The notes: generated by a model from the letters alone, not told the origin. 64,000 bases of DNA from Oopsacas minuta (GCA_024704765.1 JAKMXF010000277.1:475706-539705); one strand, 5' to 3'. Positions 1 to 64,000 are shown, numbered from the stretch's first letter. Made by a program: numbers and translations.

Positions 1-43
1 TAGCTTGGGACTTGCTGGGCACCGAGAACAATTGTCAGCAACC

Positions 44-540
44 TTAGTAGAAACCCCAATTGTACATCTTGTATCCCATGTCTGTCGTACATTTTGGTCC
101 AATTATCCAACGAAAACTGAAATATTCACAATTTGTGTTTTGAATATTCATAGAATAAATGTAACTGTTAGGGCGACTGTGAGGGATATATGGAGAGTGG
201 GACGGCTTGGGGCAGGGTTGATAAAAATCAAATAATGCCAATAAATTCATTAAGGGCTTGTCGGAATTGCATTCGCCTATGTATCGTATAGAAATACATA
301 TATAGTTGTGATATGAGATTCTTTTCAATAAGACGGGTCGTATATTCGAGATGCTCTTATAACCGACAGTCCAGTCTTTGAATTGTGACATTCATATAGT
401 AATTCATATAAAAAATAGAGAAATGAAACATACAGTCAAACTTGTCTATAATGGCCACCGAAAGAGACTGACCAAAAATGGCTGTTATATTGCTGGCCGC
501 TATGAACAGGGCTCTCACGATCTCGTCGTGATTCTCACCC
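44..540 (-). other. possible exons of an unidentified neighbouring host gene (low confidence)
   Basis: ORFs 357-554 and 44-391 can be joined in frame by a ~58-nt GTATGT...AAAG intron (phase 1), with an acceptor-like tactag near 541. No recognisable domain. Confidence 0.2.
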
Positions 541-639
541 ACTAGTATTAACATTATTTATACATTATGACTTAATGTATGATTTTATTAATAAAAATCT
601 CAAATCACCACCTGTGCTGACGTAATTTTCCTTAGGCCG

Positions 640-1170
640 CCAGATTCAGCGTATTTAGTACCACACATGTGTATTGAGGGAAGATGTACCAATATTTAGA
701 AATTTGGATAATTTGTTGACTTTATATTCATAATTCAACAATAAATATACACATGAGGAACTTGAAAATCGGATTCAGCGTACTCAAATACCAATGTATA
801 CCCGTTAAGTGCAAGTATCTACTTGTATTTGGATATTTAATTTATTTGTTGACTTTATATTCATAAAAACAGCAATAAATTTACCTGAGACACTTGAAAA
901 TTCGGATTCAGCGTATTTGACTACCCCTTTATGTCTGTTGAGCCCATGGTAACATGTTCAAACTAATCTCTAGCATTCTTTTGAATTTTTATATGGAAAT
1001 TTATGGAAATATGATTAATCACCTAAAAGGTGTGAAAAAATACACATCAGATAATTTTCAATTGTCAGTTGCATAACTAGTTGTAACTTCGAGTATACAT
1101 GCCAAATTTCGAGTAGTAATCTCCAAAGGTAGGAACATGAGAGGGAACACATACATAAATATATATATAT
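640..1170 (+). repeat. ~130-bp tandem units (GGATTCAGCGTA motif) of the HINE/DINE-like family, partial copy
   Basis: GATTCAGCGTA recurs at ~643, ~772 and ~905. The same unit occurs at 13200-14110 and 51500-51730, and inverted at 6100-6200 and 9830-10010. Confidence 0.6.
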
Positions 1171-1802
1171 ACCTACCTATCCTACTAAGAAACAAACCAT
1201 TTTAGAACTGTGCTACTATACTATAGTATATTAGAAAAGATTGATTTAAATCAAACAACACTGGAGGAGATGATAAATACCAGGTTCCTAGAAGCTTTTA
1301 AAACATTCTCTAACTCACTAATTATATTCTTAACATTATATATTTCACCAATGTAACCTCGTTATTACAAACACTAACAGTCGGTAAAATGTGTTCTTTT
1401 TCTCCTAGACTGTCATAGTTAGTATTAACCGGATTAATATCAATTGAATAACCATAGTGAAAAGTGGGAACTTAAGTTTGTTAAAATATTTTTCTTCTTA
1501 TCCGGAAATTTGCATTTACTCTGTTTTATTAACGAGGTTCCACTTTACTTATACTTAGAATAAGATGTATTCTATTTCTTTTTGTTTTATGCTATTTAGG
1601 TGAAAACTATAATAGATAATCCGTCAGCTGGAGGGACATGATGTGAATTAGTTACCCAATATTACTATGGCCGTGTTCACAAAAAAGTTGAATTCGAACA
1701 TAGGGGTGTTCACTTAGATGTAAGTTCGTACTTAAGTTCGAACATAAGTACCAACTAAAAGTGACTTACATAGGTTGATTAAATATAAATTCTCAAGATT
1801 AT

Positions 1803-4648
1803 GTGGTTTCAACCTCGCTACCATTCCAGACCAAATGTTTAAGTAACATGGAAGTTCTAATTGGGCAAAACAAAGTGGGGGCCTCAATAGATTCCGGATT
1901 ATCGGTGTCTTTGATAGTAGCTGATCTGGTGAGAAGAACTAGGACTGATGTTGATAGAAGCTATTCTAAACGGTTGCTTTCTACAACAGATGACGACTGA
2001 AAAGTAATTGGACGAGTTCTGCTTCCGTCAGAAATTTGTACGTTGCGGCAAATCGCAGTTCACATTGATTAGTGATTTGATAACTCCGGTCATCTTGGGC
2101 AGAGATTTTATTTCTACTCATAATTTAAAATTAGATTTCGAGAATGGTATTGTTGAATCGCCAATTTATGGAATTATTTCGATGTACAAGGGTACTGGGT
2201 TGGAAGGCTCCTTCAACATTCAACAGTGTTTATAAACATTCGGAGTTAAAGAGTACGAGGAAAGCAGTAAATATACGTAATTGTCAACCCCACCAAAAAT
2301 CAGACTAGTATAGTCGAGTCAGTGGCGCATATATCTACACAAAAGGAAGATGATGGCTGTGATGAATGCTCCATACCAAGCTTTACTAAAAATTGTAGAT
2401 ATGATATCCGAATTACCCACCTTACTTGAGTGACTTAATGTTGGAAAATATGGACATATTTTCTACCACATGCCAGGGCGGACTGAAATGACCTATCATG
2501 CGATCTTCACAGAAGATAGTCGACTAGTCCATCTGTCACAGAGAAGAATGCTTGCACATTACAAGTCAGAAGTGGATACTCAAATACAAAAGATGTTGGA
2601 TCGAGGGTTCATCAAAGAGAGCACTAGCCCTTGGGTTGCACCCGCAGTCTTTGTTATTAAATGAGATGGAAGTTTACGAATGTGTCAACTATCCGCAGTT
2701 GAAAAACGAACAGTGAAAGGTGCTTATCCTTTGCCCTTAATAGATGACATGCAATCTTATCTATCTGGTGCCGTTGTGTTTTCAACCTTTGAATGTCAAT
2801 AGTGGCTATTGGCAATTATCAATTAAACCCGACGATTGGTATAAGACCGCCTTCACACCTGGTCTTGGCATGGGATTATAGAAATTTGTGTGCATGTCAT
2901 TTGGGGTATGTACTGGACCTTCTCCTTTTCAGAGGCTGAAGGAGACTGTCTTGCGAGTATAGACACGGCCAAAGTATTTATTGATGATATTTTGGTTTTC
3001 TCTCCAGGCACAGGATCACACGTGAATCATTTAAAAGAAGTTTTTCAACGACTACGCGAATCAAAATTGATGTTGAGAGGCAGCAAATGTTGTTTGACTA
3101 AGTCTAGTCTTTGTAATCTGGGGTGTGTATTTTCTGTTCGAAGAATGAGACCCGACTCTTCCAAAATTGAGGCTGTACAAAATTGGCTTATTCCAATAGA
3201 CGTTTTCAGGGTACGAAAATTTTTAGCTCTTGGTTCTTATTATGGAAAGTTCATAGCAGGATTCTCTGACACAGCGTCACCTCTATATAGTTTGTTAGAA
3301 AAGATATTCAGTGCATTTGGAATGAAGACTGTCAAGACTCATATGAGTCACTGAAAGTGCGCTATCGAATAGTCCAGGTTGATTTATCCTCTTTGGGCAA
3401 GTATTTGTTTGGTTTACGGATGCGAGTGGTGTTGGTGTTGGAGCCATACTGGAACAAGATGGAGATGTTGTTTTTTATGCTAGTAGAACTTTAACAAAGT
3501 CCGAAAGAAATTATAGCTTGATTGAGAGAGAGTGTCTGGCTTTAGTGTTGGTACAAAGTAATTTCGACACTAACTCTCTGGGACGGAAGTTTAAAATTGT
3601 TCGCATCACAAACCATTGTGTTGGCTCTCTGCATTAAAGATGGAAGGTAGGCTTTGGTAGATGAGTGTTAGCATTATAGTATCGCACTGACTTAGAGAAT
3701 GTAAATGCTGTTCTTTTGTCTAGGAAGGTTCCTAATGAAGTATCTTTAGTCTATGAAATTGGTCCTGGCATCGATCAATAAGGATCGAATTAAGACCTGT
3801 CAAGAGAATTATACATTAAGCTTAATTATCAATCTTCTCTCGAAGAATTTATGTCCTTGTGGTACAAATCAAAATGTTCCTCAGCGGTATTCTCAATTTT
3901 ACACAAATTAAATTAGCTAATCATTTGTTATGTCGAAGATATGACGTGGAAGGATTTGGTATCACATGGAACTTGATAGTCGGCCCCGATGAATTGAAAA
4001 GAGCGTTATTATATAATCATTACGATTTCCCGTGTGCGGGCCATCAAGGATGGAGGAAAACTTCGGAAAAACTAAAATGGTAGTTTACCCAGACTACTGC
4101 AGTCCTGGGATATTTGTATGAAAGCTGAGCAAACGATGCCTCACAAATTACCTATGGACAGCACTCATATTGGAAATCAGTGGCATCAGATTGCAGTCGA
4201 TGTTATGGAAGTGTAGATTAAATCAAGAAGAAATATATATCTTCTGGTGATACAAGATTATTTAACAAAATGACTAGAGGCATTTTTAATGCCTGATCAA
4301 AAGACAGAACGAGATGTAGAATTGCTCAGGTCCTAGTTTACCGTGTTGGAATTTCAAGAGTGTCACATAACGAAATGAGAATGATGGCTGATTTATGCGA
4401 CTCTTTTATACGCCAACATGACCAAAGTAAAGAAATTGCACAATACGAAAGGACAATGTAAATATTTTAGGCCATATACTGTCTCGCAGATAACTGAAAG
4501 CCATGCAGTGATTTCTAACTTTAAATTTGGGAGAACAAAGGAAAATAAGATCCCGATTGATAAAGTTCGACCTTTTTACGAACATGATGTCGAACTTGGA
4601 AAACAAGGGCGTAAAAGAACATCTCAAAAAAAGTCCAGACATGGTTGA
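1803..4648 (+). mobile_element. decayed Ty3/Gypsy LTR-retrotransposon pol (protease-RT-RNase H-integrase)
   Basis: Protease IDSG (1803-2000); RT IKESTSPWVAPAVFV and VFIDDILVFS; RNase H TDASGVGVGAILEQ..YASRTLTKSERNYSLIERECLA (~3415-3545); integrase Zn-finger H..GHQG and core WHQIAVD. Domain order is Gypsy-type. Many stops and frameshifts; no LTR pair found. Confidence 0.9.
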
Positions 4649-6202
4649 TCTTCCAAGCAAGAAATCTCGGGAGGTAATTTAATAGTGCTGATATTTCATC
4701 AAATATTATTTGATAAAAATGGTTCAAATACTTACACTCGTATTTTCCTCTGTAGTCAGTAGAATATTCGTTTGCATTATCTAAACACACAAATATTTCA
4801 AATCTAGATGACTTTAAGGTAATCTTAAAACAAAATTTATCTTATCATTACTTTCATGACGCTATTACATCAGAAATTGCATGAGAACCTTTATCGTCAT
4901 CATACACTTGCTCCTAGCACATCGTTGTTTTTGTCTCAAAGAATTTTCATTCGCTGATCCAGCAACCGAACAATTTAGTTGGACAACCTCTTGGTAGTAT
5001 AAGCGTTGGGAAACTACACCCATGATTGGATGGAGTTGGGAATGCCTCTTCTGCTGTCTCTCTCCAAATTATTACAAGAACTAAAATTGTGACCTTCAAC
5101 TTAGATCCATCTTTTCGCGCTATGTTCCAAATTATCTCTTTGTCGCAAGGTTGAATAGAGCTCAGTCCGTGCAAGTAACAATCCAATCAATTCAATATAC
5201 ATAACTAATTACGGCCTTCATTATGAACCTGTGACATCAATATTGGACCGCCCTACTCGTACCTGTTGAATTAAATCTGATAACGTGTCTCCAGTTTAAT
5301 GTATTCTTCCTTTACGAGAAACACTTAACCACCAATACATCAATCTAAAGTGTATTACGAGACTGGCAACGCAACTAATAATTCTTAGCCGAGATCAAGC
5401 ACTTTAAATGTAGGTTATAATTACGTAAAATCGTTAATCGGAAATGTATAATACGCGTAAAGTAACCGTAGGATAAGTTAAATTCCCCATTCATCACAAT
5501 TGCAGCAAATTGCAACTTTGGTGATTTTTAGTTGTTTTCGTTATTGTTGTGTGCAAGTTTAAGCAAGGATACTTCGGTAAATACATGACAAATTCCAGCT
5601 TATTGCCCATGATGTGCCAAAATATGATCGAAGCCTCGAGCATTTATCTATATTGAGTTACTGTAATTATTTATCACATGATGATAATTACGTTACTTTG
5701 TGTGTCAATTACCAACGTTGTCGTAGGAATGGGATGGTAATGGGAATGAAATCACGTTCCTACGGCAAGTAGTGTTTTCTGTGGAATGACACGCTGAACC
5801 TTCAATTTCTCCATTGAACCAATGTGGCGATATAATCAAAAGGTCAAAATATTTTATAAAATAAATACCACCCGTGACATATACCAGAGAAATTCCGGAT
5901 GGGAAGAAGTAATTATTTTTACATGGCCTTACACTCTATATTATTAAATCCCATTTGTTGTCTGCCTATCTGTTTGTCCTTTGTCAAGGAAAGGATTTGT
6001 GGTATGCAGTTTTAGCATTATCGCACAACTATATATTTATCGTGTTTATTAAGGAAGTAAATAGAATTCAATAAAACTTCAGTAAATACATCAGACATGC
6101 TGAATCCGATTCTAACACTCTTGGATTAATCATGTAATTTTATTGTTGTTTGTATGTATAAATAGTAAACAAATTAGCCAAATCTCAAAATATACATACA
6201 GG

Positions 6203-9200
6203 CGTGACCTACGTTATAATAAGGCCTGTTCACTAGTGCGATTTTTTGGACCATGGATGTCGTTTAAGTCCATTAAATTTTATTTCAAATAATCATGTAT
6301 TTGATGTTATTCACCCAAATCGTGAACTTAAAATTGTTCTTAAGCGATTTTGAAGACCATGGATGCATTTAAGTCCTTATTTTTACAATAAATGTTATAG
6401 TTAGAGAAAATTAACTAAAATGTGAATCCATGAGAGAAAATATTATTGGGTTTAATACTAAGCATATTTCAAATAGTGAGTGCATGATAATAGTACAAAA
6501 TAATAAAAGATACGTATATGAAAGTGGTATGTGATAAGTTAATTAGGCTCAATTTCTTTAATTTTCGAGTGTTTTCGACACACGGTTTCAAGGGTAGCTG
6601 GGAATTCATGTTCTTAGTCTTATTTGATATTAGACAGTTTGAAGTAGCGGTCAATAGTTTAGCTAATACATCCCACATGAGTGTACCGCATTCGCTACAC
6701 ATCACTCTCCATACTTCAGCTTGTTCATCTTCTATAAGAATTGTTGTTAACTGTATCAGGATTCTTCAAGAAGGACCGGTTATAAAGTTATTGAATATGT
6801 TTGGTTGAAGCTCGATAGAAGAGAATACTTTCCATAGCGTAATAATTGCGTCTATGACATCACTACTTGGCCATTTTAGTGAGCCTCGGTCGATTATCTG
6901 AATTAATCGATATTCAGAATCTGAAGGTTCTTCAATTTCCATTTCTTTGTTTTCAGTGAGGAATAAGAGACATGATTGACATTTAGTAGAATGTTTGTAA
7001 TAGGCATGCACTGAGTAGCCTGCTGTAAAGGAGAGTGTTTAGAGTATTTGCTTGTTCAATTCTATCCCTGAATATCCCTGAATCGCCGGGAGATACATCC
7101 CTAAGCTGAAAGACGCATGGGAGTCTTGGTCACAAGAGGATGAGCACGATTCTAAGAAGTTCTTAAGTGATACGCTATCTTCTACAGGCTTTTTCGAAAA
7201 TAATTTGAGTATGCTGGACAACTTTATTCTCCGTTCTGTTTCAAGGACCTGGCAATAGCTAATGTGGTATTGTGCTCCTGACATCATCCTATACAAGCCA
7301 AAATGATGCTCAAGTGGATCATTTTGCAAGAACGAAGAAAGGACGTACGAATAGCCACAATTTCCAGTCAGATGGTTCACAATGCATGGGAGTGCAATAC
7401 AAGAGTGACGGAAACTTGTAAAGGTTTGAGGACTTAATTTACCTCTTTTGTCAGGCATGACTCGCCAACATTCAGCCCAATCAACTACACGTTGAAGGAA
7501 CATAAATCTGGTATCATTGTAGGCAAGTGGAACTGAAAATTCATCTTTGTGAAGGATACCCTTGTTCGGAGTATTGATGTTGAATATCTTCCAAACATTA
7601 CAAATAATGGCGATAATGTCTGCAGTCTGTGAATTTGTAGAAGTGTGGTATCGCGATTGGTGGCTAACGTTTAATGCAGCGGCTGTAGATTCATCAAATA
7701 TCCTTAAAGCTAAAGAAACATTTTGTCGTTCTAAAGTGGAAGGCCAACCACCTTTAGAGGTTAATCTTGGAGCTAATTTAGCAACAGAGTGTTGGTCACT
7801 TTTATATAATTTGCGAATTTCTTCGAAAATTGCAGTACTCGCAACTTGTATGTTCTCAAAAATCTGGATAAGTGAATGTTTTATTATAATCTATTTAGTT
7901 TAGGCAGTTATTACGTATCGATTTGATTATGTGAACGAAGTCAAAAAGCAAAAACAATGGCCGGTTTGAGTCCATAGGGTGAGGAACAATATGCTCTAGA
8001 AGTCGGCTTGGAGAAAATAACTTGAAAATGTTAACGTTCAATGGGTAATTATCAGTACATAAAATGTGTACAGAGAGTCCACATGCTTCAACATCACGAA
8101 TAACATCTTTGATGATAGGAAAGAGTACCTCAGCAGATGAGCTGGAACAGGGCAGTAAATGGACAATACTGGACCATCGTTTGGACAAACTTGATATCAT
8201 GAAGGCAAAAACGGTTTTTGCAGGATCAGTAGAATTCAAAGAAGATCCAATTATCTTACCTCCTTTGTATGTAAATGTGGATATTACATGAATTTCATCC
8301 ATCTGAATCATTACATTTCGTTCCCATTTGTTAAACTGAGTGACTGATTGTTTGAGATAATTGGTAAACTCAGAATCCAAACCAAAATTGGAATATAAGC
8401 GCTTTAGAATAGAAAGGTGTGGCAATGATAGACAGTCCAGGGATTGAAGATATCTATAACAAACTGGCGAGATAAGCTGGCATTTGAGGGACAAGACAAG
8501 AGTTTCGATGTTGTATTGCCTCATAGTTTTCGCGATCAAAGGTTATCAAATTGGCATAGAATAAACTGAAGACTTGATAATAGAGGCTGTTGGTTTCCAG
8601 ATTCTTCTCCAGTTGAAAGGGAGTCAATAGCTTTACGAATGCTTCCGGTTGCTTCTCTGACATGGTGTTGGAGTGTTTCAGGAGAATTAGTAGGGGCAGA
8701 ATGGTTTTCAATTTCTTTAAGCAAATCGTTAAGCTGACGAATATCATTTATCTGAGTGAGGGAAAGAGGAATGCGTATACCTTCGTAGAAACCCATAGTA
8801 TGTAATGTTTCGGTAATAGTTAACGAGCATCGAATTGCAATCAAACTGTTTCGTTATAGAAGGGTTGAGTAAATTAAAGGAATTATCATCAGAAGGCCAA
8901 ACTAACCAATGATTAGGCAAGCCCGAGTGCTTCGTTTTGGATACCAAGGCTTCCAGTGTGGCATTCGGAAAAGTTCTTTGTCTTGGTTATACTGTAATAG
9001 ACTCATTTATTGCAGTATCAATCAAATGCTGATCTCTCAAAGATCTATCAAATCTCGGAGGTATGGTGTCAGATGACGAAGAGAGATGAAGTGGACATCT
9101 AGGTAGAAAGCTTGGCACTGCATCCTTCTGCAATTTAGGCTTAGCTGGTACTTCTAAGTATGTTCAATCTGGTTGATGGATAGAAAAACTGGTCTGAATT

Positions 9201-9820
9201 TCTTCATCGAGGAAATGTTTTGAGCACATAAACACATTCTTTAAGTCTCTGATACCTTCTCTACAGAGCGCTCGAAGCCAACGATTGACAAGATCAGGTG
9301 GACCATTTGGCAGCTTAAATACTGGAGTATAAGGTTCTCCTGCGTAATTACTCCGACATCCGGGGGCAGAACACCTGTTGGGCATGACAAGCTAATTGAA
9401 AGTATAAAAAAGGAGAAATCGAGAGGTATATTAAAGAAATGCACATAACTGATAGAACAGAGTGGAGAAGCGGCATTACAGAGATAAAAGCTAAGTTGTT
9501 TAAACAACTTAGGATAAAAGTACAAGAGGACAAGTTCAACGGGTGGTGAGTACGTAAATGCATTGTCTCAATAAATTGAGTGTGAGAAAAAGGTTGATTT
9601 ATAAATTAATATAAATATTATGGGTTTCTAAGAAATACTTTTTACAAGCCTTCAACGACATCCATGGTCTTTAAAATCGCCTAAGAACAATTTTAAGTTC
9701 ACGATTTGGGTGAATACCATCAAATACATGATTATTGGAGTAAAATTTAATGGACTTAAACGATAACCATGGTCCAAAAAATCACACTAGCGAACAGGCC
9801 TTATTATAACGTAGGTCACG
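6203..9820 (-). mobile_element. P-superfamily (THAP9/Galileo-like) DNA transposon, full-length but inactivated
   Basis: ~163-bp TIRs starting CGTGACCTACGTTATAATAAGGCC. 7-bp TSD ATACAGG at 6196-6202 and 9821-9827. Confidence 0.92.
6539..9385 (-). pseudogene. THAP-domain P-element transposase pseudogene
   Basis: THAP: MPNRCSAPGC..PVFKLP..RWL..CSKHF. Catalytic-region motifs QMDEIHV, CTDNYPLN, FDFVHIIKSIRNN and LQNDPLEHHFGLYR are spread over several frames. Confidence 0.9.
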
Positions 9821-11049
9821 ATACAGGCTTGCTCTAAACGGCTACCCAGAGTTAAGTAAGTAGCCTGAATCCGAATTTCACATTTTCAAGTTTCATATAT
9901 GTATTTATTATTGTTGTTTTTATAAATATAAAGTAAACAAATTTCAAAATTGAGGTAGAATCATACTTTCGATGGTTATATCTGGGTTATCGGGTATCTA
10001 AGTCTGAATGTTGTAAACAACATCAATATTATTAAATCTCAATTGTTGTTTGTCTGTTTTTGTCCATTGAATACCTCGAGGCGGAATGCGGCGAGTTCAT
10101 CGCGCAGCGACGAGCCAAAGGCTCTTATAATTGTAAATTCAGCTTATCTAATTTATACTTTGTACGATGAAATTACATATCTACCCTCTCCAATCAGCAA
10201 TCATCTTTAATTCAAGAAGATATGAAAATGAAATACAAAATGGTCCAAAAGCAATAACATTTAGTAATCAGAATGCTGGAGGAGAGTTGTGAAATTTTAG
10301 TAAAAAATGTACAAAACGATGCACCCTGTTACTCATATCCCTGCTTCTACGATCCTAGTTAGCAAGCCCGATCAATATACTATTCACTGATAAAAACATT
10401 ATATGTGTTTATATCGAATCAACATGGAAGATATTCAAGTGTGATTTCTAGCATAAATCAGCTTTACGGAAGTACTAATTCTGGACACGGTATGTATCAA
10501 TTGTAGAATTCCCATCTTTCGGGGGTTCTATATTATTTAATATCAAACAAATTTTGTAGAAATTGCCAACAAGCATAACCACTATCTTGGATTTCATGAT
10601 AATAGGCTGATTGGTTATATGCGCGGAATCAAGCACGTGGACTTTACAATGAATAATAGCACTTGCAGCTAGTGGGAGATCCATGAGTTTCTGATGGGGA
10701 CGATAACCATCCAGTAGGGGGTCTTGGTCGTTGTGAGCCTCTTAGCTGGGTGGCTATATGCGACAAGCTAGAGTTGCACATTGGTTACCTTTCTAACGTC
10801 ACATACGTATCTTAGAATCTTAAAATCATTATTCTGAAGTTCATAATTCACATTTCGTTGGGAAACCCTCAATTAACTGTGTGGATTGTGTCCGTATATG
10901 AATGATGAATCTGTGAATAAATATGCCACTATAATATTCGGAGAGATATGGCATACTATGTTTGAAATCTGGAATAGAGAAAATGATTTATAAGGTAATA
11001 ATATTTATTTATACGGTTACAGCCCAGGGCCCTCCATATGTAGGTCAAG

Positions 11050-11326
11050 TATTCATTGGAGTTATACCAAATATAATATAAGATTAGGGGTAAGATGCGA
11101 GCAAAGTGAGTAGAAATTTGAGCACATAATGTAATGATTTATTACCACAATAATTCCAGAGGATATAACCCTGTGTGCCAAAAATCAGCCCTGGGAGTTT
11201 CCAGTTCCTTCAATCAATTCTGGACATACAAACATATATATAAATATATATACACACACATATACACATATATACACACATACATATACTATATAGACAG
11301 ATTAATCGCGTTTTAATAGTATAGAT
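11050..11326 (+). repeat. 3' end of a second HINE/DINE-like family with a (CATA/TACA)n tract
   Basis: Microsatellite-like run at 11225-11295 ending in TTTTAATAGTATAGATT, the same terminal motif as at 51890. The 5' boundary is not defined. Confidence 0.5.
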
Positions 11327-11881
11327 TATATCTTCGTGGGGTACGCCCATGGATCCTCCACTGTTTGTAGCTTGTGTGTATAGTGTAGTGGGTAATAAAG
11401 TTTATTGCAAAGGTATTATTATGATCCCTGGACAAGCAGACCTCATAGCCACAACACTGACTCAGTGCATAAGTATCCAAAATGATAAGTTCCAAATTCC
11501 AGGACCTAAATCTCTTATAAATATAAACATATATACAATTGAAATGTCATCCTCAAATCAATTACAAATGATGAAAAAGTTTAAAAATCTTAAAAACCAA
11601 TTGTTATGTCTATTATGAGATTGACATCAAATATTCAAACCGATTTGTGATATTCAGAAAGAAAAGTTGATTGTATCCTTTGGAAAGATTGTTAAAAATG
11701 TACAAAGTTCAAAGCGATGAATATAATATGTACAATCAAAAATTTTAAGATATCAGAGATTTCATTAAGGAACTCAGATGTGCCTTTGGGTAATAGAATA
11801 GATGATTTGGAATTTAAGACTTTATGGAGATAATTATCAAATACAATAGCCTATCCTCAAATAGTAAGAAACGATCAATAA

Positions 11882-12390
11882 CTACTTCTTAGAGTAAATC
11901 TTTGAGGTCTTACTATCTAATTTAACAATTTCATTTGGTATCACATTTGGCTCCAGTTTTAGTAGATTGTACAAAGTAGCTGTGGTATTCACAAAGTGAA
12001 GTTTCTGCCAAAACTTTTTACTTATGAACGGTTTAGAAATTTTTAAAGTAGTTCTTATCCAAGATGACGGATTAACTATATATAAAGAAGTAAGGCTCTT
12101 TTTCATACGTTCATTGATAATTTCGTAGAACTGTTTAATCCAAGGATAGGACGGTAATTGATGCTGTTGCACACCTGAATGAATATATATAAGGATATAG
12201 TGATCGAATATGAGACTGTCTAACATGGAAATAACATATAGAAAGATCTCTTTCAAAAGTTCTGGATAAAGTTTTTCGGTTTTGAGAGGTAGATATTTTC
12301 CAAATATAAGTACAACTGGCAATCTAGTTCTGTCTTGGATATATCCCCCATGTTGAAATATTCTAGTATAGTTTTCAATTAGTTCCATAT
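11882..12390 (-). CDS. PRUNE2: PRUNE2-like gene, terminal exon: BCH (BNIP-2/Cdc42GAP homology, CRAL-TRIO-like) domain
   Basis: DMELIENYTRIFQHGGY, IFLYVISMLD, PSYPWIKQFYEIINERMKKSLTSLYIVNPSSWIR and KPFISKKFWQKLHFV match the BNIP2/ATCAY/PRUNE2 BCH pattern. Acceptor tttctcctatttag|AT is phase 1, completing GAT (Asp) with exon 3. Stop at 11882-11884. Confidence 0.9.
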
Positions 12391-12484
12391 CTAAATAGGA
12401 GAAAATATGAACCACAATAAATGAGCATGTGCAAAGGATGCAAATAGCGTTGCAATCATTATTTCTAATTGTATATATATTCAT

Positions 12485-14287
12485 ACAAGCAAGCTATGCT
12501 TACTTGCGCTAACTGGCTCGCGAACACTTCGTGTCCACAATACACCAATCGGTGTCAATATAAATAGTTCCGCTATATACAAATTTATCTAATAGGCTAA
12601 GGTATCGACATCAGGGGCAGGCTTAGTTTAGTGGTTGCCCAGGTCTGGGTCGAAATGGGTTAGTGTATATTATTACAACATCCGTTGTCCCGACACAAAG
12701 TAATATTCCTAGGCCTTGCTCGCTCCTGGTCAGCACATATTGTATTCGTAGAATTTTCATCGCTCCGTTAGGAACTTCGGATAGAAAATTCAGAAATAAT
12801 TAATGCAAGATTTAATATGCATGTCCAGAATACAACGAATATTTTTTCCAGTATAGTTGACTATATTTCATTAATAGAAGCGGGTAGTGGTGGAGATTTT
12901 AGCGTGAAAAATTCCAAAGTACGTATTTATGAATCGAGGTATTGAATTACAAACATTCAGCGATCCATTGTCAGTTCGAAAACGAATATTCATATCGTAT
13001 TCACTAGCGTGCTTCGCTTGCTAGGTCGCCACGCGACAGGCGGTAGTATACTTACCAATTCCTCCCCCGGATTTAGCTTATGTACACATTGGGTATCTCT
13101 TAGTGCTTTTGGTTGGAACGCGATGGGATATACTCAGCACTAAGTGGATGTGGTCATGATATAAATTCGCTTTGCTTACTCGCGCTGAGCGGCTTGCGAG
13201 CACTTTTCGGATTCAGTGTAAACTGTTACCCCATTGTAAAATTAAGAGCAAGTCTCTACGTATGTTTGAAGCTTTCCATTATTCGTGTACTGTATACGCA
13301 TAAAAACAACAAATAAATTTGGAGCGCATTCACTAGTCAGAATCATTTTACGACTGTTGTTACAAGTCAGAATCGATTTTCAGACTGTTCTCACAAGTTA
13401 AAAACAAAACATCCATCGATCCGCCATTTTGCAAACTTTTCTAATAATTAGTCCAACCAAAGTCCATTCAAACACAAATTCTCACGAAGTCCACATCCCC
13501 GCGCCTAGGTAGCTTAATAACGAGTAAAATGAAAACTCCCAGATCCATAAGGTAGTGAACTAAATCCTTAATCCCATCCCAATGGTACGGGTTTATAATT
13601 AATACAACAAAAAGTTTTTTCCGGGCCTCGTTTTGCCACGCGACATGTCGGAAACGTAGATTCTGACTTGTGACAACAGTCTGAAAATCGATTCTGACTT
13701 GTAACAACAGTCGGAAAATGATTCTGACTTGTGACAACTAAGGATATTCTGACTAATGATAACTTCGAAATTCTGACTAGCACAACTTCCCCATAAAGTT
13801 ACATGTGAACTTGAAAATATGAAATTCTGATTCAGCGTACTTTATTACCCCATTGTAGCTGTTAAGAGTAAGCCTGTACGTATATTTTAAGATTTCAAAT
13901 AGTTGTTTACTTTATGTTCACAAAACAACAATATATGTACATATGAAAACTTGAAAATGCGAAATTCGGATTCAGCGTGCTTAATTACTCTATATTCCTG
14001 TTGAGAGCAATTCTCTAAGTATATTTCGAGATTTCAACTATTTGTTTACTTTAATAAAAACAATAAATATACATATGACTACTTCAAAAGTGTGAAAATC
14101 AGATTCAGCATAATCGATATGCTTAGTCAAATTTTGTTTAATTCTGTTTACTTTCTTGATAAACTTGATAAATGCGTAGTTATGCAACATCTCAGAATTG
14201 AGAAATTCGACTTCAATATAGGATTCCATAAATCCTTTGCTTGACAACGAACAAACAAACAGACAATTGCAATTAAATAATATAAAT
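12485..14287 (+). mobile_element. HINE/DINE-like element in intron 3, interrupted by a foldback-type MITE
   Basis: 5' hairpin CAAGCAAGC-TAT-GCTTACTTG; GATTCAGC units at ~13209, 13829, 13968 and 14102; 3' CGAACAAACAAACAGACAATTG..TAATATAAAT homologous to 51845-51890. Confidence 0.65.
13321..13791. mobile_element. foldback/MULE-like MITE with subterminal AGTCAGAAT repeats (copy 1)
   Basis: Inverted arrays of ACAAGTCAGAATC/GATTCTGACTTGT. 8-bp TSD ATAAATTT/ATAAAGTT. Close homolog of 62838-63365. Confidence 0.8.
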
Positions 14288-14659
14288 TCCTGGATCTTTG
14301 CTATTTTCTAAAACAAGTTTTATTGATGAGTGTTATCATTTCATTCACGTCACTACAAGTACTTATAGCAATAGCATTGTTAGGTCTAGTTCAATGTTAG
14401 TTTTGTGGTTAGTTGTGACGCAACCTGGTTATAATTTAAATTACCTAATGTTTGGCAAAAATTGTGTGTTAAAGTGAAGAGATTTGGAGCATTGTCGTTA
14501 GTTGGGTATTGTAAGTTTGTAACAAAGTAAGGAATTTAATACTCATGGTATTACCAACTTACAGAAACTATACTCAAAACCTTGTAGGTATTGAAAGTTA
14601 GTTAGGGAACCCATTCCCCTTCCCCAGGTTCACAGTCTTAAGTGTAAATTAGAGTCTGA

Positions 14660-15480
14660 ACAAGTTGTGGATACATTGTTAGAGGTTAGTTCTGAAGTAG
14701 AAATTCTAAGTTGGGAATCTAGAGAATTTTATCTCGAAATCACTGAAAGGGATAGATTGTGTATTATTGATTCAAACCATAGAATGTTATTTTTCAAAAG
14801 TTTGAACAATGCATTATTAAGTTCCATAATGAATCAATGTGTGTTTGGAAGTTTGACTATTATCGGTTGAAAGGGTGATATCTCTAAAATAAACAGTCCT
14901 TTCTTTTGATGTGAGTGTAAATTCCCCAGTTGTAGAACATACGTATTAGATATTAGGAAGATAGTTTTCCAAATATTCATTGGATACAAGATTTATTCAG
15001 AGGGACCAATTTCATCTCAGTAAAATAGACAATTGTTAGATGATAATAATTCTAACAAAACTGGAGGATGTTTTATGGCAAATTGACATATTTAAAATCC
15101 GCTGAATATTTAAGGGAAGTTAAATCTGAAATGAATTTTTGATAGCAGGTGTCCAAATTTACACACGTAAGATGTAGTAGCTATTCAATAGTACTTCCGC
15201 CATCGACTCCTGCTTCCCCTATTCCAGGTTATGTTCAGTACGTTGTACAAGATTCCTATGTGAAAGTTATGTTAGAGTAACTCTAACATAGCTTGCAGGG
15301 TAGACGTACTCTCACCTCTTCGTGGTTACCCGGATCAATTAGATAATGTTATTAAGCGGAGTTGACTGTACATAATTTTGGATTGCTAAGTTTGTCATGA
15401 ATGTTTTAGAAGTTGTAAGGAATATATCATAAAATATACAGTAAAACCATGCCTTCTAAGTTACCGATTTCAAAAAGGGA
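14660..15480 (+). repeat. unclassified old dispersed repeat (decayed coding-like sequence)
   Basis: Shares blocks (GGATAG.TTGTG.ATTA.TGA.TC.AACCATAGAATG; GTTAAATCTGAAATGAA; CCTATTCCAGGTTATGTTCAGTA) with 50150-50870. Related blocks link 37150-37600 with 50850-51320. Confidence 0.6.
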
Positions 15481-17792
15481 GGAAAACGATTGAGTTTCAG
15501 CATTTTGTATAGTTTATGAACGAATAACAAATCAAGTAGTAAAAATTGACAAGTAGGTACTGTGAAAATTGATGTGGGAGTCGAATTGTGGAACATATGT
15601 ACATGTACACTTAGCGTGAAGCATCATTAATAACAAAATACAATTTTATTTAGTGAATATATATTTTGCCTGGCCAAAAATTTGGAATCAAAAGCCGATA
15701 CATGTGGTTAATTACTAAGTTGATTCGGCATTTTGGACCATGGATATCTATAACATATAGTTTGCTGTGGTTGCTTGATAGAAAATGTCCAATAAAGTAA
15801 TAGTAAAATTGGCTCTGTGTATATAACATTCATTAAATTGGAAGACAACACCTAGAGGCAAACAAAACTACTCATTCCTGAAAGTATGATTTCTGAAAGA
15901 ACTTTTTATATATGCTACATTCCCAGTCCTTAAACCATTTTATCAGTGTGTTTAATCCTTGACAGTTGTATGTAATGACAAAGGCGAATAGTGAATTTGA
16001 GAAAATTGTTGGTATGAATGGAATTTGAACACATTCCTGTGTTTCTAAGGAAATGTGTTTCTGTTTGTTGAGGCTATAACTAAAAAACTATGAGTCTTAT
16101 GACTCTAAACTTAAACCAGTAGTTCCGCCATAGTCAGCTTCCAATTCACTAATAAGATAGTTCATTTACTTTTTGCTTACACTTTTTGAAATATTTTGAA
16201 TACTCTATAGATGGCAACCATTTCCAAATATGAGAGATTTCAAAATATCTCAAAAAGTATCAACAAAAAGCAAATAAACTATATTAGTGAATAGGAAGTT
16301 GACTATTACATACTGGTATAAAATTAAGAGCCATAGCACTCATAGTTTTAGAGTTATAGCCTCAACAAAAGAAACACATTTACTTAGCAATAGAGAAATC
16401 TGTTCACGTTCCATTAATACCAACTATTGTTTTCAAATTAACTATTCGCCTTTGTCATTACATACAACTGTCAAGGACTGAAAACACTGACAAAATGGTT
16501 TATACACAGCTTGAAGAGCAACAATTTTCTCTCTAAATTTAGCTTTCGTGAGACCGCATGATGGGATATTATATTTTAGGTTATTAAAATGCATGCTTTG
16601 ATACCATATTCATATATGTCAGGAATACATACACAAGTACATGCATGTGCACAAATCTTTATTATAGTACATCACAATACATATTCAAACTTCAAAGTAT
16701 AGATATTATAAACAAAAAATAAAAATATATTCACGTACTCAAGGCGTTCGAATAAACAGGAGGTTGGAAAAGTTAAATATGATAGCTATCTACATTAGGT
16801 CATATACAAATGTATAATAAGAAGAGGAAAGTAGCCGAACAACGAATAAAGACGAGAGGCCAGATTATAAATCTCATAAATGTTAAATTAACTCTGCAGA
16901 GTTTGCGAATTAAACATATATTGGATAAAAATTTAAGGAATCACTCAAGACAACCTAAAAATTTCAAATGACTATCATTCATCCTCGCTTAGGCGAATTC
17001 AAATCATAACATCATTTCATTCATACTTCTTAAATAATCAGTACATTGTCTTTATAATCGATTTCTAATAACTATATAAATTTCATGTCCATGGCATAAA
17101 TTGAGAAATTTATCTTACAATAAGCTTTCATTAAACATGGATATTTCTTGAGTTGAAAGTGAACGAAGAATGTAAAACAATGCTAGCATAAACTAGATAA
17201 AAAAGTAGTATATGAATAGATGTACTATATACGTATGTTACCGTCCAAATTGAGTATCCGCCAAATTGAGTACTTGGCACCGCCAAATTAAGTAAGGTTA
17301 TTCGTATGCAAAATTTAAGATTAAATGTTATGGTTACTAAAAAAGCAATATTTTATAATTTTAAAGATATGTTTTGTGGTCTGCTAAAATAAATGAATGA
17401 TGTATCTAGATTCATACCACGACTATTATCATTCAATTGACTTGAAAAAAGTATTTGCATGGTTTAATACAATTAATATCTAAATATACACACAAATACT
17501 ATAAAAATCATAACATAGTAAGAAATAATGTAGTAAATGTACTTCTAGAAACTCTATTAGTTTTCAGTGAATTGTCCAGGATAGTTGACCAGTTGATAAT
17601 AAGGTTAGGCGACGAGTTGATTGAGGTGGTTATGAAAAAACCCTGTTTTAACATTACTATATGTTCTCGTATACGGTAGAGTGTCTGTGACCCTTCGAGT
17701 TGCATTTAACCCGCTTCCGTTTGCACTGGCAAGTCTTAGTCCGGCAGCTGTCTTACATTGGCATGAGACGCACGATGTAGCCCCTGGCTCTA

Positions 17793-20700
17793 CAGTGTTC
17801 AATCCAGGATTTACTTTTTGGGGGAAGTTGTCATTAAGGGCAACGCTATAGATCTCTGGCTATTCTTTTGTTTATTTAGCCCAATTAAGATACTACTTAA
17901 TTAAAAACAACGTCACTTACAATATGAATATTTGAAAATCTGTGTTAATTAACAATTCGTAAGAGTTAAGCTTGAACCTCACAATACTATTCTACTGTTC
18001 TTTTGCACTTTATAATAATCAACTAATTCCTTCAACTTATTATTCGTTAGGTGATCAGGGCCTTCAATGCATATGTGCATCCTATATTCAAGCGTGTCCT
18101 CGCCAATCCAGCTTCGGAGTCTTGTTTTAATAGTTTTATACTGCTAAATGTACTGTCAACAGTGGCTGTTGTTACTAGTAAAACTTCTACTATTGCAGCT
18201 AAATTTGATAAGTTTGGAACTGCAATCGAAATGTCCCCGCTGCTGATCAATTTCGTTAGTACATCTTGCAAAGTGCTATTGTTGAATTGCCTCTAAATTA
18301 TCCGCCGAAACAATTTCCGTTCTGCTTCAGTTTCCTCTCCATCAATGTCTGGTTGTGACACCATCATCATCACCAAAGTACATCTGAAAGCATATAGATA
18401 CAAAGTACAGTTTTCTATTTTGACAAGAGAGTCGCAATTCCATGTGCTTGTGCATCACAAGTTTCATCATAATGCTCTTCAAATGTGCGTACCAGGCTTG
18501 GACCGGGTCATGATTTCCTGACCCGGTAAGCTCTGACCCGGTACAAAAGGTTGAAACCTCTGACCCGGTCACCCGGTTTTTCAAAACATTAATTTTCTAT
18601 ATTCATGCGATTTGATAACGATTAGATTTTACTAAGTTTTAATATCCAGGGATTTGGCAATTAAAATCCAGGGAAATTTGTAGAAGGGGTTGATAAGTCT
18701 GAACAAGGCATAGTGTTTTAAAACTCGCCTAGGGTCCTAATAGTTAAAGTTGGGATATATGGCAGCTGGGGCCCTAGTGTTTTCTGTTAGCACCATATTT
18801 TTGTTCCAGAAGTCCTGAAAATATGTTCTGATTTTGATATATGAAATTTACTATATTTAAGTAACGCTAAGAACAAATGATAATTATGATTAATGGAGAT
18901 AAGGCTTAGTAATTTAATTGGAGATATACTAAGTGAAGTCTGTCATATTATCTTCTTTTTCAATGCATCATTAAGAAGAACTAACCCCTCCACTGTATCT
19001 GGATTCAATTTTTCCCGATCTTTCCTCGTAACGCGATCGGCAGAACTAAAGTGGCGTTCCGATTCAGCCGAACTAGCCTGAATTACTAAAAATGACTGTG
19101 ACAGGAAACAGGTAATTGGGAATCTGCAACTGTGTTTCCCCCACCACTTTATAGGATCAAAGATATCTTCATCATATTGGATGGAAATGATCTTTTCATA
19201 GCCTGTTAATTCTGATCTCAAATTTTCTTCATTCCAATTCGTATAATTATTAGTTGAAACTGTAGTACTACAGTTCCTAAAGCATAAAAGTGGATCTAAT
19301 CTGTTACTTTTAGGAGCTGATGGCAGAAGAGGTTCATCTACCTGATTTTCCTGAATTTGGAATTGTGGGGGAGGAATTAATTTCTCTTTAAATGCAAGTA
19401 TAATACCTTCTCTTGCAGTTTTAAGGAAAATGATGCGATCTTGTTTATTCTTCACGAATAGAATTTAGAGATGTCACACCTTTTGTACAAGTTCTTCTGT
19501 CATTATTCGTTTCAGAATACGTGTTAATGGATCATCCTCTGTTTCTATTTCCCAAGCATTTTGAAGAGCATAATATGAAGGTGCCACATTCTGAATACTA
19601 GCTATAGATCCAAATTCGAGGATATCGAATATACGATTAAGTTTTTCAAAAACTTCGTGACGATAGCCAAAAGATTCAAGTCTATTCCTGCAACAATGTA
19701 AGCCTTATTCTTCTCTGTTAATATGTCTGATAACTTTCCATATGACTGCAAAATCGAGTTAAACATTGAGTAAAGACTTCTCCATGGCCTTGTCTTACCA
19801 CCTCTTTTCAGTGATATAGGTAGTTCCGATTGAATTCCAGATGATTTTTTTGCAAATGTAACTGCCTTATTAACGTCATCATGAAGCTGGTCGAGTTCCT
19901 CATTTTCCATCATAGCTCGTTCCCATCCAGTTTTAATCGCGGTATTAATTCTGTGACAGGCACAATCTATCCTAATCTTTTGTGCAGTAGCAGCCACCAT
20001 ATTTGCTCCCTTGTCTGTTGTAACAGGAGTATTAGCAGGATCACAATATACTTCTGTTAAAATTTGATCTAGTTCAAACCCAATATTTTCAGAGGTTTTA
20101 ATTTGGGAAAAACTTTGCAAGCATACATAGCGCATTTGAGGGTCCATAATTCTTTACCAATATCACTCTCATCCGTACCCTGTGAAATCCAGAAAAAGGA
20201 AACATCTAGGTAACTTCGATTCATAACATTATCTGTCCAAAGATCTGTTGTGAAAGCAACAGTATCCCTCTGTATTGGATCTTGGAGTCTAGAACAAATA
20301 TCTTGTTTGATAGTAATGATCTGTTCAACTGTTGATTTTGATATAGCCTTTCGTCCAGGAAGTATATTAGAAGCACTCACATTACCATATTTTGCACCAA
20401 TTCTGATCATTTCTTGAGAGAAAAGGATGAATTGTGGATTTCCAATGGTATTAAATGACAAAAATGCCCCCGCAACGAAATTTCTACTAGAGATAAGAAT
20501 TTTTGAGCATCCTGTTTATTTATAATATCCTTAGAACTTCTATTAAGAAGAGACGTGATTCTAACCTGTAAGGATGATGATACATCTGGACTACAATGTC
20601 GTGTGTGATCATTCAAATTCTTTGTTCCATAATCAATAATCTTACCACTATCCATTTTCATTTTATAAATAATGCATTTGAGACAATGGTTACAGCATGC

Positions 20701-21465
20701 TACTCCAAAAACAATGTTCCGTTATCGTTCAAAACTTCTGAAAAATATTTCCAACAAGTACTTATGTTCAAACGTGTGGAAGATTTTACTTTTAAGGTAT
20801 AAATTTCATTTTCAACTTTCTTACTAATATCAGCACAATCCATCTCTAAACATACAAAAGTATACTACATATCTATATACGTACATAAAAGTATATATGT
20901 ATATAAGTATACAGTAGTAATGATACCAAACAAGTTAGTAAAATACTAATGATTCATGAAAATGAAATGTCTAACTAATATTAACTGAATTATTATGATT
21001 TACAAACCGTTATAATTTAATTATCCATAAAGATATAAACCGGGTCAAGTCAAAATCAGTGAACCGGTTCAAACCCGGTTGACCCGATGACCCGGTTTAT
21101 TCGTGACCCGGTCCAAGCCTGGTGCATACCATGCTGGGATACTCCGCGCACAGCACACACGGCTCTTTCACGTGCGAGCCATAGAGCATCACCAGGTTTT
21201 ACCATTATAATCTCAGCAGATTGGAGTTCCGCTTGGATCAGTGAAATTTTTTCTGTTTTCTTGGGAGAATAATGGAAAGCTTTCCAGATTGTTAACATTG
21301 TTACCTAAACTCTCATTATTTGTACATGTTCTGTACAAGCATTGACAGCAGAAAGTTGAAATTTATGGGACTGTAGTGGATATAAATTGCACTTCTTGCA
21401 AGTGATCTCAGACGCCTTTGAACGCTACTTATATGGCCAGACATTGTATTAGTAACAACAAACCC
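17793..21465 (-). mobile_element. truncated hAT element (ZNF862/ZMYM1-like transposase) nested in the Ginger-like element
   Basis: One terminus CAGTGTTCAATCCAGG at 17793. Dimerisation-domain remnant PNLSNLAAIVEVLLVTTATVDSTFSS (18047-18271); FHYSPKK..KPGDALWLARERAV (21130-21298); NTMSGHISSVQRRLR..AIYIH (~21380-21460). The other end is deleted. Confidence 0.75.
18493..21121 (-). mobile_element. Ac/hobo-like hAT transposon with frameshifted transposase
   Basis: TIR CAGGCTTGGACCGGGTCA with subterminal GACCCGG repeats. 8-bp TSD GTGCGTAC/GTGCATAC. Motifs FTTDLWTD, TTDKGANM, CACHRIN, TRPW, DPIKWW..ASSAESERHFS. Confidence 0.92.
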
Positions 21466-22849
21466 AAGGACAGCTCTCTCTCAGGGACATCGTCAGGTGG
21501 ATAAGCTTGTCAGTGCCACAGGGTGTTAAGTCAGTGTAGGTGAATGCTATGCTGATTGTTCCATGTGCAGTCCCAATCTGGAAAATCCCTCCATCCAGTA
21601 AACATCCGTAACAGTACCAATGAGACTGTTGGGACCAATGCTAGCCCTGTCAGGGTAAGGAATGGCATCCTCACATTATCCCCTTTCAATAGTCTTCCTA
21701 CGTTTCATACTAGACTGTATCATGTCAGCTCCTTGCTTTCTGAGTGCTCTCCAGCTTCTTTGACGGAGCCTCTCAGCATTTCGCGCTATCCAACAATACT
21801 CATCGCGCGCGCAGAAGTACTGTACTGGAGTCTTACCGTACGCATCTAGTCGGTCCAGGTAGTCAGCCAGATGAAATGGGGCCAGAGGTAATGTTAATAT
21901 AAGGTGTAACTTGTGTTCCGATCTGCAGGGTACAGTAAGGTTGTAGGAATCGTCATCAAGATCGTCGGCAAACACATATCCTGCCTTTGTTGGTTTGGCA
22001 AATGCCGCAGAGGCGTACGAAGAGGACAATTAATGCACGAAGCACTTGACAGTTGTGGCTCATGAAATACTCGTAGACCCTGTTACATCCGCCATGACTG
22101 AGCTCGTGATGTGAGGCCACTAACGTATCCCACAGGTCTTAGCCATACGCGTAATTTGCTCCATGAAGTCCCCGGATATCATCCCTTCACCTACAGGACC
22201 TTTACTCACTCAAACTCCTCCACAGGATAGCGCAATTTGGTCCTGCCCCAATTGGGATCGTTGGTGTTGCAACCATCCTTTCTATAGCTCTCTATAATCC
22301 CATCTCTCTCCTCTCTCCTCACCAAATGTAAATTGATTGAGTTACTAATGCTCTGCTTCGAAAATTTCTTTAGTATTTGACAAAGGAAAGTATATTGATT
22401 TGGCCCAGATGAAACAAACGCAAACAATAATAACATATTTATAGTAACTAGTTAGAAATCGCGCAGTAACTGTCGCGTGATACACAAGTGTTAATATAGG
22501 CCTAATACCACAGTAGCATCCAGGTAACTTTGGTATGTATGTTGAATAGTAATTACACAAATATAATTCCATTTTAGTTAACCCATAATATCGTTAGTAT
22601 AAGATTATATAAGAAAAACATTTCTCAATTTGGACGGTGACATATACGTTGCATAGAATTCAGGTAGCTAATGAAAAATCCAGAAGTGGTTGAATAAAAA
22701 CTTAGAGTCAATATTCCAAATTAAATAAAAAGGGGGGTTAGAATAAACGCAGGGTGGGGGGTGTAAGGAAATTCTATAAATAAATAAGCGGGGCCCCGTT
22801 AATTAGAATCCCTAGCTCATAAAGTATTTCAAAGTAAATATATTTGCAA

Positions 22850-24420
22850 CTTAGCTAGGACTCTTTCTAAACCAAAACGCCCATACCTCCCAGATGACCA
22901 TTCCAGTTTAGGTTGTAATTTCATCAAATCACTTCCAGTTTCAATTAAGGTATTCACTCAGAATATTAAATAATTATCGAGTTATGCTACCAAATTACAC
23001 CCCTCCAAATTCCGCATTATTTCATCATATTTTCTCGATCTTGGATCTTCAACAATTTTCGTGGTTCATATTTTGTACAGGATGTAACCAAATTGATGCC
23101 CTATTCCAATATACGCAAGGCGACTAAAACTTCAATTCGCTTCACATGGTGGCCATGGCCGCCCCAGCTACTGCAGTCCCGACTTCTATACCCGAATAAT
23201 ACATATTTATATGAAACTCTTAGCATTGTTACATAATAGTGAATATGCACATCTATGGTAATTTTTAACTGACGCAAATATCTTCAGAGATACATTAACA
23301 AAATGTACTATCATGGTATGGGAAGTCGGGTATATACTACAAAATAGCTATCCTTAGCGATAATTGGATATAAATAAAAATTTGTCTTCCCAGGTCATAC
23401 GGTAACTCAAGAATAGGGAACTTTTATTACAAATTTTTGACATTTTCTACAAAATCTATAGATCAAATCGTATATTATCTGTGAAATGAAAGAAGCAATA
23501 TTTTAGGCTCTACAAGGGATCAAAGAATGACATATTTTAGTAAATAAATGCTTACTAGGCACATATTTTGACAAATTCGGAAAATCCTAGAATTATGCAA
23601 TACATTTATTCCGGCAAAAATGCGCCGTTTCTACAATATAGCAATCACTTGTCCTTTGCTATATCGGGTAACGTATCCCTAGTCCAAGATCCACAGTTAC
23701 TGTTTAGCTTCATGTATAGTAAGCTAGGTTTAACCTAGTGGTCGCATGATCGCAACCGGCCAATATTCTCGGCATGAGGCAGCTCCGAATTGAATATAGC
23801 CACTTACATTATGACAGAAAAGAATGTATAAAAGTCAAAATGGCCCAAAATGGTGTTAGACAAACACAATGAAGGAGTTGTCATAAAGAAACACAAAAAA
23901 TTTTACGACTTCGTTTTAACCTAACCCGCACCTAAATTGAGATTTTAGCAAGTCTTTGCAATAATAAAATGAACATTTCATTGGACGTCATAAATGACAT
24001 ATTCACATTATTCAGTTAACACTATGGAAAATTCAATTTGTTGGTGTAAATTGATTTTGGAGGCACACATGGTTTGTAAATGAAGAATAATGCTGATTTT
24101 GAGGAGAAATTTGAATAGATTGGGTAGCAATACCAAGTATGCTGTTTTTTTAGCGTCCCATAACCCCCGAATATAAAATTATGAACCACACAAAATGTTG
24201 AAGAGCGAAGATCGGGAAATAATATGGAATAGTGTGATAGTATAAGGGGTGTAATTTGTAAACGTGACGATATATTCATTTAATATTCTGTGTGAATCCC
24301 TTAATCCATTAAGGAAGTGATTTGATGAAATTACAGCCTAAAAAACTGGAATTATCACCTGGGGAATGTTTTCTAAATTTTGGCATGAATGACAAAGAGA
24401 ATAATCCAGAAAATTTCAAC
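22850..24420. mobile_element. non-coding element bounded by diverged inverted repeats
   Basis: 22885-23010 (ccagatgaccattccag..aaattacacccct) is the reverse complement of 24240-24365 (aggggtgtaattt..ctggaattatcacctggg). Outer boundaries are approximate. Confidence 0.55.
23270..23730 (+). repeat. dispersed repeat family (other copies at ~34540-34860, ~57040-57140, ~62740-62830/63375-63410)
   Basis: Shared blocks AAAATGTA.TA.(A)..GTATGGG and GCAAAA.ATGC.CC.TT.CT.CA.TA.AG.AA.CA..T. Confidence 0.55.
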
Positions 24421-24609
24421 GAGTGTGTATTGAATGTTAGATAGATGTTGCCTGTGACACAAGTGGTACAAATGTATAATATTAAAACTAAATTAAATCT
24501 ATCTATCTATATGTAAGTATGTATACAGCATAAATCGGAGAAGGCGTAACCATCTGGAAACCAAAATTAGTACGTAATAACCGAGTGTAGGTCTTATCCT
24601 AGCCCTACA

Positions 24610-24830
24610 GTGTAGGTTTAATGATTTTGGCCAAATGCACTTATCATGGAATTATTACACCATAATTACAATACAAAAATGTGAATTTCCAAATTTCAAG
24701 AATTTTTAGAAATTCTTAATAAGGAAAGAAGAGCCGAGATTACTAACCAAAAGCCACGCTTTTGGAGGTCCAGCGTCACGAGATATGCCCATTAAATATA
24801 ATTTGGAGGGACCATGTAGAATCTAATCTT
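24610..24830 (+). repeat. dispersed ~230-bp repeat (other copies at ~29740-29990 and ~33770-33990)
   Basis: Shared ATTTTG.CCAAA..ATCATGG.ATT..TAC, ACCAAAA.CCAC and CATTAAAT..AATTTG blocks. Confidence 0.55.
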
Positions 24831-25520
24831 CGAATTTCCGCTATCTATTATATTCGAGGCACGAAGTACCAAGTATACCTCGTTAAGTAGAGACCAAAAG
24901 TCTAAGAAATGTTGCTGTTTCATATTTAAGCTCAACCTGTGGCACTAAATGGTGCGGAGTGACATAGCAAGCGAAGTGCGGTAATGTATGACATGTAACT
25001 TTTCATAGAATAGGAAAGAAACTCACGGTATTTAACCAAAGATAACATCAAGTTTGAAAGTTAATTACATAACTAGTTCAAGAAAATCTCTCTCGTACCA
25101 CCTAATAAATAAATGCATTACTTAAATTTAATAACCGACACACTCTCAAATTTTGAAATTAAAAGAAGTCAATTGATTGTATACATGGCAAATGTGCCAT
25201 CCACGGTCTCAACTGCAACTCAAGAACTTGCGAACTTTATGGAAACAAATCAGTTATCAGGGCGGAAATATGATTTAGATGTTAAAATATTTCGTAATTC
25301 TGGAGTGTCTCAAAGATTAAGTTTGAATAATACCCATTTCCCCTGGTACGTATTAATTATTTTGATATTAAGAAAACAAAAAGACTTCCCATTCTGTATA
25401 AAATTATTACAATAGACCTGGAGTTTGCATTAATATAATGAAACGGAAATTAATGCCATGAAAAGGCTATATTCAATGCTGTGCCTAGTTTCGAAAAATC
25501 AATCTTAGAGTATATACATA

Positions 25521-26820
25521 CAGGGTGTCTAATAAGTTCTGTTATACATTTTCGCGCCTTAGACAGTAGCTATTAATATACTTATGAAGTAATCTTCTAG
25601 AATTTCTTGTAGCATTTTTGGCGCTCTTTCAAATTATACCAAGTATATATCATTCAAGTTGATGATTTCCCAGAAAATCATGTTAGAAGAAATTCGTTCA
25701 AAAATTGTCACTTTTCACGAATCTGGATTTAGCAATAGTGAAATTCTAAAAAGGCTAAAAAATGATAAAGTGAATCCCATGTTGATCTATCGCACAATAA
25801 AACGATATATAGAGACTGGCAGCGTGTCCGACAGGAAACGAATTGGTCGTCCAAGATCCGCCCGCACACCAGCCTTGAAGAATAGTGTTAGATGTCGAAT
25901 CCTAAGAAATCCCTGGCGTTCAATGTGAAAAATGTCTCGTGAATTCTGTGTCAATCACGAAACGATGCGGAAATTGGTTGTAGAGGACCTAGGAATGAAG
26001 TCCTATAAGCGGAAAAACGTACACCATCTTAACGACTCCATACGTCGTAAGCGACTCGAAAGATGCATACAACTAAAAGCCCGATTCGCTCCTGGGACTG
26101 AAGATCAGATTCTCTTCTCAGATGAGAAGCTGTTCACCGTTGAGGAGGCAAGCAATCGTCAAAACGACCGTATACTTGCTTCTCGAAGTCAGGATATCCC
26201 AGATAGCATCAAGTACATTGATAGAGTCCAGAAGCCTCTTTCTCTGATGGTATGGGCGGGAGTGTCGGCAGACTCACGGACAAACCTGATTTTTGTCCCC
26301 CAAGGAGTGAAAATAAACTCCCAGACGTACAGAGAACTGGTCTTGGAGCCTGAAATTGCGTCTGCGGGTGAGAAGCTCTTTCAAAGCCATCCTTGGACTT
26401 ACCAACAAGACTCTGCGCTTGCACATGCTTCAAAAGTATCCCAGAGTTGGTTCCGTGAGCAAAATATCGATTTCATAAGTAAGGATGAATGGCCACCATC
26501 AAGCCCAGATTTAAACCCACTCGACTATTCTGTTTGGGCAGGGCCTGTGCGAAATCTCACAAGAGTTTGGAGTCCCTCAAAGTTAGTTTGTTGAGTGAAT
26601 GGCAGAAAATCCCACAGGAGGAGCTGCGAAAAGCTGTCCATCAGTTTCGGAGCAGACTAACTTCCGTAATTCATAAAAAGGGAGGCTATATTGAATGATA
26701 TTTGTAATTTGTAATTAGGAACATAAGTCCTAAGAAAATAAGGAAGTTTCATGGCTTTACAATGGATAAATTTGAAATTATTGGGGAATTGATATATAAC
26801 AGAACTTATTAGACACCCTG
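25521..26820 (+). mobile_element. Tc1/mariner DD37D (maT-type) transposon
   Basis: Perfect 26-bp TIRs CAGGGTGTCTAATAAGTTCTGTTATA with TA on both sides. Transposase 25659-26698 has FSDEK, QQDSALAH and WPPSSPDLNPLD, with 37 residues between the second and third D. One internal stop at 25926-25928 and one frameshift near 26540. Confidence 0.95.
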
Positions 26821-26923
26821 TATACCTGTGGAAGTTAAACAACATTCATCTTAACACGAATATGATACAGATGTGTCTAGAGCACTAACATTATTGATGA
26901 ATTAAATTGCCTAATTGAAATAC

Positions 26924-27083
26924 CTAGAACATACTCTTCATCATTAATACAAACTTTCTTATATCTGCGTCGCAACCTTTTCCAATCTACTTCAGTAGAA
27001 TTTTGAACTTCGAAACTATTCTTGTATTCTAATGTCGCATTAAGGATAAGATTTCCATCGAAGATATTATCTAGTCTACTCAT
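26924..27083 (-). CDS. PRUNE2: PRUNE2-like gene, coding exon 3 (160 nt): segment preceding the BCH domain
   Basis: Strong acceptor ttttcatttttctcttttag|ATG (phase 0) and donor CTAG|GTATTT (phase 1). RRRYKKVCINDEEYVL|DM aligns without gaps to the recalled BNIP2/PRUNE2 motif RLWRTVVIGEQEQRIDM. Confidence 0.8.
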
Positions 27084-28039
27084 CTAAAAGAGAAAAATGA
27101 AAATAATAAGCAAGGACACCCTTACAAGAAACAAGGGACTTGTAAACATTATTAATAAAGATGATTGAACATAGAGGGTGTTACTAATTAGCTCAATTAA
27201 TAATCAATAAGTAAATCGGGTTTCGAAGTAGACAATATTGGAGTAGAGCTGAGCGATCACAACACGAACTACATTAGTGTCATGTTCGTGTATCACTTTC
27301 AGTCCTTCCTGTCGAGTTAACATGAATTTGGAAACGACGCTCGGCTAAATAGTGGACAGAAATAGAGTAAATGAGAAACCGAATATTCACTAGTATACAA
27401 AGATTGTCAACACAATATTATCGATTTTTGACGGAAAATTAATGAAAATTTGGTGAAATAATAATGAATTTTATAGAAAAGAATGTTTTATTGTAAAAAG
27501 TAAAAACACTCTTTTTCTATAAATTAATGTAATTGATCATTTTTTGGGAAATACCGCTATTTTTCCCAACGTTTTTTTAAATTCACTTTTTCAATTATCC
27601 CACTCTCAGTTACAAATACATTACCCGGCCAAAAAGTATTGGAACATTATACCACTTGTGGCACACGGCGAGAATATATTGAAAGATTCAATGGATTTAG
27701 CAGAAAGTAGACCAATAGCTTGTTATCATATGTAGTTTATGATATATTAATGTCCAAAGTTGTTAGATATCATCTTTGCCTATAAGCTAAGGTGGGATGC
27801 CTTTGGTGTCAGGTGTCTATTCACAGTTAACTAGAGTTACAAATATCATGTAGTAACACGCATATACAACAAATATTATATTACTTAAGTATAACATCTA
27901 GATTATTTTATCTAAGTAATGGTTAAAGAAGCGAATAGAAAGTCAATTATAGATGTTTGTGAATTGCATGGTCTACAACATTTTGATCTTGATGGATCTC
28001 CAGACTGACAACATCGCTCACAGAGTATAGATCTCTGAT

Positions 28040-29175
28040 TGCTCACTGAAACAGGATCACTTTGTGAGGCTAATCATACAAAAATATCTATAATAATAAT
28101 TTCGTAACTATCTTTCCGAGCAAAAGTTTCTCAATATTCTCTTACTAACTTGTTACATTCTTCTGACCCTTCCAGAGAATTCTGTTAAGCAAAATCCAGA
28201 ATTAGATTCACGTAACAATTCCTCGAAGTGAGCTAATAATTTATGTAGAGTTGTTGTGATGCTCACCCAGGGAAATGTATCTAAAATCAATAAATAGGTG
28301 TCTTTGCATATTCTACCCAACTCCACTGTGTTCACTCTTCTACTGGAATTAGACACTCTGAGCATAGTAGCATGTTTAGCATGTATCTTGGCTATAGCTG
28401 ATCGATGGGGAATTACAATCGTAGAAAGAAACACTCCAAGAAACCAGTTTCATTATAAATGCCATCTGAGCTACGTTCCCTGTAGAGGTTGTTCCACCAC
28501 CTGGCTCAGGTTGATGAACTTTCAAACCTGCCTTTCTTGAATTGGAGTTTGAAGAAATTTTATAGACTGTTTGATCGGGGGAGAAGTTGGAGACCAGCTG
28601 AACTTTTTGATATGAAGGTGATAGACCAACAAATACAACTACCGAAAGATGCAAGTTTACGAATGTAGTGGAGTGGCTGATTTATGTCTATTGTAGAAAT
28701 AGGTTTGTCAGTCAAGTCGAAACGCACAGCATTCGAATGTACAAAAATGGAATCTGTATCTTCAAAATGTGAGAAAATTGTTTAGCGTCAGTTATGGTTC
28801 TGTCGATAAAATTACTGACACTAAATAATTTTTACGGGCCTCTGGGAGAATGGAGAATTAGGAGAGTTATTTAGCCAAACAACTGTAGAACCATCTAGGC
28901 CATCAGCAATTCTAAATGTTAATCGGAATTTTCACTAGCAGGGAGATTTACAGTTGATAATATTCTCTCAGAAGTTTGTGAACTTGAAGGAAGCTCGAAG
29001 TACATACATCAATTGGCTTAAGTGGGTCTGGAACAGGTTTATAGATGGCCGGGAGATCAAATTGTTTCTCAGTTCTGCTGCATATCTATTTGCTGGGAAG
29101 ACGATATTTTCTGGAATCATAGTTTGGCGAAATTGTGTATAAATTATTCTGCCTACTCCAACTAAATCGACCACA
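28040..29175 (-). pseudogene. Transib/RAG1-like transposase fossil
   Basis: Motifs across frames: GVGRIIYTQFRQTM..VFPA, FRIADGLDGS (~28890-28925), GTTSTGNVA, TTLHKLLAH, NKLVREY.ETFARKDS..SQSDP. These parallel Transib GFDG / GNT.RRF / HK.L.H / NK..R and RAG1 HKTLAH..GNKLFR. No TIRs identified. Confidence 0.7.
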
Positions 29176-30560
29176 AATAATGCTTTATCTAGTGGAACAG
29201 AGTGAAATAGTACACAAATAAATACTGACGAAAGATGTGTCTACAAATTTTTACAATAAGCATCTGTAAATATCGTTCAGTTACTGAGTGCACATAGCAA
29301 AGTGTGATTATAGTTGCCTAACAAAAGTAGAGAATGGAAAGTGAGTGGATATTAAGTGTTGCGTATCGAAGAGAATCAAATATTACAATATTTGTATACT
29401 TTCCATAATAGTTTAACCAGAAAAATTTTCTAAGCTATAGATTACTTTGTGTTTTTGCGGGCAATAACAATTTTAAAAGAAAATTTAGTAATGATAACTT
29501 TAGTCCAGCGAGTCCCAAATTTAGATCGCTATCGGGCGAATTGTTAACACTGGTAATCTATCCATACAAATTTTTGGCATACAAGGGTATTTTGAGTCTG
29601 GCTCGGACAAGTTGGAGTCTTGGACGAAAATTCACAACTTTGACGAAATTATAACATCATTATCACCTCTTTGGATATTCTAAAATTACTATATTCGCCA
29701 CTGTTCAGCAAATATACATGTGAGATGGTTGAAATTTGAAAAACAGGGATACCTCAAGGTGCCAAATGTCCTGACTACATTATTTTGACCAAATGAAAAA
29801 TCATCATGGAATTGGTACGTCATCATGACTGTACATTGAAGCCAAAATTTCCGAATTTTGTGTTTTTTGAAAATTTCATAATACTGGAGGCACAAAGTGT
29901 CCAGGGGCTAACCAAAACCACATGACAACTCCAGTATTACCACAGAGGTCTTTAAATGGAATTTGGATGGTCCATGGATACTAACAAATAAAAATTTCTA
30001 AAATTTTAACCTCGAAGTATGTAGTGATCCCGTCACGTAGCAACCCAAAAGTACTGAGAAATTAGCTGTATATAATATATCTATATACACTACCTTAACA
30101 AAAGTAAGCGTACTCCCAAATATCCCATTGAAAATAGTATTATATTAGATCTAATGATCTGCCCTAATGTATTCACATTGTATGAGATATGGCAATTTTG
30201 AATCCTATTTTACTCATCCGAATTATATATGGAGGAATCTTCAATTAAATTAGATATCGAATTGTTTGAAAATAATCATGTCACTGTTTACGACTTTTTC
30301 AATATCACCCTAGTATAAGATGGGAACAAGTTCCGAAAAATGGCAATATTTGATAATTCCTAAGATGTAGCTAAGAGGTTGAGTGTTCTGCAATGGACAT
30401 TCTAATTCTGTAGAATAAGAATCTGAAATCAAAAGTGCAATATGCGATATATATTGAATTCTTGGCTGCTAAATATTTGACCTGTATTTTAAATGGATTT
30501 TTTAGACTGTTCGAACACTTTGGTAAGGAAATATATATATATCAAATAACATATATATGT

Positions 30561-30708
30561 AGCTAAACTATACTATAGTACAGTTTTGGTGAATTAGCTT
30601 TTCTATCTTCGAGGAAAGGTGATTTTTAGGCCTGATGAAAGTCACCTTTTTGGAATGTGGGTATAGAGATTTTGTATTACAAAAACTGTACTCTACTATA
30701 GCTCAGCT
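30561..30708. mobile_element. small MITE
   Basis: Imperfect TIRs AGCT..CTATA.TA.AGTACAGTTTT and an internal hairpin GGTGAYTTT/AAAGTCACC. Confidence 0.5.
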
Positions 30709-30717
30709 ATATATAAG

Positions 30718-33525
30718 CAGGGGCGTAGACAACATTTTTAGTTTGGGGGGGCTAACCCTCTGAGGTGTCACTATGGGATTTGACCAAAGTATAAATCAGT
30801 GGCATCAATTTGAATTAATTTGAACCGATGCTATAATCATATTTTCGCAGCTTTGTTTTACCATAGTGATGGTTTTACTTTCTAGGTTTCATTCAAAATG
30901 AGAATACTTTTTGGTGCTATAGTTAGATTTGAATAATTTTGAGGTTCATAAATTTCCGGCATACTATTTCTACGAATCTATCGAATATTGTTATATATTT
31001 AACACATCTCTGGTTTTTATTACTGGGCTTCATTCCACTTTGTATTTATATGTGTTTGTGATTAAATATTTAAAATTGTTAGCATTCATAATACGTTTAG
31101 ATATGGCCCTAGCTCGATGGCTCGTTCAAAAAGCTCAGTCAGGATCAGGAGAGACTGATAAAGATTCAAGTTTGCTTCCAAGATAATGAACAAATGCAAT
31201 TGTTGAGAACAGAAGGTGAATCCTCTAACGAAATTCAGTTAACACATCGAACCAGACAACCAGACATCCATATACCCCAAATGCCTCCCAACCAATCCTT
31301 TCATTCCCACTACGAACCTTTGGTAAACAACAGAGAGGATTTAACCTTTCATGATATAAAACATTCCCCTGGTTGCATTATCAAGAAGGTAGCGATAGTG
31401 TATTGTGTTTTTACTGCTTGGTGGCAGATAAACATGGTTTAAAGATATCAGGGTACATGGATGAAATGTTCACAAGCACTGGATTCAGCAATTGGAAAAA
31501 AGCAATAGAAAAATTCTAAAAACATCAAAGTTCAAAATCTCATCGTGAAGCTGTTGACCTTGTAATAACAATACCAAGCACAACCAAAGATGTTGGTGAA
31601 ATGTTGAACAAAAGTCATGCAGAGCAAAAGGATGAGAACAGACAAGTGCTGTTTAAAATTTTCAGCAGCGTTCGTTACCTTAATAGGCAAGGCATTGCTT
31701 TTCGTGGTCGATGGAAAACTGATGACCCTGAATTATTGAATGGTGAGTCAGACTCGAACTTTATACAGCTACTTAGAATACGAGCTGAAGACAATCCAAA
31801 TCTATTGAAGTGGCTTGACAAGTGTCAAGACAAATTTACTAGTCCAGACATACAAAATGAAATCCTCAAGCTGATGTCATTAAGGATATTGAGGGATATT
31901 GTACAACAGATTTCAGGGAAAATGTATACCATAATGGTTGATGAAACAACCGATCTGTCAAACACTGAACAAATGGTATTGTGCCTGCGTCACATTGATG
32001 ATGACTTAAATGTTCATGAAGAGCTCATTGGTCTCTACAGTTTGGAATCAACTTCTGCTGACAATATAATGTTGACAATTCAGGACATACTGTTGCGCTT
32101 GAATTTATCTATCAATAATTGCCGTGGTCAATGCTACGATGGAGCCAGCAACATGTCTGGAATACGATCAGGAGTTGCCACTAAAGTATCTTCTTTAGAA
32201 CCTCGAGCACTCTATACCCATTGTTATGGGCATGCATTGAACCTTGCTATTCAGGATGGAATTAAGGGCACAAAAGTTATGGAGGATACATTGAGTACAG
32301 TATATGAGATTACAAAACTAATTAAGAAATCGCCTAAAAGAGATGCAATCTTTAGCAAGTTAAAAGATGAAATTTCAGAGTGCTCTCTCGGGATTAGAAT
32401 ACTATGTCCAACACGATGGACAGTAAGGGCTGAAGCGTTTAGTTCCATCTCAGAGAATTATCACGTACTACAATTGACTTGGAATATAGCAAAAGATGCA
32501 ACAAAAGATACTGAATTAAAAGCTAGGATTGGAGGAGTTGCAGCACACATGGAAAAATTTGAATTCTTTTTTGGAGTTGAACTAGGACGAAAAATCTTAA
32601 ACATGACCGATAATTTGTCTCGGTCATTGCAAACTAAAACGATATCAGCACATGAAGGACAAACCCTTGTGAAGATAACGCTTTCTACACTCCTGAAAAT
32701 GAGAACTGAGATTAACTTCAATTTGTTTTGGAAGTATGTAGAATGTAGAAGATCATCAATCGAGGTTTCTTCTCCGGCACTCCCCAGAAAAAGGAAAATT
32801 CCCCGAAGATATGAAACAGATGGAAATACTACAGAGTACCCAACTAGTGTTGAGGAACGTTATAGAAAAATTTATTTTCAAATAATTGATCTAACTATGG
32901 CAGCTATCAAGGACAGATTTGATCAGAAAGGATTCCAGATGCTCTAAAATTTAGAAACAGCCCTGACTAGTTCAGAAAACGCCAGTGATTCAGATTTGAT
33001 TGGTTCTATAATCGCATTCTACGGAGATGACTTTACCCATGCAGACCGTCTTCAAATGCAGTTGAAACTCTTGCATTGCAGTGGAGCAGCTTTGACGGAT
33101 TTGCCATCAATAATAACTTATCTCAAATCTTTGAATAGTACAGAAAATCTTTCTTCTCAGAGGTAATCAAAATAGTGAAATTAATTCTTGTGATCCCAGC
33201 AACTAATGCCATAAGTGAAAGAAGTTTCAGTGCAGTCCGCAGACTTAAGACCTGGCTGCGTACAACTACATGCCAAGCACGATTGAATTGGTGCTTGTTA
33301 CTTCATGTGCACAAACAAAGAACGGACGGTTTACCATTAAAAGAATTAGTAAATGAATTTGTTACTTGTAATGAGAGTAGGATGCGTTTGTTTGGAAGAT
33401 ATCCAGAATAACTTCATGAATTATTAATAAAGCATAATTTCACATATGTTTTCAAGAATTTTCGGGAATTGATGAGGCAAAATTTGGGGGCCTAAGCCCC
33501 AAGCCCCCCCTTGTCTACGGCTATG
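30718..33525 (+). mobile_element. hAT element with ZMYM1-like (DUF4371 + hATC) transposase pseudogene
   Basis: Termini CAGGGGCGTAGACAA / TTGTCTACGGCTATG. ORF 31601-32947 has FRG, KFTSPDIQNEI, MVDETTD, QCYDGASNMSG, HCYGHALNL and CPTRW; 33175-33411 has PATNAISERSFS. Premature stops. Only a 5-bp flanking repeat (ATAAG) is visible. Confidence 0.92.
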
Positions 33526-36511
33526 ATAAGGAATCTGTATATATATTTGCTAAGGGAGTGTACATGATGTGTGTTAGGAATTGATTGAAGAAACCGGCGG
33601 GCCCCCAGGGATGATTCTTGGCATACAGAGGTATTTTGTGCCTGGTTCCAACAAGTTTAAGTTTGGGACGAAATTAGGCCGTTATAGTCACATTTCTGGA
33701 TTATAGAAAATCACAGTATTAGCTACTGCTCGGTAAATGTTAGATGTCAGTACCCCCACAATATACCACACGTTCTAACGTCATTTTGGCCAAAGGCTAA
33801 CTCATCATGGGATTATTACGTCACCATGACTAAAAGAAATCAAAATTTCCCGAATTTCAATATTTCAGTCAATTTCATAATACTTTAGCACTAAGTGCCC
33901 ATATTACCATACCAAAAGCCACGTAGCAGCTCCAGTATTACCACAGAAGGCCATTAAATGCAATTTGTATGGATAATGGATAATATAAACCGACATGGAT
34001 TATAATGTGCGAAATTAGTTTATGTGCGAATGGATCAGCTGATTAACAACATAACATTACTGGCGGCCTCTTTATAGATCCAAAACATCCAACATACTTG
34101 ACCACCAAATTTTCCTTGAAATCATGTACGTATATCATCGAGGGCCCTAGGCGAAGGGATCCTGAAATTACAGGAAAATTTGATTATTTGAGGTTGTTAA
34201 ACACTTTTAAGGTGTCTTCTGGAGTATCAGTCCATTTTGAATGAAAATCTTAGGAAATATAGTTTGAGTGTGTACTCATGTTGATACTTTTGGGCAATGG
34301 TCATTTTGACATAGGCAGAGATCCAAATTTAATGTGTTGTTATTTATTAATATCATAGAAATTTAGATATACACGTAGTGCATGTATTGCCTGCCTCTTC
34401 TCAAACTATAAATTTTCATTCATATCAAAATCACTAGATGTTCATTATTTAACCAGCTTTCTCTTTACCTCCAATCAACAAATAGAAATTGGCATATAAA
34501 TTGACATGACTTAATCGTGAATATCCTATATATGGTCATTTTCAAGGTTTGCGCGGTAATATTTAGAGCTATCATACCAAAATGTATTACAAGGGTATGG
34601 GAAGTAGAATATGGACTATATAATGGCAGAACTGATTAGACTATAATTTATACGGTTACCGAGTTATAAGTGGATATAAACAAAATTGGCCATCCATGGT
34701 CCTTACTATAACTCAGGAACGTGCCAAATTATCATGTGAAATTTATTCAAGCAAAATGCTCCGTTTCTGCAGTATAGAAATCACTTGTCATTTGATATAT
34801 CGGATAACGTATCCGTAGTCAAAATCTACAAGTTACTGTTAGGACTTCTGTATAGCAGGCTATAAGCTCTCCCATTCTTTGAAATCATGATTACCTTGAT
34901 CAAAAGTATACCCTTCTCGGTTACCAAGGCGGGTACTCGCTTAATGAATACACGGCATTCCACCGTGTTGGGGATTCTCTACCTACTCTCAGGACTTGAA
35001 TAGATGCATGGGGTTTATTGACCAAGATCACAAGAGCCATATTTAGCGGTGCCTTGGCCATTTCAGAAGCACTAACTAAACCGGAGAAAAAGTCAATCTG
35101 GTTATCAGGCTACTAATCCTGCCTATCATAACTTGACTACTATCGAGAGGTGGATCCAACTCCCTTAGTATCTCAAATGCTTCACCTAGGGTTTTATCAC
35201 TGAGTGTTGCAATATGGGTAATGACCTTCACCTCAGCCTGTCTGCGGTACACATACGCGACATTAAGTCACAATTATTTCAACAATCCATTATCAGTATG
35301 GCTAATGAATTTGGAAACTTGGCGATTTGTTTATTGCAAAGTGGACAAGTTATATCCGAATGGCAATTACATATCAAGGCTGCAGTTACACCACTACTAG
35401 CTCACAAATGGAGAAAACCAGCTATCAGATTATTGCCTCACAAGGTAGCTAACAGAAGTTTAATTAATGCAATAATACAGTGCAAACAAGTAACAATCAA
35501 TACTGAACGGAACACGCAACAACATATAAACTTAACACTTGCCTAGAGTAGTTCGCGCTATAATTACACACTACATTAATCACTACATGTGCAATGAATT
35601 TCCAGTTGCCTTCCCGTTAGTGCAAAGGCTACATTACATTACATTACATTACACGACGTTTGTATAAAGATGTATTTGCTGCTTACATGTCGTTTAGCGC
35701 ACTATTTGGGTTTGATGTTGAGGGTATTTCGTTTGGTTAAGATATGAAAACCCTGAATGGTTTTCAACGACATTTAAGGGCACTATTTAGATTATTGTTG
35801 AGGCCTACTTACCTATGATGAGTGGATAGGGAGTCTTGGATATAGCTCAGTACACAATTGTCGCTGTATATAAAAGTATCCATCCGATAAAAACCCTAGT
35901 GAGTGCATTAATTATTTTTAGAATGCTTGTCAAATTCTCAATGCAATATGACAAATTACACGTAAATGTAATTAACATTTTTAGAAATTGGTGAACTTGT
36001 AATGGCTAATGATGTAGTGTTTAGTTATTAATTCAATGTATCTGTCCATATTCTAATTGAAAAAATTCGATTGGATGCTCATCAATCGCATTCCAGAGTT
36101 TTAAGGGAAAGGCTGAATAAATTTGTAAACGTGTAAATTCGATCTACATGCTCTAATACCCTATATAACCAATAAAACGAAATCAGAACATTTGGAATTA
36201 GTTTATGAAAAGTTGTGAAAATTTAATTAATCAAATTATAACTGATGCAGAATCGATAGTGGAACTGGTATGCTCTGATAGTGTCCGAATTGGAATCTAC
36301 ACTAAATTAACCGTGACAACGTGTTCACATAGAAGGTGCGGAAAATTCACAAACCAATGCAACTTCCACTCTCAATATGTATATATGTGAACCAATTTTG
36401 ATGTTAATCAGATTGCTTGATCCCCCGCAGATTGATGTACGGATTTCGCGAAAGATTCATCTATAAGGGTATCTGTCTTTTAAAATGACAATAATTTACA
36501 TAAACTAATAC

Positions 36512-36823
36512 CTTGTCAGAAGTGGTCAAGTTGGAATTTCTAGAATAATCTGATGAAATAGGATGAGTCCGCGGTGTAGTAGCTAAGTAACTTTGCTCTG
36601 ATTGTAATGAATTAGTTTGATGACGAGAATTGAGCATGTCAATTTTTGAAATGATAACAGATCGTTCGTCAGTCAAAGCCCCGCTGTGTACAAGATTCCT
36701 TGCGGAAGAAAACTTCTTTATCTCAAATGATTCAGATATAAGAATATCAATATCGTGAACTGATTTAGAAACTAATCTATTAAGTTCAGATAGAGTAAAA
36801 GATTTGTTCACCTGATCAAATAC
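36512..36823 (-). CDS. PRUNE2: PRUNE2-like gene, coding exon 2 (104 codons): end of DHHA2 plus Ser/Thr-rich linker
   Basis: Acceptor ttcatag|GTATTT and donor AAG|GTATTA, phase 0/0, open frame. The spliced junction reads IIQ|VFDQVNKSFTLSELNRLV, which aligns without gaps to recalled PRUNE2 ILVYQQEDPSVTCDQVVLVV and PRUNE1 HAYLQGNTQVSRKKLLPLL. Confidence 0.65.
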
Positions 36824-36869
36824 CTATGAATATATGAAAGTAACACTTGTCTGGGTAGATATATAAGTG

Positions 36870-36902
<33 letters not shown>
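36870..36902. repeat. (TAA)n microsatellite
   Basis: About 11 perfect units, ~46 bp upstream of the exon-2 acceptor on the gene strand. Confidence 0.95.
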
Positions 36903-37842
36903 GAATCAAGATTGGTGTCAAATAATAATTGGAATTGGGGAAAATATATCAAGAAATGAACTCCTATTACAATATTTCAAAAGACTCCTTGTAGTCAGGA
37001 CTATTAGCATCGAATTTGTTGGTTATCGAAACAAGTCGAGAAAAATTCACCAAGATTGGTACAAAATTGTACTAGGGTATGATAAACTTTTTAGAGGGTG
37101 AGCCGCTTCATCGAAGTTCAGAAGTGCAATGCACACTCAGTTTTATGTGCCACTTTTGGATACAATTAGAAGGAGAAGAAGATAGCAGCCAATTCAAACT
37201 ATATTCAATCAATTATTTTACTGAGTTCCCATATAGCTAGAAAAAAATTACTCGAAAGTATGGTGTTAGTGGATCACGAAAATGTCATCAGAATTGAAAT
37301 ATATGGGATGACTTAGCATTAAGGCTTTGCAAATTTCCAAACGTGTTAACTATAATGTGTATTTGACAGGCTTCTCTATATTTTTTTGATATAAGTTTTC
37401 CTCTACATACTATTGAGGATTGGTGGATTATGTGTTTAAAAGTCTCTCGTAAAAATATTTTATTTTGAAACATTAAACGAAGAAGTTAGCTGACTATTCG
37501 ACAAGGACTACTTCAATCACTAATTTAACTCACTTATACTCATCAGATTAAACGAAATTAGTATCAATGGAAAGAGGAGAGTGGGACGTTTCACACAATA
37601 TGTTTTGATATAAATAATCTTACTTTTAGTGACATTTTTTGATAAAATTTTAGGGCCATGACTCCCTTGAATTTACCCATCAAAAAGTCAGAATTCGATT
37701 CTGAAATTCAATATGCACACTTTGGTTATATGGACGTTTATGCAAATTTAATTTCACCAAAATATTAACAACTCGCGGAGCTATCGGAATTCAAATTTTA
37801 AGTCGTGAATGAGAGTGGTAGGGGATAAATCATATTCTATAT

Positions 37843-38960
37843 CAGGCTTGTCCAACCTACGGCCCGCGAGAGGATTCTATCCGGCCCGCCAACATGCTCG
37901 GGAACTGTTACCAGTTGGTGCGATATTTAATTGAGTGAAACCTATTTGAGCGAACTCAATCAAGAGAAACCCAATATGACGAAACCAAATTGAATGAAAC
38001 CATTTTCAGAAAACAGTAATCTCAATAACTTAAAAATCCTTAAATAACTTTTTAATATAGTTTTGATCGAGTAATTATCTGTCACATAACTGGGTTTCTC
38101 TCAACTGGACACCTCATATAAATTCCAAATAATAAACCATCTTAAACAATATTAAAATAACTACAAAACAAATATATCAACTCCCGTGATTAAAGCAAAG
38201 AAAAGGAAAATTGATAGTGAATGTCAAGTTTTCAAATTCTCATGGACATTAGATTTTTCGTCGTAGAACACAACGAATACATATTATGCTTGATATGTCA
38301 GGAGAAGATAGCTGTATTCAAAGAGTCTAATATCAAATGACATTACTCTACTAAACATGCAGATACATTTAACACGCTTACAGGTCAGGTGAGAATCGAT
38401 CGGGTGAACCTGTTGAAGGATAGCATCAACAGTCTACAATCTTTCTTCAAAGCCGTTAAATTAAGGTCTGAGACAGCAACAAAGATCAGCTTTCTGATAA
38501 CAGAAGCGATAGCCAAGAGTAGGAAACCATTGTCTGAAGGGGAATTTGTAAAAGACTGCTTAGACATATTTGCATCTGTGGTATGCCCAGATAAGAGGTC
38601 GATAGTAGAGAGCATCAGTCTGTCACATCAAAATGTTGCTAGAAGAGTAGATGATCACTCCTGACAGACACTCATCTATCAGGAATATTACGGATTGCGA
38701 CATCAAGTATACGAGCAGATATTGACTCTTTATGTAAACAAAAACAAAGTCAGATATCCCATTAGATATGTTCTTTATCATTAAAGTTTGCTATAATTTA
38801 ATAAAACATGTAGTGATTTTTCAATTCTGAAATAATCCCTATCAACGCCATCCCCAAATAAATAACATCATGCTACCTTGATATATCCAATGTAGTGCGG
38901 CCTTCAAGTAGTTAAAGAAGCCCTTATTTGGCCGGCGAACAAAAAGGTTGGACAAGCCTG
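37843..38960 (+). mobile_element. Charlie/SPIN-like (Buster group) hAT internal-deletion derivative
   Basis: TIR CAGGCTTGTCCAACCT and perfect 8-bp TSD TTCTATAT. GTF2IRD2-like N-terminal remnant (CLICQE..KESNI; KSRKPLSEGEFVKDCL..ISLSHQNVARR). Confidence 0.93.
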
Positions 38961-39375
38961 TTCTATATGAAGTAGTGTCAGTTCAAACCAATTTTTCTTT
39001 CCCTAAATCAGCCTGAATTTCAATTATATTTATGCTAATCGAAGGTTGAGATATTGACGTTTCTGACAATATCGATATTTTCGTGAATCACTATAAATTA
39101 TCACAAGCAACGGCCTGCAAAAATCCATAAATTCTCAGATTTTTTGAGTACTAGGAATTCTAACAACTATTGAAGTCATTTCTTATCAGGACCCTTTTAA
39201 AATGAGGTATTAAAAACTACTTTGAGCATGCTCAGTTGCCACTTTCCGCATAAAAATAGATGCATATGAGCTTGTATGGGAAAGTATTTCACATGATGGC
39301 CTGATGGTATATGTTAAGATAAAAACACAAACATTGTATTTTCTAAAGTAGCTATATTTATTGAACACTCTACAA

Positions 39376-39500
39376 CAGTGGTTCTCAACCTTGGGTCCGG
39401 GGCCCTAAAATGTTTTCGTTATGTTTATTGACAGAGGATCCGCGGACCCCATAAAATGGACTAAAGAGGTCCGCGGGAGAAAAAAGGTTGAGAACCAATG
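39376..39500. mobile_element. 125-bp hAT/Charlie-type MITE
   Basis: TIR CAGTGGTTCTCAACCTT / AAGGTTGAGAACCAATG and perfect 8-bp TSD CTCTACAA. Confidence 0.9.
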
Positions 39501-42333
39501 CTCTACAACATGGTGGAGAATGTACCAACTTCTCTTGAAATTCGACCAAACAGGAAAAAGAGAAGAATATCTCAAGGTTCAGAGATTACTACTCTAAATA
39601 TAGAAACAATTACTCTTTTTAATACGATAGAGGAATCTGAGGATTGTGCCTGACAATAAAAAATGGTTTGTTGGTATGTGAATGGATGATTACTATATAC
39701 AAATAACATCATCACTGCACACTGATTTAAGATTTATAGGTAGCAAAACTTGAACCCAAAGTTTTCTGATTGTCCGATCATTATCTTTGTGGATAGTTTA
39801 TTCACTGGTCAGAATTTAATCGTTTAGCAATTTGTAAATTGTTTACATAAGTAATATTAAATTTAGACGTGAACTTTGGGGAAGTTGGGCCTTTACAGTA
39901 TATCCTGTAATATTATTCATGGAATTTGATATAAACTTGGAAGAACTACTTATGCTTAAATTTATATCTCTACAACCAACCTGAAGATGGACCAGTTACA
40001 GATTTAGCAATAACGACGCTCGATCAATATATTTACCAGCTTGTCGAAGATTATAAAATTTGACAACTTGAGAACACGAATTTAGTCTTGATGGCAGGTT
40101 TTGACTGACAAGTGGTAAGATTCGATTCAGTCCATGTCATTAAGGCAATACTTTTTTCTCCCGTTATTTATCTATAGGTAGTGTTTCTTAACAAAAAATG
40201 TTAATCGTGGATGTAAGATTACACAAATGTAGTCGTAATCATCAGGATTGTATCCATTATTAAGCCTACCAACAGTGCTTAGCGCATAAGTCTCTCATTG
40301 TACTTGAACACAGTTCGATGGAAAATATTAGTTTTATCTTCAATCCGAGGTGATGTTCTTGATGACAGGGGAAGAATTTCATACATTTATTTGTAAGGAG
40401 GGTAAATGGTACTGTGACAACTGCGACAGTAAATGCAACCAAAATATACGTTGGACATAATAGTAAATGATATCAATCTTATTCCAGACGCTTTACCTTA
40501 CAGCGAACTGAGGTACCCAACCATTTCTACAACCCCTTTCGCACTTGAAATCTCATCAGTCGCAATTTATGAGAAACAACTAACCTATGGTATATTTCTA
40601 CCTTGAACCTATATCCTAAAGCTGAATCTTGCAGTTCTGGATACTTATTTAATCAGGAGGGTCATCTAACTGAAGAAAATCGTGGTATAATTATTTACAC
40701 AGAAAATGATGTTCTTCAATGGACTGATCATAAAACTACGTTTGTATACTAAGTAATTATGATAAATAATCTTCTATATACATTATATAATCGATCCTAT
40801 TAGTCTATAGTTCTACTTGCTTCGGTTCATACAACTGCAAAGCAGTCTTTGAGGGATTAAACTCTCTTGCGCAATATTAACAACCAATATTTTGTCCATT
40901 ACAGTCTTCTTTATGAATACTATGAGCTGATAACTCTGAGCTGATGACCATGTCAAGGAATACGCTTCAACAGATATCTCAATTAATATATAATTTGACA
41001 AAAGTAGTAATATTTCATAACCTTCTAATTATTACTAGAGCAAAGAATAATCAGCTGTGAAGGATGGGACGAACAAACTAATTACACTACCCTATTGTCC
41101 AACATGCTGGGAATGCATATTTGCGTATGGTTAAGATTAACTAAGCAAATAACTCTTCATGCCCTAGTTGTAAAAACATCCTGATGTTATTGTCATTGAT
41201 GGAATTGCAATGGGAAAAATTAAAGAAATTCCAAAAGTAGGGCCTCTATTGATGATACTCAATTAATGCCTAAAAGATAACTCCATATATTGTAAGATTT
41301 TCCTATAAATGAGCAATGTAATTAACGTGGCACCAAGTATATTATTAGCAAGGTTGCAACCTAATAGTTCAATATTCGGTTCAACCGAAAATATTTGGCG
41401 AATAGTTCATATTTCGTTACCAAGCGAATATCAGTATTCGGTATTCGGTTGGTCCAAACCGAATATTATCAGTTTTCGGGTAAGCAACTATTCGTGAGTA
41501 CTGATACCGATTCGATCGGTTTCAAGCTTCATAAATAGATAATTTATCACACTGTACTACAGCGTAACGTCCACAAATGGGGCCTGTTGAATCGGGGAAC
41601 ATCTGGAAACGGAGTGAAAAATAGAGCGAATTCCTATTCGCATACAAATGAATACTCGGGTAAACGAGGTAACATTATTCAGCCTATCTGGTACCCCCGT
41701 TTGTGGAAGTTTCACTGTAGTTGCAATACAAAATAATGATAAGAATACTGTAAATATTGGTCTGGAATTAATTGAAATTACTCTATTACCATGAAACTTC
41801 TGACTTATCCATGAAATGATACTCCTAAGTGTGGATACTTTGTGATCGCTGCAGGACACTGTAAGATTACTAACATCTTCTGATCATATTCTGGGTTGGA
41901 GAAAGAGTCTGCACTCTTGGTATGACAGAGGGATGTCCAAACATCTCGTATATTTTTGTAATTAGCTTTTTAAACTACTCACTACCCAAGAGACATAGAT
42001 CACCCTGCCAAGTAAAGGCTATTCCGATCTTTTCTCCTGTGATCTGAGTAAATTGACCTATCATACGAGAAAACCGGAGTTTGGCGCCCTAGAGTTATAT
42101 GCACTCGAATTCAGATTAGTAGAAGATATGATTCTTATTGTATGAGTACCATCTGCCTCTGATTTAAGAGTGAATAACAATATGCTGGGTGATTTCGAAG
42201 AATTTTATTGATAAGAAAATGCTGAAGATGTGACTTTTATTTCTTCAATGCATCTGAAGCTCAGTTGTGGGTAGAGGACGCAACACTCTATGGTTTATCT
42301 AATGGTAGAAATAGTTCTCGATTTTTGCAATTA

Positions 42334-44307
42334 CAGTGGAACCCCGCATATCGGGGCAGGCGCGTATCGGGGCACCCCTCTTATCGGGGCAGTAGGATGG
42401 AAATTTGTTATTCTTCAATTAAAATCAACCCCGCGTATCGGGGCGGCATTCGCGTATCGGGGCACCTCGAATAGAGTTTGTTTCCTTATTGAACATATAT
42501 TTGTGCCTGAAAACTTAGTATTTATATACGTACAATGGCGGCTAAGCGTCATCCACTCCCAATAGAGACTCGTGCTGAAGTAATTGAACTCAGCAAGGCA
42601 GGCAAATCCGAGAGGCAAATCGCCTTGCAGGTTGGAAGTAGCAAAGGTCAGGTCGGGAGAATCCTTAGAGATCAGCGTGACAAGATCGAGAATCTCAAGG
42701 ATGTTCAGGGAAACATTCCAAACAACCTCAAAAGGAGAAAGCTTGTGGACATAGCGCCAAAGTACTGCGAAATCGAGAATGCATGCGTCCTTTTTCTTGA
42801 GAGAGCCAAAGAGCATGGAATACCGGTAACAGGTCCAATGCTGCGCACTCTTGCCCTCCGTGAGGCTGAGAACTGCAACATCCAAGGGTTCTCTGCTTCT
42901 GAAGGTTGGCTTGATCGAGTAAAGAGACGTCATGGGATTCATGGAAGGCACCTTAGTGGCGAGGCGGCATCGGCCAACAAAGTAGTGGTGATGAACTGGA
43001 TGGAGCAGATCCCAGAGCTGATAGAAGGATACGACCCGAAAAACATCTTTAATTGCGATGAAACGGGGCTTTACTACAAACAGACTACATCACTTTCTCT
43101 TGTAATGCCCGGTGATGCCTGTCATGGCGGTAAGGCTCAGAAGGAGCGGTTAACTTTACTAATATGCTGCTCTGGATGGGTGAAAAAGTGAAACCACTCA
43201 TCATCGGTAAATCTACCAGGCCAAGGTGCCTTCGTAGTGTCGATCTTGAGAACATGTCAATTTCCTACAAATCACAGAAAAGTTCGTGGATGAACGGAGA
43301 CATCTTTTCCTGGTGGATTAATGAATTTGAAAGCCTAATGTATCAAGCTGGCCGCAAGGTTCTGCTATTTATGGACAACGCAACTGTTCACAACATTGTA
43401 GAACAAATGGAATTCAGGGCTGTGAAGGTTGTGTTCTTCCCCAAGGACACTACTTGCAGCACCCAGCCGTGTGACGCTGGTATCATCCAGACTGTAAAGC
43501 TTCTCTATCGGAAGCAGCTGCATAATTTTATTCTCAGTGCTCTCACTCATGAATGTGGGGAAGTAGACCCGTACAAGGAAATCAATCTAGCAAGAGTGAT
43601 TGTGTGGCTTTTTAGAGCTTGGCGCGACCTCAAACCGGCAACTATCGTGAAGTGCTTCTCCCACTGTGGCTTCTCTAAAGCAGGGGATATAGTAGAGCCA
43701 CAACAGACACCCCTACTGGAAACGGAGGCAGAGACTCTGCTCTCTGCTGAGGAGGAACAGATGGAGATATTCCCCCCCGTCGTGGAGCCAGAAGAATTGT
43801 TTGACAAGGTGGTGACTGAATTGAAAGACCAGCTGGAAGAAGTTTCAATTCAGGCTATTGCACCTACCGAGATTATTACTACAGAGGATGATGTGGCAGA
43901 AATTCCTAACAACAAACAGGTGCTGCAAGCACTTGAGACAATCGAGCTGTACGCTGCTGGACGTGGAGATGATGAAGTGCTGTGAGGTGGCTTCAACCTG
44001 GCATGGTATAGGCAAATTATCGAGGAAAGGGCCCACATGGAGGCGACGCAAACCACCATTGAAGATTTCTTCAAGAAAACTAGTCTTTAGATAGCATAAC
44101 AGTCTCCTAGTGAACTTAGAATGTGTAGTATTCTGCGTAATTATCAGTCATATTTCAGAGTGTGTCATGATGATGTTTGTGTTCTAAATCGGTAATATTT
44201 ACAAGGGTGTACAACTATTTTCCTAGAACCCCGCTTATCGGGGCACTCCCTCGTATCGAGGCACTTTTTGCTTGGCAAAAGGTGCCCCGATACGCGGGGT
44301 TTCACTG
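42334..44307 (+). mobile_element. pogo/Tigger transposon (DD32D), nearly intact
   Basis: 25-bp TIRs CAGTG.AACCCCGC.TATCGGGGCA and TA TSD. CENP-B-type HTH plus FNCDETG, FMDNATVH and QPCDAGII. One frameshift near 43175 and one in-frame stop at 43983-43985. Confidence 0.95.
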
Positions 44308-44432
44308 TAACTGAAACATAAATGTTTTCATTTCATCAATGTCATCACAGGTGCTTACAGCAATAGCTTTGTTGAGTGTAGTCCACTGTTAGTTTGTGGA
44401 TAGTGGTGACACAACCTGTTCATAACTTAGAT

Positions 44433-47400
44433 CAGTGTTTCTCAAAGTGGGCCGTAGAGCCCCCTAGGGGGGGCGCTGAAGGGTTGTAGGGGGGGCGCTG
44501 TGGGTTATAGAAAGCGAAACAGAGATACGACCTCACGCCAAAAAAGTGGCATCATATGCCTCATTGTTCATTACCAATAGGTGCTAACAAATACTTCAAT
44601 GATCAAAGCCATTTACAGTGGTATTACTCTTGGTGATTATTAACAACAGCTAATCCTTAAAAATGAATGAAGAATTCTTTTGTTACGATGTCTATGGCTT
44701 TCCCAATCGAAATATAATTATCACTGTTCTCCAAGCAAATGTAAACTTCGTAATAGTTAGCAATCTGTTTAATTTGAATGTAAATACATACGTAGAAATC
44801 TAAACCGAAAGGAATTGATAAACTCGATCGAAGAAATGAAGAGTAAAAAGAATAGTAGACAGTATAGTGATTAGGCCGGATCGAGAAAAGTATAAATCGT
44901 CGGTTCAACTTCTACCTAAGGGAAAAGTTGCCTTTACCATTTTCTAGGAAAATCCGAGACTTAAATTTGAAAAATATTTCGATTTGACCCTTGCGGTTTT
45001 ATATTTTTGCTGTGTCACTTTCCCAAACTTGACTTTAAATTGTCCGAATTTTCAAATTCCTTTGACTTAGACCCTTTATATATATTATTTGGTAATACTA
45101 AGTCGCATATTTGCTATTGAATGGTGTATTAATCGAATTTATAGGTCCAAGGATACTCAAGTTATCAAGATTTTTTTGCATATTCTATCATACCCCAATA
45201 TTATTACCCACCCCCCATTTTTTCGATTAGTTGAAAATTCTATATTCTTAGTAAAATTTGTTATATAATCACCAAACTTAATATATTCCTTTATCTAGAT
45301 CCAAATTCATCGATAGGTTACCATAAAGAAATTTTACCAACATTCCTTATCTCTTGTTCTTAACTTAGTTACCATTTATCTAGCATGGAATTTATGGTCA
45401 ATTATAGTATCTATATCAATACTCGATCAAATCATTTATATTATTGAGTGATTATATTCCTAAAATTTATTTACTTTTGAAATGGCAGAAAACACACGTA
45501 GTAAAGTATTTCATCCTATTTTTGGCTATCCAGGACCCATTCCAGAAAATCAACTTCCAACAAAACTAGATATATAATCATTATAGAATGCTTAGAAATG
45601 AAGATTCTAAATCAATGAGAGATGATATAGCGAAAGAACTAACTGAAGTATTAGTGCGTATCTATAATTTGGCATCCATACCCACTATATCAGAGCTCAA
45701 AATAAAACAGTACATCAATTCTGATATTATCGAGAGAGCTAAATACTACGGAAAAGTATCCAAAACAAGCAACAACCTGACCGTATACAGCCTATTATTT
45801 CCGAATTCAATGTCTTGTTCGATGTCTCAAGTTGCAAATGCCTAATTCAGGAAGGTAAATGTTTTTGCTCTCTCGATAAAAAGATACCACACCGTGAGTG
45901 GCCATTTCTCTTTGATCAGCGAAACGCTCGAAAATTATTTATATCCAGCTTGGATTGCATGACAACCTCTAAAAATTTTGTTAAACAAAAAAGAAAAGAG
46001 GCACAATATGAAAGAGAAGAAAGGGAAATGAAGAGATTACATGCAGTTCAACCTTCGCAAGAATTTATAGAATGTGACTTTGAAGAGTTTGAATCTTTTG
46101 ACTCGAGTACATCTAATACTCACAAGTATACACGTAATCATAATCAATTACGAAATTTCGCCATAATGTGTGATAGATATCAAATTAGCGATCGGGCAGG
46201 CGCAGCTATAGCTAACGCAGTACTGCAGGATTACGGTATTATCACACCGGAAGAAGATAGTCAAATTATTGATAGAAACAAACTCCGTAGATCTAGATTC
46301 TCTGTGAGAAAGGAATTGGCTAATGAGGCTCACGAAACTATCAATGATATATCTGCAATATATTTTGATGGCCGTAAAGATCAAACTAGAGTACTGGTAG
46401 AAAGAGAAGATGGACATTTGCATCAGGATACTGCAAATGAAGAACATTATACTGTCTTATCTGAACCGGGGAATCAGTATGTTGCCCATATAACACCAAG
46501 TTCTGGTAAAGCCAAAGATATAGCAAAGGAATTGACTGATCTTTGCAGGGAGCGTAATTCAAATTTAATGGCGGTTGGAGCTGATGAAGCTCGTGTTAAC
46601 ACTGGAATCTACAATGGGTGTATTAGATTACTTGAACTAGAGTTCACAAAACCACTCCACTGGTTTATTTGCCAATTACATGGTAATGAACTTCCATTGA
46701 GGCATCTCTTTCAAATAATAGATGGAAAACCAGTGGACCCAATTCTTTTAAAGGAGTAATTGGTAAAGAACTTAATTGTGATTTTACTTGCAAACCAATT
46801 GCAGCGTATCATCCTTTATGCGGTAAAACTCAACTTATTGATTGCGATAGTCTCAAGAATTTAAATAAAGATCAGAAATATCTATATAATATCTGCCATG
46901 CAGTTCAGACTGGTATTTGCTCATCTGAACTGGCATCGATGCAACCTGGTCCTATACATCATGCTAGATGGACAACACTGACCAACAGATTACTTAGGTC
47001 GTACATTTCTACGATACATCCCACACCTGAATTATCCCGACTTGTCAATTTTATTGTCAATTATTATGCACCAGTTTGGTTTAGAATCAAGAGTAACCCG
47101 ATTTGCACAGATGGACCTAAAAATATGTTTTTTGCGATATCTATGCTACGAGATCTACCGGAGTCTGACCAAGAAGTAATTTGCGATGTGATACAGAGAA
47201 ACTCATATTTTTGTCATCCAGAAAATCTCCTGTTATCGATGCTTGCAGATAATGATGAACAAATTAGACAAAAGGCAGTGAAGACTATTTTAGATATCTG
47301 AATTAACAGTTCATCATTTAGACCGATTGAAATTCGCCCATTTAATCTTCCTTCAATAAGGTTCACTGCCGAAACATATGTAGATATGATTGATTGGGAA

Positions 47401-49927
47401 ACCTCTTTTATCACAGAACCGCCTTTTACAAGATATCTCTCAAAAGAAGTACTAATTAATTGTGTACGTGCTCCACTAGAAATTCCAGCATATCCATGCC
47501 ATACACAAGCTGTTGAAAGAACTATTCAATTAGTCACTAAAAGTTCGTGTTCAGTAACAGGAGAAGATGCGAAACATGGAATAATTCTTTCAACCCTAAC
47601 ATCAAGAAAAAATGCCCGCATTTGGGTCAAAGAAAGATTATGCATGTTAAATATACTTGATATAACATAATTGAATCATATACCACGATAGATAAAAAAG
47701 CTAATAATTTTCAAATAATCGGAAAAAAATGAGGAGTGAGTAATAATATTAGGGTATGATAGAATATACAAAAACAATCTTGATAACTTAAGTATTTTTG
47801 GACATAGAAATTCGATTAATACACCATTCAATAGCAAATATGCGACTTAGTATTACCAAATAATATATATAAAGGGTCTAAGTCAAAGGAATTTGAAAAT
47901 TCGGACAATATAAAATCAATTTTGCGAAAGTGACACAGCAAAATATAAAACCGCAAGGGTCAAATCGAAATATTTTTCAAATTTAAGTCTCGGATTTTCC
48001 TAGAAAATGGTAAAGGCAACTTTTCCCTTAGGTAGAAGTTGAACCGACGATTTATACTTTTCTCGATCCGGCCTAATGATTATATCAAATACGGATTTGT
48101 TAAATCTCCTTCCAATGAACAATTCTCAATGTGTTTGCAGTGCGAACAAGTTTTTTCTAATGAGGGAATGAAGCCATAAAGAATGATTGATCATTTGAAA
48201 TCGTGCCACAGTGATAAGGTAGAGAAAGACGTGCAATTCTTCATGAAATTGATAGACAGCCGCAAAGCAAGGGCGGAATCTTTGGAAAAATAGATAGACA
48301 AAACATTGATGGTTTGGTTGCCTCCTATAACATTTCGTATTTCGTTACTAATTGTAACATCTGATAAACCACATTACAATTGGTGAAAAACTCATTTACC
48401 TGCAATCCAGGAAGCAGTTATGCATTCAGATGGGCGAAGTGTGATTAAGTCCATTCCGTTAAGTAATGATACTGTGGCTAGGATAATTAATTTGATGGCT
48501 TGTGATGTTGAGAAAACACTATACAGTATACTTAAAACAACGGAATTTTCTCTTCAAATTGACGATTCCACATCGCTAGGTAACGAAGCACTGCTCCTTG
48601 CATATGTCCGATATATTCTCGAAGGAATAATGGTCGAAGATATGTTGGTTGCTAGAACACTAGTAACTGATAGAAAAGGTGAATCTATCCACAAAGTCGT
48701 GGAAAATTTCTTTCAGGAAAAGGATATTCCAATGAATAATATCACTGCTTGTACAACAGATGGGGCGCCAGCTATGGTTGGTAGGCATCGTGGTTTCATT
48801 TCGTACTTGAAAAAGCTGTGCCTGAGATTTTCGCTATTCACTGCGTCGTCCATCGAGAACATTTGGTAGCAAAACATCTAAGTGGTCGCTTGCACAACTC
48901 ATTGCATATCGTCATTACCGTTATTAATAAAATCAAAGCTTCGGCACTCAAGGAAAGAATATTTCGCCAAATATGTCACGACAACGAAACAGAATTTGAA
49001 CTCCTGCTTTTGCACACAAAAGTGAGGTGGCTCTCAAAAGGAAAGTGTCTCAGTCGGTTCTACAGTCTTTTCGACACCATTTTAGAATTTTTAGTGGAAG
49101 AGAACCCGCAGTTAATGCAGCTTGTCAGTGCAGCGAAATCAAATGTAGCTTACTTGACTGACATTTTTGATAAGTTCAACGCAATGAACTTGCAACTACA
49201 AGGCAATTTAGTCACTCTGGTCAAGTGCAAAACTGTTGTCAGCTCCTTCATAGGGAAACTAACGTTATTTAAACAAAATATCGGTCGACGGGAATTTTAC
49301 CAGTTTCCTCACCTAGCAGGACTCCAAATTTCAGATGACGATTTGCTAGCATATTGTGAACATCTTGAAGTACTGAAAGCGGATATGATCAAGCGATTCA
49401 CTGACTTGTTGGAACTTGAACCGACTCATCGGCTATTTGACCCTTTCTGTGTGGATGCCCCAACAGTTCCACTCTATTTGTAGGAATGGTTGATGGACTT
49501 GCAAAGAGATTGCGAGGAAAAAGTTCATTTTACAATGATGGGTGATGAACGATTTTGGATTGCAATCGCAGGACAAAATAAATTTCCCAATTTGTGGATA
49601 GTAGCAAAACTGCTAGTTCTGGCGTTTCCGACATTATATCTCTTTGAGAGAGGTTTCAGTGCAGTCGTTGAATTACTAACGAAGCAAAGAAACAGACTAG
49701 ATATTTCTGAATGCGGAGATTTGAGATTACTGCTAACTGATATGAAACCAGATGTAAGGATTATCGACGAACATCACGCTCAAGTATACCCTCTCATTAA
49801 TTGCTAAATAGTACATATTATCATTAAACAAATACGAGTGTAGTAAAAATGTTTAGACTTTCTAGAGGGGGGTATTAAGGGAATATTGTTGACAACGGGC
49901 GCTGTCCGAAAAGTTTGAGAAACACTG
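44433..49927 (+). mobile_element. Buster-group hAT (ZBED5/SCAND3-like) interrupted by a long-TIR element
   Basis: TIR CAGTGTTTCTCAAA and 8-bp TSD ACTTAGAT/GCTTAGAT with central TA. The N-terminus RQYSD|YIKYGF is split by the 44871-48076 insertion. Motifs FSLQIDDST, TTDGAPAM, HCVVHREHL, HTKVRWLS, FPTLYLFERGFS. Confidence 0.93.
44871..48076 (+). mobile_element. long-TIR DDE transposon, probably hATm-like, with frameshifted transposase (45482-47670)
   Basis: ~370-bp TIRs starting TTAGGCCGGATCGAG. Motifs YFDGRKD, EEHY, CQLHGNELPLRHL, HHARW, RNSYFCHPEN and PCHTQAVER. No 8-bp TSD (only TGA or TGATT is duplicated). The superfamily call is from memory. Confidence 0.8.
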
Positions 49928-51329
49928 GCTTAGATTTTCAAATGTTTGGTAAATATGTATGTTTAAGTGGAGATATTTTGAGCTCTTCCATTAGTCGGGT
50001 ATTGGAACAAAGAAAGGAATTGGATATTGATGGTTTTACCAGCTTACAAAAGTGAATATCTTTTTCATGTTGAATATTTAGATAAGTAGCCGATTCCCCT
50101 TCTCCTGTTTCACAATCCTAAGTGTAATGTAGAAAGTGAACGAGTTGTGGATAATAGTTAGATCTCAGCTCTGGAGTTAATTTTGAGATTGAAAGTTGTG
50201 AATTGGAAGACTGTAATCTCATAATTACAGAATGGGATAGTTTGTGCATTACTGACTCGAACCATAGAATGTAAATGGTCAGTAATTGGACGAATGTATT
50301 TTCTTCTAAGTTTCATGATGTAAATAGTATATGTGTCTTGAATTTTGACTATTACCGGTTGAGAAGTCAGATAGCCGTAAGATAAACAGTCCTTTCTTTC
50401 GAACTAGAGAAGAATGTAAATTCCATAATTGAAGACCATATGTATTATATATTGACGACGAGAGTTAATAAAATAAACGTGTAGTGTTCAAGTTGTATTC
50501 TGAAGGATCTCTTTCAACTCATCCTACAGATGGCACACGTGCTTATTGTAGTAATTTATCCAGTGGCGAGCGCAGAAAAATGGGAAGATTGTTAGATAAT
50601 TATTCTGTGAGCAAAACATTTAATAAGCAATTCAATGATTCTGACAAAACAGGGAGATTGTGTTATGGCGATTTAACTTATGTAATCGGCGGATTGGTAA
50701 GGAAAGTTAAATCTGAAATGAAATCGGCTAGTAGGTTTTCAAATTCTTACATGGAAAATGTAGCAGCTTCTCAGCAGTACCTCGGTCATCTACTCCCAGA
50801 TTCACCTATTCCAGGTTATGTTCAGTATGTTTCTGGAAGGTCTATGTGTTATACAAAAAAGAAGTTAGCAGCCAATTCAAATTAAAAAACGTATTCACTG
50901 CAATCGTTTATTTGACCAGCTTACCGTCTAGCTAGAGAAAAGAACTTGATATTATTCGAAAGTATAGCGTTAGTGGATAACGAAAATGTCATCAGAATTG
51001 TAAAATATGTGTGATGACTTAGCATTGAGGTTTTGAATACTTTTCCATTAGTGTCAGCTATAATGTCGTATTTGACCTGTTTCTCATTATTATTTTGATA
51101 CAAATTTTCTTCTACATACTATTGAGGGCTGGTGGATTATGTGTTTAAAATTTCTTCTAAAAATATTCATTAATTTTGAAATATTTTATTTTTGAAAAAC
51201 TCAACGAAGAAGTTAGACTAGGGTCACTTCAGTCACCAATATGACTCACTTATACTCATCAGATTGAAACGAAATTAGTATCATTGGAAAGAAGAGAGTT
51301 GAGCGTTTTAAGCAATATGTTTTGATATT

Positions 51330-51890
51330 AAAAAGACGAGCCATTGGCTCGTAGCTTCACGAAGAACTTGACGCATTGCGCCTCGAGGTATTCAACGGAC
51401 AAACAAACAGCCAAACAACAATTGATATATACAATTATTGATGTTGTTTACAATATTCAGACTTGGCATACTCGATTATATCAGTATAGTCGTTGAAAGT
51501 ATGATTCTACTTCAATTTTGAATTTTATTTACTTTATGTACCTAGAGCAAACAAATATTCACAATATATTGTTTATAATACCATATTCGGACTCAGTGTA
51601 CTCGATTACCTCCGATAGTCGTTGAAAGTATGATTTTACCTCAATTTTGAAATTTGTTTACTTTGTATTCATAAAAACAGCTATAAATTTACATACGACC
51701 AATCCAAAAGTGTGAAAATCGGATTCAGCATGTTCGATATATTTAGTCGAGTTCTATTTAATTCTATTCACTTCCTTGATAAACACGATAAATACATAGT
51801 TGTGTAATAATTTCAAAATTGCATACCGTAAATCCTTTCCTTGACAACGGACAAACAGACAGACAACAATTGAGATTTAATAGTATAGAT
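51330..51890 (+). mobile_element. uninterrupted HINE/DINE-like composite element
   Basis: 5' hairpin GACGAGCC-ATT-GGCTCGT, two GACA/AACA-rich 3'-like termini, ends AGTATAGAT at a T-rich site. The paralogous empty site is at ~37595-37625. Confidence 0.75.
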
Positions 51891-53004
51891 TTACTCTTAG
51901 TTACTTTTTGGTGAAATTTTGATTGTCACGCCTCCTTTGAATTCACCCGCCTAAAGTTAGAATTCGATTCTGAAATTATATATGCACACTTTAGTGATAT
52001 GGATTTTCATGGAAATTCAATTTTATTAAAAAATATTAACAACTCACGGAGCTAGAGGAATTCAAATTTTAAGCCGGGAGTGAGAGTGATAGGGGAACGA
52101 TCTTATTTTACATAAAGTAGGGCCAGTCCAAACTCATGTTTCTTACCCTAAATCCGACTGAATTTCAATTATCTTAATGTTAATCGATAGTTGAGATATA
52201 GACGTTTCTAACAATATCGATATTTTTCGTGAGACACTACAAATTAGCACCAGCAATGGCCTGCAAAAAGCGATAAATTCTCAGGTTTTATGTGTATTAT
52301 GAATTCTAACTATGAGATCATTTCTTGAAGATATTTCTCATCATAACCCCTTCAAAATTTATAGATACCTTCTTTCGTATCTTATAATTCAATTTCCTTA
52401 AAAAAAACTGGGGTCGCTAGTACTTTTTTTAACATTTGGTGGTAATATATTTTTAAGGGTTCTTTTCATTATGAGTCAATGTTAAAGTTAATTCTTGTGC
52501 ATACAAGTAAATACGTACGTACCTATACATTTGCGTCAATCTTATGGTATTTTCTTCGGAACTAACTTATCTAATTTTATTCCAACACCTAAATTTGCTT
52601 ATTGTATGGCGATAAATATAATGATGCAAGACTGTAACTGACTGTTCAATATCAGTTTCATCATTTTGGTAATCTATAGTTACACTTGAATTCTAGTTAC
52701 GAGACGATATGTCTCTTATTGTGGGCATTATCTACCTCTGATTTAACCGTGTATAAAATTAGAAGGAGTCGATTTAATTAATTGTATTGATAAATACAAT
52801 TCTGAAAGAAAATTAATTTATTTCTTCAACACATCTGAAGCTCAGTTGTAGGTAGATGGTTCAAAATTCTATGGGTTATCTAAAATTAGAAATATATCTG
52901 GATTTTTGCAATTCACGGATGCATGTTTTATTGATCAGTTTTATCACTTCGTTAATGTCATCATCACAGGTGCTTATAGTAATAGCTTTGTTGAGTGTAG
53001 CCAT

Positions 53005-53810
53005 GGCCTACTATATACACGGCTAGTTAAGCAAAGAATTGCCAAAATAATTTCCAGGCCAGTGATTATACTGTTTGATCATGAAGAATTGTAGTATCAT
53101 TACAAATTCAACTGTAAATAGGATTCCACATATGGCGGAGACATCTAGAATACTTTTGAACCTGCTTTCCAAGTTATTTTAACCGCAATGACGCAATCTA
53201 AGTTCATGCCCTTATATGGGTATTTTGTTGATTTTTGTCAATTTTTTCAGAAATTCTCAAACTAAACTAACCCGTTTTATCAAAATACCTTCTACTTGTT
53301 AAATGTTAGTTTAAGTAACCAAAAGATGATCTTCATTTTCATAAACACTCGTTAAATAATCATTTTAGTGATATTCGCCATAAAATAACATTAAAAAGTA
53401 AACCCTAGAAAATCGAATAAATTCCATCAAAAATGTATGCCAACACAAAATAAGTTATAATTGTTAACCACTTTATAAGTATATTGAATAGTCTTTCTAT
53501 TGTGTTTTTGTGCTAAGTTAATACGAATCATGATTCATTTCATGGGATTTGTGGGTATTTCGATAATATTGGTATTTATTAGTAAAATAGTTACTATCAT
53601 TGAAGGTGAACGTTGATTACATCATTGTGGTTAAAATAACTTGGAAAGCAGGTTCAAAAGTATTCTAGATTTCTCTGCCATATGTGGAAACCTATATACA
53701 GTTGAATTTGTAATGATACTGCAATTCTTCATGATCAAACAGGGTATAATCAATGGCCTGGATATTATTTTGGCAATTCTTTGCTTAGCTAGCCGTGTAT
53801 ATAGTAGGCC
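53005..53810. mobile_element. MITE with ~195-bp TIRs, ISL2EU/Harbinger-like ends
   Basis: GGCCTACTATATACACGGCTAG...CTAGCCGTGTATATAGTAGGCC flanked by AT on both sides. GG..CC termini with an AT TSD fit ISL2EU. Confidence 0.8.
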
Positions 53811-54553
53811 ATGGATCACTTGATATTAATCTGGAATCGGGGATGCAGTAGTAATCGTTTATCAGAGCTTGAAAAATGGTGCATTTTTAACAACATTTTT
53901 CCCTTCTGACCAAACAGATCAAGTCATTTCGAACTGATTATAGTTGGATAATATGGCATTTGTGAATAATTGACCATCAATTATATATTTATTCTAGCCA
54001 AAAATGTACCGATTTTGTTTTATCGATAAAATTAAAATTGCATGTCATATTTAATAGACTTGAAGTATTCAATGGTCCTTGAAATTCTAGACAGTGGATA
54101 GGCTTTAGTTTCTTAGCCTGTGTGCACTACATATTTGTAGAACAACAAATTACTAACACTATAAGCTAAAAATTTAGGGTATGCGGGAAAATGGATATGC
54201 CATAATTTTGGTAGTATTTTATATATTGTAATTGGCAAATGTATTGTGTTTTAGGTCATAAATTTGTACTATTGAATTATTTTTGGCAAATATATCGATT
54301 TACTCTTGCAATGATTCAGAGCTTGTATTATTTGGGGGCACATACTGCATGTTCTCGGCAAGAAATAAATAACCAGTCGGTTTTGGTAGCTAATTATTTT
54401 GATAATAAATTGATGAATCGTTTGCAACCATTAGTATTAGTAATAACATTTAGAAAATCAATTTAACAACTTAGGCAACTGTGTATTTAATGCTAATCCA
54501 AGAAGTGGCAGTATAAATTTCACAATGATTAATGCCAACGTAATGAAATATAC

Positions 54554-55576
54554 CTGAATAATAACATGATCAGGAGAATCTAAAACAGAATGATTAAATT
54601 CAAACTCTTCTAAACCAGTACATTCGCAAAATATTTCCATAAATAAAGACCATATTTGTACAATATCCATATCAAGCTGTAATTTAGCTACGAAGAAAAT
54701 TTGCAGAGGAATCTGTGAACAAATATTTGAAGTAGCAGCTCCCAAAAATGCATCGAAAGATTCAGCCTCTAATATTTTGAGAATACTGGCGACAGATTGT
54801 TGAACATTAGATACTATATCAGAAGAAGAATAAAGTATTCTTCCATAAAACAGGTTTATACCGTTGAAATTAAACAGTTCAATTTTAGAAGAAATTAGTT
54901 TTTCAGGCATATCGTTAGTATAGCAATAATCTGAAAATTTGTATGCTTGATTCAATATTGCGTTGAAATCAAATTCGGAAATAATTGAAGAAACTTTTGA
55001 AAGTATATCAGTTTCCAACCCAAAAATATGTTGATTGTTATTTATAATATGCGAAAGAGACAGAGTTATCATCTTGCAAACAAGGGATTCCTGAAGTGTA
55101 GAATCAGAAAGAATAATAGTAGATAGATGAAGTAAAAATTTGGGATTCTGTAGGGGAAATTCGAGAAGGGGATCAAATTTTTCTTGTACAATACTTTCAC
55201 CAAAGCGAATATTAAATAACTTAAGAGTGTCTGGAGAAATATCGATTTTGCCAATATAATTTCTGGGAAAAGAACTTAAAAAGATAAACTCGCGGAAATC
55301 GATCATGATCCGTGCCAATACGACTTTAGAAAAATTCTGAAATATTGGATCAGATGTATCAAACGAAAAAATGGGAATGTAAGTATATTTATCAGTGCTA
55401 ACTACTTGTATTTGCTTGAAAAAAACATAACACAAGGTAGAAACTATGTATTCAAAGTCTGATCTGCTAGGCGAAATAACAAAACAAAAATTTTCAGAGT
55501 CTGCAAACGTGAATTCAATCCCTTTATGTAAGATATTCTTCTTCCATAAAGTACAACTAGATATAATAGTTTCCAT
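54554..55576 (-). CDS. PRUNE2: PRUNE2-like gene, coding exon 1 (341 codons): degenerate DHH + DHHA2 'prune' domain
   Basis: Lies in ORF 54458-55639. From METIISSC (compare PRUNE1 MEDYLQGC), VISPSRSDFEYIVSTLCYVFF aligns without gaps to recalled PRUNE2 VIGPKSCDLDSLISTFTYAYF. YIPIFSF..LARIMI...FIF matches the VPVLNI..L.KV.I...LIF block, and GINLFYG..ESFDAFLG matches the DHHA2 GVKVAIS..SYDVLVA block. Phase-0 donor CAG|GTATAT at 54554/54553. An acceptor-like tract (tttttacatatttag) ends at 55597, just upstream of the ATG. Confidence 0.75.
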
Positions 55577-55827
55577 ATACAAGAAAATGAAATAATCTAA
55601 ATATGTAAAAAAGGGAGATTTGGCATACAAAATCCGCAAAGTAGAGCAAGTTACAAACTTGTGATATCCTGTGAATGTTGTATATTATATCTCAATGTGG
55701 CACGTGGATGTCATGTTGTTGAACTCAGAAGTTAAAATATCATGTTCATCTCTGAGAAGAAATGACAAAATTTTCATAACATGATAATGTGTTCGTAGTA
55801 ATGAATCTAGATTAGGGAACTTTTGAT

Positions 55828-56500
55828 GGGGTGCATGCATTTGCTAGAATTTAGAAGTAGTCATTTGTTAGAATTTCTACAGTTTGCACTTGTTAGAACG
55901 AGTTTTCATATTTGCACTTGTTAGAACGAGTTTTCATGCTTGCACTTGCCAGAATGGTTATTTTTGTATGTTTGCACTTGTTAGAATGGGGTTCCTTACT
56001 AATTGAATATGAATGAGTTTAATAGGGGGCGCATGCATTTGTTAGAATCAATTATTGAGGTAACCTTCACTTGTTAGAATCATTATAATAATGTCTTCTT
56101 TTGTCGCAATTTTCAAACGCTTCCTCATCTGTATGGATACAATAGTCCAATCAATTACCACACCCCTTATCCGAACGAGTGCACTCAAATGCTCATCTTG
56201 TCAACTCAAGCCAAGCTGGCTAGATAATCCATGAAAATGTCAATTCTAGCACACACACTAGCGTCACTTGTAAATACTCTCATCAACTCACAGCGTTGGA
56301 GTTGTGCATTCAAAACTACATCATGAATGAACCATTCTAACAAATGCAAACATATGAAAAAACCCATTCTAACAAGTGCAAACATATGAGAACAACCATT
56401 CTAACAAGTGCAAACATATGAAAAACTCATTCTAACTAGTGTAAATTGTAGAAATTCTAACAAATGACTACTTCAACATTCTAACAAATGCTGCGCCCCT
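55828..56500. mobile_element. foldback/MULE-like MITE with TTGCACTTGTTAGAA subterminal arrays
   Basis: Termini GGGGTGCA.GCATTTG / CAAATGCTGCGCCCCT, inverted tandem arrays, and an 8-bp TSD CTTTTGAT. A second internal GGGGCGCA start lies near 56025. Confidence 0.8.
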
Positions 56501-57279
56501 CTTTTGATAGCATCAGTACACAGACATCGTAAATATAGACATTTCACTGGATATAACCATGGATTACTTCAAGTACATGAAATTTGAGTTACAATCATGA
56601 TTTTCTCGATAATATCAAATTGATACATTTGGCTCGAATATATGTATTATCGATAGATAATAACACACACAGCCATGGGATCCAACTATTGCTAGTAGAA
56701 ATGACGTAATCTGTTCGGGGCTCTCAATCTGGATACCTTCCAAATCCTGAGATTCGTAAAAATCTCACGTTTCTATCGTGAGATGTGCAATTTGGTATTA
56801 GTAATCTATGATAAAATCAGGGATTTTGTAGTATCTGTAGACCCTAAATCGTGAGAGTTGAGGACCCTATCTGTTTGGTAAAAGTCAATGTGCAGATAAA
56901 ATTCCCTATTTTTAAAGCATTGATAAACGATCATTAGTGCGACTTCGATTCTAGAATTAATATCAAGTGATCTAAGGAAGTTTATACATAAAATGTGAAA
57001 CGTAATCTTGAATATGCCCATATTTGGTCATCAAGATTACGCAATAGGGCCTAGAGGTATCCTAACAAAATGTATTACAAGCGTATGGGCTGGACTGGTT
57101 TGACTAAAACTCTGGCGACAATCGAGTTATAATTGAATATTGGCCAAATAGAGAGTGTTTCAGCGATTGTTTGCGAAAATATTTTGAAATTACTATGTAA
57201 ATATTTTACTAATCATCTTCCCCATTCACGATGTTATTTAGCACCTTCTGACATTTGTGTGAGAGCAAAATGGATTAGC

Positions 57280-58400
57280 TAGATGACAAACAAAAAACGA
57301 TCAAGATTGTGGAGTTCTACCATAAAAATCAGTCCTATTAAAGAGCTCAACCGGAGTGGCGGAAGACATTCAAGTGCAGTTTTCATCAAGTTCTGACAAG
57401 GTGGCAGAACAAAAATGTTGTGGAATTGTTCCATAAAACTGGTGAGATAACTGATCAACGAAAAACAACTCTAGAGAGGTTCAAATACACACTGATGTCA
57501 ACAATAAGCGAGTGAGACAATCTGTAAGCCAAAGTCCACGAAAATCACCATCACAAGGGTCCACAAAACTTGGAAAAGTAAATTTTCTCTGTGGTGGATT
57601 ATGACCTAGGAGCTCAAACTATACCCTTACAAGATTCACACAAAGCAGTATCTGACTGACCTCCATAAACAGAAGAGGCTACAGATGTCCCAGGAGTTCA
57701 ACGATCGGATGGAAAGTGATGGAAGCTTGATCGGAAAAGTGTGGTTTTCTGACGAAGCCCATTTATACTTGAATGGCCTGATCAACAGGCAGGACTATAG
57801 GTTCTGGGGATAAGAAAACTCTCATTTAGACCTTCAAGAGAAGTCTCTACTAGTCCAAAGGTGACTGTTTGTTGTGCCCTGAGTGAAAAGGGGATCATCA
57901 GACCATAATGGTTCGAGGACAAGAAGGGTCAAACAACCACTGTTAATCAGTACAATTATCAAGAGGTTGTTGGTAAATTCCACCAAAGAATTGAGATCCA
58001 AACGACTTGGGGCTACCACTGCATGGTTTATGCAAGATAGAGTAACCTGCCACACTGCTATAAGTACCCGGGAGTACCTCAAAACCCTGTTTCGAGACCG
58101 CATCCTCAACGGGAAGACAGACTTCCCATGGTCGCCGAACTCACCAGATCTGAACCCTCTGGATTATTTTCTCAGGGGTTACTCTAAGGATAATGTGTAT
58201 AAAAACAACCCTCAAACTCTAGATGAACTGAAGACTGATGTTGAGAACTTCATCTCGACGATAACACGACTTACTTGCAAAAAAGTCATACAGAACTTTG
58301 CCCTACGCTTGAACATCGTCATCGTCAAAAACGGATCCCATATTGAGGATGTTTTGAAATATTTTACTTTTATTCCAACTGTTTGCTTAATTGTTTGTCA
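57280..58400 (+). pseudogene. Tc1/mariner DD41D (rosa/Visitor-type) transposase remnant
   Basis: VWFSDEAHF (~57738-57765), WFMQD and WSPNSPDLNPLDYF, with 41 residues between the second and third D. Frameshifted; TIRs not found. Confidence 0.85.
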
Positions 58401-58408
58401 TAAATGTC

Positions 58409-61270
58409 CAGGGCCGTCGAGAGCGCGAGCTGGCCCCCCTCTGATATTTTGTTCGTTATCGTGAAGTGAATAAACTAAACGCAAACTATCGCATTCGTAT
58501 TATATACAAATTAAAAAATTTCGTTAAATAAATCCTATTTACTCTTAGATTTTATGAATTTTCAAATAGCCTATAGCTATATAGCTATAGAGTTTATGAT
58601 GTTAAGTAGTATAATGAAAAACTAATATTACAAAGCTGATACTTCAAGAGTTATTGTAGTTAAGAACAGAAAAAAATACAAAAATTCACAGTCAGTGTAA
58701 TTAATAGAAAGCTTTGCGTGGCTTCTTCATAGCAAAATCATTGATTCCGTCTTGAAGTCAATCGCTTTGCAAGTTCAGCCTCGATGCTCAACATTGCGAG
58801 ATCGTTTAGTCTTCCCTGACTCATAGTGCTTCTCAGAAAGCTCTTGATGAGTTTCAACTTACTAAACGAACGTTCGGCGGAAGCAACGGTAACAGGCAAT
58901 GTGCAGAACATCCTCAATGCAGTACAGATATTGTAAAATATTTCATCTAACTTAAATTTTCTAATAGTGTTCAAAAGATTTAGAGGACCCAAAGATTCAT
59001 TCCAAAATTAGCAATATGGATGGCTTTAAGATTAATCACTTCTTCTCCCAAATCGTTTTGGGAGATACCATCAGGATACTTCTTTCCAAAGACTTCACAG
59101 GCCTGAATAATTTGGTCTTCCGATAAATTCATATATTGCCAAAGAAAGCTATAGAGATCATTGGTGCTGCTTGCGGAATCGTAGCGTTTTGTTAGACCTG
59201 TATACCAGAATCCACAATCACGTAAATACATTCTGCTTGAATGCAAGTTCCTCTTCGGTCTCAGCACTCTGATCATTTGCAGTTGATTCCGCCATTTCTT
59301 CATCTTGTGGTTTATTGTAAAGAGCTCTTTACTTTCTTTTGCGCTTGGTTGGAAATTCGGCTGGAATGTTCGCAGCATTGGCCACCAATGTACATTCACT
59401 TAAAATTAAAGGCCATTTCTCACGCAGCTCTTTTAAGTCTTTAAGCAGACTCTTTAAGTTGGGCACTTCAACATCGATTGTTGCTTCTCTTGCTTGGGGA
59501 TTTGATTTCTTTGGTCAATTGCCACTAGGACTTTTAACCATATGGAAGATATTACAACGCAGCTGAACGAAGACACGTACTTTATGGCTCCAATTACATT
59601 GTTGGTTGTCTTCGGAGTGAGGTTTAGAGATAGGAGCTGTTGTAGTGCCACTTTTGGGCCAGATAGATAAGCTTCGAATGGCCGCACACTAGCGACACGA
59701 TCTATCCATCTTGTTCCGGACAAGCCATGAAGAGAGCTTGCAATGTGGAGTTGTAGTATGTGCCATCGTTGGGGACTACTAGAGAAAAGGTTGTAGATTG
59801 TTTGAACCATTCCAAAATAGATGACAGCTTCAGTGCAGCTTTCAGCATAATCCGCTCCAAGCAGGTTTAATGAATTACCGCCACAAGGAGAGTATAAGCA
59901 TAAAGGATTGAAGGTAATCATATGCTTTTGAGCACCATTGTGTTTGCCAGACATATTTGCTGCATTGTCGTAGCCCTGTCCGCGATAATCAGAGATTGGC
60001 ATTCCATATCCTTCAAGAGTTTCAAGGATTAATTTGGCAATCTCGATCCCCGTTTTCTGCCAGCAATCAACGTAAGCCAGAAATCGTTCTTGGTCCATGT
60101 AACTCTCATTCTCTCTTATCAGGTACCTCAGGACGAATGTCGTTTGTTCTATGTGGCTAGCATCTGGGGTGGCAGCAACCATGATGGAGTAGTACTTTAG
60201 GCTCTCTCTTTCATCCAAAACGTATCTTCTAACATTAACAGCATAAATACTAATGAACTCATTTTGAGATTCTGGTGAAAGGTAATGAGCTTGTAATCAT
60301 TCCCTTTTTGTTGTGCAACTTTGACTTTACTGACGTGCTCTTCCAGTAGAGGGTCGTAATGCGCTGGGAGTTCGAACAAACCAAGAAAATTACCATTGTG
60401 GACGTCGCCTATCCTGAGCGATGATCCACGAAATGCAAGTCATTTCTCTCTGAGAAAATTACCGGGTCAATTATTCGTGTGAGCAACTTCTTCCATTTTG
60501 CAGCTTCAGGTAAAAGTTCTCTTCGAGGATGACATCTATGCCGGCATCATTTTCCAGGCGTATTTGGAGTTCATGCCAGTAAAAGTAGCACTTCTTATGT
60601 GAATAACTTTTCTCATGGTCAGGAAGTCTTTCCCATAATTTCTTCCACTTCTTCTCGGCACTCATCTACTACGAGATGCTAACGACGAATGTGTTGGATG
60701 ATCGATTTTATTGGAAAAAAGTTTACATGGAAACAATAAATTGCCACCTTTGTAAGGCTGAAAACGATCCAAATTCGACTACTTGTTTCACCATTTTGTT
60801 TCTTGACGTTGAGAACTGAGGTTGGAAATTTAGTACCAGCAACATCGCATGGAAATTGATTTAGATGAGGAACTTGACCAGCCATGACAATTTTTTCCAA
60901 ATCATTTGCTGTTGGTGATCCAGTCAAGGTCCCGAGGTCAAAACTGAATCGTACGATCGGCGTGATCATTGTATCATCCTCTCACAAGTGATCATTCGCA
61001 TTGAGATCTCATCTTCTGTAAGGGGTTTCTGATTCATATTGCTGTCGCCGTCAATGCTAACATCAGCCTCATCTTCTAGAACATCATCCGCGGCATGGTA
61101 AACACCAGAGTTGGTTAGTTCTACCTCTATTGCTTGCCTTCGTGGTTTAATAACGACATTTTGGGCGAGGATGTCTAGTGGCTCTTGTTCAAGCTCTAAT
61201 TCTGATCATAATTCGTTATCTATAAATACGCCAACATCAAACAAGGGATGAGAGCCTTTCTTTTCTTCCA
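58409..61270 (-). mobile_element. hAT element with TTF-finger/ZMYM1-like transposase pseudogene
   Basis: Terminus CAGGGCCG at 58409. TLPVTVASAERSFSKLKLIK, RGQGYDNAANMSG, SGTRW, FRGSSLRIGDVHNGNFLG (~60375-60435), and TTF-like RIWIVFSLTKVAIYCF. The opposite terminus was not found. Confidence 0.88.
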
Positions 61271-61539
61271 TCACACGTTGTTGCTAGTCTCGCCTTTATT
61301 GGCACCAGATTTATGTTGATAAGAGGACATCACAGGTTGTGACTTATTGTCTAAACAATCAAAGAAACAAAAAGTTGTTAGCCTATTTACGCGTGCCTGC
61401 CGTTTGGATCGAATCCCGTAAACTGGGTTAGTTATGGAAAAAAATTATAATTGATACAAAGTAAGTCAGGGACTGGGTTTCTGGGAAGGATTAAATAACA
61501 AAGGTATTACTCTGCCTTTCATATTTATTACTTTTCCGA

Positions 61540-62694
61540 GGCGCATAGTAAAGTTTTGCATGACGGACTTCAATACTGGTCTTGTTATCCTTCTGATAAC
61601 GGTTCTTATGTTAATCTTTAGTTCCACCAATGTCTGGAGTTGTTCTGCTATATCCTGTCTTTAATATAGCCCCACAGGAAAAAATCTGGGGGCTCAGGTC
61701 GGACGAATAAGGGGGCCACTCGATCTCACACTTGCGACTGATAATCCTGGACTTGAAGTGAACTCTAAGCCAATCCAGGGACTTTTGAGCTGCATTTGGA
61801 GAAGCACCGTCCTGTTGCAACTACATCTACTGCCAATTACTGGGAAAGAGACTTTTCAAGTCCTCCAACCTCTCTAGCATCACAATGTAGAGTTCAGTGT
61901 TGATGCTTGTCGTCACTCCATTCTCCTCGAAGAAATATGGGCCAATAATGCCCTTCTCAGAGAGAGCACACCAAACTGTGACCTTTGAGTGAAGAGGCTT
62001 GGTTATCACCTCGCTTGGTCTCTGAGAACCCCAATAGATGCTATTTTTGAGTTTACCGCCCCCTCAAGATAGCAATGAGCCTCATCGCTTGTCCACAGAA
62101 GCTGGAGAAAATTCTTTGTTTTTTCGATTTTGTCAGCCAAAACCCTTGCCATGACCAGCCTGTTCATCTTTGCAGCTCCCGTGAGCTTCTGATGGATGGT
62201 AATGCGATAGGGAAACAATTTTAGGTCTTCATTAATCGCTCTTACCATCGTAGAACGTGAGGAAGCTAGCTCTTGACACCGCCTTCTCGTCAATTTGTGT
62301 GGTGACTCTTGTACGGATTCTCGCAGGCGGTCGATAAACAACTCACCCCGATTCCTCTTTCGTCCTGAGTGACTATTTCGACCTGGGATTTTGAGTTAAG
62401 GTTCCTGGCTATCCCTTCTTTCCTAAACTTGGCTACCCACCTGATAATTAGTGATTTGTAGGGTGGTTTAACGGGGTTGAACTTGGTAACAACATCGCGT
62501 ATAGTTACATAGAAACAATTCGTCTCCATGTACATCTCAACAGCAAATGCTTTCAGTTCTACATTCCAATGAGAGTACTGCTTGGGCGTAGGAGTTGTAT
62601 TTGACATTTGCTATAACGGTATAAAGTTGATTGAAAAGTTGTACCGTGAGTGGTGCAAAACATGTACGGGTACACTTTTTTTTGGACCACCCTG
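61540..62694 (-). mobile_element. second DD41D-type Tc1/mariner remnant
   Basis: One TIR (CAGGGTGGTCCAAAA with TA) at 62694. LWTSDEAH, KVTVWCALS..GIIGPYFFE, QQDGA..WPPYSSDLSP. The other TIR is missing. Confidence 0.85.
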
Positions 62695-62837
62695 TAGACA
62701 TATAATCTGACGCCTTCTTGAAAATTTTAGCATTGATTAGTGTGAAATTAGATATTCTACTGATCTGCAAAACATTCATCCAGGCAAAAATGCGCCTTTC
62801 CTACAATAAAGAAAACATGATTATATATGCTTTCAGC

Positions 62838-63365
62838 GGGGCGCATTCTAGTCAGAATTTCGAAGTTGTCATTAGTCAGAATATCCCTAGTTGTCACAAG
62901 TCAGAATCTATTTTTCCGACTTCCTTCAGAAGTCCGAATCGATTTTCAGACTGTTGTCACAAGAGTAAAAACAAAACATCCATCGATCTGCCATTTTGCA
63001 AACCTTTCTAATAATTAGTCCAACCAAGTCCATCCAAACACAAAATTATTATGAAGTCCATAACCCCGCCCCTGGGTAGCATAATATCGAGTACAAATGA
63101 AAACTCTCAGATCCATAAGGTAGTGAACTAAATCCCTAATCCCCTCTCAAGGTACGAGTTTACAATTAATACAACAAAAATTTTTTCCGGGCCTCGTTTT
63201 GCCACGGGACATGTCGGAAACGTAGATTCCGACTTGTAACAACAGTCTGAAAATCGATTCTGACTTGTGACAACAATCTGAAAATCAATTCTGACTTGTG
63301 ACAACAGTCGGGAAAAAGATTCTGACTAATGACAACTTCGAAATTCTGACTAGCCCAACTTTCCC
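62838..63365. mobile_element. foldback/MULE-like MITE (copy 2 of the 13321-13791 family)
   Basis: CTAGTCAGAATTTCGAAGTTGTCATTAGTCAGAAT is inverted at both ends. 8-bp TSD CTTTCAGC. Confidence 0.85.
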
Positions 63366-63521
63366 CTTTCAGCTAATAGTGCATCCCTGGTACTTTTACT
63401 GCTAAGCCTTATATTTAGTAGGCTATGCATAAATTTAATAGACTTGGAAGTAATTCGTGGTACAGGAAAAACATGGTTAATGAACAGACTATAGTTAAAT
63501 AGGCTGTGATATTGGTATATA

Positions 63522-64000
63522 TTCGGCCGGATCGAGGAAAGTATACATCGTCGCTTCAACTTCTATCTAAGGCAAAAGTTGCCTTTACTCTTTTCTAGGA
63601 AATGCGAGACATAAATTTGAAAAATATTTCGAGTTGACCCTTGCGGTTTTATATTTTTGCTGTGTCACTTTCCCAAACTTGACTTTAAATTGTCCGAATT
63701 TTCTAATTCCTTTGACTTAGCCCCTTTAGATATATTATTTGGTAATAGTAAGTCGCATATTTGCTTTCGAATGGTGTATTAGGCTAATTTCTATGTCCAA
63801 AGATATTCAAGTTATCAAGATATTTTTGCATATTCTATCATACTCTAATAATATTTTCTACCCCCTTTTTTCCGAAGATTTGCAAATGCATAATTCTTAC
63901 AAAAAAATAGCTATATCCTCACCAAACTTAGTATAATTCTGTATCTAGATCCAAATTCATCAATAGATTACCACAAAGAAATTTTACCAACTATCCTCAT
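63522..64000 (+). mobile_element. left long TIR of another copy of the 44871-48076 family (cut by the window end)
   Basis: Colinear with 44871-45350 (CGGATCGAG.AAAGTATA.ATCGTCG.TTCAACTTCTA...). Confidence 0.85.

Follow-up and report, generated by a model that had tools for sequence, protein, structure and literature searches.

The window, a 64,000-nt stretch of the Oopsacas minuta genome (GCA_024704765.1, JAKMXF010000277.1:475706-539705), contains a real, expressed protein-coding gene made of four minus-strand exons and spanning 43.7 kb. Its product likely joins a diverged, probably inactive prune-type DHH module to a group-I BCH domain, in a compact layout resembling that of PRUNE2.

The four exons are 1023, 312, 160 and 509 nt long and sum up to 2004 nt, coding for 667 aa with no internal stop. 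Exon 1 (54554-55576; codons 1-341) is an open frame ending at the donor CAG|GT. Exon 2 (36512-36823; codons 342-445) begins with the conserved start VFDQVNKSFTLSELN..., followed by a Ser/Asn-rich linker, and exon 3 (26924-27083; codons 446-498 plus 1 nt) carries the basic stretch DWKRLRRRYKKVCINDEEYVL that leads into the BCH domain of exon 4 (11882-12390; codons 499-667 plus the stop). The exons are separated by introns of phases 0, 0 and 1, all GT..AG and on the same minus strand: intron 1 (36824-54553, 17,730 nt), intron 2 (27084-36511, 9,428 nt) and intron 3 (12391-26923, 14,533 nt), with the donors CAG|GTATAT, AAG|GTATTA and TAG|GTATTT, respectively. The coordinates, splice boundaries, phases and lengths proposed for this hidden gene in a preliminary description were all reproduced, and the linker, estimated there at ~150 aa, measures ~157 aa (residues 342-498).

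The BCH domain and a PRUNE2-like layout

Judged by its sequence, exon 4 is a BCH domain, as had been claimed for the C-terminus, and it belongs to the BNIP-2 type (group I). It matches CRAL_TRIO_2 (PF13716) at 9.1e-22 (78 bits, cutoff 23) and CRAL_TRIO at 1.1e-9. Among solved structures, sequence searching recovers a single BCH relative, that of ARHGAP1 (PDB 6r3v; E 2.9e-18 over 111 residues). In the published alignment (Gupta et al. 2012), the N-terminal block [IL]xPYxxV[IL][ST]HGG-Y occurs in nearly every row of group I, and the rows of groups II and III all lack it. By visual comparison with block 1 of that alignment, the corresponding segments are IENYTRIFQHGGYIQD in the window and IGRFTNIYQHGGYIKD in a relative. 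The BCH signature R(R/K)h(R/K)(R/K)NL(R/K)xhhhhHPs (Gupta et al. 2012) is fitted by ERMKKSLTSLYIVNPS at 11 of its 15 specified positions; the signature His is Asn in the window and His in the relative P0008. The last 19 positions of the BNIP2 profile (PF12496) align with the start of exon 4 (E 0.098; 13.5 bits, cutoff 27), and exon 3 alone has no match to this profile. The stop codon directly follows the BCH domain.

The hallmarks of both other BCH groups are missing. For group III (RhoGAP-type), the motif ARHxIVEV-AGDD is missing from the window BCH and no RhoGAP domain lies C-terminal to it, as the frame stops and the downstream minus-strand ORFs contain none. For group II (GDAP2-type), the N-terminal Macro match is absent from exons 1 and 2.

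The group-I motif ..Y..[IV]..HGG-Y is common to the window protein and the C-terminal BCH of BNIP-2, BNIP-S and caytaxin (BNIP-H). The N-termini of those proteins are mostly unstructured BNIP2 regions, whereas here a predicted folded DHH-like module precedes. ARHGAP1/p50RhoGAP (group III) has an N-terminal BCH followed by RhoGAP, whereas the BCH of the window protein is its last domain, without a RhoGAP ORF nearby. The order of parts would be that of the long isoform of vertebrate PRUNE2/BMCC1, which consists of an N-terminal DHH/DHHA2, a linker, a basic BNIP2-like stretch and a C-terminal group-I BCH (PMC10225987, PMC3313917); BNIP-XL is its short isoform. In comparison, PRUNE2/BMCC1 has 3,088 aa (PMC2655648) and a kilo-residue linker, against 667 aa and the short linker of the window protein, whose DHH part is in addition too diverged for Pfam and has unconserved catalytic histidines.

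Residues 1 to ~365 would form a prune/PPX1-type DHH-DHHA2 module that has lost catalysis, followed by a poorly conserved, Ser/Asn-rich linker of ~130 residues with the basic stretch at its end, and by the BNIP-2-type BCH as C-terminus. By analogy with the vertebrate BCH literature, this domain would bind Rho-family GTPases or their GEFs/GAPs and dimerise, suggesting a Rho-related function, and the dead DHH module, no longer an enzyme, would provide a surface for binding or regulation.

It can tentatively be proposed that the prune-BCH fusion is no vertebrate invention and dates to the animal stem, having stayed compact with a dead DHH in glass sponges, been lost or split in many lineages, and received its giant linker later in vertebrates. 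A somewhat doubtful alternative is that the prune-like part and the BCH were brought together independently in the sponge lineage by exon shuffling, which would make the gene an analogue and not an orthologue of PRUNE2, giving no information on the age of the vertebrate fusion. DHH/DHHA2 has been reported only on some vertebrate BNIP-H/BNIP-XL proteins, with a single plain BNIP-2-type gene in insects and Nematostella, whereas Trichoplax and nematodes had none (PMC3313917). Likewise, an older BLAST survey revealed no invertebrate BMCC1 homologues (PMC2655648), and the two domains are located on separate exons 42 kb apart, a layout that shuffling could yield. However, both surveys (PMC3313917, PMC2655648) are old and include few non-bilaterian genomes, and the same order together with a group-I BCH fits common ancestry at least equally well.

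The diverged N-terminal module

Exon 1 appears to encode a strongly diverged DHH-DHHA2 module of the prune/PPX1 type, based on fold and language-model evidence. The prune identity assigned to it in the preliminary description is only partly supported. It rests on Foldseek matches to PRUNE1, Atlas shape searches and language-model neighbours, whereas the profile search put forward there as a test is negative: Pfam finds no DHH (PF01368) or DHHA2 (PF02833) in exon 1 or its three relatives, even at E<=1-10. An NCBIfam search of exon 1 gave no match either, nor did PDB sequences searched with the single protein and with a profile.

AlphaFold (AF2) models were built from overlapping alignments for the window exon 1 (model 1, pLDDT 53) and for the relative P0001 (model 2, pLDDT 56); the C-terminal half of both has a pLDDT <50. 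The top five Foldseek matches of model 1 in AFDB/Swiss-Prot are four PRUNE1 proteins and an S. pombe exopolyphosphatase (probability 0.95-1.0). PPX1 ranks first in the PDB and also in VIA (Z 6.8), and DHH proteins occupy 6 of the 10 rows of the Atlas shape search. With model 2, the same five Swiss-Prot proteins come first (E 4e-4 to 1.4e-3, probability 1.0), clearly set off from rank 6 (probability 1.0 vs 0.44), and rows 1-3 of the Atlas search are eukaryotic DHH/DHHA2. The model is collinear with PRUNE1 (6-343 to 3-340), and in the fold alignment the end of exon 1, at the junction IIQ|VFDQVNKSFT proposed earlier as the end of DHHA2, maps to PRUNE1 residue ~340 of 453. The TM-scores to PRUNE1 are low (0.33-0.38), and both models are of low confidence. 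Model 2 retrieves PPX1 only at rank 32 in the PDB by Foldseek and at rank 43 (Z 6.3) in the Foldseek-independent VIA search, beneath generic helical bundles; in the VIA wide search, thioredoxin-like and helical matches reach a Z similar to that of DHH proteins. A language-model search using only the sequence of P0010 returned family sets that all belong to the DHH superfamily, CDC45 included, with low scores (0.76); with exon 1 of the window as query, the matches were unrelated.

These results have to be weighed against another reading, in which the gene is single but its N-terminal 341 residues form a lineage-specific alpha/beta domain with no relation to prune, and the DHH matches are artefacts due to weak models and to a widespread Rossmann-like arrangement. 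The missing HMM and sequence matches, the low pLDDT of 53-56, the small family of four known members, and the failure of the VIA wide search and of the PDB Foldseek of model 2 to single out DHH are all in line with it. It is nevertheless quite unlikely: two models share their five best Swiss-Prot matches, all prune/PPX1, with a clear gap to the sixth, and the Atlas shape and P0010 language-model searches also point to DHH. Since group-I BCH domains have no well-known partner other than the prune-type DHH fold (PMC3313917), a chance resemblance to precisely this fold would be a large coincidence.

The prune-type module remains very different from its best structural matches. PRUNE1 and yeast/fission-yeast PPX1 (DHH family, prune subfamily) are collinear over the whole length of exon 1 and its relative, but exon 1 is only 13-14% identical to them, without a sequence-level match, and both lack the BCH domain of the window protein. 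Active DHH phosphoesterases (PRUNE1, PPX1, family II pyrophosphatases) have a conserved DHH motif and metal-binding Asp/His. In contrast, the DHH tripeptide is absent from the gene model, and in the alignment of the four sequences none of the 38 invariant columns is a His. On the strand expected to carry DHH, the sequences have RFG, SRD, IFT or NFS, with motif positions mapped by inspection. Because no histidine is invariant, the domain is probably catalytically dead, a pseudo-phosphoesterase that has lost its metal- and substrate-binding histidines. The family comprises four members among >15 billion proteins searched, so that the conservation statistics are thin.

A single transcribed gene

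Run X3 behaves as RNA, with a depth of ~412 on exon 1 and 0 over the adjacent intron (54210-54531); runs X1, X2 and X4 have a flat, DNA-like depth. A 2,651-nt contig of X3 (record 19) covers 55558-54550 and departs from exon 1 at the predicted donor, with a loose end that exactly matches window 36790-36819, where exon 2 begins. At the join, an offset of 4 nt is due to ATAC, common to both sides. The predicted junction 54554>36823 is therefore spliced in this contig; it is the one junction read directly in RNA, and exon 2>3 and 3>4 rest on other evidence. For exon 4, the share of sampled words present in X3 is 1.00. The contig size equals the 1,986 nt of remaining exons (downstream of 55558) plus 665 nt, and by this arithmetic only, a 3' UTR of ~665 nt would occupy 11217-11881 on the minus strand. 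AATAAA/ATTAAA signals are located 476, 565 and 739 nt past the stop codon.

At the other end, Met1 is invariant in 4/4 family members and an in-frame stop lies 108 nt before the ATG. Upstream of about 55658, coverage by X3 drops from a depth of ~505 to ~74. A candidate 3' splice acceptor (55596-55598, minus strand), made of a pyrimidine tract and TTTAG|A, is positioned 20 nt before the ATG and possibly represents a spliced-leader acceptor at which the mature 5' UTR begins; a leader sequence itself was not observed. In the relatives, a YAG stands 3 nt ahead of the ATG.

Given the window's own base composition, an open frame of 341 codons has a chance probability of ~4e-11 per start. Only ~5e-6 such frames are expected in the whole window, so the frame of exon 1 is not due to chance. 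No phase-0 GT ahead of the next in-frame stop is better than the exon 2 donor, and for exon 3 a stop codon immediately upstream leaves no other acceptor. Taken alone, exons 2 and 3 are possible chance ORFs; they are backed by RNA and conservation.

The same structure is found in a distant relative (ena:ERZ25072740:ctg126224), where four exons of 1014, 243, 157 and 479 nt encode 630 aa, with a linker of ~133 aa. All introns are GT-AG, and the six splice sites have the same position and phase as in the window gene, including the junction CINDEEYVL|DMELIENY singled out earlier. Identity to the window for exons 1 to 4 is 27, 25, 38 and 60%. The exon 1 homologues P0001 (6.5e-38), P0002 (2.8e-19) and P0010 all finish with ..IQ|GT. 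The exon 2 counterpart carries AFDLINGSLELTSLK immediately past the acceptor and ends with ..SDLK|GT (..SDK|GT in the window), and the exon 3 counterpart (phmmer 6.7e-8) keeps both boundaries and the phase. Exon 4 has seven homologues with 59-71% identity. Its acceptor YAG|ATATGGAA is kept at 6 loci, and conservation of the BCH exon begins exactly there, the upstream ORF parts being unrelated between species. Two other genomes have exon 1 and the BCH exon on one strand, with exon 1 upstream, and linkage and orientation hold in three genomes. In a second relative (ctg17082), these two exons share a strand and are 49 kb apart.

As foreseen, ORF-level calling splits the gene: exon 1 and exon 4 of the relatives are public only as separate ORF products, P0001, P0002 and P0010 (exon 1) without a Pfam match and P0003-P0009 (exon 4) as CRAL_TRIO. 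Two functionally unlinked genes, one coding for a hypothetical protein of 341 aa (exon 1) and the other for a BCH domain only (ORF 11882-12484), could be read from these separate products, from the 200-aa ATG-initiated ORF that includes exon 4 and from the BCH-only genes of insects and plants (PMC3313917), but this is highly improbable and already largely refuted by the RNA contig, which joins exon 1 to exon 2 and runs 1,642 nt beyond the size of exon 1, by the in-frame chaining of four exons with identical splice sites in two species, by the onset of BCH conservation exactly at the acceptor and by the linkage kept in three genomes.

The single gene extends over such a distance because its three introns are filled with DNA transposons. 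Intron 1 contains a plus-strand pogo/Tc5-type DNA transposon (42427-44301; HTH_Tnp_Tc5 3.4e-14, DDE_1 4.7e-34) with 27-nt inverted ends (pair I12) and a GC content of 46%, and a 3.2-kb plus-strand element (44863-48084) with ~320-nt terminal inverted repeats, in which pairs I1, I2 and I8 are 90-99% complementary; its ORF 45815-46759 has no Pfam match. Intron 2 carries a plus-strand hAT-like transposase ORF (31601-32947; DUF4371 2.1e-24), and intron 3 holds TIR-bounded elements with the inverted-repeat pairs 25518/26823, 22907/24342, 15931/16502 and 13330/13734. Beside the pogo/Tc5 ORFs and the long-TIR element, a foldback element is also present in intron 1.

Gene model and transcript

The four-exon chain of the preliminary description was confirmed by a frame without stops and by GT-AG introns. 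Minus-strand segments of 1023, 312, 160 and 509 nt (exons 1 to 4; 54554-55576, 36512-36823, 26924-27083 and 11882-12390) join into an open frame of 2004 nt (667 codons) that is free of internal stops. The introns, 17,730, 9,428 and 14,533 nt long, all run from GT to AG, and AG/GTAT (slash, splice boundary) is common to the three donors. At the base composition of the window, the chance of a 341-codon open frame is ~4e-11 per start, with ~5e-6 such frames expected in the window. The ATG of exon 1 is preceded, 108 nt upstream, by an in-frame stop. Among the phase-0 GT sites compared, AAG/GTATTA at 36512 is the best exon 2 donor before the next stop, and exon 3 has one possible acceptor.

Four sequencing runs of one sample (X1 to X4) contain exon 1, and their reads were compared over 52600-57400. 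The depth over exon 1 and its flanks is flat and DNA-like in X1, X2 and X4; it is RNA-like in X3, at ~412 on 54550-55558 and 0 on 54210-54531. A 2,651-nt X3 contig (record 19) matches the window from 55558 down to 54550 and continues beyond exon 1 with an exact copy of 36790-36819, the start of exon 2. The joint is shifted by 4 nt because ATAC is present on both sides. Since this contig runs from exon 1 into the exact start of exon 2, the predicted junction 54554>36823 is present in RNA. It is the junction covered directly; exons 2>3 and 3>4 rest on other evidence. The contig reaches 1,642 nt past exon 1, where exons 2, 3 and 4 take 981 nt and the remainder (665 nt) would be 3' UTR. This length is consistent with the four-exon model, without proving it, and the argument is approximate, since the predicted UTR end (11217) does not follow a poly(A) signal at the usual distance of 10-30 nt. 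All sampled exon 4 words are present in X3.

At the 5' end, a pyrimidine tract and TTTAG precede the ATG, by 20 nt in the window and by 3 nt in all relatives, and X3 depth falls about sevenfold upstream of about 55658. This acceptor-like tract and the depth drop fit a candidate spliced-leader acceptor; no leader sequence was seen. The high-depth X3 contig ends at 55558, 18 nt within the CDS. A separate X3 contig, at ~1/6 of that depth, spans 55569-55873, and a break at 55569 is present in one DNA-like run as well. The interruption at 55559-55568 may come from a polymorphism or from branching of the assembly graph, perhaps between a leader-spliced and an unspliced form.

Conservation of the exon chain and its introns

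In an exhaustive phmmer search of 1.8 billion representative proteins, only two relatives of exon 1 were found, P0001 (343 aa, 33% identity, 6.5e-38) and P0002 (355 aa, 26% identity, 2.8e-19). Two profile searches with the exon 1 family added a single member, P0010, and a scan of JGI metagenomes revealed no further one. All three homologues start at the same Met and end in ..IQ followed by GT, which marks them as ORF-level calls of this exon from other genomes. Beyond such calls, no exon-1-containing protein was found among the 1.8 billion representatives. For the BCH exon (exon 4), seven relatives with 59-71% identity were identified. The expected splitting of the gene by ORF-level calling is thus what is seen: in the protein collections searched, it is present as two unlinked ORFs alone.

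On two contigs, each from a different further genome, both homologues lie on the same strand: P0002 and the BCH homologue P0008 with 23 kb between them on ena:ERZ25072740:ctg126224, and P0010 and the BCH homologue P0004 with 49 kb between them on ena:ERZ25766962:ctg17082. Exon 2 of the relatives was not found by tblastn, phmmer or tblastx; that of ctg126224 was recovered by local alignment, once a missing stretch of 3.2 kb had been added. This locus holds all four exons (1014, 243, 157 and 479 nt; 1893 nt, 630 aa), separated by GT-AG introns of 3.9, 9.9 and 9.1 kb in phases 0, 0 and 1. Its exons 1 to 4 are 27, 25, 38 and 60% identical to those of the window. Right after the acceptor, exon 2 starts with AFDLINGSLELTSLK in this relative versus VFDQVNKSFTLSELN in the window, and it ends with ..SDLK/GT versus ..SDK/GT. 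The acceptor and donor positions of exon 3 are identical in the two, and the exon 4 acceptor, YAG followed by ATATGGAA, is common to six loci. Six splice sites keep their position and phase despite this divergence, which leaves little room for a reading as two separate genes and argues for a single gene.

On short contigs of assembly ERZ26869290, the exon-1 homologue is duplicated in inverted, head-to-head orientation (L001:2517-3548, minus strand, and 6599-7630, plus strand), as is the BCH-exon homologue (L008/L009:286-783, plus strand, and 1451-1948, minus strand). Both pairs may be genuine inverted duplications or palindromic artefacts of assembly. Two other samples have contigs with the BCH product of this assembly, and it is also present in one Logan run.

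The description of the introns as nested transposons is supported in general terms, as TIR, foldback and transposase elements were found. A pogo/Tc5 element (42427-44301) carries HTH_Tnp_Tc5 and DDE_1 in two adjacent frames and has 27-nt inverted ends; its GC content is 46% (42001-44000) versus ~35% around it. The transposase is divided between two ORFs that overlap (42535-43191 and 43164-43985), a split that points to a frameshift or an intron. The introns also contain a hAT-like ORF (DUF4371), a 3.2-kb element with ~320-nt inverted ends and several smaller TIR or foldback elements. A nested foldback element (53001-53814; inverted-repeat pairs I3 and I6), located 740 nt downstream of the exon 1 donor, reaches a depth of 1,000-7,900 in the DNA-like runs versus ~30-40 for unique sequence, and is therefore a very high-copy MITE-like repeat. 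Downstream of the gene, a minus-strand ORF with a TNP-like RNase H N-terminal domain (7895-8539; 1.4e-14) and a plus-strand reverse-transcriptase fragment (2890-3354; RVT_1, 2.7e-8) were identified.

Introns of the same gene in relatives (L003, L010 and L011) hold hAT, THAP, FLYWCH, MULE, TNP-like and pogo ORFs, so large transposon-laden introns are shared across species and are no accident of one genome. Glass sponges are known to have large host introns and nested genes (PMC10282587). At 9-18 kb, the introns of this gene are far above the mean of 341 bp reported for the Oopsacas minuta genome (PMC10280926), and the lesson for annotation is that a gene with such introns appears in the searched protein collections as unlinked ORFs.

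Identity of the terminal domains

The BCH domain proposed for the C-terminus is found in exon 4, which matches CRAL_TRIO_2 (9.1e-22) and CRAL_TRIO (1.1e-9) in Pfam and the BCH domain of human ARHGAP1 (PDB 6r3v) at 2.9e-18. BCH domains have been divided by Gupta et al. (2012) into three groups: the C-terminal BNIP-2 type (I), the macro-domain/GDAP2 type (II) and an N-terminal type followed by RhoGAP (III) (PMC3313917). In block 1 of the published alignment, nearly all group I rows show ..PY..V[IL][ST]HGG-Y, group III shows ..ARHxIVEV-AGDD and group II ..LYQSG-VD (PMC3313917). Exon 4 has IENYTRIFQHGGYIQD in the window and IGRFTNIYQHGGYIKD in the relative, residues that classify it by sequence as a group I BCH domain. 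Of the BCH signature R(R/K)h(R/K)(R/K)NL(R/K)xhhhhHPs, 11 of the 15 specified positions are matched. Neither a RhoGAP nor a macro domain is encoded near the gene, and exon 4 begins with a weak match to the Pfam BNIP2 model (E 0.098).

The prune identity attributed to exon 1 received a divided answer. Sequence and profile searches were blank: no match was obtained in Pfam (E<=1-10) for the window exon and its three relatives, in NCBIfam, or among PDB sequences with the single protein and the profile. A language-model search with the window exon returned unrelated ADP-ribosylglycohydrolase-like clusters (0.74). Searches by fold and shape, and that with the language-model features of P0010, mostly favour DHH. 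For the AlphaFold model of the window exon (3-sequence alignment, pLDDT 52.7), the top five Foldseek matches in AFDB/Swiss-Prot are PRUNE1 of four mammals and an S. pombe exopolyphosphatase (probability 0.95-1.0). Yeast PPX1 ranks first among its PDB matches and again after VIA re-alignment (Z 6.8 over 213 residues; family II pyrophosphatases, Z 4.7-5.2), and DHH/DHHA2 families occupy 6 of the 10 rows of the Atlas shape search.

The model of P0001 (pLDDT 56.4), with beta strands in its C-terminal half, retrieved the same five proteins (E 3.9e-4 to 1.4e-3, probability 1.0; sixth match, 0.44). Its residues 6-343 are collinear with PRUNE1 3-340, and the first three rows of its Atlas shape search are eukaryotic DHH/DHHA2 clusters. 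No DHH preference was seen for this model in PDB Foldseek, with PPX1 at rank 32, or in a wide, Foldseek-independent VIA search, with PPX1 at rank 43 (Z 6.3), below generic helical bundles. P0010 gave DHH-superfamily sets alone, CDC45 included, at a low score (0.76). Taken together, the exon 1 module is likely to be homologous to DHH/prune proteins. Its four-sequence alignment contains no invariant His, and by inspection the end of the third strand shows RFG, SRD, IFT or NFS in place of the DHH tripeptide. Judged from these residues, the module is probably not a phosphoesterase.

Comparison with PRUNE2 and proposed function

With its probable DHH module, the sponge protein has the same domain order as PRUNE2/BMCC1 of vertebrates (PMC10225987). 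It differs in its linker, of 157 aa versus a kilo-residue one, in a DHH-like part out of HMM reach, in the absence of catalytic histidines and in its non-bilaterian host. To our knowledge, PRUNE2/BMCC1 has been studied almost solely as a human tumour-suppressor locus. The compact, expressed sponge version would offer a small tractable protein for the role of a prune module beside BCH, and would show catalysis to be dispensable for that role.

In old surveys, the DHH/DHHA2-BCH combination was described in vertebrate BNIP-H/BNIP-XL only (PMC3313917), and BMCC1 was stated to lack invertebrate homologues (PMC2655648). The deepest group I BCH named in 2012 was that of Nematostella (PMC3313917); the sponge gene would shift the oldest known one from cnidarians to sponges. 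Invertebrate DHH-BCH fusions may already be in current databases; a literature search for "prune homolog 2" in invertebrates returned nothing useful. An origin of the prune-BCH fusion in the animal stem, as opposed to independent shuffling, is a tentative reading.

According to the summary in PMC2655648, the BCH domain of BNIP-XL/PRUNE2 forms dimers and has RhoA/RhoC and RhoGEFs as binding partners. By analogy, the sponge protein would most likely modulate Rho-family signalling, the probably dead DHH-like module providing a putative surface for binding or regulation and the linker, which evolves fast, a possible tether.

By language-model features, exon 4 is nearest, among named Atlas clusters, to short CRAL_TRIO_2 proteins labelled mostly Nucleocytoviricota (0.94-0.96), and the chordate "prune homolog 2" cluster ranks behind them (0.90). 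This lead is probably an effect of length or fragmentation; the BCH-like genes of giant viruses may merit a look.
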